Position numbers and translations under genes: made by a program
The notes under the pieces: generated by a model
Databases searched by the model: none
What the model was told of the DNA's origin: nothing
Seen by the model: only the letters and a program-made list of their open reading frames with translations
In this document: positions 1 through 33,181 of the stretch, piece after piece
Numbering within the stretch: the first letter of the stretch is position 1
Layout of the letters: every line of letters starts with the position of its first letter
Source: Candidatus Bathyarchaeia archaeon
GTDB taxonomy: Archaea; Thermoproteota; Bathyarchaeia; TCS64
DNA length: 33,181 nt
Direction of reading: 5' to 3'
Assembly: GCA_050014495.1 (NCBI GenBank)
Contig: JBEKDF010000030.1
Location: 1 to 33,181 of the forward strand

Positions 1-120
1 TTCTCGGTTTGTGTGCTGGTGTGTCCGTTTGGTGGTCGGCTTTTGTTTGCTGGGGGTCTTTGGTTGTGTCTTAGTGGATGAGAATCTGGGTTTGGGCTCT
101 ATTTAGGGACAGGGCAGCGC

Positions 121-294
121 GCGTCGCTCAACCTCAAGCCGAGGCAGAGGTTCCTCTACCTCTTCGACTATGGGGATGAGTGGCTGTTCGAGGTAGAGTT
201 CGTTGGGGAGGGCGTCTCGGAGGAGGCTGTCTATCCACGGGTTGTGGGTTCGAGGGGCGAGTCTCCGCAGCAATACGAGTTCTACGATGAGTGA
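121..294 (+). pseudogene. 3' fragment of a plasmid pRiA4b ORF-3-like (IS1096 passenger TnpR-like) protein
   Basis: Manual translation ASLNLKPRQRFLYLFDYGDEWLFEVEFVGEGVSEEAVYPRVVGSRGESPQQYEFYDE* contains the family-typical F-x-Y-x-F-D-Y-G-D-x-W motif and a YP..V...G..P.QY tail. There is no start codon (in-frame TGA at 79-81), and the fragment begins at the GCGCGCGT tract at 117-124. Confidence 0.75.
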
Positions 295-397
295 TATCTA
301 AGCAATCAACATTGATAAGAAACAACTAGAATTAATTTGAACCAAGAATGCGCGCGCAACTGCAGCATAGAACTTGATAAAATAAATAGTCATCTAA

Positions 398-1423
398 CTA
401 GTTTTTACCCAATTTTTTAGCTAGCTCGGACAGCTCCTTATCAAGGCTCACACCCTTGTCAAGGATCTGCTTACCATCTACCCAGACTGAGACGTTTAGG
501 CAGATTCCGTCGCTGTGGGACGCTGCTGGTCTAAAAGCCATGTTCCCAATACCCCATTCAACGCATCCCCAAACCCTTTCATCCTCCACAACATCGCCAG
601 TGAGCTTCGCCCCTGGGTTGAAACCATAGCATATATGAGCAATCTTCAACATATTAGGATCATTGAACCCCTTAAGCCAGGTCTCATATTCGACCGCTTG
701 CCTTCCGCCCTCGATCTTTAGAATATCCCCATCTTTTATCGTGAGGATAACGGGATCCTTCAGTAGTCGAAGTGGTGGATTGATTGAGCCATCATATACT
801 ATCTTACCATTTATCGTCTTCAGATCAATAGCCCAGTAGATCTGTCCAGCCATCATATGCGAACCAGGCTTATCCGCGTAACCTAGAGAGTAGTTCCCCC
901 TGTGGTCTGGATTGTTTTTGAATGCCACATCCATGCCCGAAGGGTTGGTGATTCTCACCTCGTTCGCATTCTTGGTCAGATCGGTGATCCTCGCCATGAA
1001 TTTCTCCAGGGTGGGGTAGTCGATTCTACCGATGCATCTCACCATCATGTCGTCGTTCATGCCGACCAGGCAAGAGTACCTTATCTTGTGATTCTCCTTC
1101 ATGACCTTGTCGTAGGCGCTCGAGTAGAAGATCCACTGATTGTTAAACTCAACCCACGCGTCGGCTCCCATCAAAGCACCGACGAGAGAGTCTGTTGGGA
1201 ACATGGGGTCAGCAGCCTTCCCAACTCCAAGGGGAGAGGCTAGCCATATCACCATAGGCTTTGCCCCACATGCGAAGGCAGCACGAGCCGTAGCATCTAC
1301 GACACGGGCGTCGGACTCTGTATCCGCAGTGATGACAAAGGTCTCACCGGGCTTGAGCTTGAATAGCTCACGCGTCAATATGTCTGCTGCCTTACCTAAC
1401 TCAAATTCATAATAACCAGGCAA
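398..1423 (-). CDS. Aminopeptidase, M29/leucyl aminopeptidase (aminopeptidase T)-like metallopeptidase
   Basis: 341-aa ORF with a TTG start. Shows the KPGETFVITADT N-terminus, V.ITNPSGMDV, INGKIVYDGS, GFNPGAKLTG..EDER..G...GIG and SHSDGI...SVWVDG patterns of the M29-like fold. Confidence 0.7.
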   Translation of the reverse strand: MPGYYEFELGKAADILTRELFKLKPGETFVITADTESDARVVDATARAAFACGAKPMVIWLASPLGVGKAADPMFPTDSLVGALMGADAWVEFNNQWIFYSSAYDKVMKENHKIRYSCLVGMNDDMMVRCIGRIDYPTLEKFMARITDLTKNANEVRITNPSGMDVAFKNNPDHRGNYSLGYADKPGSHMMAGQIYWAIDLKTINGKIVYDGSINPPLRLLKDPVILTIKDGDILKIEGGRQAVEYETWLKGFNDPNMLKIAHICYGFNPGAKLTGDVVEDERVWGCVEWGIGNMAFRPAASHSDGICLNVSVWVDGKQILDKGVSLDKELSELAKKLGKN

Positions 1424-1608
1424 TTTCAGTGCCTCAACTATTTGTTACAATTCACCCTTCTTAAATTTTAATGTCAACTTACTAAAAAAAGATGATATAA
1501 ACTTAAACAAGATCGTAAGGGGTGTTTAGAGCTCGCGCTATCGAGACACCATGTAAAAACCTAATCCCATCTTTAATATCCCTAAAAAGGTAATTCGATT
1601 CTGATAGC

Positions 1609-3069
1609 ATGAATCAGAAAATATCTGAACTTGAGCCGAAGGTAGTATGGGGTATATTCGATAAGATCACTGAGATCCCACGTTGCTCTGGTAGGGAGCA
1701 GAAACTCCAGAACTGGGTTAAGAAGTGGGCTGATGAAAACAAGATTCAATTTAGATCTGATGATGTTGGCAACATACTCCTCACGAAAGATGCAAAAATA
1801 GGGTTCGAGGGGTACCCAACAATCGTCTATCAGGTTCACCAGGACATGGTATGCGAGAAGCTCTCAAGCAGCAAACACAACTTCGAAAACGACCCAATCG
1901 AAACAAAAATTGAAGGCAATTATATAGTGGCGAATGGAACAACCCTAGGGGCAGACAATGGCATCGGTATCTCGTTGGCTATGTCCTCCTTGATAGATCC
2001 AGAGGCGAGTAGATACGGTAAGATAGAGGTTCTCATGACTGTCGAGGAGGAGACCACCTTCAAAGGCGCCTCAAACGTGAAGAGGGGATTCTTCACTGGT
2101 AAGAGGATGGTGAACCTCGATAGCGAGGAGACGGGGATAATCATCACAGAATCCGCGGGAGGCGGAAGCACACACTACGAGATCCGCGATCGGCTCGTCG
2201 ATGCGAGGAATTTGAAGGGTTTTAGCATAACAGTCGACGGTCTCCTTGGCGGACACTCCGGAGTCGACATTCATCAAAACAGGGCTAACGCAATAAAGCT
2301 AGTCTCAAGTTACATAAGGAAACTATCAGATATCGCCCAAGTCAGAATCGCCCACTTTGAGGGTGGAACGGTAGCGAACGCTATTCCACGATACGCTCGC
2401 TGTGACTTCCTTACGGAAGACAAAAAGCAAGAAATGAAGGGGTACAACTCAATCTGGGCTGAAGGGATAAGGAAAGAATATCCACTCGAAAAAACAATGA
2501 AGATAACTTTCTCTGAGAAGACATTGAAAAAATCATTTACACGACAAAAGACTAACAATTTGACGAAACTGATCGACGAGATCCCTCAAGGCGTTATAAG
2601 TTGGAGTAAAAATATAGAAGGACTGGTTCAAACGTCAAACAACTTGGGAATAATTAGGACCGAAGAAGATAAAATCAAATTGACTTTGCTTTCGAGGGGT
2701 TCAGATAGCGTGGACCTTGAGAAACTCAGGGCTAGACTCAGAGAGATTGGGGAAAAATGTGACGTAGTGACTACTCAATCTCCGCCATCGACAGGATGGA
2801 GCACAAACTCAAAGTCGTCCTTCGTGAAATTTGTCGCCGAAGAGTATAGAGACCTCATGGGGAACGAGCCGAAAATCACGGGAATACATGGGGGATTGGA
2901 GTGCTCAGCATTCAGCAAATTAGACCCTGAGATCCAGATAGTCTCAATTGGCGCGACTCTAGAATCTCCACATAGCCCTCAGGAGAGGCTGGAGATCTCC
3001 GGCGTGAACGTTGTGTGGAACCTTATAAAGTCAATGAGTAGGGATATCATAAGGGAATCTAAATTTTAA
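1609..3069 (+). CDS. pepD: Aminoacyl-histidine (beta-Ala-His) dipeptidase, M20C
   Basis: Motifs IPRCSGRE, QVHQDMVCEK, TTLGADNGIG, TVEEE, NLDSEE, GGHSGVDIH, TSNNLG, HGGLEC and PHSPQE; 486 aa. Confidence 0.92.
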   Translation: MNQKISELEPKVVWGIFDKITEIPRCSGREQKLQNWVKKWADENKIQFRSDDVGNILLTKDAKIGFEGYPTIVYQVHQDMVCEKLSSSKHNFENDPIETKIEGNYIVANGTTLGADNGIGISLAMSSLIDPEASRYGKIEVLMTVEEETTFKGASNVKRGFFTGKRMVNLDSEETGIIITESAGGGSTHYEIRDRLVDARNLKGFSITVDGLLGGHSGVDIHQNRANAIKLVSSYIRKLSDIAQVRIAHFEGGTVANAIPRYARCDFLTEDKKQEMKGYNSIWAEGIRKEYPLEKTMKITFSEKTLKKSFTRQKTNNLTKLIDEIPQGVISWSKNIEGLVQTSNNLGIIRTEEDKIKLTLLSRGSDSVDLEKLRARLREIGEKCDVVTTQSPPSTGWSTNSKSSFVKFVAEEYRDLMGNEPKITGIHGGLECSAFSKLDPEIQIVSIGATLESPHSPQERLEISGVNVVWNLIKSMSRDIIRESKF

Positions 3070-3158
3070 GCGCCTTATTAAATATGCGCATATGCGTGCG
3101 CGCTTGGCTGTTTAGAAATTATTATAGAACATAGGGCGAACACTTCATTGAGGATAGG

Positions 3159-3235
3159 TTGAACGTTAAGTATGTGCTTGACTCACTCAACCTAGACCAG
3201 ATACGCGCAGAACTCGCGGAACGCGCGTGCGCATG
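3159..3235 (+). pseudogene. Probable 5' gene fragment (MNVKYVLDSLNLDQIRAELAER...) cut at an RY tract
   Basis: TTATA at about 3122, GAGGA just upstream and a TTG start. A helical-looking peptide runs into the ACGCGCGTGCGCATG tract at 3221-3235. Family not recognised. Confidence 0.35.
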
Positions 3236-3356
3236 GATGTCAAGGATGCCCGTCATGTACTGTTTCCCTATCAATTCACAAATGTTCCAGACCGCCGCTC
3301 TCTTCGCGAAGTTTCCCGAGTTCACACTCGAGTCGTACTTCTTCTTGTAGTCGTCG
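3236..3356 (-). pseudogene. Probable internal gene fragment between two RY tracts
   Basis: Open frame RDDYKKKYDSSVNSGNFAKRAAVWNICELIGKQYMTGILDI with coding-like codons (TAC/AAG/GAC), bounded by tracts 3221-3235 and 3355-3364. Family not recognised. Confidence 0.4.
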
Positions 3357-3403
3357 CGCGTGCGAGCGCAATCAATAAAATATACCAGCGTGCACGAGGC
3401 CAG

Positions 3404-4441
3404 TCAAAATGCCTTAAGGGACTCCGCGATCAGTAACAAATCAGAGTATATGGCGTAGGCAGTCTGCATGATCGAGGGATCATGCTCCACGACGCTAATC
3501 TCCCCCATAAGATCCGTCTTCAAGGTGATCGCGCTGGACCTCCCATCTACTGACCAGAAGAGGTCTTCGGGCCCGACAAGCTCGGGACGAACACACGTCC
3601 TCACGTCACCCTCCGCCTTCTCGGCACTCGCAACCAGCTTATACTTCATACCCGAAGCCGCCGCTTTCCTAACGCTCTCAGGGTCAATTCCCCGGATGCC
3701 CGCTCTATCCACCTCGTTGGGGGTTGATCCCGCACCCATGAGCACATTCGCCAGAACGGTTATCTTCGCTGCTGCGTCCCACCCATCGACATCGAGCGAG
3801 GGATCCGCCTCAGCAAAACCGAGCCTAACAGCATCACTCAGCACATCCTCCATGCTCTTCCCCCTAGACATCTCGGTCAGAACGTAGTTCGATGTGCTGT
3901 TCAGGAGCCCACGAACACCTTCAACCTCACATCCCGGCAGAGTCCTCTCCACCAGGTTGAACACGGGGGTCCCATCCATGACTGTGCCCTCGAACCTGAA
4001 TTGTAAACCCCTGGATCGTGCCAGAGAACTCAACTCATCGTAGGCGTATGCTAAGGGGCCCTTATTCGCTGTTACCACATGCATGCCCCTGCTGAGGGCC
4101 TTCCTGATATGGTCTATGGCGGGCTGCCCCGAGCCTATGTTCAGGGTGGTCAGCTCGACCATCACGTTTGCATCGCAAGCCTCAAGGATCTCAATGGGCG
4201 AGAGATCAACGTACCCAGGCAATGAGTCCCTAAAGGTTCCCCCCTTCTCCAACATACCTAGGACTTGACTCAGGTCAATCGCCATATTCGGTAACAGTGA
4301 TCCCCTTGTTCTCGTGGAAATGGCGAGGACTTCAACCTCCAGCCCATAGGTCTCCCTGAGCCACCCCCTCCTGGAGATCAGCAGCTTAGCGAACGCCTGA
4401 CCAACGTTGCCGAAGCCAATCATAGCTAGTCTAAGTTTCAA
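3404..4441 (-). CDS. hom: Homoserine dehydrogenase (short form, no ACT domain)
   Basis: Motifs GFGNVG (Rossmann fold), HVVTANKGP, FEGTVMDGTP, GLLNSTSNYVL and GFAEADPSLDVDGWDAAAK. Confidence 0.93.
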   Translation of the reverse strand: MKLRLAMIGFGNVGQAFAKLLISRRGWLRETYGLEVEVLAISTRTRGSLLPNMAIDLSQVLGMLEKGGTFRDSLPGYVDLSPIEILEACDANVMVELTTLNIGSGQPAIDHIRKALSRGMHVVTANKGPLAYAYDELSSLARSRGLQFRFEGTVMDGTPVFNLVERTLPGCEVEGVRGLLNSTSNYVLTEMSRGKSMEDVLSDAVRLGFAEADPSLDVDGWDAAAKITVLANVLMGAGSTPNEVDRAGIRGIDPESVRKAAASGMKYKLVASAEKAEGDVRTCVRPELVGPEDLFWSVDGRSSAITLKTDLMGEISVVEHDPSIMQTAYAIYSDLLLIAESLKAF

Positions 4442-4554
4442 ACTCGATCACCCCACTTTCACCCTTGGAGATAATCTCGGCACCGGAGGAAAGAAACTTC
4501 CGCGTAGCTCGCACCTAAGAATCAATCATAATAAGATCAAACGCCACAGATCCA

Positions 4555-5847
4555 ATGAGCCACATGATTTTCGATAGAGACCTGTTGGAGAAGATCAGGG
4601 CAGCGTTCCCTAGGGCATCGAAGGACCTGAATGGAAATAAGAGGGCCTTCTTCGACAATGGCACCGGGACCCTAGTAGTAGGAAGGGCAGCCAAGGCAGA
4701 GGCCGAGGCCCGCGTTGATTGCAGCGCCAACGTTGAGGGGATCTTCGACGAATCCAGAAAGGCGGATGAGGTCATACTCGAGGGGAGAGCAGCTGTCGCT
4801 GACCTCCTGAATGCGCCATCCCCAGACAACATCATCCAAGGCGAGTCCACCACATCCCTCTTCTTCAACCTCAGCTACGCGATGAGCAAAGAGCTCACGG
4901 GAAGACAGAACGCCGTCCTGACAGAATACGAGCACTACGCCAACATCAGTCCCTGGGTAGAACTCAAGGAGCGGGGTAAGCTCCGCGAAGTCAGATTCGC
5001 CCGCCTAAAAGCGGATGAGGGAACCCTCGACATGGAGCACCTCAAGTCCCTCATAAACAGAGAGACAAAAATCGTGTCCATAGCTGCAGCCTCCAATGCC
5101 CTCGGAACCAAAAGCCCACTCGAGGAAATAAGGAACATGGCCAAGGAGGTTGGCGCCTACTTCCTCGTCGACGCCGTACACCACGTTGCCCACGGACCAA
5201 TCGATGTCCAGAAACTGGGCTGCGACTTCCTCGTCTTCTCAGGATACAAGCTCTTCGCCCCACACGGCAGCTTCATGTTCGGCAAGGGCGAGCACCTCGA
5301 AGGTCTCACGCCCTACAAGGTCCAGCCCGCACATAACATAGCCCCAGTTAAATGGGAGTGGGGGACGAGGGACCAAGCCAAGTTCGCCGCCATAAAAGGC
5401 TCCGTCGACCATCTAACGTGGCTAGGGGAGCAAGTCAGAGAGCAGTACACAGACAGATTCAACGAGTACCAGGGGAGGAGAAGAACCCTCAAGATCTCAA
5501 TGGACGCCATCGAGAAGTATGAGCTCGAACTTTCAAAAGCCATAGTATTGGGAGTCGATGACCTTAAGGGTCTCTCAGAACTGCCTGGAGTGAGAATATA
5601 CGGATTAACAGACCCGAAACGCTTCGAGGAAAGGGACCCCACCTTCTCCTTCAAAGTGAGAAACAGGCCCGACTCAGAGGTGGTAAGCAAACTGTGGAGC
5701 GGGGGCATAGCCTCGCGCTCCGAGGACTTTTACTCTAGAGCCCTGGAGACCTACGGCGAAAAAGCAATGATACGCATAAGCCTTGTCCATCACAACACAA
5801 TGGACGAGGTCGCCCAGTTCCTGAAAATCATGAACGAGGTTTGTTAA
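4555..5847 (+). CDS. Cysteine desulfurase-like protein (aminotransferase class V, PLP-dependent)
   Basis: Motifs IRAAFP, FFDNGTGT, EHYANISPW, ASNALGT, VDAVH, DFLVFSGYK (PLP lysine), KWEWGT and RISLVHHNT. Confidence 0.88.
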   Translation: MSHMIFDRDLLEKIRAAFPRASKDLNGNKRAFFDNGTGTLVVGRAAKAEAEARVDCSANVEGIFDESRKADEVILEGRAAVADLLNAPSPDNIIQGESTTSLFFNLSYAMSKELTGRQNAVLTEYEHYANISPWVELKERGKLREVRFARLKADEGTLDMEHLKSLINRETKIVSIAAASNALGTKSPLEEIRNMAKEVGAYFLVDAVHHVAHGPIDVQKLGCDFLVFSGYKLFAPHGSFMFGKGEHLEGLTPYKVQPAHNIAPVKWEWGTRDQAKFAAIKGSVDHLTWLGEQVREQYTDRFNEYQGRRRTLKISMDAIEKYELELSKAIVLGVDDLKGLSELPGVRIYGLTDPKRFEERDPTFSFKVRNRPDSEVVSKLWSGGIASRSEDFYSRALETYGEKAMIRISLVHHNTMDEVAQFLKIMNEVC

Positions 5848-5869
5848 TCAACCTGTAAGAGCGTTAAAC

Positions 5870-6033
5870 CACGCGCGCGCGAATCCTCTGATGACTCCGG
5901 ACCCGACCATTGCTTGGATCCTCTTATGTACGACGTTGACTGAGAGGTTGAGCCTAGAAGCGAGTGCTCTATAGGGCGTGCGGCTGTTTTGGAGTAGAGC
6001 CCAGCTCAGAGCTATATCAGTCTCTTCCATCAT
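5870..6033 (-). pseudogene. N-terminal wHTH fragment of an Lrp/AsnC-family regulator
   Basis: MEETDIALSWALLQNSRTPYRALASRLNLSVNVVHKRIQAMVGSGVIRGF is a typical AsnC HTH. Similarity stops at the CACGCGCGCGCG tract (5870-5881) and the ORF ends at 5848 with no effector domain. Confidence 0.8.
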
Positions 6034-6138
6034 TTAATTCGGCTAAAATGTTTGGAGTAGATAATTTAGCAAGAATATAACTGCGTGCGCGAAAATGCTT
6101 AGTTATAGAGGGCATCTGTAGTTGAATAGTACACCCGC

Positions 6139-7452
6139 ATGAACTCGCTAATCGTAGCCACTTCAGATAAAAGCATTCTAGCCCTCATAATCTTCGCCCT
6201 AGTTCTCACACTAATAATTATTCGCCGAGTCAGAAGCCTAGAGTTCCCCATCTGGTCAGCGATGATGATCGGGGCCGCCCTCATGATCCTCCTAGGCGTG
6301 ATCAGCGTGTCGGATGCCTACGCGGCGATCGACTTCGACGTGATATTCTTCCTCATAGGCATGTTCAGCATCGTAGCCGGCGTCGAGAAGTCGGGTCTGC
6401 TCGGCTACGTGATGTACAGGGTCCTCTCACCCTTCAAGAACCTCCTATCACTGCTCATCGTATTCGTCTTCCTCATGGGTTTCCTGTCGGCTCTGACCGT
6501 GAACGATACGATGGCGGTGGTCGGCACAATCGTCGTGATAACCATCGTCAAGCAGATGCTGCTGCCCTTGGATGTGATGCTGATAACTCTAGCCTTCTCG
6601 ATCACGGTTGGCAGCGTGATGACCCCCATCGGGAACCCGCAGAATATGCTTATAGCCAGTCAGTCGGGCATGAGTGCCCCATTCTTCAGCTTCGTGAGGG
6701 TTCTGGGGATCCCCACCCTCATCAACCTCGCAATCGTGGCGGGCTTCCTGTGGTTTACCCTGAAGAGGAGTGGAAAGCTTCGGGATGGCAAAAGCATAGT
6801 TGTGGTTGAGGAGGAACATATCACTGATCTTGGATTGGCGAGGCTCTCGGGGGCGTGCCTCGTTCTCGCGGTGGGAGGCTTCCTTCTTAACGACTTGCTT
6901 GGTCTCTGGGGTCTTCCTCACGCCGAGCACCTCGGCATCATAGCGTTCCTCGCGTCGGTCCCACTCTACACCCTCGCTGGGGATAAGCGGGATCTGTTGC
7001 GGCAGGTGGATTGGAGCAGCATCGTCTTCTTCCTCACAATGTTTATGGTGATGGGGGGCCTCTGGCAATCCGGCGCAGCGAACGTATTCATCAACATAAT
7101 ACCCGCCCCGAATCCGTTGGACAGGGGCTCATCTATCGTCAACATTATGTTGTTGAGTACCGTTCTGAGTCAGGTGTTCAGTAATGTCCCGCTGGTTAAG
7201 CTGTATATTGATGTCATGAAGGGTTTGGGCTTCAATGGGACTTATCAGTATGCTTGGCTGGCGCTGGCATCGGGGTCCACCATCGCGGGTAACCTGACTG
7301 TTCTGGGCGCGGCGAGCAACGTCATTATTCTCGAGAACGCTGAGAGTAGGGCTGGGCGGTCATTCAGCTTTCTCTCGTTTCTAAAGAAGGGGTTGATCAT
7401 CACGGTGTTAAACATCCTAGTGTATGCGGTGTGGATCTATTTGTTTGGATGA
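6139..7452 (+). CDS. ArsB/NhaD/SLC13 (IT superfamily) anion permease
   Basis: Highly hydrophobic 437 aa with motifs AIDFDVIFFLIGM, LSALTVND, GSVMTPIGNPQN, SQVFSNVP and STIAGNLTVLGAASN. Confidence 0.88.
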   Translation: MNSLIVATSDKSILALIIFALVLTLIIIRRVRSLEFPIWSAMMIGAALMILLGVISVSDAYAAIDFDVIFFLIGMFSIVAGVEKSGLLGYVMYRVLSPFKNLLSLLIVFVFLMGFLSALTVNDTMAVVGTIVVITIVKQMLLPLDVMLITLAFSITVGSVMTPIGNPQNMLIASQSGMSAPFFSFVRVLGIPTLINLAIVAGFLWFTLKRSGKLRDGKSIVVVEEEHITDLGLARLSGACLVLAVGGFLLNDLLGLWGLPHAEHLGIIAFLASVPLYTLAGDKRDLLRQVDWSSIVFFLTMFMVMGGLWQSGAANVFINIIPAPNPLDRGSSIVNIMLLSTVLSQVFSNVPLVKLYIDVMKGLGFNGTYQYAWLALASGSTIAGNLTVLGAASNVIILENAESRAGRSFSFLSFLKKGLIITVLNILVYAVWIYLFG

Positions 7453-7540
7453 AGATTTGTTAGATTGTAAAGTATATTCTAGGATAAGTGCGGGCATCCT
7501 TTACATGCGACGCTTCCAGAATAACACTAAGTGAAAAGAC

Positions 7541-7840
7541 ATGGGCGAAGAAAGGAAACCAGAAGTTGAAGAAGGGCCGGAAGAGCAGGTTCAAGAGTGC
7601 TGCGGAGGGCCCGAGGAGCGAAGCGAACACCACGGTCCACATGCTCCACATGATGGTCCTCACGGTCCACCTGGTGGTCCACATGGCCCAGCTGGCGAGC
7701 ATTGGATGGATAGGCGTGCGATGATGCGTTTCGCCTCAATGACCGTTGACGAGGAGGTGGAGTTCTTAGAGTCAGTGAAGGTTCGCCTCGAGGACAGGCT
7801 TAAGGGTGTAAACGATAGGCTAACAAAGCTCAAAGCTTAA
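7541..7840 (+). CDS. Small His/Gly/Pro-rich protein with a C-terminal coiled coil (DUF5320-like tail)
   Basis: Acidic N-terminus with CC, GPH-type repeats (HHGPHAPHDGPHGPPGGPHGP) and an EEVEFLESVKVRLEDRLKGVNDRLTKLKA heptad tail. Confidence 0.7.
   Translation: MGEERKPEVEEGPEEQVQECCGGPEERSEHHGPHAPHDGPHGPPGGPHGPAGEHWMDRRAMMRFASMTVDEEVEFLESVKVRLEDRLKGVNDRLTKLKA
7630..7692 (+). repeat. Degenerate 9-12 nt coding tandem repeat (GGTCCACAT-like) encoding GPH units
   Basis: cacggtccacat gctccacat gatggtcct cacggtccacct ggtggtccacat ggcccagct. Confidence 0.7.
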
Positions 7841-8125
7841 TGCGCTTCCTGAAACAGCAAGTTTTTGTTTCCAATCAAGATTACGAAACACATAAATTTA
7901 CAATTATTATTTTTATAAATTTAAAATTATTTTTGTTTGTCTGTTTGTTTGTAGAGAGAGTGGTGGGGGTAAGAGAGTAAGAGGGTAGTGGAGTGTAGTT
8001 AGTGTTAGATAGTCGTGAGCGTAAGCGGTTGGGTTTGGGGTTTGGGGGGATAAGACTATTGCGCGCGCGGATTATGCAAAAGTAACTTTGGGTTAAGATT
8101 TTCTTAAGACGAGCTCGTGATAGTT

Positions 8126-9313
8126 TCAGCCACTATTAATAGGAAAACTATTGAAAACCATCTTCTGGACTTGTAGAGCCTCGTCGAGGTTCACCTCGGT
8201 ATTGAAGAAATGGGGGGAGATCCTGATACCTCCAACACCTCCAACATATCGATGTGAGACTACGATTCCCGCTTTCGTAAAGGCGTCATAACTCAATTGG
8301 TTCAATTCATAAGTTCCTAGACTATAGGTAACTACCCCAGCTCGACTAAATTCTTCAAAGGGGGTAATAATCTTAGCCCCCAAGTCTTTTAAGCCCTCGA
8401 TGAGGTAGCTGCTCAGCTTTAGGTCTCTCTCCTATACTTTTTTTATATCCAGCTCGTTAACGTAGCGTAGACTCTCATGAAAACCCATCTGAGCGTCCTC
8501 TCCGACGCACCCGGGGTCGAACTTTTCAGCCGTACTCACCATCGGTTTGTCCCATGATCGGATATTATCATGCCCAGGCTTGTCCCACGATGCCCGATCC
8601 CAAGTAAAATCCTCGTAAACCCTCCAATAGAACCTGTAAGAGGGCTCATATTGGCTAATCATCTCATCAGCAACATAGAGAACTGCGGCTCTCGCGAGGC
8701 AGCACATCCACTTCTCGCCGCCGAATACCAGGAAGTCAACTCCGTCTTCAACGGGGTCAACGTCAAGTACGCCGACTGCTTGGAAAGCGTCGTCGAGCAC
8801 TAGGGAGCCATGATTATGGGCGATTTTTGTAATCTCTTTTACATCGTTCCTAAGTCCGCTCGACCACTCAACTCTGTTCAGGTTCACTAGGCAGGTGTCG
8901 TCATCGATGGCTCTCTCGTAGTCGTCTAAGGTGATTAGGCCATTTGAGTTGTGTATCTGCCTGATCTCAACGCCTTTCTCCCTATGCCTAAGCCATGGGT
9001 AGACGGAGGAGGGGTAGCTTAGGTCGGTGAGTACAATGTTCTGGCCACTCTTGGGTTTTATGAGGTCTGATACGATGTTGATTCCCTGTGAGGCCCTGTG
9101 TATTAATGCGACATTGTCTCTGCCGCAGTGCAGGAGCTTGCCAACCTCGCCTCTAGTATCTGGGAGTTCTACTGTTTTTCCCCTCTCCCAGTTATCCCAT
9201 CGGTTTTCCACGGCGGCTTTTACTGGTGTTAGGACTGGGCCGCTGGCGGCTGTGTTGAGGTAGTTGACATTTCTTAGGATTGGAATATCTTCTCTGATAC
9301 GATCGATGTTCAT
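8126..9313 (-). pseudogene. Aminotransferase class V / cysteine desulfurase-like gene interrupted by one in-frame TAG (8432-8434)
   Basis: Motifs YLNTAASGP, DDAFQAVG and GGEKW (PLP lysine) lie in 9313-8432. The same frame continues after the TAG as ERDLKLSSYLIEGLKDLGAKIITP...IRISPHFFNT, ending at TGA 8126-8128. Confidence 0.85.
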
Positions 9314-9339
9314 TGAGTGTATTACTTGAGCTATGAATT

Positions 9340-9390
9340 AATTACGATCCCCTTGCGCGCGTGCATGGTTAAATGCACGTGCTCGTAATT
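9340..9390. other. Bulged inverted repeat built on two RY tracts
   Basis: AATTACGA-[TCCCCTTGC]-GCGCGTGCAT-GGTTAA-ATGCACGTGC-TCGTAATT. Confidence 0.7.
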
Positions 9391-9489
9391 GGCGTTATCT
9401 ACGATACAATTATTGAGAGGTTCTTTTTATGTTCTTCAACAGCACATGAGTCGTTCATCTTATCCCACCAACCCGCGACTTTTTACTAC

Positions 9490-10674
9490 ATGGCCGAGGA
9501 CATTTTCAGGCGACTCGATGACTCCTACGCCGTTAGACTCACCGAGGAGATGATAGGCATCCCCAGCGTCACAGGGGATGAGGAGGGGCTCACACTATAC
9601 GTGAAGGAGAAGCTCGAATCCTATGGATTCAAGATTGAGCTACAGTACGTGGAGGAAAAGAGGCCCAACTTATACGGGACCCTTGAGGGGGCTAGGCAGG
9701 GGAAGCAGCTAAACTACAATGCCCACAGCGATACTGTTCCCGCTGGCGAGGGCTGGGCAACCGACCCGTTCAGAGCAGTTGTCAAGGATGGCAGGATCTA
9801 CGGACGCGGTGCCTGCGACATGAAGAGCGGCATAGCATGCACACTCAATGCCTTCCGAGCAATCGCCGACGGTGATCACGGTTTCGAGGGTGAGCTGAGC
9901 TTCAGCCTCGTCGTCGACCAGGAGGCCACCGATGTCGGGGCGTGGGCGATGATGAGGGAAGAGAGGTGGCGGAGCCTCGACGCCATCGTCCTCACCTACA
10001 GCTACTGCGGAGACGAGACGAAGCCTATACCCCTCGGTCTCACCGGGAAGATACTCTACGACATAAAGGTGAGGGGAAAGGCAGCTCATGGCTTCAGGCC
10101 CCACCTCGGAGTCAACGCCGTCGAGGATGCAGCCAAGATCGTCGCAAATCTCGACAGGCTCCAGCTCCAGCCCCACCCCGAATTCGGGAGGGGCACGTAC
10201 TGTACCCTCAAGTTCGAGGGTGGATACCAAGTCTACTCAGTCGTCATCCCAGCATCGGCACGCTTCGAGGTCAACCGCCTCCTCGTCCCAGGAGAAACCA
10301 TACAGTATGCCCTCGACGACATGAGGCGACTCGTCGACTCCCTCCATCTCAAGTCGGAGGTCGAGATCGGAGTCAAGCCACCGAGGTACGAGCCCTACAC
10401 CTGCTCGAAGGATGAGCCGATAATGAAGACGCTCGACAGTGTCTACCGAGACGTGATGGGGAGGGCACCCCTCTACGAATACGCATACGGGATAACGAAT
10501 GCGAACATATTCCAAGGTGAGCAGGGAATTCCCTGCGTCCACTTAGGTCCGCAACGCGGCGAAGCGCATGGCGCAAATGAGTACGTCAAACTCGAATGGC
10601 TCCACCCCGTAAGCAAGATGTACGCATTGATGGCCGCACGATACCTAGAGCCTGGGAACACGTGCGCGCATTAA
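9490..10674 (+). CDS. M20A ArgE/DapE-family deacylase/peptidase (atypical active site)
   Basis: Motifs IPSVTGDE, NAHSDTVP, GRGACDMKSG, GKAAHG..P..GVNA and AHGANEYV. The probable start is ATG 9490; the 9373 start lies inside an RY hairpin. Confidence 0.88.
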   Translation: MAEDIFRRLDDSYAVRLTEEMIGIPSVTGDEEGLTLYVKEKLESYGFKIELQYVEEKRPNLYGTLEGARQGKQLNYNAHSDTVPAGEGWATDPFRAVVKDGRIYGRGACDMKSGIACTLNAFRAIADGDHGFEGELSFSLVVDQEATDVGAWAMMREERWRSLDAIVLTYSYCGDETKPIPLGLTGKILYDIKVRGKAAHGFRPHLGVNAVEDAAKIVANLDRLQLQPHPEFGRGTYCTLKFEGGYQVYSVVIPASARFEVNRLLVPGETIQYALDDMRRLVDSLHLKSEVEIGVKPPRYEPYTCSKDEPIMKTLDSVYRDVMGRAPLYEYAYGITNANIFQGEQGIPCVHLGPQRGEAHGANEYVKLEWLHPVSKMYALMAARYLEPGNTCAH

Positions 10675-10690
10675 AAAAAAGGCGGGGGTT
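10672..10690 (-). terminator. T-tract terminator of the gene fragment at 10693-10791
   Basis: The minus strand reads CCCCCGCCTTTTTTTT just after the fragment's TAG stop. Confidence 0.5.
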
Positions 10691-10692
10691 TC

Positions 10693-10791
10693 CTAAAGTT
10701 TTTTGAACTCAATGCGATCCATAAGTGGAGTAATCTTGTAACTCATTACTGGTGAGTATTCCTTTTCCCATTTAGCGAGCTTGTTGGGGTC
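10693..10791 (-). pseudogene. 3' gene fragment (DPNKLAKWEKEYSPVMSYKITPLMDRIEFKKL*), possibly a DUF3303-like small protein tail
   Basis: Open frame from the RY tract at 10795 to a TAG followed by a T-tract, with no start codon at the tract end. The family assignment is a guess. Confidence 0.5.
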
Positions 10792-10826
10792 GCAATGCGC
10801 GCGCACGTGAGAAATAGATTAGCTCA

Positions 10827-11414
10827 TTACCCTTTTCTCGATTTTTGATTTACAAGTTTTTTCCCTAAACCATAGGCTTTTTGCAGTGCTTTCCCGTTTG
10901 TTTGAATATCCCCCGCCTTATCTGCGCTACCGTAAACCGACCCCACGAGATTGGCTTTAACATAAGCAAAAGTATCCTGGAAAGAACGCAACGCATTGAC
11001 CCCTCCTGAAACGAACACATCCTCGTCTTCAAAAGTCAGAATCACGCCAACGTCCTTTCCGGTAAAAGCGTAGATGCCGTCGCTATACATCGCATATGTT
11101 CGATCGATGAATAATTTCATCTGCGCGGAAATGCTGAACCAATATATCGGAGTCGCAAATATTATCCCCTGTGCCTCTCTGATTTTTTGATACAAAGGCT
11201 GCATATCATCTCTAATTACACACCCAGCCTCAGGCTTGGTTCTGCATGAATCACACGCGCTACAGGGAGCGATCTTGAGGTTACCTATTGCCACCACATC
11301 AGCTTCGCCGCCTTCGGCTTTGACTCCTTCAGCGGCTTTCAGCGCTAGAATCGTGCTGTTACCATTTTTGCGCGGGCTCGCTGCTATGATCAAGACTCGC
11401 TTAATTGGGTTCAT
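10827..11414 (-). CDS. Iron-sulfur flavoprotein / NADPH-dependent FMN reductase (flavodoxin family)
   Basis: Motifs SPRKNGNS, CSACDSC-x7-C (the Isf Cx2Cx2Cx4-7C pattern) and ATPIYWFSISAQMKLFIDR. Confidence 0.88.
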   Translation of the reverse strand: MNPIKRVLIIAASPRKNGNSTILALKAAEGVKAEGGEADVVAIGNLKIAPCSACDSCRTKPEAGCVIRDDMQPLYQKIREAQGIIFATPIYWFSISAQMKLFIDRTYAMYSDGIYAFTGKDVGVILTFEDEDVFVSGGVNALRSFQDTFAYVKANLVGSVYGSADKAGDIQTNGKALQKAYGLGKKLVNQKSRKG

Positions 11415-11612
11415 GGTCAGATCTTGAATCTGTAAAGTATTTCAATCTTATTTTAATAACAAAATATTTACACGATCCTGACGGCGTACGTATCCGCACG
11501 CGATAAATTATCAAACGTCGTGGAGCGTGTGCGGCCTAGCAGTTATTCATTTCCGATTAAACTAGTCAAAATAATATAAATAACAGAATATCACCATAGG
11601 GGCATCCCAGAG

Positions 11613-11854
11613 TTGGAAGTTAGAAACAACTCAAAACAATAAGCTTAGAGTCGTTCAGCCTCGACCACACGAAGATCAAGGCCCCCTACATCAGATTATC
11701 AAAGAGAGTGGAAGTCCCCGGAAGTGGCTACGAGATCTCAACATTCGACTTCAGAGTTCGTATCCCGAACACGGAGCTTCTCACCCCGAAAATCACGCAC
11801 TCGCTGGAGCACCTCTTCGCCATCGCCCTAAGGGCGGAGTGCGCGCGCATGCAT
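11613..11854 (+). pseudogene. luxS: 5' fragment of S-ribosylhomocysteine lyase
   Basis: The frame from 11645 reads LESFSLDHTKIKAPYIRLSKRVEV...FDFRVRIPN..L....THSLEHLFA, matching the LuxS ESF.LDH..APY.R and HxxEH motifs. The TTG at 11613 is out of frame by one base. Similarity ends at GTGCGCGCGCATGCAT (11839-11854). Confidence 0.88.
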
Positions 11855-12006
11855 CATGAAGATCGTCCAATAGTTTTTATCCGGAGCCAAGAAATGTGCT
11901 GAATAGTTATTTAACTGACTTGTGCGCTTGTCTCGCGCGCCCGCGTAACGCTATTCTAACAGCGGTTCTAATAACTTACTGACTCACATTATCATGAATA
12001 GATGGA

Positions 12007-12654
12007 ATGAGGAAACCCCCAATAGCTGCGGTGATTGTGGCGCACCCTGATGATGAAACAATCTGGGCCGGCGGAACAGTGCTCATGAACTCTGACTGGA
12101 ATTGGATAATCGTATCGCTTTGTCGTGGTAAAGATCCAGACCGGGCACCCAGGTTCACCAAAGCTGTTCAACAACTTGGCGGAATAGGCTGGATCGGCGA
12201 TCTGGATGATGGATCAGAGCAATTGCCCCTTGATGACGCAAGAGTACAGCAGATGATACTTTCATTATTGTCTAACAGAGACTTCGACCTTGTCCTCACT
12301 CACAGTCCCTATGGGGAATATACTCGGCATCGTCGCCACGAAGAATGCAGTAAAGCAGTATCCAAGCTTTGGGAGGACGGACTCATTAGGACGAATAAGC
12401 TGTGCATGTTCGCTTACGGGGACAGCGGGAAGGGAGGTAAGGATGATCTCCCGCAAGCCATCAAGACCGCCCATAAAATAGATCAGTTACCTGAGGATGT
12501 GTTGATGAGAAAACGCCGCATCATAACCGACATATATGGCTTCGCCCCTGAAACGTATGAAGCCAAAATCGTGATGAGAGAAGAAGCATTCTGGTGCTTC
12601 AATTCCCCAGCTCATTTCCAAGAATGGTTGAAAACTAAGGGAGGATGGCCATGA
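12007..12654 (+). CDS. PIG-L/LmbE family N-acetylglucosaminyl deacetylase
   Basis: Metal motifs VAHPDDE and THSPYGEYTRHRRH. Confidence 0.85.
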   Translation: MRKPPIAAVIVAHPDDETIWAGGTVLMNSDWNWIIVSLCRGKDPDRAPRFTKAVQQLGGIGWIGDLDDGSEQLPLDDARVQQMILSLLSNRDFDLVLTHSPYGEYTRHRRHEECSKAVSKLWEDGLIRTNKLCMFAYGDSGKGGKDDLPQAIKTAHKIDQLPEDVLMRKRRIITDIYGFAPETYEAKIVMREEAFWCFNSPAHFQEWLKTKGGWP

Positions 12655-13793
12655 AAGTACTTGTTCAATACGAGTACCCGCCCTCCCCAGGTGGACTGGC
12701 GACCCAAGGCGACTTACTCTACCGAGGCCTGAAAGAAATAGGGGTTGACGCCTACGCGGTTCACTTCTCGTCCGCACAGGAAAAGGAGTGGTACTACAAT
12801 TGGTTTGCACCGGATATAGTTGTCGGGGCAGGCTATTGGGGACTGACCCCCGATCTAGTGCTCCACCCTCAGCGGTTTAACGTCCTACCAGTGCCCTGGT
12901 TAGTAGCTGATGGATACATAGCGAATTATCAGGATACCCTCGACGCGCTTCCACTCGTATTGGTTACATCACAATGGGTGAAAGACATATACATACGCGA
13001 CGGTCTACGCGGCAATAACATCGAGGTTCTACCAGTAGGGGTTGACACTGAATCCTTCGCGCCACATGACAAGAGTGAACAAAAAGTAGCTTACATCCGC
13101 GACACACTCGGTGTAAAACCTGAAGACCTTATGATCCTCACAGTAGGTGGAGACGCAGCATCGAAGGGGGCGCAGGAGATGATGCAAGCTTTAGCGCTCA
13201 TTGATGGGAAAGCGCCCAGCTGGAAATATGTGTGCAAGGTCTGGCCTCAGCAAAGGACCTTTCAGCAGAACCTCATGGATCTTCAACTCGCAACCTCCTT
13301 GGGCATCGATAAGAAGGTTATCTACACTACCAGCATTGTTTCACGGAATTTCATGCCCTACCTCATGAATGCGTGTGACATCTACGCGGCTCCTTCACGG
13401 CTAGAGGGGTTTGGCATGCCACAAGTTGAGGCTGGGGCCTGCGGCAAGCCAGTGATAAGCATCAACGCTATGGCTATGCTTGAAACCCTGGTCCATGGTG
13501 AAACGGCGTTTTTGGCCGGCGTAGCCACGGAAATCATGATTAAAGAGACAACCGTCGGCGAAGAGTCGGGTTGGGAGTCAAAGCACAGGGTAGTCTTTCC
13601 CTATCCGCGTACAGTTGACTACCGGGCCAGCATCCACGATATTGCGCAATACCTGATGGACCTCATGCAAGATGAGAAACTGCGCAGAAGAATGGGGGAG
13701 GCGGGTAGGAGAAGGGTAGTTGAGAAATATGACTATCGTGTAGTAGCAAAAAGGTTTGTGCAGTTAATAACAGAAAAACTGGGGATCTCGTAA
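12651..13793 (+). CDS. Glycosyltransferase family 4 (GT-B)
   Basis: Motifs YPPSPGG, GVDTESF, PSRLEGFGMPQVEAGACGKPVI and RMGEAGRRRVVEKYDY. ATGA overlap with the upstream stop. Confidence 0.9.
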   Translation: MKVLVQYEYPPSPGGLATQGDLLYRGLKEIGVDAYAVHFSSAQEKEWYYNWFAPDIVVGAGYWGLTPDLVLHPQRFNVLPVPWLVADGYIANYQDTLDALPLVLVTSQWVKDIYIRDGLRGNNIEVLPVGVDTESFAPHDKSEQKVAYIRDTLGVKPEDLMILTVGGDAASKGAQEMMQALALIDGKAPSWKYVCKVWPQQRTFQQNLMDLQLATSLGIDKKVIYTTSIVSRNFMPYLMNACDIYAAPSRLEGFGMPQVEAGACGKPVISINAMAMLETLVHGETAFLAGVATEIMIKETTVGEESGWESKHRVVFPYPRTVDYRASIHDIAQYLMDLMQDEKLRRRMGEAGRRRVVEKYDYRVVAKRFVQLITEKLGIS

Positions 13794-13794
13794 A

Positions 13795-14988
13795 TTGAAT
13801 GCAGAACAATGGGCTCAAGTTGAGGAGACAAAAAAAACAGCCCTTGAAGTGCTACTACATAATGATCGCGGGCCATACCACTCACTTCCAAGGACAGCCG
13901 GATGGGGGTACCCGGAGCCTTATACTCGAGACCTCTTAATCGGGGGGCTTGGCGTCCTAGCCTGCGGGAACCAAAAACTTGTGAATAGTCTTCGACGAGT
14001 GCTTCAGACATTAGCCGAAAACCAAAGCCCTTTGGGGCACATCCCGGGACTCGTCCATGACCCCGAGAATCTTGGTCAAAGTGATTCGACACCACTTTTC
14101 CTTCTCATCGTCGGCATATATAGAAAGGTAACCGGAGAGACAGACTTTCTAAAAGAAGCTGTACAGAAAGCGATGACGTGGATGGAATACCAAAGTCCAT
14201 CGAATAAAGTAATGGTAGCTCAACTACCCACCAGTGATTGGCGGGACGAGTATTGGGTACTGGGATACGGACTCTACGTCAACACGCTAGTCTACAGCTA
14301 TCTTATCCAACATGATCAAAACCAGAAAGCCTCCAGCATCTACATGGAGATAAAAAATTTTGCCATCCATGGAAAAGTCCAACATAAACACATTCACGAA
14401 GGTCTGACTCTTCACAAAAAACCCTATTACGCTGTCTGGGTGTACAAAGTCCTCAGCGACGAACATTTTGACCTGTTAGGCAACAGTTTGGCTATCCTAT
14501 CCGGCCTCGCCTCACAGTCGAAGTCAAAACGAATAGTTTCATGGGTTGAGCGCGAATGCCAAGCAATGCGTAAACGAGGCCAATTGGCGCTTGACCTCCC
14601 CCCCAACTTCTTCCCATACCTGTATCCAGGGGATCCAGATTGGCATCCACGATATGATATGTTCAATCAACCAGGAGAATACCACAACGGCGGAGTCTGG
14701 CCATTCGTCTGCAGCTTCTACATAGCAGCGATTGTGGCAGCGGGTAAATTCAGTTTGGCGGAAAAAAAGTTAATCGCCTTGACTCAGCTGGTTCGTCCAT
14801 CACGTGAAGCTAATGTCGCCTTTGGCTTCAACGAATGGTTCCGAGCCCAAGACGGAAAACCACGAGGACAAGACTGGCAAAGTTGGTCAGCGGCAATGTA
14901 TCTCTATGCGGCGATCTCGGTCGAGCAAAGAAGAACCCCATTTTTCGACGAAATTCGCGCGAAACGCGAGTCCTCTGAGATAAGGTAG
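13795..14988 (+). CDS. (alpha/alpha)6 glycoside hydrolase, amylo-alpha-1,6-glucosidase/GH100-like
   Basis: Motifs YTRD, DSTPLF, SDWRD, YHNGGVWPF, FNEW and QSWSAAMYL. TTG start 1 nt after the GT4 stop. Confidence 0.75.
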   Translation: MNAEQWAQVEETKKTALEVLLHNDRGPYHSLPRTAGWGYPEPYTRDLLIGGLGVLACGNQKLVNSLRRVLQTLAENQSPLGHIPGLVHDPENLGQSDSTPLFLLIVGIYRKVTGETDFLKEAVQKAMTWMEYQSPSNKVMVAQLPTSDWRDEYWVLGYGLYVNTLVYSYLIQHDQNQKASSIYMEIKNFAIHGKVQHKHIHEGLTLHKKPYYAVWVYKVLSDEHFDLLGNSLAILSGLASQSKSKRIVSWVERECQAMRKRGQLALDLPPNFFPYLYPGDPDWHPRYDMFNQPGEYHNGGVWPFVCSFYIAAIVAAGKFSLAEKKLIALTQLVRPSREANVAFGFNEWFRAQDGKPRGQDWQSWSAAMYLYAAISVEQRRTPFFDEIRAKRESSEIR

Positions 14989-15214
14989 CCGGGTTAACTA
15001 TCACGCACATCCGAGATGAATTGAGTGCACAGGGTCCTAAAGTTGATCACACGAGTCTTCATGTCAATTACTCACCTCTAATGGAGTGGGCTTGTGGTTC
15101 AACGTACACGAGATGAGGAACCTCTTATAGAGAAATGTAAAAAATATTTTAAAATTGCCACATTTACCACTTTCAGGTACTTCTAATCCCTTCCACGACT
15201 AAAGTCATGTTTTC

Positions 15215-16258
15215 TTAGGGAATTCTAATGATGTTATTTTCCTTGAGAAGGAGGTAGGCTAAATAGTAGGAAATAGTGGATTCTGCCCCTTTATTTTGGT
15301 TTAAGCCTTTAGAGGTAATTCCATCATAGCATCTGAAGCTATCCTTGTCAAATACCGGAGCCCGTTTTATGTTATTAGAATAATACCAATCAAATGCCTC
15401 GAGGGCCAAATCCCTATATTTGGCATTATTAGTGCATTTCATCGCTGAGACAGCTGCTTCAACCATGCATGAGGCTTCGATGGGCTGCTGGTCAAACTGA
15501 GCCTTCTTCCCTCCTCTATAGTACCAGCCCTTTGTTCCCACTGGCTGGAACATACCTTCTGAGAACTGTTCTTGGATCAGGAAATTCAGCGACTCTTCAG
15601 CCACCTCCAGATACGACTTGTTCTCGGTGGCACCGTAAGCCATGAATAATGCTTGGCACAATCTGGCATTGCAATATGTAAGGTAAGGTTCAAACCAGCG
15701 CCAATTTGGGCTCTTCTCCATTTTGTAGCGACTGACCAGGCTCCCAGCCAAGGCCTCAATATCTCCCAGAATATTTGTATCATCTGGAAAGCTCGAATAA
15801 TAATCAGCGAGCCCAATCAATGTGAAAGCCTTCCCTCTCAACGCATTGAAGCTCCGTGACCTGGGTAGCCCTTTATCGAACATCTCTCTAGCTATTTGTT
15901 TCATCTCACTAGTGGCGTTTGAGACTAGGGTGTAACCTGTGGCCCAAATTGTGCGACCGTTAGAGTCCTCTGAACCCATTTTATCCCTATACTTCCTATC
16001 GAAACCGAGCACATTATGGAAAATGCCCCTATTATTTTGCATGAAGAGCAAGAAGGTCAAGTATATGTGGGCTAAATTTAGGGCCTCAGGATCATTGTAG
16101 ATTTTATGGAACCTCAACGCCGCTATTAGCGCCCTAGCATTATCATCAGTCGTGTATCCTTCTCTCTTATCAATAGTCGAGAATTTGGTGTGTTGGAGTA
16201 TTCCCGTTTCGTCAGTCAGCGCCTTTAAGCCATCTAGTTTTAACTCAGGGTATTGCAT
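15215..16258 (-). CDS. Glycosyltransferase-associated helical-barrel protein (often found fused to GT4 as its C-terminal domain)
   Basis: Motifs LTDETGILQH, GYTTDDNARAL, SEDSNGR, WRWFEPYLTYCNARL, FDQQPIEA and CYDG..GLNQNKGAESTISY. The start is probably ATG 16258 because the upstream DNA is a GT relic. Confidence 0.75.
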   Translation of the reverse strand: MQYPELKLDGLKALTDETGILQHTKFSTIDKREGYTTDDNARALIAALRFHKIYNDPEALNLAHIYLTFLLFMQNNRGIFHNVLGFDRKYRDKMGSEDSNGRTIWATGYTLVSNATSEMKQIAREMFDKGLPRSRSFNALRGKAFTLIGLADYYSSFPDDTNILGDIEALAGSLVSRYKMEKSPNWRWFEPYLTYCNARLCQALFMAYGATENKSYLEVAEESLNFLIQEQFSEGMFQPVGTKGWYYRGGKKAQFDQQPIEASCMVEAAVSAMKCTNNAKYRDLALEAFDWYYSNNIKRAPVFDKDSFRCYDGITSKGLNQNKGAESTISYYLAYLLLKENNIIRIP

Positions 16259-16265
16259 CAATAGC

Positions 16266-16348
16266 TCACATTCCGATTCCTTCGTAGGAGAGGTACACAT
16301 ACCTCATATCGATGCAGGGTCTTTAAATTTGCACTCCATGGTAGCGCC
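16266..16348 (-). pseudogene. Relic of the 3' end of a second GT4 gene (paralog of 17871-19475)
   Basis: Encodes GATMECKFKDPASI and, after an internal deletion and frameshift, MRYVYLSYEGIGM*. The intact gene has GAALRCEFKDPHSI and MRYINEFYKDLGM*. Confidence 0.8.
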
Positions 16349-16760
16349 TTTCGAATCCTGACCTCACCCTCTTCGCCACGTTCTGAAGCACCTGGCTGAA
16401 CACGCAATTCAGCTCCGGATTCAACGCCTTCATCGATGGAAGAAGATACGTCAACGCCCCATGAGTCGGGGTCCCACGCACCCCTTCGCTCGTTCAAGCT
16501 GTGCTCCAGGAGGACGATGTACGCCCACCTGCAGAGACGTAGCTGCTCCCCAAGTACCACTGCCTGTTCGGTTGATGGTTTGAGGCGGTACCTGTAGGAG
16601 AGTCTGATTATATCTCTGGATCTGAACCGGTTTGATGGGTATGATTTAACTGAATCCCGTAATTCGGTGGGGGAGTTGGGTGAATGTGGATCCGCCTGTC
16701 GTGGAACGGATTCTTTGTTGATTCAATTCATCCCATAACTAAAGTATTGGGCTTTCTTAA
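16349..16760 (-). mobile_element. tnpB: Decayed IS200/IS605-family (IS1341-type) element: end hairpin plus frameshifted, truncated tnpB 5' part
   Basis: Minus-strand translation IRLSYRYRLKPSTEQAVVLGEQLRLCRWAY... / frameshift / ...LLPSMKALNPELNCVFSQVLQNVAKRVRSGFE resembles the TnpB N-terminus. The typical subterminal hairpin GAAAGCCCAATACTTTAGTTATGGGATGAA lies at 16756-16727. Confidence 0.85.
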
Positions 16761-16765
16761 TCTCC

Positions 16766-17650
16766 TCATCGTAAGATTTCATTTATGGAAAATTTTGATA
16801 CACTTATCACTGAATCCGCAGCTCCATAAGAAATCAAAACCTCATTCCCACGAAGAATAGCCCCACAACTGAACACAACGTTAGGAATAAAGCCATTACA
16901 CTCATAGTCCTCATAGGGCTCAAAAAATGGTGCTTCAGATCTGTATAATATCTTCTCAGGGTTACCCTTCTCAAGCAGCAAAGCACCCAGTCTATAAACC
17001 CTATTCTGATCCACGCCATGATAGATCTGCAGCCATCCCTCATCGATCTCAATTGGCGGCCCAGCTATTCCAACCCTTAAGCAGTCCCAGCTGTTTTTCC
17101 TCGGAGTCGTAACTATTCTCGAATCATTCCAGTTCCGCAAATCATCTGAGTAAGCAATGCATAGATTAGGATCAATCCTATGAAAAAGGACGTACTTCCC
17201 CCTCACCTTAACGGGGAATAATGCGCTGTCTTTGTCCGTGATACCGGGGAATGGGTGGGTCCTTTCATCCCAACACCAATTTTTTTCCAGGAGGTCCTTC
17301 GATTTTATTGAAGTAATCCCAATCTGTGGTGTTTCTGCGTAGGCTGTATAGGTCATGTAGCATCGATCACCCATCACAGTCACTCTTGGGTCCTCTACCC
17401 CCCGTACCTCTGAAGGATTTATCGGCTCAAAAACAGGGTGATCAACCCTTTCATCGATGTGTTGACCATCAGGAGACGACGCGTAACCCAATCGGGAGAC
17501 CATCTCATCCCCCATGGCTCTATATATGAAGTGAACCCTACCTCCGAGCTCGAACATTGCGGGATTAAAGACGAGTTTAGACTCCCAAATATGTTCAGGG
17601 ATTGGTTTCAGTATGGGATTACCTTCGAATCGCTCCATCCCCACCTTCAT
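16766..17650 (-). CDS. GH130-family glycosidase/mannoside phosphorylase (DUF377)
   Basis: Motifs NPILKP, VFNPA, GVEDPRV, DKDSALFP, GPPIEIDEGWLQIYHGV, PNVVFSCG and YGAAD. Confidence 0.88.
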   Translation of the reverse strand: MKVGMERFEGNPILKPIPEHIWESKLVFNPAMFELGGRVHFIYRAMGDEMVSRLGYASSPDGQHIDERVDHPVFEPINPSEVRGVEDPRVTVMGDRCYMTYTAYAETPQIGITSIKSKDLLEKNWCWDERTHPFPGITDKDSALFPVKVRGKYVLFHRIDPNLCIAYSDDLRNWNDSRIVTTPRKNSWDCLRVGIAGPPIEIDEGWLQIYHGVDQNRVYRLGALLLEKGNPEKILYRSEAPFFEPYEDYECNGFIPNVVFSCGAILRGNEVLISYGAADSVISVSKFSINEILR

Positions 17651-17728
17651 CTTAATTTATATTAATAATGATTTGGAATTTTACATTCTAACCAATGTTC
17701 ATTCTTCTAGAGTGCTTATTTCAGAACG

Positions 17729-17866
17729 CTATGTTCTCATCAAAATCGATAGAGATATTTCAGGTATAAGATACGAGATCAATGACTCAGCATATTTTTT
17801 AAATTTACCCCTGCAGGGTCACCCCATCATTAACAAGTGTAGCGCGCGATCTAAATCGGTCAGCAT
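17729..17866 (-). pseudogene. Internally deleted relic of a paralog of the 15215-16258 gene
   Basis: ATG CTG ACC GAT TTA GAT begins 4 nt after the GT4 stop. It is followed by the GCGCGCG tract (17842-17848), then a frameshifted YTC(Y)DGVTLQG(V)NLK.YAESLISYLI...*, which matches FRCYDGITSKGLNQNKGAESTISYYL in the intact gene. Confidence 0.75.
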
Positions 17867-17870
17867 CGTG

Positions 17871-19475
17871 TCACATTCCCAAATCCTTGTAGAACTCGTT
17901 GATGTATCTCATGGCGACGGTAGGCCATATCATTTCGCGGCTGTACTCATACGCTCTCCTCTCATAACTAGCCCTCATCCCATCATCCTTTATGAAGCTG
18001 TTAACATGCTCAGCGATTGAGTGTGGATCCTTAAACTCGCATCTTAAGGCAGCTCCCTGATATATGACCTCCTCTGCGTGGAGAAAAGGAGTAGTTACTA
18101 TGGCTTTCCCCGTGCTGAGTGCGTAGAGCATTGTGCCGCTGCTTATTTGTTCCCTATTCGGATACGGAAGAATGTACGTGTCTGTTGCTTGCAGGAATCT
18201 GATGAGATCGCCCTTATTCAAGAATCGGTTAACGAATCGGACATTCTTTTCAACACCGAGAGAATTCACCAAATCGTACAAGGATTGTCGATAGGATTCA
18301 CCCTCATGTTTCCTCACGTCGGGATGTGTTTCTCCAATAATAATGTAGAGTACGCGAGGTTCAACTGGGATTATCTCCGGCAAAGCTTTGATCGCATACT
18401 CTATACCTTTTCCACTGCTTATGAGGCCAAACGTGGATAATACATACCTATCCTTAAACCCTAAACCCGTCTTCGGCGTCTTACTCTTAAGAAAAGGCAC
18501 ATTTGGGCAGCCATGTGGAATGTACCTAATCTTATCCGGTAAGGCATCATAGCGCTCCTCTAGTATCCTAGACCCAGCTCTAGCAAGAACAACGATCCTG
18601 TAACTAAGCCTGATGACCTCCTTTAGAACCCGCTCCGCATTCGTATTGGGATCTGGGAGGATTGTGTGAAGGGTGGTAATAATGGGCTTCTTCAACTTTT
18701 CCATGAACGTGAGAAGATAATCGCCCCCGTCCCCCCCAAACAATCCATATTCGTGCTGAATATTCACTGCTCTAATACCCGAGCTGTTAATCTTTGAAGC
18801 CACGGCTTTGTAGCTCTCTCGATTCTCCCTCTCTATCTGTAACTTAACTTCCCCGGAGTAATCATAGTATTCCCCCTCATCGTTGATAGCGACAACCACA
18901 GGTGGAGGAAGGACCCCTTGATGGTTAATGGAGTCAACTAGATCAGATGTGAAGGTCGCTATCCCACACTCACGAGGGGGGTAAGAGCTGATATAGGCAA
19001 TAATCGGCTTATCGGTTGCAGTATACGTTACTTCTATATCTCTTCTATTGGATCTCTCCAAGTACGTATCATGTGCAACATTAAGCAGCCTTCTCTCAGT
19101 CGTTAAACCTATCAGTTTCCCCTTTTCTAATACGCCTAGCCTTCGAATATGTTTATCTCTTAATAGATCTATAGCCTCCTTAATAGATTTATTAGACTCA
19201 ATAGATATTAATGGGGAAGACATGATTTCTTCAACACGAGTATCATCGAGGTTCTTCTCAAATTTTAGAACCCTTTCAACTATGTCTCTTTCAGTAGCTA
19301 TACCAACCGGTAACTCATTTTCGGTTATAACCACTGCGCCTACATCGTAGGCAACTAACAGGTCAATCAACCTTGAGACTGATTCATGTCGAGTAATCAT
19401 GGGTGGCTCTAAATTTGTACTACTTAAAACCGGTAAATCGAACAAGATTTTAAAATATGAATCAGAGTTAGCCAT
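17871..19475 (-). CDS. CBS-pair + glycosyltransferase family 4 fusion protein
   Basis: N-terminal tandem CBS domains (VGIATERDIV, VEEIMSSPLISI, IRRLGV). GT4 motifs SYPPRECGIATFT, IQHEYGLFGG, TFGLISSGKGIE, GETHP and QISSGTMLYALSTGKAIVTTP. Confidence 0.88.
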   Translation of the reverse strand: MANSDSYFKILFDLPVLSSTNLEPPMITRHESVSRLIDLLVAYDVGAVVITENELPVGIATERDIVERVLKFEKNLDDTRVEEIMSSPLISIESNKSIKEAIDLLRDKHIRRLGVLEKGKLIGLTTERRLLNVAHDTYLERSNRRDIEVTYTATDKPIIAYISSYPPRECGIATFTSDLVDSINHQGVLPPPVVVAINDEGEYYDYSGEVKLQIERENRESYKAVASKINSSGIRAVNIQHEYGLFGGDGGDYLLTFMEKLKKPIITTLHTILPDPNTNAERVLKEVIRLSYRIVVLARAGSRILEERYDALPDKIRYIPHGCPNVPFLKSKTPKTGLGFKDRYVLSTFGLISSGKGIEYAIKALPEIIPVEPRVLYIIIGETHPDVRKHEGESYRQSLYDLVNSLGVEKNVRFVNRFLNKGDLIRFLQATDTYILPYPNREQISSGTMLYALSTGKAIVTTPFLHAEEVIYQGAALRCEFKDPHSIAEHVNSFIKDDGMRASYERRAYEYSREMIWPTVAMRYINEFYKDLGM

Positions 19476-19740
19476 GTATAATTATAATAAATCTTTATTT
19501 ATATTTCCTAGTACTCGCGCGCACTAATGGAGTGTTTGCGCGCGTGCAATACCCGGTATTTGACCCCTCCAACCTTCTGCTCGGTTGTAATCCTGCGGAT
19601 TAAGGCGGGTGCTCGCTGAAAGCACAATTCAGGGGAACTCTGACCTCAATGGACTTATATGCAGTGTATTTTGAAAAAAAAATTATGGATATAAATAATG
19701 CTGAGAAGATTCTTTAAGACCCAACTGAATGGGATAAAAT

Positions 19741-19911
19741 ATGGTTGATTATCAATGCCCTAGCTGTAATGCTCCCATGAAAGAGTTGGAGGTAAACGGG
19801 TTTAAGCTGTGGAAGTGTGACACTGAGAATAAGTTTTTTGATGTAGATGAGGGAAAGACAACTGAGATAAACGAAAAATGGTACAGAGCTCTAGCGGGAG
19901 AAAAGTTATAG
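19741..19911 (+). CDS. 56-aa zinc-ribbon-like microprotein (not in ORF track)
   Basis: MVDYQCPSCNAPMKELEVNGFKLWKCDTENKFFDVDEGKTTEINEKWYRALAGEKL*; CPxC motif plus a later Cys; AT-rich upstream DNA with TTTAA about 28 nt before the ATG. Confidence 0.6.
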   Translation: MVDYQCPSCNAPMKELEVNGFKLWKCDTENKFFDVDEGKTTEINEKWYRALAGEKL

Positions 19912-20206
19912 AAAGAAGATAAGGATTGATTCCATTAGATCAGTAATTAGTTTTAGTTACAATCATAAATATTTCGTGCGCGCTTAGAGCAACATAGTCT
20001 GAATAGACTACCGCTCATCAAGGTGAGAATAAAAGAAATGCAGTTCAGCTGCTTTAAGACGGAGATTTAAGGGGATGTGTATGATTCAAGAAATATCATT
20101 CATCCCGCAGAGGATTCCATTCATTAAATAGAATCACCCCCCGGAGCATGCGCACGTGCATTACTACTATCATCTCTATATCCTGCCAAATTCATCGCGC
20201 GAGCGA

Positions 20207-21139
20207 CTAAACCGCATAGGGGTCAAGACCCCTTCTCATCCTCGCAATTGCCCTTGATGAAAATATTCTAAGCACGGTGTACGCAGTCAAAAACACTATC
20301 AGGATTCCTGCAGCAAAGTAGGGCAAATTGTTTGCAAATGTTCCAAATGACCCCGGGTTAAGATAGGCTCCAAGCACAACCCCGGACACCATTAAGGATA
20401 TCGAGATTAGGAACGATAGCTTCCATAATGTCGACTCAGACTGAGAAGCTTTCTTCTTCTCCATGTGCCTCTTGTATTCACCTACACCAAAAACCAGGGA
20501 AGTGCCTAAAACTCCGACAAACAAAGGAACAATAAAGTTGAAGCTAATTGGGGGTTGATAAAAATCTATGAATGTCCTTACTCCGAGCACGGTTAGGATA
20601 TTCATGAACAGGAGAATTGCCGCTGATCCAAAGAAAATGCCGGTATCCAGGATGCCGCCTGAGTAAAATGGTCCATATATCCTTCGCCAAGGCCTAACGG
20701 TGTAATCCGCCATATCCTCAGCGGTTTTTCTGGTGAGCTCAACTGGGTCGTTTTGATACATGTATACCCTAGTTTTGATATCGAATGCAATTTTCTTGCC
20801 ATCGTGATCGTATCTGGCCTTCTTCACCAGCCTTGAGAAGGGATAAAGCCACTCCACTCCACGGTCCTTTGCGGTGTTGAGGCCATCAAGTAGAATATGA
20901 GTGAAGGCACCTACCGCGATGTAAGGGTTAATAAGATAAATGATTCCAATGAAAACGAAGTTGTGGCATAGCGCGCGGTGGAGTTGGTGTTCACGGAAGT
21001 AATCTTTGCTGAAGAAGCCGTACTCCCTATCGATGTCGGGGAGAACTGATCCGATGGCAACAAGCCAAATGATGTCCCACCGCCCAAAGAAGAGAGTTCC
21101 GATTAGCGCGCCAAATATGAAGTGAGTGGGGAGATTCAT
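20207..21139 (-). CDS. Membrane metal-dependent hydrolase (YdjM/DUF457-like) with extra TM helices
   Basis: Motifs TH..G, LPDID, HRALCHN, THILLD and GVEWLYPF; hydrophobic C-terminal half. Confidence 0.8.
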   Translation of the reverse strand: MNLPTHFIFGALIGTLFFGRWDIIWLVAIGSVLPDIDREYGFFSKDYFREHQLHRALCHNFVFIGIIYLINPYIAVGAFTHILLDGLNTAKDRGVEWLYPFSRLVKKARYDHDGKKIAFDIKTRVYMYQNDPVELTRKTAEDMADYTVRPWRRIYGPFYSGGILDTGIFFGSAAILLFMNILTVLGVRTFIDFYQPPISFNFIVPLFVGVLGTSLVFGVGEYKRHMEKKKASQSESTLWKLSFLISISLMVSGVVLGAYLNPGSFGTFANNLPYFAAGILIVFLTAYTVLRIFSSRAIARMRRGLDPYAV

Positions 21140-21249
21140 GTAAATTCACCCATCTGCGATTCGTCAAGGAACTTAGTCAGAAAGTCCAAGGATTTGTTCA
21201 CCCTGACGCACATGCGATAACGGCTCTAAAATTGCTGCGCGTGCTAATT

Positions 21250-21384
21250 TTATTTCTTCTTGATTTTATTTTTCTCTTTTCTAATTTGCTTTTTAATCTT
21301 TTTGGCTTCCTTCTTCAATCCCTTAATTATGGATTTTCCTGTTTTCCCCGCTTTTTTCTCTGAGTTCTTTTTTCCCTTTGGCAT
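21250..21384 (-). CDS. 44-aa lysine-rich basic protein
   Basis: MPKGKKNSEKKAGKTGKSIIKGLKKEAKKIKKQIRKEKNKIKKK*; homologous to 31389-31703 in both promoter and sequence. Confidence 0.7.
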   Translation of the reverse strand: MPKGKKNSEKKAGKTGKSIIKGLKKEAKKIKKQIRKEKNKIKKK

Positions 21385-21433
21385 ATTACATCCAATTTGA
21401 TCTCGGAAGCCACAAATATAAATCCAAACCACC
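21385..21433 (-). promoter_or_regulatory. TATA-box promoter/leader shared with the 31389 gene
   Basis: GGTGGTTTGGATTTATATTTGTGGCTTCCGAGATCAAATTGGATGTAAT-ATG here, versus GGTGGTTTCGGTTTATATTCTAGGCTTTCCAGATAGAATTGGATGCATC-ATG at 31340-31388. Confidence 0.7.
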
Positions 21434-21690
21434 TTGCACGCTTTGTGAGTAAGATCTTTTTCTAATTCCAACCGTATTACTTCTTGGTTCTTCTAAGAAA
21501 GGAGTGGCTGTCTGCGGGTTGGTAAAATCGTGAGGAAGATTATGGAAAGGACAGAGTGGAAGAGTGCGTGTGTTGTAGACGCATCGATTAGAGCTTTGAA
21601 CGGAGACTCTGCGCACATAAAAGAACCATATATCTGCAGCTTTCGAATAATGTATCTCTTATATCATAACTCACACACTGGTTATGTATC

Positions 21691-22221
21691 ATGGAGATAG
21701 AAGCTAAGATTCTTGAAGTCGATCCAATAAAAACAATTGATTATCTTGAACGGATAGGTGCTGTCAAGGTTTTTGATGGAGAGATTTATACTCTTTTTTA
21801 TGATACACCCACAAACGATATCAGTAAGAGGAAAGATTTGTTACGACTGCGTCGAATGGGTAATGAGGTTATTTTAACTTATAAACGGTATATCAGTGAT
21901 GAGAAATTAAAGAGACGTGAAGAATATGAGACTAATATTGGTAACTTAGAGGAAATGGACCTGATTCTTAGATCTCTTGGTTTCCAAGTCACTGAGAAAA
22001 TGATTAAAAAAAGGGTTAGTTTTGAAACCGAAAGCGCTCGAGTAGATATCGACGTTCATTTAGGGAATTATTCATTTATTCCTCCTATACTTGAAATTGA
22101 AGCAAAAGATGAGGAGACTATAAATAAGTTGGCTAAGGGCCTCGGCTTCTCGAGTGAGGATCTTTTAGCATGGGACTTTTTCGAAGTAGCCAAATATTAT
22201 TTAGCTAAAACTCCTAAATAA
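21691..22221 (+). CDS. CYTH-domain protein (class IV adenylate cyclase/triphosphatase-like)
   Basis: Motifs N-terminal EIEAK (ExExK), LRLR, LTYK, REEYE, KKR and LEIE. Confidence 0.88.
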   Translation: MEIEAKILEVDPIKTIDYLERIGAVKVFDGEIYTLFYDTPTNDISKRKDLLRLRRMGNEVILTYKRYISDEKLKRREEYETNIGNLEEMDLILRSLGFQVTEKMIKKRVSFETESARVDIDVHLGNYSFIPPILEIEAKDEETINKLAKGLGFSSEDLLAWDFFEVAKYYLAKTPK

Positions 22222-22354
22222 AAGTTAAAAAATATCCTATTATAACTATCCAATTTTTCAGTGAAATTCACTTAGGGTAATGTTTTTCTGTAATACTTCC
22301 GATAGACAATTCACGTATGTGACGTGATGAAGCGACTTCGTAAGAGGTGATGCA

Positions 22355-24529
22355 ATGGTTGATGAGGCTAAGAGTAGTTATAACAATTTGGATAATAACA
22401 AGGCGGTATTCTCAGACCGTGATTTCGAAGATACTATTCTAAACTTGGATGATCCAAGATTATATATTAACAAAGAGCTTAGCTGGCTCAAGTTACATGA
22501 GAGGATTCTTGAGGAGAGCCGAGATCTTAATCATCCTCTTTTAGAACGTGTAAAATTTCTAGCAATCTGCGGGGGCAACCTCGATGAATTCTTTATGGTT
22601 CGAGTTTCCGCACTAAACAAACAGGTCCTGAAGGGCTCAATTAAAGTGACCATTGATGGTAAGACCTCCCAGCAACAACTTGAAGTTATTCACCAAGAGG
22701 TTTTACCGATCCTCCGGCTCCACGAAGAGGTTTGGAATCACGAACTCCTACCAGAACTCTCGGAGGAGGGAATCCATATTACGAGAGTTGCTGATCTAAA
22801 CGAGAGTCAAAAAATCGCAGTAAGAAAGTATTTTGAGCTTCAAATTTTCCCAACTTTGACTCCTATGGCGATGGATATCTCACATCCATTCCCCTTCATA
22901 AGTAACTTGAGTCTGAACTTGGCAGTAATTTTAAGTGACAAGGAAAAACGTGAGAGGTTAGCGAGAGTCAAAGTGCCAACTGAAATCTTTCCGCGGTTTC
23001 AACATTTACTACTCGAAGAATACGAGGAAGACTTAGATAGATGTGCAGATGATGGTATCACATTACTTTTTCTAGAGGATATCATCGCTTCAAATTTAGA
23101 TCGGTTATTCCCTGGTATGGATATTGTTTCAGTATACCCCTTTAGAGTGACACGTGACGCAGAAGTTGAAATGAGTCTAGACCAGGTTAGTGACCTTCTG
23201 ACTGCTATCGAAGAGAGTATCAAAACACGCCGCTCAGGTAAATGTGTACGTCTAGAAGTCAATAAATCGATGCCGAATTCGCTTAGAAAAGTTTTAATGA
23301 AGAACTTAGAGCTGACACCCGATGCAGTCTTCTCATTCGACGGACCGCTTGGATTCATTGACTTTTGGCAATTATTAAAGATCGATCGCCCAGACCTGAA
23401 GGATGAGCCGTTTCTTCCCTACACACCAAGTGAACTAAGTGAGGGAAGTGATTATTTCAAAGCTATATCAAAGCGAGATTATATTTTGTACCACCCTTAC
23501 GATAGCTTTGATGTAGTGATCAATCTTCTGAAACAAGCCGCTGTCGATCCGGATGTATTGGCAATTAAAATTACCCTTTACAGGATAGATAAGAAGAGTC
23601 CCATCATTGATGCTCTACTTCAAGCAACGCAACATAAGAAGAACGTTACAGCCATCGTCGAATTAAAGGCCAAGTTTGATGAGGAGAATAACATCAATTG
23701 GGGTAAGCGGTTAGAACATGCGGGTGTCCATGTAGCCTACGGTTTCCCAGAACTCAAGGTTCATGCAAAATTATGTCTTATAATCAGAAAAGAGGGGGAG
23801 AGAATAGTCAGGTATAGTCACTTAAGCTCTGGGAATTACAATTCAGTTACCTCTCGAATCTATGGGGACATCGGGTACCTGACAGCTAATCAAGAGATTG
23901 GCGCAGAGGTCAACGATCTATTCAATTATCTCACCGGCTATAGCGAGAAAGATGATTATCGTTACCTTCTAGTGGGGCCGCAGACGCTTAAGAAAGAGAT
24001 TATCAGTCGAATAAATAGGGAGATTGAGAAGCATAAAAAAGAGGGAAAAGGATACATCGCAATAAAAGCAAACAATCTTGAAGAAAAGGACATCATCAAG
24101 ACTCTTTATCAGGCAAGTCAAGCGGGAGTTAGAGTAGACCTGAATATCCGCGCCTTGTGCAGTCTCCGCCCCGGGATTAAGGGCGTCAGCGATAAAATAA
24201 GAGTGACTAGCATCATAGGGCGATTTCTTGAACATTCAAGAATCTTTTACTTCAGAAATGGGGGGGAGGACGATGTGCTGCTTGGAAGCAGCGACCTCAT
24301 GCATAGAAACCTCGAGAAGCGAGTCGAGGTGCTCTTTCCCGTCCCAGATCCACTGTTACGCAAACTCATAATAGAGAAAATATTGAATATTCACTTAAAT
24401 GACACAGTTAAAATGAGGGAGCTGATGAGTGATGGCTCCTGGAAACATGCGAAACCGATCGAAGGTAAAGAACCGATTAATTCACAGCAGTGGCTAATCG
24501 ACCATAAGGGAGATTGGCATTGTGCTTGA
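22355..24529 (+). CDS. ppk1: Polyphosphate kinase 1
   Basis: Motifs NKELSWL, PLLERVKFLAI...NLDEFFMVRV, HPFPFISN, HPYDSF, AIKITLYR, ELKAKFDEENNI, KVHAK, GRFLEHSR and GSSDLMHRNLEKRVE. Confidence 0.96.
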   Translation: MVDEAKSSYNNLDNNKAVFSDRDFEDTILNLDDPRLYINKELSWLKLHERILEESRDLNHPLLERVKFLAICGGNLDEFFMVRVSALNKQVLKGSIKVTIDGKTSQQQLEVIHQEVLPILRLHEEVWNHELLPELSEEGIHITRVADLNESQKIAVRKYFELQIFPTLTPMAMDISHPFPFISNLSLNLAVILSDKEKRERLARVKVPTEIFPRFQHLLLEEYEEDLDRCADDGITLLFLEDIIASNLDRLFPGMDIVSVYPFRVTRDAEVEMSLDQVSDLLTAIEESIKTRRSGKCVRLEVNKSMPNSLRKVLMKNLELTPDAVFSFDGPLGFIDFWQLLKIDRPDLKDEPFLPYTPSELSEGSDYFKAISKRDYILYHPYDSFDVVINLLKQAAVDPDVLAIKITLYRIDKKSPIIDALLQATQHKKNVTAIVELKAKFDEENNINWGKRLEHAGVHVAYGFPELKVHAKLCLIIRKEGERIVRYSHLSSGNYNSVTSRIYGDIGYLTANQEIGAEVNDLFNYLTGYSEKDDYRYLLVGPQTLKKEIISRINREIEKHKKEGKGYIAIKANNLEEKDIIKTLYQASQAGVRVDLNIRALCSLRPGIKGVSDKIRVTSIIGRFLEHSRIFYFRNGGEDDVLLGSSDLMHRNLEKRVEVLFPVPDPLLRKLIIEKILNIHLNDTVKMRELMSDGSWKHAKPIEGKEPINSQQWLIDHKGDWHCA

Positions 24530-26051
24530 GAATAATGAGTCTCTCTGCGCACAGGGAATGAGACAAATAGATGGCCTACTAAACATCCTTGAATACAATC
24601 TTAACAACGCAAAGACTGGTGAAGACATTGAAGATGTTCATCAAAGTAGGGTCACCAGCAGAAGACTGCGTGCGGCCCTTCAAGTGTATAATCCCTGCTT
24701 CGAGAAAGACATTGTTAAACGGTGGAGAGAAGAAGTAAAGAAAATTACAATAAACCTAGGTGAAATTCGAGATATAGACGTACAAATAGGTTACCTCGAA
24801 ACTTTAACCAAGAACTCTGATACCCGCCCAGGAGTCACGCTTCTCTTAGAAAGACACAGGTCTAAGCGTTTAAAACTCCAGTACAAGGTCGAGTCAACAA
24901 TTAGAGACTTCGAAAACTCGGGTATAATGGGGGAAATTAGAGATTACCTGATCAATGTTCACGAGGAGCAGGAGGCATCCATTAAACCTGATACCCCTAC
25001 ACTAAACTTCGTTAGAGAAAACCTCCAGCTTAGATTCTCAGAACTCTTTTCTCTCGAGAAATACATCCATAGGGAAGACGCTGTAAAACGTCACCATCAA
25101 CTCAGAATTGCAGCCAAGAGACTCAGATATGCCCTTGAATTATACCAGGAGCCATACAGGGATAAGATAAAGCCGATGATTGAGACAGTCAAGGGATTCC
25201 AGGATCTGCTCGGCGAGATCCACGACGGAGATATTTGGATCGAATACATCCCCAAAATTACGAGTAAATTATCTCACAAACTACCACGAGGAAAAAGAGG
25301 TTCCACCGTAAAGGATTTGGACCGATTACATAGCCAAATTATCGATAGACGCCACAATTTATATTTGGAATTCTATTCTAGTTGGACTAAGGAAAAGAAT
25401 AATGGCTTCTTTGAGTCTCTTCGAGGCCTCATAATGGGAATACCAGATACTGGAGTAATAACTGAACACAGTAAGACCTTAACATTAGTAAAACAAGTAG
25501 AAGAGAAGTACGACCCTGACCCAAACCACTCTTCTCAGGTAACAAATCTCGCTCTGAGTCTCTTTGATGAATTATCTTGGCTCCACGATCTGAATACCCG
25601 AGACAGGGAATTATTGGAGTACGCCGCGATGCTCCATGATATCGGATGGTTCATCAACGGAGAAGTTCATAGTATTCACTCCATGGATATGATCCTATCT
25701 GACATGGATCTTCCATTCGACAGTTCTACACGCCTAATGGTCGCAAATATCGCCAGGTATCACAATAAGGGTACGCCGAATATTGCTGATGAAAAATATG
25801 CGCTCCTAATGCCAGAAGAGGCATGTAGGGTAAGCAAACTTTCAGCGATACTCAGGGTCGCTGATGGGCTCGATGCCAATCACAGCAGGGTAGTCAAAAG
25901 CCTGAAAGCAAGAGACGACGAGAACTCCATTATACTGGAGTGCTTAACGGACAGCGACTACAGAATGGAAGAGGATGCCATACGCAAGAAGAGGAAACTA
26001 TTCAAGAAGGTCTTCGGGAAACCACTCAGGATAGAGTGGAAGACGGCATAG
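24522..26051 (+). CDS. CHAD-domain protein fused to a Ppx/GppA-type HD domain
   Basis: Two CHAD repeats (VHQSRVTSRRLRA...LGEIRDIDV; HQLRIAAKRLRYALE...QDLLGEIHDGD) followed by HD motifs HSSQVTNLALSLFD, LHDIG, ARYH and LRVADGLD. Confidence 0.88.
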   Translation: MLENNESLCAQGMRQIDGLLNILEYNLNNAKTGEDIEDVHQSRVTSRRLRAALQVYNPCFEKDIVKRWREEVKKITINLGEIRDIDVQIGYLETLTKNSDTRPGVTLLLERHRSKRLKLQYKVESTIRDFENSGIMGEIRDYLINVHEEQEASIKPDTPTLNFVRENLQLRFSELFSLEKYIHREDAVKRHHQLRIAAKRLRYALELYQEPYRDKIKPMIETVKGFQDLLGEIHDGDIWIEYIPKITSKLSHKLPRGKRGSTVKDLDRLHSQIIDRRHNLYLEFYSSWTKEKNNGFFESLRGLIMGIPDTGVITEHSKTLTLVKQVEEKYDPDPNHSSQVTNLALSLFDELSWLHDLNTRDRELLEYAAMLHDIGWFINGEVHSIHSMDMILSDMDLPFDSSTRLMVANIARYHNKGTPNIADEKYALLMPEEACRVSKLSAILRVADGLDANHSRVVKSLKARDDENSIILECLTDSDYRMEEDAIRKKRKLFKKVFGKPLRIEWKTA

Positions 26052-27598
26052 CCAAGGGTGTCGTCGCCTTCATCGATATAGGGTCGAATTCCGTTAGGCT
26101 ATTGGTTGTCCATATTCGTGGCGGCGGATTCACGGTACTACGCGAAGAGAAGGAGACGATTCGTCTCGGCGATCGAGTGTTCTTAGAAGGGTTCCTCAAC
26201 GACCAAGCAATCGAACGTTGTGTTAACACACTAAAAAAGTTCATAAAAATCTCGAAGGGATTCAACGTCGAATCGATCGTGGCAGTAGCCACGTCAGCGC
26301 TTCGAGATGCCAGCAATCAGAAGAAATTCATAAGAACAATCAAGAACAAAGTCGGTTTGGATGTGAATGTCGTCTCCGGAAAGGAGGAGGCGAGATTAAT
26401 CTACCTCGGTGTATCAAGTGACGTAAATTTAGGATCCAAAAACGCGCTCTTTATAGATGTAGGCGGAGGTAGCACTGAGCTAATAATAGGTAACCAATAT
26501 GGACACAGTGTCATAAGTAGCCTGAACGCGGGCGCAATAAGGTTAACGAGTCTTTTCCAGAAACGTCCCTGGGATAAGGAAATAGAAAACGACACCTATC
26601 AGAATATGTGCAGTTACGTCAGAGCAGAACTTATGAAATCGGAGTTAAGGCATCGACGTAAGATATCGAACTCATTTGGTAGCTCCGGCACCATCATCAA
26701 TTTGGCCGAAATGACTAAAGGGAATAAGCAAAACGAGGCTTTATCGCTAAAAGTGAAGGATCTGAAGAAATTAACCGATGTACTTCGTGCTCTTCCACTA
26801 GATGAGCGAAAAAAATATCCTGGTATAAACCCGGATAGAGCAGATATCATTGTCGGAGGCGCAGCAATTCTTGAGACCGTTATGGATGAACTTCATGTCC
26901 AAGAGATCAAAGTGAGCAAGAGGGGCATAAATTACGGTCTCCTCGTCGACTATATGTCGAAGATACATGGAGGCGCCACATCTAAGCATGTGGTGAGGGA
27001 GCAGAGTATTCAGGACATGGCCAATACCTACCATGCAAACAACGCCCATAGCCAGAACGTGACACGTTTATCTCGAGAACTATTTGATAGCTCACGGAAA
27101 TCCGGTATTAACAAGCTTGGCGAGCAGGAGAAGAAACTTTTAAAATATTCCTCACTTCTCCACGATGTTGGTAACGCAATAGCATATAGGGATCATAACC
27201 TTCACGGAGAGTATATAATTAAGAACTCCGAGTTGCTCGGCTTCGACCAGTCGGAGATTAGTGTTATCGCGTCCAATGTTAGATTTCATATGAAACGGCT
27301 ACCCACACGAAAAGATCTTAATGAGACTGGATTATCAAAAAACAATCGCAAAGTTGTCAAGATTTTATCAGCTTTCTTAAGAATGGCTGAGTACTTGGAT
27401 CGCAGCCACCTAGGTCACGTGAAAAGAGCTGAGATTGTTGCTGGCGATGGAGGAAAGGCAAGTCTTCTACTCTACGCCGATGAAGATATTGAAGTTGAAC
27501 TTTGGGGACTGAAATTTATACAGACTTGCTTTTTATCAGTATTCGGTATGAAGTTAAAAGTAGATGTTCTACCAACTCAACTTATTGATAGTAATTAG
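26036..27598 (+). CDS. ppx: Exopolyphosphatase Ppx/GppA with C-terminal HD domain
   Basis: Motifs IDIGSNSVRL, ATSALRDA, SGKEEARLIY, DVGGGSTE, RADIIVGG and LLHDVG. The start is uncertain; GTG 26036 is preferred over 25940. Confidence 0.92.
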   Translation: MEDGIAKGVVAFIDIGSNSVRLLVVHIRGGGFTVLREEKETIRLGDRVFLEGFLNDQAIERCVNTLKKFIKISKGFNVESIVAVATSALRDASNQKKFIRTIKNKVGLDVNVVSGKEEARLIYLGVSSDVNLGSKNALFIDVGGGSTELIIGNQYGHSVISSLNAGAIRLTSLFQKRPWDKEIENDTYQNMCSYVRAELMKSELRHRRKISNSFGSSGTIINLAEMTKGNKQNEALSLKVKDLKKLTDVLRALPLDERKKYPGINPDRADIIVGGAAILETVMDELHVQEIKVSKRGINYGLLVDYMSKIHGGATSKHVVREQSIQDMANTYHANNAHSQNVTRLSRELFDSSRKSGINKLGEQEKKLLKYSSLLHDVGNAIAYRDHNLHGEYIIKNSELLGFDQSEISVIASNVRFHMKRLPTRKDLNETGLSKNNRKVVKILSAFLRMAEYLDRSHLGHVKRAEIVAGDGGKASLLLYADEDIEVELWGLKFIQTCFLSVFGMKLKVDVLPTQLIDSN

Positions 27599-27624
27599 TA
27601 TAAATCGCGGAGTATAATTGAAAC

Positions 27625-28449
27625 TTGATCAAAATGGACATACATACTAAGAGATACCACGTTGAACCGGGACAAAAAATCAAGATAGAAGAATGGGACC
27701 CCGGAGATACCTCAGGCTTCGAAGGTGAGAAAGAACAATCAGTAGATGTGATGCAAGTAAACAAGAATAGTCTTGAGTCACTTCAGGAGATCCTTTTCGC
27801 CGAGCATGAACATAAGATACTCATAGTTCTCCAAGCCATGGACACTGGCGGAAAAGACGGCGTTATCCGACGCGTGTTTGAAGCAGTAAATCCACAAGGT
27901 GTAAGAGTTGTAAATTTCAAAGAACCGTCTATAAATGAGCTTGATCACGACTACCTCTGGCGCGTTCATGCCCAAGTTCCAATAAAAGGTGAGCTGGTCA
28001 TTTTCAACCGTAGCCACTACGAGGATGTCCTAATTGCCAGGGTACATGAACTCGCACCAGCCGATGTAATCGAGAAAAGGTATCAGCAGATAATGGACTT
28101 CGAAAGAATGCTGTCGGAGGAGGGTTCAACGATAATGAAGTTCTTTTTAAACATAAGTTACGACATGCAGAAAAAGCGACTACAGGATAGACTTGCTGAT
28201 CCAACAAAACAGTGGAAATTCAATATTAACGATCTAAACGAGCGGAAAGATTGGAAAGCATATATGAAGTCCTATGAAATTCTCTTAAGTAAAACCAGCA
28301 CAGATTGGGCCCCTTGGTATATTATACCCTCGGATCATGAATGGATTCGCGACTTGTTAATTTCGAAGATAATAATAAGTACTCTTGAGAAATTGGATAT
28401 GCATTATCCAAAGCTTAAACAGGATCCAAAAACAATTGAAATTTCCTAG
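27625..28449 (+). CDS. ppk2: Polyphosphate kinase 2 family (class III-like polyP:nucleotide phosphotransferase)
   Basis: Motifs LQAMDTGGKDG (Walker A), VNPQG, HDYLWR, FNRSHYEDVL, WKFN..D..ER and APWYIIPSD. The start is TTG 27625 or ATG 27634. Confidence 0.93.
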   Translation: MIKMDIHTKRYHVEPGQKIKIEEWDPGDTSGFEGEKEQSVDVMQVNKNSLESLQEILFAEHEHKILIVLQAMDTGGKDGVIRRVFEAVNPQGVRVVNFKEPSINELDHDYLWRVHAQVPIKGELVIFNRSHYEDVLIARVHELAPADVIEKRYQQIMDFERMLSEEGSTIMKFFLNISYDMQKKRLQDRLADPTKQWKFNINDLNERKDWKAYMKSYEILLSKTSTDWAPWYIIPSDHEWIRDLLISKIIISTLEKLDMHYPKLKQDPKTIEIS

Positions 28450-28722
28450 ATTCAAATCAGTATGTCACTTGGATGATTAATGTGAATTTTCTACTCTGGT
28501 GGCTTATTTTTCGATTACATTCGTTTTATGCGCATGCATTTTATATCTAATTCCTTAGAATAACTTGCCTCCAAAGTGTACACGCGTGTTTTAACACTGA
28601 ATTGGCTCAAATCATAATATATGTAAACGTTCACTTTTGGATGTGATTAAACTGACAATTATTCCTCCTGTTTATAGCCTATCTTTCTACTATCAATTAA
28701 GGAAGAATTAAGCGCATTCCAA

Positions 28723-31281
28723 GTGATTTCATTGAGTACATCTGACAGTGAGAATCTACAACCATATTGGAGTGTCCCAACTTCTGAAGTTTTTCAGCGA
28801 CTTCAGGCGACGTCAAAAGGTCTGACAGAGGATGAAGCACGAAATCGGCTTAAAAAATACGGCTCCAATCTTCTGACGCCTAAGAAAAAATCAGATGCGC
28901 TTACGCTTCTGCTTACTCAATTCAAGAGTCCGATTATCCTCATACTAATCTTTGCAGGTGGATTGTCGTTCTTTCTTGGGGATGCGGTGAATGCCCTAAT
29001 CATCCTCGTTATTATCTTAATCAGTAGTCTACTGGGCTTCTGGCAAGAAAGAGGTGCAACAAACGCTGTCGAAAAGTTACTTGCAATCGTGCAGACCAAA
29101 GCGACCGTATTTCGCAATGGAGATCAAAAGGAGATTCCAGCTAATGAGATTGTGCCTGGGGATCTCATAGTTCTCAATGCTGGAGACCTGATCCCTGCTG
29201 ATTCACTGATCGTGGAATCAAAAGATCTATTCGTAAACGAAGCATCCCTGACGGGTGAAACTTACCCCAGTGAGAAATCAGTAGGGGTTCTGACAGTGGA
29301 AACACCACTTAGTAAGCGGACAAACAGTCTTTTCATGGGAACGAGTGTAGTCAGTGGCAACGGGCAAGCAGTGGTATTAGGAACAGGATCGAGGACTGAG
29401 TTTGGCAAAGTCTCAGAGCGTTTGAAACTTAGATCTCCAGAAACAGAGTTCGAACATGGTGTCAGACATTTTGGATATTTACTAATGGAAATTACACTCG
29501 TATTAGTGGTCGCTACATTCGCCATTAATGTATATTTTGCACGCCCCGTTTTAGAATCACTTCTCTTTTCCCTAGCGCTCGCGGTTGGGCTAACGCCACA
29601 ACTGCTGCCGGCGATTATCAGCATTAATCTAGCGCAAGGTGCCAAAAAGATGGCACTAAAAAAAGTAATCGTCAAGCGGTTGGCATCCATTGAAAACTTT
29701 GGAAGTATGAACGTCCTATGCTCCGATAAGACCGGTACTCTGACAGAGGGCGTGATAAAGGTACAATCCGTGCTTGATCTCAAAGGTAGTGAAAGTGAAA
29801 AAGGGCTTCTCTACGCTTTTCTCAATGCCTCTTATCAGACGGGTTTCACGAATCCAATTGATACGGCGCTATTAACTGATGAAACGATTCAAAATCGTCA
29901 TTTTGATATGTCTGGTTACGTAAAACTGGATGAGGTCCCTTATGACTTCATTCGTAAGCGACTAAGTGTCCTCGTATCTAAGAATAGTACAGGTCTGATG
30001 GTGACAAAAGGTGCTTTGCAGAACGTGATCGATGTTTGTTCCTCTGTTGAATCTTCGGATGCAAAGATTATAGGAATTGCCGAGGAAAATAAACCGATCC
30101 AGGAACGCTTTGAAGAGTTAAGTAACAAAGGTTTTCGCGTTCTTGGTATAGCTTACAAGAATATTGGTTCTGTTAAGCTAATCACAAAAGATAGTGAAGC
30201 TGATATGACTTTCTTGGGATTCCTCGTTCTCTTTGATCCTATTAAAGCTAAGATTATCGATACTATTAGCGAGCTGAAATATCTCGGTATTTCATTGAAG
30301 ATTATAACAGGTGATAATCAGCTTGTAGCAGGTTTCCTTAGTCAACAAGTCGGGTTCCCGACGCCAAGAATTCTCACAGGTTCAGAACTTCTTAAGCTTA
30401 GTGATGAAGCGCTGCTTGGAAGAGTGAATAGTGTCGAAGTTTTTGCGGAGGTTGAGCCCAATCAAAAGGAGAGAATCATCATTTCGCTCAAGAAAGCCGG
30501 CAATGTGGTAGGATATATGGGAGATGGGATCAACGATGCCTCGGCTCTCCATGCTGCCGATGTTGGTCTCTCCGTTGATAGTGCCGTTGATGTTGCCAAA
30601 GAATCAGCTGACATCGTGCTGCTTGAAAAGGACCTAGGCGTTCTCGTGCAGGGGGTAAAAGAAGGCAGGAAAACCTTCGCTAACACTCTAAAGTATGTAT
30701 TCATGGCAACTAGTGCCAATTTCGGAAATATGTTCAGTATGGCAGGTGCATCCCTCTTTCTGACGTTTCTTCCTTTACTACCTAGGCAGATCCTTCTTAC
30801 CAATCTAATGACAGATTTTCCAGAGACAACCATTGGCACGGATAACGTAGATGTTGAAATGGTTGAACTACCTCGACGCTGGAATGTGGCGTTTATCCGA
30901 AATTTCATGATTACTTTTGGCGTCTTAAGCTCAGTATTTGATTATCTAACATTTGGTGTACTCCTTTTCATCATGCATAGCTCTGTCGATCAATTTAGAA
31001 CTGGTTGGTTTGTGGAATCGGTTATCTCAGCATCACTTGTTGTACTAGTCATCCGGAGCCAGCGTCCTTTCTTCAAAAGTACGCCTGGAAAATTTCTGCT
31101 GTTCACCACCTTGGTGATTGTTGGCGCAACCTTAATCCTTCCTTTTACTCTACTCGGATCCCTTTTCGGATTTAGCCCTCCGCCAATGACATTTCTTTTA
31201 GCAACGGCGATAATCGTAGTGTTGTACATTATCTCGGGAGAAGTAGTAAAAGGAATCTTTTACAAGATCGTAAAATTTTGA
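28723..31281 (+). CDS. mgtA: Mg2+-translocating P-type ATPase (P3B)
   Basis: Motifs LTGET, AVGLTPQLLP, DKTGTLT, PYDFIRKR, KGA, TGD, GDGIND, SANFGNMFS and FRTGWFVES. Confidence 0.88.
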   Translation: MISLSTSDSENLQPYWSVPTSEVFQRLQATSKGLTEDEARNRLKKYGSNLLTPKKKSDALTLLLTQFKSPIILILIFAGGLSFFLGDAVNALIILVIILISSLLGFWQERGATNAVEKLLAIVQTKATVFRNGDQKEIPANEIVPGDLIVLNAGDLIPADSLIVESKDLFVNEASLTGETYPSEKSVGVLTVETPLSKRTNSLFMGTSVVSGNGQAVVLGTGSRTEFGKVSERLKLRSPETEFEHGVRHFGYLLMEITLVLVVATFAINVYFARPVLESLLFSLALAVGLTPQLLPAIISINLAQGAKKMALKKVIVKRLASIENFGSMNVLCSDKTGTLTEGVIKVQSVLDLKGSESEKGLLYAFLNASYQTGFTNPIDTALLTDETIQNRHFDMSGYVKLDEVPYDFIRKRLSVLVSKNSTGLMVTKGALQNVIDVCSSVESSDAKIIGIAEENKPIQERFEELSNKGFRVLGIAYKNIGSVKLITKDSEADMTFLGFLVLFDPIKAKIIDTISELKYLGISLKIITGDNQLVAGFLSQQVGFPTPRILTGSELLKLSDEALLGRVNSVEVFAEVEPNQKERIIISLKKAGNVVGYMGDGINDASALHAADVGLSVDSAVDVAKESADIVLLEKDLGVLVQGVKEGRKTFANTLKYVFMATSANFGNMFSMAGASLFLTFLPLLPRQILLTNLMTDFPETTIGTDNVDVEMVELPRRWNVAFIRNFMITFGVLSSVFDYLTFGVLLFIMHSSVDQFRTGWFVESVISASLVVLVIRSQRPFFKSTPGKFLLFTTLVIVGATLILPFTLLGSLFGFSPPPMTFLLATAIIVVLYIISGEVVKGIFYKIVKF

Positions 31282-31339
31282 AGTAATGGCTAAGTCTCCG
31301 TAGCAACCTTTTGCATGTATTTAATTTTTATATCTAAGA

Positions 31340-31388
31340 GGTGGTTTCGGTTTATATTCTAGGCTTTCCAGATAGAATTGGATGCATC
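31340..31388 (+). promoter_or_regulatory. TATA-box promoter/leader of the Lys-rich gene
   Basis: TTTATAT at about 31351; homologous to 21433-21385. Confidence 0.7.
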
Positions 31389-31703
31389 ATGCCAGAAGAA
31401 AAAAAGAGCTTAAGTGAAAAGGCGGAGCACGCAGGAGCAGTTGTAGTAAACGGAGTTAAGACGGGCGCTAAAAAAGCAGGTGAAACCGCGGAGGCCTTCG
31501 GAGAAGGAGTAAAAAAAGAGATGGAAAATGTAGAGGAAAAATCGAAGGAATCAGAAGAATCCGTATTTGAGGGCTTGAAGAAAGAAATTAAAAAACTTAA
31601 GAAGGAAATTAAGAAAGTTAAGGGTAAAAAGAAGAGCAAGAAGGGTAAAAAGAAGAGCAAGAAGGGTAAAAAGAAGAGCAAGAAGAATAAAACGAAAAAG
31701 TAA
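31389..31703 (+). CDS. 104-aa Lys/Glu/Ser-rich protein with a polybasic tail
   Basis: MPEEKKSLSEKAEHAG...EGLKKEIKKLKKEIKKVKGKKKSKKGKKKSKKGKKKSKKNKTKK*. The start ATG 31389 was chosen by alignment with the 21384 paralog. Confidence 0.75.
   Translation: MPEEKKSLSEKAEHAGAVVVNGVKTGAKKAGETAEAFGEGVKKEMENVEEKSKESEESVFEGLKKEIKKLKKEIKKVKGKKKSKKGKKKSKKGKKKSKKNKTKK
31620..31682 (+). repeat. 3 x 21-bp perfect tandem repeat encoding KGKKKSK
   Basis: AAGGGTAAAAAGAAGAGCAAG at 31620, 31641 and 31662. Confidence 0.95.
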
Positions 31704-31907
31704 ACACGAGGTTAAGGTAGAATCTAAAGAAAGAACCGAAGAATCGGCTACTAACTTATTAAAACTGAGTATGCGCATTTAAGATACAAATTAGGAGCGC
31801 ACTCATCTTCGGGATACGAACATTAAGTCGAAGACGTGTTTCTCATATGCTATGCGCGTATTGCATCCTTATGTTAACGCGTGTGTGTGCATGTCTGAGA
31901 CCCGATT

Positions 31908-31925
31908 AACCGATAATTATCGGTT
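31908..31925. promoter_or_regulatory. Perfect 18-bp palindrome abutting a TATA-like box; candidate operator
   Basis: AACCGATAATTATCGGTT, overlapping the start of TTTATTAA about 30 nt upstream of ATG 31954. Confidence 0.55.
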
Positions 31926-31953
31926 TATTAACTGCGAAATATATCATCCAGCT

Positions 31954-32385
31954 ATGAGTAAAAATGATAGAAATGAAGCACCAGAACTAGCAGAGATTCG
32001 CCGCGAGTTAAATCAGGTGGCTTGGCCATCAGACGTTGACAAGTTGATTAATCTCATCAACGTCTATAAAGACCACGCCGTTGATGCCGCACGTATACGC
32101 ACTGCTCCGCCGATAATAAGTGCGGTTGTATTCTCAAACCTAACTAATTCGAGCGTAAAGATAACTTGGATGACTAACGAGCCTGGTGACAGCGTAGTAA
32201 AGTATGGGGTCACAACGGCGACAGGAAGCATGGTATCCGATCCTGCGATGGTTACAAGTCACTCTTTGACCCTTACCGGACTCGAGGCTGGGACGACTTA
32301 TTATTATTTAGTTGCCTCAACAGATTCGGTTGGAAATAGATCGGTCGATAGCAATAGTGGTATCTACTACACTTTTAAAATCTAA
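31954..32385 (+). CDS. Fibronectin type III / purple-acid-phosphatase-N-like domain protein
   Basis: APPIIS...SVKITWMTNEPGDSVVKYG...HSLTLTGLEAGTTYYYLVASTDSVGN. The probable start is ATG 31954; the upstream ATG lies in an RY tract. Confidence 0.8.
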   Translation: MSKNDRNEAPELAEIRRELNQVAWPSDVDKLINLINVYKDHAVDAARIRTAPPIISAVVFSNLTNSSVKITWMTNEPGDSVVKYGVTTATGSMVSDPAMVTSHSLTLTGLEAGTTYYYLVASTDSVGNRSVDSNSGIYYTFKI

Positions 32386-32398
32386 AAGCTGTGATGCG

Positions 32399-32436
32399 CG
32401 CGCGCATGAATAAATTGAATAATTTACATGCGCGCG
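32399..32436. other. Bulged hairpin built on two RY tracts
   Basis: CGCGCGCATG-[AA]-TAAATT-GAAT-AATTTA-CATGCGCGCG. Confidence 0.75.
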
Positions 32437-32481
32437 AATAAAAAATGCGATTGAGATTCTTAGAATCTTGGAGTTGAAGAA

Positions 32482-32883
32482 ATGTCGAGTTACATGAAGA
32501 AGGTGTCGGCACATCTGTTTTTGAGGAGAGTTTTTCGTGTGCTAGATGATGTAGCGAAAGAAGAGAATGTAACTTTATTGGAGCATGTTTCGAATATGAT
32601 CAAGAGTGGTGAAACACTAGTGTATTACGCGGATAGTGAGAAGTATAGGGGACAGATTGATGATCTGTTTGGGCGTTCGAGTGTGCGCTTTTTATTGGGT
32701 AGATCTAAGGGGTATTTTAACACTCCTGAGAGTGATATTCGGGAAGCTTTGCCTTGGTGGATGGATAGAATTAAGGAAATTAATCCTGATCTTAACTATG
32801 TCATTGTGGTGGAGCCTAATGGACAGGAATGGTTCGTTCAGATGTGCATAGATTTGACTAAGATTTGCAAAGGCTATATTTGA
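32482..32883 (+). CDS. Hypothetical protein (133 aa)
   Basis: ATG-initiated ORF with protein-like composition and GGAG upstream, flanked on both sides by RY tracts. No family recognised. Confidence 0.6.
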   Translation: MSSYMKKVSAHLFLRRVFRVLDDVAKEENVTLLEHVSNMIKSGETLVYYADSEKYRGQIDDLFGRSSVRFLLGRSKGYFNTPESDIREALPWWMDRIKEINPDLNYVIVVEPNGQEWFVQMCIDLTKICKGYI

Positions 32884-33181
32884 ATGGGTGCGCATGCGCT
32901 AAGTTGAGGCTCTACATATATCACACCCTACGAGGGAAGGGGCATTTGGTCTATTGGTCTAGGCTGCTCATGAATTTGGCTCTTTTCTTATATTTACAGA
33001 GAGCTGCGCGCACAAACGTATCTTAACAAGCCTAAACAATTATTTTCATCTTAGTTCTGAGCGTGCGTACGCTCAAGTTAATATGTACGCGTTTCTTCAT
33101 TTTGAATCAGTATGAAAATAATGTATAAACTAGTCTACATGAGTATCCTTCTCCTAGGGATCATCATCGCGTTAGCCCAAT

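Follow-up and report, generated by a model that had tools for sequence, protein, structure and literature searches.

The analyzed window is a stretch of 33,181 nt from a peat archaeon (Candidatus Bathyarchaeia) and contains 25 ORFs. In total, 102 alternating purine-pyrimidine (R/Y) runs of at least 8 nt were found in the window. CG is present in 71 of these runs, of which 38 are intergenic and 33 coding by rough ORF calls. All four tracts quoted as examples in the initial annotation were found where it had placed them: ATATGCGCATATGCGTGCGCGC (3082..3103), CACGCGCGCGCG (5870..5881), GTGCGCGCGCATGCAT (11839..11854), and ATGCGCGCGCGCATG (32394..32408). The GCGCGC-type intergenic runs are genuine, and their frequency is far beyond chance. 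The background was provided by exact dinucleotide-preserving shuffles, 200 each for the intergenic (6,170 b) and coding (27,011 b) classes of the window; this split is approximate, being made by our own crude ORF caller, which called 80% of the genome coding. Intergenic DNA of the window contains 38 R/Y runs with CG (shuffle mean 11.8, maximum 22), 16 runs of at least 8 nt with three or more CpG (mean 1.08, maximum 5), and 16 pure (GC)3+ tracts (mean 2.16, maximum 7). The corresponding numbers for coding DNA, 33 (shuffle 35.8), 4 (2.28), and 7 (5.03), are not enriched. Thus, the expected excess over shuffled sequence was found in intergenic DNA and not in coding DNA. The reported rarity of tracts in coding DNA also agrees with the whole genome, where R/Y runs with three or more CpG are 13.9-fold denser in intergenic (779 in 0.61 Mb) than in coding DNA (229 in 2.50 Mb). 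No pure (GC)3+ tracts were found at the gene junctions of the operon 12007-14988 or anywhere within 21111-32396, a span including the polyphosphate operon, in line with the tract-free junctions previously described for the operons 12007-14988 and 22355-28449. The CGCGCG at 14956-14961 is intragenic.

Three insertion-sequence (IS) remnants, each bounded by tracts, are located at 1-116, 123-357, and about 3104-3221, so the view that the window is free of mobile-element machinery needs correction. The contig begins inside the first of them, an IS1182-like terminal part of the IS-B type (1..116), the tip of which (...ATTTAGGGACAGGGCA) abuts the tract at 117-123. Positions 1-123 match C61 at 92% as well as several copies in one relative. 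Assemblies of three of four other runs have loose ends at 123, indicating that other copies share both tip and tract. The tract GCGCGCGT (117..124) joins the IS-B tip to the truncated IS-C remnant, and homology ends cluster at 124. IS-C (123..357) is represented by a truncated IS1182-like 3' part with the right tip ATGCTTGGTTCAAAATT (other-strand reading), capped by the tract ATGCGCGCGCA (348..358). This remnant matches L097 at 87%, and the IS-C tip there is likewise followed by GCGCGCGC. The third remnant is a solo left end of IS-A (3104..3221, plus strand, ~118 nt, tip TTGGCTGTTTAGAAATT), which ends before the transposase gene. The final six bases of ATATGCGCATATGCGTGCGCGC, a tract located 13 nt past an M20 peptidase stop codon, abut its left tip, and its cut-off point is the tract ACGCGCGTGCGCATG (3221..3235). 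The IS-A remnant is 98% identical to C27:3624-3737. Longer copies in C11 and C14 continue into a DUF772 transposase gene, and the fuller copy in C14 has no tract at the corresponding point, reading ...GCGGAACACTACC... there.

A 123-nt fragment (3234..3356) with a tract on each side has homologues elsewhere in two relatives (78% to G016:C28; 86% to G008:C86 for the sub-part 3283-3360). Its right border is CGCGCGTGCG (3355..3364), 40 nt past the homoserine dehydrogenase stop. CACGCGCGCGCG lies 23 nt past the aminotransferase stop and forms the left border of the fragment 5878-6046; in G011, (CG)5 is located 43 nt past the stop of the aminotransferase orthologue. The CitMHS transporter unit is bordered on the left by TGCGTGCGCG (6082..6091), orthologous to CGCGCGCGCG in G002:C37, and on the right by a decayed tract (..AAGTGCGGGCAT.., approximately 7485..7496), where G002 has GCGCGCG. 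The outer flanks of this unit in G002:C37 are unrelated to those in the window. TGCGCGCGCG (8060..8069) separates the multi-copy fragments 7932-8062 and 8069-8108. TGCGCGCGTGCATG (9354..9367) is located within the 59-nt divergent spacer 9314-9372, and no homology boundary was found at this tract. The fragment 10671-10791 lies between ACACGTGCGCGCAT (10658..10671), at the second M20 peptidase stop, and ATGCGCGCGCACGTG (10795..10809), 18 nt past the FMN reductase stop. Two tracts, CGCGCGCAC and TGCGCGCGTGCA (19516..19548), precede the glycosyltransferase start codon by 41-73 nt. A small zinc-ribbon ORF region (19771..19932, plus strand) has a 96% copy in contig C32 with a tract on each side, unlike the source copy in the window, which ends without a tract. 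CGTGCGCGC is found at 19975..19983, and TGCGCGTGC (21236..21244) marks the left edge of the repeat 21250-21441 (86% to C76). ATGCGCGCGCGCATG begins 9 nt past the stop at 32385 and has a second tract, TACATGCGCGCG, beside it (within 32394..32436). The R/Y run GCGTGCGTACGC (33061..33072) starts a 122-nt terminal repeat common to contigs C59 and C76.

The tracts are joints where DNA was cut, lost, inserted, or rejoined. Among 135 clusters of homology ends identified against relatives, 16 are no more than 5 nt from a tract (expected 3.44 +/- 1.96), a number reached in 0 of 2000 circular shifts; the proposal that rearrangement, insertion, and deletion joints lie at tracts is therefore upheld. Genome-wide, 142 of 3282 repeat-alignment ends are within 5 nt of a tract versus 21-28 at shifted positions, and in 92 distinct paralogue alignments, homology stops where one copy meets a tract and its partner continues. 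Solo tracts mark gene truncations, deletion joints, and borders of displaced segments. A 5' fragment of a luxS-like gene (11555..11843, plus strand) is cut off at GTGCGCGCGCATGCAT. Its five homologues (four relatives and the genome's own C36) continue ...GGAGT[G/T]CGAGGA[A/G]CA... where the window enters the tract. At 17842..17862, GCGCGCG and 14 nt of filler form a deletion joint. The corresponding stretch in two relatives, 916/922 bp, codes for ~300 aa at the C-terminus of a CBS-glycosyltransferase protein; the gene for this protein (17871-19475, minus strand) has lost its C-terminal part at the joint. Both genes are truncated exactly at tracts, and their intact homologues lack these tracts. 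Of the 16 segments bounded by two tracts, 9 are copies of ordinary, mostly coding DNA, the source copies of which are tract-free at both ends.

Pure (GC)n tracts of at least 8 nt were found 395 times in intergenic DNA of the genome versus 8.0 in shuffled sequence (10 shuffles, maximum 14). GCGCGCGC occurs 40-402 times per genome in 15 same-genus genomes, and once in each of 2 further same-genus genomes; counts for 13 genomes of other genera are 0-15; the sister genus has 15 matches. The mosaic region of the initial annotation does contain tracts, but these are genome-wide and genus-wide and not special to it. Tract length has a sharp upper limit at 10 nt across the genus. Odd lengths account for 52% of the tracts of 7-10 nt, and even-length tracts begin with G about 3 to 1 (146:46 for 8 nt, 78:33 for 10 nt). 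Tract coverage peaks 10-30 nt past stop codons and 50-80 nt ahead of start codons, with a depletion from -40 to 0 relative to the latter. Neither a conserved motif nor a T-run was found in the tract flanks, no Rfam family matched, and hairpin pairs are rare, since only 44 of 1125 gaps between neighboring tracts are shorter than 40 nt. Orthologous tracts differ between genomes by transitions, with 1-3 changes per 8-10 nt, the adjacent gene being ~89% identical. Among the one-change neighbors of (GC)5 in intergenic DNA, 220 result from transitions (16 variants) and 121 from transversions (32 variants). The tracts are thereby shown to decay mainly through transitions, which preserves R/Y alternation. 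The R/Y pattern lacking an exact consensus had been correctly observed, and transition decay of (GC)n explains it.

IS1182-like elements of the genus encode a DUF772 + DDE_Tnp_1 transposase, are about 1.2-1.3 kb long with 17-20-nt inverted tips, and carry (GC)3-5 directly at these tips. In four relatives, 13 multi-copy elements, including one IS-B + IS110 composite, could be delimited; of these, 9 are flanked by tracts on both sides and 4 on one side. In this genome, 8 of 10 DUF772 loci have (GC)3-5 immediately ahead of the left tip. Tracts at 31 IS ends, falling into 8 groups with identical 22-nt tips, measure 6-10 nt, with 24 of even and 7 of odd length, and each of the 31 ends in ...C against the tip. 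No target-site duplication was seen in three IS copies with flanks compared by eye. In L112, IS-B has flanks that correspond to C1:28193-29080 and 29510-30121 of this genome; IS-B and two tracts replace a 430-bp stretch of a gene, which this genome has intact and with both breakpoints tract-free. Similarly, a tract-flanked IS joint in L118 falls within a gene of which this genome has an intact version without a tract. IS1272, a member of the IS1182 family, is a precedent for such behavior: its insertion creates no target duplication and is accompanied by loss of target DNA, and palindromes are targeted by some members of the family (PMC5678879). DUF772 transposases could be identified in 13 of the 17 genomes of the genus, as well as in the sister genus; outside the family, 0 of 12 genomes yielded one. 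Capping is specific to certain IS kinds, because an IS5-like element belonging to a different subfamily lacks tracts both in the tract-poor G010 and in this genome.

Tentatively, and with a probability slightly short of even, we read the tracts as scars of IS1182-like insertion and later loss, decaying by transitions into R/Y runs. On insertion, two GC caps would arrive at an arbitrary site, where target DNA would often be lost. Later loss of the element, either through recombination or slippage between these caps, which are identical palindromes, or following IS-mediated deletion, would leave behind a single cap no longer than 10 nt. Selection would spare only joints between transcription units, which would account for the peaks 10-30 nt past stops and 40-70 nt ahead of starts, and the remaining caps decay mostly by transitions with R/Y alternation kept. 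Abundant palindromic caps would double as landing sites for other elements, such as those of the IS110 family. Several observations speak against this reading. Flanks resembling an IS tip occur at only 46 of 1125 tracts, so that 96% must have lost all trace of an IS. No pair of filled and solo alleles was found; for only 1 of 13 IS copies do both flanks lie on a single contig here, and contigs of four runs contain no joint skipping the IS-B copy in C5. The 9 of 16 segments with tract-free sources need several IS steps, whereas end joining needs one. Tract length varies among copies with identical tips, and the cap is therefore not faithfully copied. The tract-rich G015 (20 contigs, 92% complete, 177 GCGCGCGC matches) has no match to DUF772 or IS110 transposases, and G013 (351 matches) has none to DUF772. 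The transposases score below the IS1182 curated cut-off (168.6 vs 270 bits), and a 166-bp indel relative to G004 (15062-15227) has no tract.

That the tracts are artefacts of assembly or amplification is scarcely credible. Several contigs do end in repeats beside tracts, but independently assembled contigs from four other runs (four studies) span the joints within positions 1-20000 of the window without a single mismatch (for example, 94-1894, 1754-3125, 3177-4186, 5012-6896, 7953-9446, 9687-15888, and 16716-19669), and chimeric joints are rejected for those covered. The feature also recurs in 15 further genomes at species level, some of them in assemblies of 6-30 contigs. Selected boundary elements of transcription units (terminator-like, insulator, protein-binding, or Z-DNA), merely favored by breaks, are quite improbable. 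The coverage profile around stops and starts would suit them, as would the CitMHS unit with its tract at each border in two genomes with different neighbors. They are difficult to reconcile with tracts at truncation points of dead genes and IS fragments, the free decay of orthologous tracts, two essentially tract-free genomes of the same genus, featureless flanks, rare hairpin pairs, and the lack of an Rfam match. More doubtful still is the integron-like system of the initial annotation, in which a recombinase would use pre-existing (GC)n sites to swap gene cassettes. Perfect palindromic microhomology is common to all tracts, and some tract-bounded segments (the CitMHS unit, 3234-3356, and 10671-10791) occur in differing contexts between genomes. 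However, tracts appear where intact homologues have no such site, which argues against a cassette origin, and they arise at arbitrary intragenic points, which excludes a site-specific recombinase acting on pre-existing sites as their producer. Moreover, 9 displaced segments stem from tract-free sources, the tracts are 6-10 nt long without attC-like structure, genes lie on both strands, and the window, as annotated before, has no integrase among its ORFs.

The main rival to the IS-scar reading, unlikely on balance and still to be taken seriously, is an undescribed host end-joining route that would write short self-complementary (GC)n linkers on broken ends, which would then anneal and be ligated. 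These linkers would connect the ends at deletion joints, at captured fragments, and at excised linear IS copies alike, IS elements being passengers or mere landers in palindromic scars. Such linkers might be written by a templated polymerase or by some lineage-specific partner of the Ku/LigD set. No writer was found, a literature search yielded no enzyme adding alternating GC, and none is known to have been described. The standard end-joining set is not sufficient, since Ku also occurs in two tract-poor members of the genus, G001 and G010, as well as in the sister genus (15 matches). Every IS copy seen has precise tips and no sign of the usual end-joining nibbling; the odd-length share exceeds that expected from chance flank extension of even GC units; and in a shallow search GCGCGC was absent from the 3.3-kb loci of the two non-replicative primase-like genes of this genome, which lends no support to an RNA-templated version. 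On the other hand, end joining would account for new tract sequence carried by neither parent at arbitrary breakpoints, for the 92 paralogue alignments that stop at a tract in only one copy, and for the 9 tract-bounded copies of ordinary DNA with tract-free sources. IS insertion without target duplication, the 430-bp loss, and variable tract length beside identical tips are predicted by linear-piece capture. The fixed phase at DNA ends and the G-start bias look as if synthesis began with G at each 3' end, and the genus-wide 10-nt limit and the tract-rich G015 point in the same direction. A complete LigD Prim-Pol / Ku / ligase + phosphoesterase cluster was found in G000:C3. Finally, an unrelated IS110-family element also sits between tracts, as expected of pre-existing sites.

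Short runs of alternating purines and pyrimidines (R/Y) of the GCGCGC type, herein referred to as tracts, accumulate between the genes of the window. All four tracts quoted by the initial annotation are located where it had placed them. R/Y runs of at least 8 nt with at least three CpG were found 16 times in the intergenic DNA of the window, versus 1.08 expected and a maximum of 5 in 200 dinucleotide shuffles, and 4 times in its coding DNA, versus 2.28 expected from the same exact dinucleotide shuffles. The proposed excess of tracts between genes and their rarity within genes are thus confirmed. In the whole genome, R/Y runs with at least three CpG are 13.9-fold denser in intergenic than in coding DNA, pure intergenic (GC)n tracts of at least 8 nt number 395 versus 8.0 expected, and the 8-mers most enriched in intergenic DNA are GCGCGC-type words, alongside TATA-like words. 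In the genus, the word GCGCGCGC has 40–402 occurrences in each of 15 other species and a single one in each of two more, compared with 0–15 in 13 genomes from elsewhere. The tract feature is lineage-specific.

Genome-wide, tracts of 7, 8, 9, and 10 nt number 186, 192, 144, and 111, respectively, and only 12 tracts have at least 11 nt. The 10-nt limit holds throughout the genus: 10-mers and 12-mers number 99 and 9 in the window genome (G000) and 62 and 2 in a relative (G011). Microsatellite slippage was rejected as the origin of the tracts, since their lengths are flat from 7 to 10 nt and then collapse, and half of the tracts have an odd length. For positions 1–20000 of the window, contigs from four other public runs, belonging to four studies, were available; such contigs drop rare variants, and no tract length variants were found in them. 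These independently assembled contigs span the joints of this region with 0 differing letters, so the joints are not chimeras, and an assembly artefact was rejected as having a negligible probability. The favored phase of the 10-mers varies by species, the ratio of GCGCGCGCGC to CGCGCGCGCG being 99:54 in G000, 7:48 in G007, 32:69 in G013, and 8:24 in G009; different tips of insertion sequences (ISs) or a different template may cause this variation.

The tracts decay. Among the intergenic one-change neighbors of (GC)5, 220 differ by a transition (16 variants) and 121 by a transversion (32 variants), i.e., transitions are 3.6-fold more frequent per variant. Additionally, R/Y alternation extends beyond the pure core more often than by chance. 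Decay by transitions keeps the purine/pyrimidine class, and it accounts for the shared R/Y pattern without an exact consensus that had been described for the window.

The core inference of the initial annotation, that tracts are scars of junctions, is right, as breakpoints coincide with tracts. In a self-comparison of the genome, the repeats of the window terminate at tracts. Genome-wide, 142 of 3282 ends of repeat alignments are located at most 5 nt from a tract, versus 21–28 at shifted positions. In 92 distinct cases, the alignment of two paralogues halts at a tract in one copy and the other copy continues; in 29 cases a tract is present in both copies, and those inspected are IS ends. Comparison with genomes of the genus gives the same picture: of the 135 clusters of homology ends in window 1–20000, 16 are at most 5 nt away from a tract, versus 3.44 ± 1.96 expected; none of 2000 circular shifts reached 16 clusters. 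These tract-adjacent clusters touch 12 of the 25 tracts of this region.

Individual joints illustrate the types of rearrangement. The 5′ fragment of a luxS-like gene (11555–11843) joins GTGCGCGCGCATGCAT at the point where five homologues continue with GGAGT[G/T]CGAGGA[A/G]CA. At 17842–17862, GCGCGCG plus 14 nt replaces 916 or 922 bp of two relatives, corresponding to the C-terminal ~300 aa of their CBS-glycosyltransferase. The window gene for this enzyme (CBS-GT1, 17871–19475, minus strand) lacks the C-terminal ~300-aa domain found in the two relatives. Its TGA stop falls right at the deletion joint, and the shortened protein may therefore still be made. The CitMHS unit (6083–7492) is flanked by tracts at matching positions in the window and in the relative G002, with unrelated outer flanks; the tracts of the window are decayed compared with those of G002 (TGCGTGCGCG versus CGCGCGCGCG, and GTGCGGGC versus GCGCGCG). 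A tract-free indel was also found, a 166-bp insertion at 15062–15227 relative to contig C29 of G004, which indicates that the GC scar does not mark every indel of this lineage. A part of this insertion (15116–15209) has copies in two other relatives. Elsewhere in the genome, two 213-nt direct repeats, 96–97% identical and 7,270 nt apart, were found on contig C25 (23487–23699 and 30757–30968; positions 988–1199 and 8258–8469 of locus L128). Both begin with G(GC)5C, and the 7-kb segment between them may represent a duplication with tract borders or an integrated element.

Tract coverage peaks 10–30 nt past stop codons, in convergent and tandem spacers, and again about 40–80 nt ahead of start codons (40–70 nt in divergent spacers), and is depleted from −40 to 0. 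From these peaks, the tracts were first read as promoter/terminator boundary elements. This reading was dropped because tracts also mark the points at which genes and IS fragments are cut short. Three features argue against a signal for transcription-unit boundaries: the joints themselves, the flanks, where A or T beside the tract is the sole preference and no further motif was found, and the rarity of paired tracts, as gaps between neighbors are shorter than 40 nt in 44 of 1125 cases. On the basis of the same gaps, hairpins formed by pairs of tracts were rejected. Neither a T-run nor a paired second arm, as in intrinsic terminators or structured RNAs, was found in the 70 displayed of 209 stop-proximal examples. 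Functional boundary elements are thus an improbable explanation, and the tracts caution against taking a position bias past stops and before promoters as a regulatory signal. Palindromic extension into the flanks, as from hairpin opening or P-nucleotides, was also rejected: among 303 tracts with a length of 8 or 10 nt, the fraction with at least 1 nt of extension is 0.422, versus 0.411 with permuted partners (maximum 0.462). The Z-alpha model PF02295 has no match, but it is likewise silent in all 14 control genomes and is therefore uninformative.

Remnants of three IS types were found in the window, and the reading of this region as free of mobile-element machinery is not borne out. Positions 3104–3221 are a solo left end of the IS-A type, longer copies of which run into a DUF772 transposase gene; in all copies of this type, GCGCGC immediately precedes the tip TTGGCTGTTTAGAAATT. 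The tip of a second type, IS-B (1–116), and a truncated end of a third, IS-C (123–357), are both bounded by tracts. In the more contiguous assemblies of relatives, 13 elements could be delimited, with a tract at both edges in nine and at one edge in four. At 31 IS ends whose 22-nt tips are identical, the tracts measure 6–10 nt (24 even and 7 odd), and the base adjoining the tip is C in every case. Three copies were compared by eye, and none shows a target duplication beyond its tracts. In locus L112, a 430-bp stretch of a gene that G000 retains intact and without a tract is replaced by an IS-B copy and its two tracts, and the IS joint of locus L118 falls within a gene that is intact in G000. 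At neither of these two informative insertion sites was a tract found in the intact homologue; the tract may come with the IS or may be a duplicated palindromic target. In G000 and in a tract-poor relative, an IS5-like element of a different subfamily lacks tracts. Tracts also flank an unrelated element of the IS110 family. This element (L118:4320–5567; in G000, C17:57461–58787 and C48:5777–7103) encodes a 361-aa protein with DEDD_Tnp_IS110 and Transposase_20 domains. It is located between two (GC)n tracts beside an IS1182-like copy, an arrangement seen in two species. Its left end is GC-rich and probably structured, and its guide RNA may be aimed at tracts.

The longest transposase ORFs of the capped elements (278–321 aa) combine DUF772 with DDE_Tnp_1. 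PF05598 and PF01609 were found in all five ORFs scanned, with PF05598 under its cut-off in three ORFs of 278–280 aa. The best NCBIfam model is IS1182 (NF033551), with 168.6 bits for IS-A and 95.6 bits for IS-B, both under its cut-off of 270; an IS5 model is the runner-up with 80.2 and 57.4 bits, respectively. In a tblastn search of plasmids, the IS-A transposase has only 26–28% identical matches, the top three being annotated as IS5 family. With DUF772, a DDE domain, and inverted tips of 17–20 nt, but scores under the curated cut-off, the elements are, judged by sequence, IS1182-like.

Tc1/mariner-type cut-and-paste transposons leave excision footprints, and solo LTRs arise by recombination between terminal repeats. 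As IS scars, the tracts would resemble both in that a few terminal nucleotides of the element would be left over and that scars outnumber elements and mark old insertions. They differ in being a palindromic GC run of at most 10 nt, through which two donor ends could anneal. We know of no prokaryotic IS element with such a footprint, nor of any with a comparable ‘self-sealing’ end design, as the ends would have if the tracts are IS scars. Likeness is also seen in IS1272 of Staphylococcus, an IS1182-family element with an IS5/IS1182-superfamily transposase, terminal inverted repeats, loss of target DNA without target duplication, and a link to palindromic DNA (PMC5678879). IS1272 displaces an existing stem-loop of any sequence, and a fixed (GC)n flank is not described for it (PMC5678879). 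Unlike in IS1272, the tips here abut (GC)3–5; the intact homologues show no palindrome at the two informative sites, and about 1,080 solo tracts occur without an IS.

Two explanations of the tracts survive. In the favored one, which we hold tentatively and at somewhat less than even probability, the tracts are scars of an IS1182-like cycle. In such a cycle, the caps would come in with the IS, which would afterwards be lost, leaving a single cap behind. Several observations fit this cycle: tracts abut these IS tips, two insertions went into genes free of tracts, and the lineage distribution and the reported behavior of IS1272 (PMC5678879) agree with it. Its weak points are that an IS-tip-like flank was found in only 46 of 1125 tracts, 96% having no trace of an IS, and that no pair of filled and solo alleles was found. 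Flanks of the 13 IS copies of relatives were compared with G000, where both flanks fell on the same contig for L112 alone, and no joint skipping the IS-B copy of contig C5 was found in the contigs of four runs over C5:76000–92000. One X6 contig joins C5 to sequence resembling C61 through a 103-nt repeat common to both, as either a real allele or a contig switch. The IS cycle has two further weak points: 9 of 16 segments with a tract at both sides copy ordinary DNA with tract-free sources, one being a 96% copy of window 19771–19932, and the relative G015 has 177 matches to GCGCGCGC and no match to a DUF772 or IS110 transposase. As tracers of tract density, DUF772 and IS110 counts were rejected, as they track it only loosely.

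Somewhat less probable is end joining that would write short GC linkers onto DNA ends. A dedicated route would then place a self-complementary (GC)3–5 linker, starting with G and stopping at ~10 bases, on every free end and make any pair of ends cohesive, so that deletions, captured gene fragments, and transposon insertions would be stitched alike and the genome would be reshuffled into blocks of transcription-unit size. This would account for captured fragments, breakpoints at arbitrary positions, insertions without target duplication, tracts of variable length, a fixed phase where tracts meet DNA ends, the 10-nt limit, and the roughly 3:1 excess of G-starts in even-length tracts. A complete NHEJ cluster was found in G000 (C3:63436–67463, locus L107), adjoining a DUF72 gene and encoding a LigD-type Prim-Pol (279 aa), Ku (265 aa), and a fusion of an ATP-dependent ligase with a 3′-phosphoesterase (463 aa). 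The known NHEJ polymerases, to our knowledge, add one or a few nucleotides and no defined alternating GC run. The gene set corresponds to the archaeo-prokaryotic NHEJ of the Methanocella type (PMC4797286; PMC8656161). End joining typically leaves deletions, filler, and captured fragments at its joints. The set, found in G000 and its family, also occurs in tract-poor relatives, however. Ku was found in 14 of 17 genomes of the genus and in the sister genus, but in none of 12 genomes outside the family; it fails as a predictor of tract density, since it is present in the tract-poor G001 and G010. The writer of the linkers is hypothetical. An RNA-templated primase gained no support in a shallow test: PF09250 was unmatched, and no GCGCGC was found in the 3.3-kb loci of two extra primase-like genes. 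These are two of four PF01896 matches, on contigs C20 and C53, the others being the replicative primase and the LigD Prim-Pol. The C53 gene (268 aa, weak DNA_primase_S match; C53:5849–9058, locus L127) is probably on an integrated element; its neighbor is an ORF that weakly matches a phage integrase, and two TGCGCA-type palindromes separate the two.

Integron cassettes are moved by an IntI-type tyrosine recombinase, share one orientation, and carry attC sites of about 57–141 nt with paired core sites. Gene-sized units parted by short palindromic sites recall this arrangement, and the initial annotation had proposed an integron-like mechanism of gene shuffling. In contrast, no IntI-type integrase was found by Pfam scan among the 25 ORFs of the window, the tracts have 6–10 nt (R/Y runs up to 22 nt) with unconserved flanks and no attC architecture, genes lie on both strands, and tracts arise de novo within genes. 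The proposed mechanism is therefore unsupported, and an origin of the tracts in an integron-like cassette system is very unlikely. REP elements are imperfect palindromes of 20–40 nt with a conserved head, spread by a Y1 (RAYT) transposase. The likeness to them lies in hundreds of short extragenic palindromes just past gene ends, on which IS110/IS621-type elements land, as they may on the tracts. Unlike REP elements, the tracts are 6–10 nt of pure GC, and the Y1 (HUH) transposase model PF01797 has no match in G000, with positive controls in 6 of 14 genomes.

The tract feature is unusual, and no description of it was found in the literature searched. Neither GC-capped IS elements nor GC-linker joints are described in that literature, which lies outside subscription journals and includes PMC13343696. 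Either origin, IS scars or repair linkers, would be new. As IS scars, the tracts would represent an IS lineage with palindromic GC caps that mark former sites of insertion and deletion by a legible footprint, and a rare fossil record of insertion sequences splitting an archaeal genome into blocks. As products of repair, they would represent a new principle of end joining by universal sticky ends, which could also be useful as a tool. For the annotation of genomes of this uncultured group, the tracts offer a simple marker of rearrangement joints, pseudogene ends, and foreign inserts.

The window is the entire 33-kb contig C30 of a 3.1-Mb, 92-contig MAG (G+C 49%), whose genome is 96% complete. 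Neither a tRNA nor an Rfam family was detected in the window by tRNA and Rfam scans. Its genes are ordinary, including M20 peptidases, homoserine dehydrogenase, aminotransferases, a CitMHS transporter, glycosyltransferases, glycosidases, and a P-type ATPase, together with a PPK1/CHAD-PPX/PPX/PPK2 operon. Among named relatives, the PPK1 gene is closest (74% aa) to a record labelled Candidatus Bathyarchaeota. This gene has an 82% paralogue on contig C33 of the same genome and just one match, of 68%, in relatives. At 19400–33181, the G+C content falls to 38–45%, and DNA-level homologues are nearly absent from the genus (matches in only 6 of 17 genomes). The low G+C content and scarce homologues suggest that the polyphosphate operon is accessory or acquired. 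The final 122 nt (33060–33181) recur with 100% identity where contigs C59 and C76 end, indicating a branch of the assembly graph at a repeat; this repeat begins at an R/Y run.

Follow-up and report, generated by a model that had tools for sequence, protein, structure and literature searches.

Downstream of an intact glycosyltransferase gene in a Bathyarchaeia genome lies the remnant of a partner gene that has kept only its two ends, and between these ends stands a short alternating run of G and C. The locus raises the question of where the bases of this run came from, that is, whether the intact gene already held them or whether they were added when the ends were joined. The window (the whole stretch analysed, 33,181 nt) is contig C30 of a 3.1-Mb Bathyarchaeia assembly (G000). 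The stretch occurs mostly in peat or wetland metagenome runs, no RNA run being among those listed, and the protein relatives of the GT4 gene are nearly all from Bathyarchaeia. Here the minus strand carries a sugar-metabolism cluster in which a CBS-GT4 gene, the relic, a GH130 gene and a gene for a 347-aa alpha/alpha-toroid-like protein lie together (Table 1).

Table 1. Features around the deletion junction, in window coordinates.
Feature	Position	Strand	Remarks
CBS-domain and GT4 glycosyltransferase gene, intact, upstream partner of the deleted gene	17871..19475	-	orthologs 77-78% in G008 and G015
First six codons (MLTDLD) kept from the deleted partner gene	17849..17866	-	orthologs start MLTDQD, MLTDQN, MLTGQN
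(GC)n tract, deletion junction	17842..17848		~6 bases probably new; the base at 17842 can derive from the 3'-side Asn codon
Last 37 codons of the partner gene kept, three 1-nt indels and stop codon	17729..17841	-	72-74 of 98 columns identical to intact alleles L011 and L010
GH130 glycoside phosphorylase gene, intact, downstream neighbour	16766..17650	-	gene order as in G008
347-aa paralog of the deleted gene, intact, second cassette	15215..16258	-	88% identical to the partner in G004
Two short remnants of the second cassette's own GT4 gene	16266..16350	-	joined over a ~100-nt gap by a 2-nt overlap, no GC tract

On the minus strand, the GT4 stop codon TGA (17873-17871) is followed by 4 nt, by ATG CTG ACC GAT TTA GAT (17866-17849) and by CGCGCGC (17848-17842), after which the sequence continues as TAC ACT TGT... 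up to a TAG at 17731-17729. The initial annotation had described a probable start ATG 4 nt past the GT4 stop with five further codons, then GCGCGCG, then the last ~37 codons of the partner, and the sequence reads exactly so. The gap is visible by comparison with G008, which has the same gene order, a GT4 protein 77% identical, an intact partner of 343 aa and a GH130 protein 80% identical. The N-terminus of the G008 partner differs from that of the relic, and the origin of LTDLD was not decided by these loci alone. One possibility was that LTDLD came from the 3' side, as it scores against an L-x-D-x-D motif just before the 3' break. This was dropped when a protein search returned intact orthologs starting MLTDQDKLSGL (P0132), MLTDQNKLSGL (P0129-P0131) and MLTGQNRLSGL (P0003), which place LTDLD at the N-terminus. 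At the other end, P0132 finishes in ILMRV where the relic has ILMRT, and its part from the junction Tyr onwards is exactly 37 residues long. Because P0132-type orthologs match the relic at both ends, codons 1-6 and 308-344 were kept and codons 7-307 were lost, which amounts to 301 codons or ~902 nt. The annotation's estimate of ~300 missing codons, its assignment of both flanks to one former gene (MLTDQDK...ILMRV in the orthologs) and its placement of the tract at an intragenic junction, exactly between codon 6 and the Tyr of the 3' part, are all borne out; MLTDLD, whose status as the partner's N-terminus it had treated as decisive, is shown to be just that by the MLTDQD orthologs.

The relic carries three 1-nt indels relative to G008 and G015, and later frameshifts of this kind had been taken to argue against an amplification artefact. 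Two runs not flagged as a possible source of the DNA, X7 (17583-18316) and X17 (17619-18093), have contigs that read across the junction without differences. In run X10 the relic is also present in a ~98% identical strain, which has two 1-nt indels of its own (17794 and 17857) and no listed contig joint there, and these extra indels indicate that some of the indels postdate the deletion. The bridging contigs and the diverged X10 strain rule out an assembly or amplification artefact, as the junction is not confined to one library. How the three frameshifts and the deletion followed one another is shown only in part. As judged from sequence comparison, the deletion is confirmed as real, with MLTDLD as the true N-terminus and the tract at the junction.

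We then asked what the intact gene offers at the two breaks. Neither GCGC nor CGCG occurs at either break in any of 56 distinct intact alleles. Among the matches listed with their first residues, 11 orthologs start with MLT, and 10 of them have Lys as codon 7 (P0003 has Arg); the 3' side contributes only the last C of an Asn codon. On these grounds about six of the seven tract bases would be new; an ancestral Arg codon CGN would lower this to three or four. In the window as a whole GCGCGCG occurs 25 times against 1.78 expected, a count reached in 0 of 100 shuffles. The initial annotation had proposed that such tracts are scars or microhomologies, and that undeleted orthologs would tell whether the bases pre-existed at both break points or were added de novo. 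The orthologs have no CGCG or GCGC there, which upholds the scar, with de novo addition of the bases, and not the microhomology. It had also held this junction to be the best evidence for scars. Here we disagree, as the nearest intact DNA is only ~75% identical; the junctions at L081, L082, L085 and L095, each compared with an intact allele 94-99% identical, provide the stronger evidence.

Two of these are independent deletions of the same gene in two other lineages, 535 nt long at L081 and 774 nt at L085, each replaced by 10 bases. Those 10 bases are found on neither side in the intact L080 (95-98% identical), and the L080 segments deleted in L081 and L085 hold no alternating run longer than 5 nt. 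The same pattern was seen for L082 against L085 (8 new bases) and for L095 against L094 (9 new bases). The pseudogene in the window is ordinary by itself; its value is that, together with L081 and L085, it shows the gene to have been deleted three times independently, with a run of this kind at every joint. Inside this genome, three paralog pairs differ by gaps of 167, 317 and 455 nt, at which the ends are joined by tracts of 9, 8 and 10 nt, respectively, and across tract-sealed cases the DNA lost between the ends amounts to 69-903 nt. A tract was found in 5 of the 17 junction rows in the fetched loci, one of them (L095:3848) lying between two older tracts; the 12 tract-less rows include gene swaps and duplicate rows.

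The tracts are abundant in the genome as a whole. There are 645 of at least 7 nt, nearly all of them no longer than 10 nt (111 at 10 nt, 5 at 11 nt and only 12 above 10), and single contigs have between 0 and 12 of them per 10 kb. Most (528) are non-coding in the sense that they lie in the 17% of DNA left outside ORFs by the ORF caller. Tracts of at least 6 nt were present at 52 of 759 ends of paralog homology, from which 61 IS ends had been left out, as compared to 58 of 3892 nearby control windows (4.6-fold). In G106, a second tract-rich genome, the figures were 29 of 185 and 19 of 920 (7.6-fold). The motif was in the derived copy only at 36 of the 52 ends here and at 19 of the 29 in G106, some events being counted twice among these rows. 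Across 301 genomes of the class, matches to GCGCGCGCG ranged from 0 to 508 and were patchy within genera, the highest number being that of G106 (39.6% GC). Breakpoints without a tract make up 93% here and 84% in G106, and the second GT4 remnant in the window also lacks one, which indicates that other joining routes operate as well.

The bases that precede the tract differ between the two genomes, being ATGC here and TAGC in G106. An AT lead-in stands before 186 of 789 G-starting ends here (82 expected), and a TA lead-in before 388 of 823 in G106 (103 expected). Counts of ATGCGCGC and TAGCGCGC are 273 and 84 in this genome and 56 and 472 in G106, respectively, and TAGCTAGC occurs 407 times in G106 as compared to 48 here. 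In the G106 loci (L157-L255), (TAGC)n runs adjoining tracts are plentiful, and TA-flanked GCGCGCGC is found; (GC)n, (TAGC)n and (ATGC)n are all self-complementary. Many of the new-sequence ends are also in register with what was retained. In G106, 14 of 19 new-sequence ends, read by eye, share one retained base or more with the TAGCGC register; where the retained end is T, AGC follows in 5 of 7 cases, and ends retained at A, G or C go on in the same register. In this genome the last retained base is in phase in 12 of 16 ends that directly abut a tract. The register is weaker here, and on the 5' side of the window junction a retained T is followed by C, which is outside the ATGC register. The specificity of the lead-in to the lineage would favour a fixed template over pure slippage.

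The explanation that we find the most convincing, and consider rather probable on the sequence comparisons made here, is that the CGCGCG run was written onto broken and resected ends by a putative polymerase that adds a short fixed repeat, whereupon the self-complementary tails paired and were ligated. A double-strand break would be followed by resection, and the last 1-3 bases of a 3' end would pair with a fixed template, which may be an RNA or a protein itself. A few bases of the palindromic repeat would then be added to the 3' end. Two such tails would anneal to each other, and fill-in and ligation would complete the joint without Ku; the limit of ~10 nt would correspond to the length of the template or to the overlap needed. 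It could be speculated further, with appreciably less confidence, that this is a dedicated Bathyarchaeia end-joining system in which the polymerase takes a few bases from its own RNA or from a protein template to produce universal self-complementary sticky ends. If so, the system would drive deletions, gene capture and shuffling, and each genome would bear hundreds of its lineage-specific scars, on which some insertion sequences would have evolved to land. With a self-written pairing sequence no homology would be required and any two ends could be joined, which would explain mosaic accessory regions. The scars would be a record of past rearrangements, and the difference between ATGC and TAGC offers a direct test for locating the enzyme or its template.

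Another possibility is that no fixed template is involved and that the run arises by snap-back and slippage on a palindromic end of 1-2 bases, which the replicative primase or some ordinary polymerase extends until the overlap holds. Polymerases are able to synthesise repeats from short palindromes in vitro. All of the products observed are palindromic repeats, many retained ends supply their last G or C, and genes for PriS, PolB2 and a PolX-like protein are present in both genomes compared, in neither of which was a dedicated gene found. However, it is not readily explained in this way why one lineage has ATGC and another TAGC, and A was written after a retained T in G106. Moreover, all of the genomes among which the pattern matches vary from 0 to 508 have PriS. 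We therefore regard snap-back as unlikely, although it is the alternative that survives best.

Footprints of IS5/IS1182-like elements that insert, delete adjacent DNA and excise are a much less probable source of the tracts. An association does exist: of 45 matches to one IS end motif, 40 have GCGC or CGCG in front of them; (GC)3-5 borders the full copies at either end, and a second IS family is alike in this. On the other hand, the tract-rich genomes G106 and G137 gave no DUF772 match, the transposases of this genome have no match in G106, and IS ends explain only about one-tenth of the tracts. A target is missing from the breaks in the intact alleles, and neither L081 nor L085 nor the window junction has an IS remnant. 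IS copies are themselves interrupted at tract junctions (C33:31598 and window 3222). An origin from IS footprints predicts the element in scar-rich genomes and its target in the ancestral allele; G106 and G137 gave no match to the element family, and the intact alleles lack the target. IS elements that target existing tracts fit the data better than IS elements that make them.

The IS copies of this genome were also inspected in their own right. In one family, marked by DUF772 and DDE domains, full copies (for example C5:82611-83894, C61:6043-7308 and C43:15781-17065) and a 418-nt non-autonomous copy on C34 are enclosed between (GC)3-5 runs, and the family appears to target scars. On C32:1-20000, no empty IS site was readable from four runs beyond an 11-nt loose end. 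In the window, two IS5/IS1182-like element ends (1-123 and 3098-3227) each abut a (GC)n tract, and the second is cut after ~110 nt at a tract-like junction where it is joined to an unrelated gene fragment.

More improbable still is the addition of the bases by Ku and the LigD polymerase in prokaryotic NHEJ. This genome does encode Ku, LigD polymerase and ligase in a cluster on C3, and Ku is found in 14 of 17 congeners. Over the 301 Bathyarchaeia genomes, however, Ku (73 with a match) does not follow tract abundance: among the 29 genomes with at least 80 pattern matches only 10 have a Ku match and 19 do not, and 47 of the 73 Ku-positive genomes have no more than 10 pattern matches. LigD polymerase was not found in any of five Ku-less tract-rich genomes (G021, G106, G137, G292 and G104; two are single contigs, and they are 86-96% complete). 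These incomplete assemblies thus point to scars that occur without Ku and LigD. In addition, the bases added by archaeo-prokaryotic NHEJ are not known to form a fixed repeat. That system, described for Methanocella paludicola with Ku, LigD polymerase, phosphoesterase and ligase, resembles the tracts in that end joining can add a few bases (PMC8708640), and its genes are present here; the review calls archaeal NHEJ very rare. At C3:64206-67463 (L147) the genes for LigD polymerase and Ku lie together with that of a ligase, the C-terminal part of which looks phosphoesterase-like by eye. Least probable of all is that pre-existing (GC)n runs, fragile or acting as microhomology (Z-DNA or HIP1-like sites), are where the deletions end, for although pre-existing tracts do serve as secondary deletion sites (as at L095:3848, and at the 16 of 52 tract-bearing ends here that share GCGC with the reference), the motif is at the breaks in none of the 56 intact alleles and is confined to the derived copy at most of the ends in both genomes. 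As the origin of the tract at the window junction this reading is refuted, save for the case of a lost ancestor with the motif in frame at both breaks.

Joining by a written repeat would be an undescribed way of rejoining DNA. In a literature search that covered mostly papers outside subscription, no description of these tracts was found. For archaea that lack Ku, the route of rejoining broken DNA that has been studied experimentally is microhomology joining. As in the MMEJ of Haloferax volcanii (PMC12281630), the events seen here involve short pairing and the loss of DNA between the ends (69-903 nt) and are independent of Ku, 19 of the 29 tract-rich genomes being without a Ku match; the GC content of the paired stretch matters in that system. 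In contrast, the bases paired in Haloferax pre-exist on both sides, whereas here the sequence is new and nearly fixed, with no motif at the breaks of the intact alleles and 8-10 new bases in the four close pairs. The main text of PMC12281630 makes no mention of insertion or of non-templated bases.

New bases that allow resected ends to pair are familiar from the filler DNA of eukaryotes, in which the N-nucleotides added by TdT are random and the insertions made by Pol theta are copied from nearby DNA. The tracts are alike in that new bases create the pairing, but they consist of one self-complementary repeat with a lineage-specific lead-in and have no nearby source. A fixed short repeat is added to 3' ends by telomerase, also at breaks, in register after minimal pairing. 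The TAGCGC register of the G106 ends may be like this (it is weaker in this genome, and the window junction does not have it); unlike telomerase, no reverse transcriptase was found in the five genomes tested and no template RNA here, and the ends are joined by the repeat, not capped. The DRT3 enzymes (PMC13174585) synthesise alternating dinucleotide DNA on a short RNA template or on the protein itself, which yields products that pair. They differ in being reverse transcriptases that make long free poly(GT/AC) for phage defence, as compared to 8-10 bases at chromosomal junctions. The mobile-element primase-polymerase AgaPP (PMC11724360), an AEP with terminal transferase and MMEJ activity, indicates that enzymes of this class can join ends, but the available text of that paper describes no fixed-sequence product, and no such gene tracks the tracts here. 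By analogy, the joining itself would resemble filler-assisted end joining, and the addition of a fixed repeat would resemble telomerase or DRT3.

We searched for the writing enzyme and its template, and the screens returned no writer gene or template in this genome or in G106; such screens can miss divergent genes, and the G106 assembly is 86% complete. Three extra AEP families were considered, none of which tracks tract abundance or has a conserved adjacent RNA. The first, a 439-aa AEP on C20, was rejected with matches in 8 of 301 genomes (two of them partial) and no conserved flanking RNA. It is PriS-like over two matched stretches and forms a two-gene module with a 115-aa protein (L144:548-2210) that is found in varying contexts. 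The second, a 268-aa AEP on C53, was rejected as it occurs in 13 of 301 genomes and is often broken; GGCGCGC lies upstream in three relatives without a significant fold or alignment, and no viral relative of this protein was found. The third family (~260-305 aa; 8 of 10 fetched loci read) is mostly in tract-poor genomes. Screens of shared proteins gave no extra AEP common to this genome and G106, and no extra primase was seen among the proteins shared with G106, which were inspected visually and for motifs, 30 of them also with Pfam; the filter against a tract-less genome compared only ~0.3 of the 1.3 Mb of G034.

Other candidates fared no better. Prim-Pol (PF09250) and the reverse transcriptase RVT_1 were each found in none of the five genomes, a family that we take to be nucleotidyltransferase-like is present in 44 of 53 genomes of both tract-rich and tract-poor kinds, and a 235-aa protein had no informative Atlas match. 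For a template RNA we used fold scans round the tracts and around template-like words, which gave one candidate, while Rfam gave no match in the window. The candidate (L304:148-279, on C71) is single-copy and folds stably into a three-way junction (z -3.9) in which a GCGCAU linker is unpaired. A covariance model built from this one sequence found no match in the tract-rich G011, G013, G016 and G106, and in DNA searches only short weak matches were obtained, in 3 of 280 other genomes.

The 347-aa paralog likely makes the loss of the partner gene tolerable, as the second cassette nearby retains it intact and has itself lost its GT4 gene. The two homologous cassettes each retain the gene lost by the other, which is a case of reciprocal gene loss. 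One X10 contig skips 8.5 kb of the window (11623-20156) and has in its place a 27-nt insert starting CACGCGCTCGC. The cassette is present on other X10 contigs, one of which starts at the tract at 11841, and so seems to be located elsewhere in that strain. Elsewhere in the window, a polyphosphate cluster (21691-28449; CYTH, PPK1, CHAD-HD, Ppx/GppA and PPK2) has no tract of 6 nt or more inside it. At 8126-9313, the 85-aa ORF that comes after a 293-aa class-V aminotransferase ORF may be the C-terminus split from it; tracts lie on either side of the two ORFs, at 8061 and 9355.

Follow-up and report, generated by a model that had tools for sequence, protein, structure and literature searches.

The polyphosphate (polyP) operon of this Bathyarchaeia archaeon, which has been detected in peat metagenomes, probably lies inside an island of general-stress genes, and the two Lys-rich genes that bracket it, L and R, are best read as island paralogs of a multi-copy family and not as parts of the operon. 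The window, i.e. the whole analysed stretch of 33,181 nt, contains six large open reading frames (ORFs), all on the plus strand, in the order CYTH, ppk1, CHAD-HD, ppx, ppk2, and mgtA. L (44 aa) and R (104 aa) flank this block and face outward. Profile searches matched the genes of the block to their families and confirmed the co-oriented layout given in the preliminary description. The assembly is backed by a 10,102-nt contig from run X10, which spans positions 21283-31327 and stems from a strain with about 98% identity, and X14 contigs bridge L and CYTH (21049-22074) as well as mgtA and R (31191-31941). In the X10/X11 strain, the long contig ends at 31327, and a separate piece with 88% identity covers 31379-31643. 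RNA is listed for none of 24 runs. An Rfam search of the window gave no match, and a scan of the window for promoters and terminators with a sigma-70 model, which is ill suited to an archaeon, stayed at chance level.

Polyphosphate kinase 1 (724 aa, 22355..24529) reaches 815 bits against TIGR03705, above the curated cut-off of 466, and contains the catalytic motifs of PPK1. Its ORF is overlapped by 8 nt by that of a 509-aa protein (24522..26051) in which CHAD is fused to an HD/Ppx-domain-III module (PF05235, PF21447, PF01966), and which matches both CHAD chains and exopolyphosphatase chains in the PDB. Most of its relatives (mostly ~770-815 aa) have a middle metallophosphoesterase domain that this protein lacks, and the CHAD-metallophosphoesterase-HD form is found in most polyP operons of the class. 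The long-form Ppx/GppA exopolyphosphatase (26036..27598; PF02541, PF21447, and motifs) has its longest ORF from 25940, but comparison with the closest polyP cluster, that of genome G016 from the same genus, makes a GTG at 26036 the most likely start, with a 16-nt overlap with CHAD-HD. Its score against TIGR03706 is under the cut-off (268 versus 307), so that the enzyme may have either Ppx or GppA activity. Polyphosphate kinase 2 (27634..28449) is of the TIGR03709 type (369 bits, cut-off 247); its longest ORF begins at 27625, the most likely start is the ATG at 27634, and the gene was not firmly placed in the ppk2 tree (0.77). For ppk1, a quick tree was calculated. The stand-alone CYTH/TTM protein (176 aa, 21691..22221) matches PF01928 and TIGR00318 (69 bits, cut-off 58) and has an N-terminal ExExK motif. 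It is likely a triphosphatase; class IV adenylate cyclase, a function suggested by the TIGR00318 match, was ranked lower because a characterised archaeal CYTH protein is a triphosphatase (PMC8233210) and because of the gene context.

A polyP operon is conserved in 53 of the 401 sampled genomes of the class. At 29 other Bathyarchaeia ppk1 loci, taken from 29 of the 52 ppk1-positive genomes, the neighbours include CHAD in all 29, ppx in 25, CYTH (upstream of ppk1) in 24, and ppk2 in 15. The polyP enzyme genes form a real cluster, as had been proposed. The core operon lacks a Lys-rich family gene at 28 of these 29 loci. The host genome has a second ppk1 on contig C33 (81% identity), with no Lys-rich family gene on that contig; matches to CYTH, CHAD-HD, ppx, and ppk2 are confined to the contig of the window.

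Judged from its sequence, the core cluster is a polyP operon of a known kind, with Ppx/GppA and CHAD co-oriented with and tightly linked to ppk. Prokaryotic polyP loci described before include the CHAD loci of Chlorobium tepidum and the Sulfolobales (10.1101/567040), the ppk-ppx operon of M. acetivorans (PMC6821655), and the sixA-ppx-PPK3-CHAD operon of S. acidocaldarius (PMC12995831). As in known operons, ppk1, ppx, and CHAD are co-oriented in the window, and CYTH/TTM is associated with CHAD. In contrast to them, CHAD is fused to HD/Ppx-III, CYTH is encoded separately, and the cluster lacks sixA. Our literature search found no description of a polyP operon in Bathyarchaeia and no account of polyP metabolism for this class, whose archaea are abundant in sediment and peat; the 15 of 25 Bathyarchaeota rows covered in a table of PMC12995831 give no PPK. 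PolyP operons are well known already, and one in Bathyarchaeia is a modest addition, but its conservation in the class is relevant to how phosphorus is stored in anoxic soils. From family membership, PPK1 would make polyP out of ATP, the CHAD-HD protein would coat it, Ppx would trim it, the CYTH enzyme would hydrolyse the short end product, and PPK2 would use polyP to regenerate nucleotides.

The sixth gene of the block encodes an MgtA-type (IIIB) P-type ATPase of 852 aa (28723..31281), with 797 bits against TIGR01524 (cut-off 611) and with DKTGT and TGE motifs. It starts after a gap of 273 nt from ppk2. The proximity of mgtA to ppk genes recurs, at 3 of the 29 other ppk1 loci, and mgtA is named among PPK2-associated genes in Table S3 of PMC12995831. 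In a FastTree analysis, the mgtA of the window clusters (0.92-0.99) with nine relatives from stress islands, which have 76-80% identity. None of these nine has ppk genes in the fetched flanks, eight have island markers beside them, and three are followed after 0.2-3.3 kb by a Lys-rich family gene or fragment whose strand agrees with that in the window. We take mgtA to be an island gene; its product would import Mg2+, and a second use as supplier of the polyP counter-ion is plausible.

L (21250..21384, minus strand; 45% Lys, net charge +18) is the single-unit form of the family, and R (31389..31703, plus strand; 36% Lys, net charge +20) consists of two amphipathic units with 11-residue periodicity, followed by a poly-Lys tail. 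For both, the longest ORF (73 aa and 120 aa) begins too far upstream. L and R are related, as had been noticed before, with 48% over 42 aa between L and the second unit of R and with a common TATA-box/leader motif, which is also found upstream of other paralogs. This 23-nt motif occurs twice in the window, once 5′ of each Lys-rich gene (21400..21422, minus strand, for L; 31351..31373, plus strand, for R), and 0 times in 100 shuffles, a count that is no independent test because the motif was read off the paralog alignment and built partly from these two sites. It suggests that each gene is driven by its own promoter.

The host genome contains 14 family matches on eight contigs, i.e. on seven besides that of the window. 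Away from polyP genes, contig C76 carries copies of L (77% identity) and R (73%) together with one that is frameshifted. Among the 401 sampled genomes, 45 have the family, including 27 of the 348 in which ppk1 was not found; it was not found in 35 of the 52 ppk1-positive genomes. In only one of these 52 (one of 17 with both), genome G233, is ppk1 found within 10 kb of a family gene, which is a short, tail-less form beside its usual radical-SAM/CBS/DUF5670 neighbours. The 17 genomes that possess both genes have them on separate contigs in 14 cases, and some of the ppk1 matches are near contig ends. No family member was found at 80 further, mostly bacterial, ppk1 loci, in the four genomes with close ppk1 relatives outside the class, or within ~14 kb upstream and ~20 kb downstream of the G016 cluster. 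The preliminary description had viewed the Lys-rich proteins as dedicated scaffolds of a self-contained granule module and had named their independent occurrence as the outcome that would speak against it; independent occurrence is what these distributions show, and neither a restriction to polyP loci nor a general co-location with ppk clusters held up. Per genome, the family and ppk1 co-occur more often than expected (17/52 versus 27/348, odds ratio 5.8; 16/35 versus 10/69 within family f11 of genomes; 0/16 in families f17 and f26). This enrichment is confounded by kinship and genome size, yet it is not explained away and remains a point against placing L and R with the island.

The family tracks other neighbours, i.e. 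ydjM-like, radical-SAM, CsbD, and MgtA genes. The gene downstream of L, co-oriented with it, encodes a YdjM-like membrane protein (20207..21139, minus strand; PF04307), an island marker, and of the ten closest full-length relatives of this gene, seven lie no more than 10 kb from a family gene, including the one in G012, a genome of the same genus in which ppk1 was not found. Pfam identifies recurrent neighbours as CsbD, DUF5670, MscL, MscS, a radical SAM/DUF3463 protein, and CBS proteins; a further one is an ORF judged Hsp20-like by its sequence. Two points speak against assigning the family to the island: the markers were chosen from the family neighbourhoods themselves, and none of them is present at 14 of the 20 loci examined in genomes without a ppk1 match. 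We infer that the conserved CYTH-ppk1-CHAD/HD-ppx-ppk2 operon came to lie within such a stress-gene island.

The sequences of L and R point in the same direction. Both satisfy the three hydrophilin criteria (Gly >6%, GRAVY < -1, mean hydrophilicity >1, for which the Hopp-Woods scale was assumed; PMC4190154), as do 17 of 22 members. The best hydrophobic-moment angle is 96-101 degrees in all 22 aligned members (shuffle p ≤0.005), identity within the family peaks at lags of 18 and 22 and at other helical lags, and similarity to the group 3 LEA 11-mer (PMC6559209) exceeds that of shuffles for R (p 0.003) and L (p 0.01). Like group 3 LEA proteins and hydrophilins, the family is small, very hydrophilic, rich in Gly (>6%), amphipathic with an 11-residue period, multi-copy, and located beside CsbD-type general-stress genes. 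Unlike group 3 LEA proteins, it has no LEA Pfam match, is far more basic, and has only two to six repeats. L and R have no match in Pfam or NCBIfam, including LEA families at E ≤0.001, and no LEA family is among the first 25 of the 43 families listed for the 22 members (E ≤1, all weak). Across the family, these databases gave weak coiled-coil-type matches only, with phasin in 4 of 22 (best E 0.002) and the sll1863 stress family in 1 of 22. A plasmid search with R gave no match, and the best hit in the ESM Atlas (0.80) was at chance level. L and R are predicted to be disordered in solution and to fold via their 11-residue repeats as amphipathic helices on anionic surfaces, either membranes or polyanions, and would protect the cell in osmotic, drying, or starvation stress. 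The small amphipathic proteins found in this survey form a family without annotation.

It is unlikely that the tailed proteins are instead histone-H1-like DNA/RNA binders, with an amphipathic part that oligomerises and a basic tail that compacts nucleic acid in stationary phase, and with an incidental position beside the operon. The net charges of +17 to +20 of L, R, and the C76 copy of L, the low-complexity Lys/Gly/Ser tail, and the dispersal of paralogs with their own promoters are compatible with such a role, as are the heptad-spaced Leu/Ile/Val residues at R 63-77, where an otherwise low-confidence AlphaFold2 model (helix 8-79, pLDDT 63, pTM 0.25) has its highest confidence. However, most members have no tail and a modest positive charge (typically +3 to +9), histone-like families were not matched, and the neighbours are membrane and osmotic-stress genes.

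A function in polyP granules that was acquired within this lineage is also improbable; it would be the role given in the preliminary description, but taken on recently and not as part of a conserved module. The family would have gained its poly-Lys tail after the arrival of the operon, and R, together with L, would bind polyP and condense or tether its granules. A long tail (at least 11 Lys per 20 residues) was seen, among the resolved genomes, only in the host, which has the full operon and a second ppk1, and where two tailed copies bracket the operon; 59 distinct members elsewhere reach at most 10, and the comparison across genomes is therefore largely one of relatives without the tail. Within the host genome, the four ORFs with the highest Lys density all belong to the family. 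A PASK motif is defined as a 20-residue stretch that includes one Lys and is at least 75% D/E/S/K (PMC12345225), and the term PASK-like applies to R (best fraction 0.90, the highest of 11,281 ATG-started ORFs of the genome), but not to L (0.65). R is a strong candidate, by composition, for polyP binding. The C76 copy of R also reaches the threshold, whereas most members are below it, and the score of R comes from Lys and Ser and not from acidic residues. The histone-H1-like AlgP organises polyP granules in Pseudomonas aeruginosa as a spacer (PMC9239181) and, like R, has a helical N-terminal part followed by a repetitive Lys-rich tail. Unlike AlgP and PhaF, the (KGKKKSK)n tail of R contains no Pro or Ala and no KPAA repeats (one Pro per protein), and R and L are one-third to one-eighth of the size of AlgP, with no sequence match. 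The enrichment per genome would favour this function. Points against it are the near-identical tailed copies on C76, the family-type promoter motifs of L and R, the operon of G016 in a genome whose members have no long tail, the most Lys-dense relatives in G011 (88% complete, ppk1 not found), and the demonstration that the binding site can differ from a formal PASK motif (PMC12345225). We regard with similar doubt the fuller scenario that a granule scaffold arose in the peat lineage from a LEA-like stress protein, with a repeat-expanded tail, two copies around an acquired operon, and a CHAD-HD adaptor without the phosphoesterase domain. If R were a scaffold, it would be a small, easily expressed model for archaeal granule organisation, and co-option would make it the first archaeal polyP condenser, seen during co-option.

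Least probable is that L and R came to bracket the block through rearrangement, with the homologous promoters and 5′ ends of the paralogs serving as recombination sites when the operon and mgtA were joined, and with L as a functionless, decaying truncation. In favour of this, the block has inverted homologous segments on its two sides, paralog-like joints occur in other runs, and frameshifted or truncated copies lie on C76 (beside a transposase fragment), C63, and C71, but L is intact in two copies (87% DNA identity, 44 aa each) with metagenome relatives (P0051 cluster), and neither terminal repeats of a mobile element nor target-site repeats stood out at the block ends.

Locus searches of genome and metagenome contigs with the Lys-rich proteins gave no confirmed match, probably because confirmation suits low-complexity queries poorly, and this is no sign of absence. 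For the tailed homologs P0031-P0039, a cluster look-up yielded no accessions. The tail of R is encoded by a 21-nt tandem repeat (31620..31696, plus strand), which has one unit fewer in a contig from another run.

The window, one entire contig of an archaeal assembly of 3.1 Mb (92 contigs, 96% complete, 7.5% contamination), contains six large ORFs, all on the plus strand, which match the families CYTH, PPK1, CHAD + HD/Ppx-III, Ppx/GppA, PPK2 (TIGR03709) and MgtA. What we take to be the catalytic motifs are present in these enzymes, e.g. VHAK of PPK1 and EEARLIY of Ppx are visible in the translations. The genes ppk1 and CHAD-HD overlap by 8 nt, CHAD-HD and ppx by 16 nt, and ppk2 starts 35 nt after ppx; the gaps are wider from ppk2 to mgtA (273 nt) and from mgtA to R (107 nt). 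R (31389-31703, plus strand, 104 aa) and L (21250-21384, minus strand, 44 aa) encode Lys-rich proteins, the second unit of R being the counterpart of L, and share a TATA/leader motif. Other sequencing runs back the gene order: a contig of 10,102 nt spans positions 21283-31327 with 143 differences, and contigs join L to CYTH and mgtA to R. Among the runs listed, peat metagenomes are the main source of DNA near-identical to the window; contigs of seven runs were compared with it. The ORFs, family matches and contigs from other runs thus confirm the layout of the preliminary description, i.e. six co-oriented genes with a Lys-rich gene at each end. The G+C content is 42% in the operon, 50% in the left part of the contig and 49% in the genome; values of 41-44% begin at position 15,000 and continue up to the end of the contig, so that the low-GC region is broader than the polyP gene cluster.

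The operon is of a known kind, in a little-studied archaeal class; the host is assigned to Bathyarchaeia because the ppk1 locus of a same-genus relative is labelled Ca. Bathyarchaeota. One operon holds ppk and ppx in M. acetivorans (PMC6821655), the gene order in Sulfolobus is sixA-ppx-PPK3-CHAD (PMC12995831), CHAD binds polyP and is located within polyP clusters (10.1101/567040; PMC10892726), an archaeal CYTH protein was shown to be a triphosphatase (PMC8233210), and mgtA is among the genes listed as PPK2-associated (PMC12995831, supplement 2). Literature searches gave no description of a polyP operon in Bathyarchaeia, and no relevant title on mgtA together with granules; archaeal PPK-neighbourhood figure panels, which are outside text search, may show such a cluster. 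Neither PMC6864096 nor PMC12995831 mentions one in its main text, and the accessible part of a supplementary table of the latter gives PPK as absent in 15 of 15 Bathyarchaeota rows, of 25 in total.

Of 60 sampled relatives, one has a detected ppk1 gene, as have 53 of the 401 genomes of the class, including that of the window (52 above the cut-off). The fractions are 1/70 in the window's own genome family and 35/104, 12/59 and 4/16 in three others, and this patchiness suggests transfer or loss. A quick tree built from 47 PPK1 sequences groups the window gene with a second copy from the same genome and that of a same-genus relative (G016) (100), with two Thermoplasmatota sequences as loose neighbours (84) inside an archaeal clade (97-99). 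The second ppk1 is solitary (C33:28233-30416, L008), 81% identical to the first, and is followed at about 0.7 kb by a fragment of a DDE transposase; a profile search found no gene of the Lys-rich family, i.e. that of L and R, on its contig. With this exception, the polyP genes of the genome match the window alone. An ORF for a SixA-like histidine phosphatase, a usual associate of PPK1, lies away from the operon (C63:5102-5548, L006), about 2 kb from Lys-rich family copies.

Apart from that of the window, 52 genomes are ppk1-positive; flanks of about 10 kb were inspected in 29 of these, picked mostly for long contigs. CHAD follows ppk1 at 29/29 loci, and ppx is present at 25, CYTH at 24, ppk2 at 15, mgtA at 3 and a Lys-rich family gene at 1. 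Judging from lengths and motifs, the CHAD protein at most loci has about 770-815 aa and a middle calcineurin-like phosphoesterase, which was Pfam-checked for one locus and assigned by length and motif for the remainder. Such CHAD-metallophosphoesterase-HD proteins (e.g. L179:11627-13951) follow ppk1 in Bathyarchaeia and Thermoplasmatota. The 509-aa CHAD-HD protein of the window is without the middle domain, as is the apparently frameshifted form of G016. A literature search on the three-domain protein or a CHAD-HD fusion gave no relevant title; the three-domain protein is possibly a polyphosphatase bound to granules and so far uncharacterised.

The polyP-granule module that had been proposed is upheld in part: its enzymes belong to a conserved operon, but dedicated Lys-rich scaffolds are not supported. 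Close linkage to ppk clusters across genomes is rare: the Lys-rich family, which has no name in Pfam or NCBIfam, is present in 17 of the 52 other ppk1-positive genomes, and lies within 10 kb of ppk1 in 1. In two single-contig genomes the two genes are 0.9 and 1.2 Mb apart, and in 14 they are on separate contigs. No member was detected at 80 further ppk1 loci (0/80) or in genomes outside the class with close ppk1 relatives (0/4), and 20 family loci from ppk1-negative genomes have no polyP gene.

Both brackets are explained by neighbours from a presumed general-stress island, i.e. ydjM with L and mgtA with R. Ten full-length relatives of the ydjM-like gene downstream of L were retained at ≥46% identity, a threshold fixed after the score gap was visible (one partial 68% match and 18 weaker rows were left out, none on a contig with a Lys-rich match); for 7 of the 10, a Lys-rich family gene lies at 0.14-7.1 kb. 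One of the seven is from a same-genus relative (G012), in which family genes are followed by ABC1 kinase, CsbD and ydjM in a stretch without polyP genes. The window mgtA has nine relatives at 76-80% identity, with which it clusters in a tree, and seven at 64-65%. The former set has ppk genes nearby in 0/9; in 3/9, a Lys-rich family gene, or a fragment of one, closely follows mgtA on its strand. Eight of the nine are near ydjM, CsbD, DUF5670, Hsp20-like, MscS, radical-SAM or GH130 genes, markers that were drawn from these same neighbourhoods, in related genomes that are not independent. The markers are absent at 14 of the 20 family loci from ppk1-negative genomes. In the 64-65% set, ppk2 is adjacent in 5/7; the mgtA-ppk2 contact is a recurrent, already known pairing, here with an island-type mgtA. 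The genome has five MgtA-class ATPases above the TIGR01524 cut-off (two on C3, and one each on C6, C7 and the window). Taken together, we consider it probable that a polyP operon of known kind lies inside a stress island, and that the small Lys-rich genes of the island are bystanders.

The family is present in 45 of the 401 genomes, mostly as a core of 45-60 aa (profile search). The strongest hydrophobic moment is at 96-101 degrees in 22/22 aligned members, 17 of which are hydrophilin-like by published criteria (PMC4190154), and the similarity of R and L to the group 3 LEA 11-mer (PMC6559209) exceeds that of composition-matched shuffles. AlphaFold2 predicts a long helix with low confidence. 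The family resembles LEA/hydrophilin proteins in composition and periodicity, but no LEA family is among the Pfam matches listed for it. Most plausibly, the Lys-rich proteins act like LEA/hydrophilin stress proteins, on which literature searches for Bathyarchaeia gave no relevant title.

A lineage-specific recruitment of a Lys-rich protein as a polyP scaffold seems unlikely, but several results run counter to the bystander reading. In AlgP, a Lys-rich protein that organises granules is already known (PMC9239181). R has the highest PASK score (0.90; definition in PMC12345225) of 11,281 ATG-started ORFs, of which 14 pass, the four most Lys-dense ORFs of the genome are all family members, and the long tail is absent in 59 members from other genomes; however, metagenomic homologs (P0031-P0039 and P0099-P0104, some on contigs of 12-57 kb) are also tailed. 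Per-genome co-occurrence exceeds the expectation, with the family in 17/52 ppk1-positive versus 27/348 ppk1-negative genomes, and in 16/35 versus 10/69 within one genome family (f11), figures that kinship and genome size confound, but it is not seen in two ppk1-rich families (f17 and f26, 0/16). Because so basic a tail probably binds any polyanion in vitro, only selectivity and localisation can decide the role of R.

Returning to the Lys-rich genes, the genome has 14 profile matches to the family on 8 contigs. C76:7296-8388 (L002) contains one copy each of L (77%) and R (73%) as well as a frameshifted one, with a transposase fragment alongside, and further clustered copies are at C63:7328-7810 and C71:7799-7945; some of these clustered copies are frameshifted or truncated, and several have the common TATA/leader motif. 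Other copies adjoin CsbD or DUF5670. Some small contigs could stem from contamination; in six runs, paralog-type contigs have depths like that of the polyP cluster, which weakly supports a single organism. In five genomes (G147, G216, G342, G349 and G391; L264, L267, L273, L274 and L279), the core is joined to a C-terminal CxxC...CxxC zinc-ribbon-like segment, and in four (G054, G049, G266 and G383; L021, L023, L270 and L278) a short family gene directly adjoins mscL.

A 341-aa ORF at 398-1423 (minus strand) gave no match in Pfam and NCBIfam searches. The right side of the island appears variable: contigs of two other runs (X10 and X11) omit 1,137 nt (31878-33014), so that a fibronectin-III ORF (31852-32385) and a 133-aa ORF (32482-32883) are gone; part of this segment is nevertheless present on further contigs of these runs. 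Positions 12007-19475 contain sugar genes, i.e. a PIG-L deacetylase, two GT4 glycosyltransferases (one with CBS domains), and GH100/GDE-like, GH76-like and GH130 phosphorylase genes, possibly for compatible-solute or mannoside metabolism belonging to the island. In G342, a Lys-rich family gene adjoins GH130, GH76-like and GT genes.
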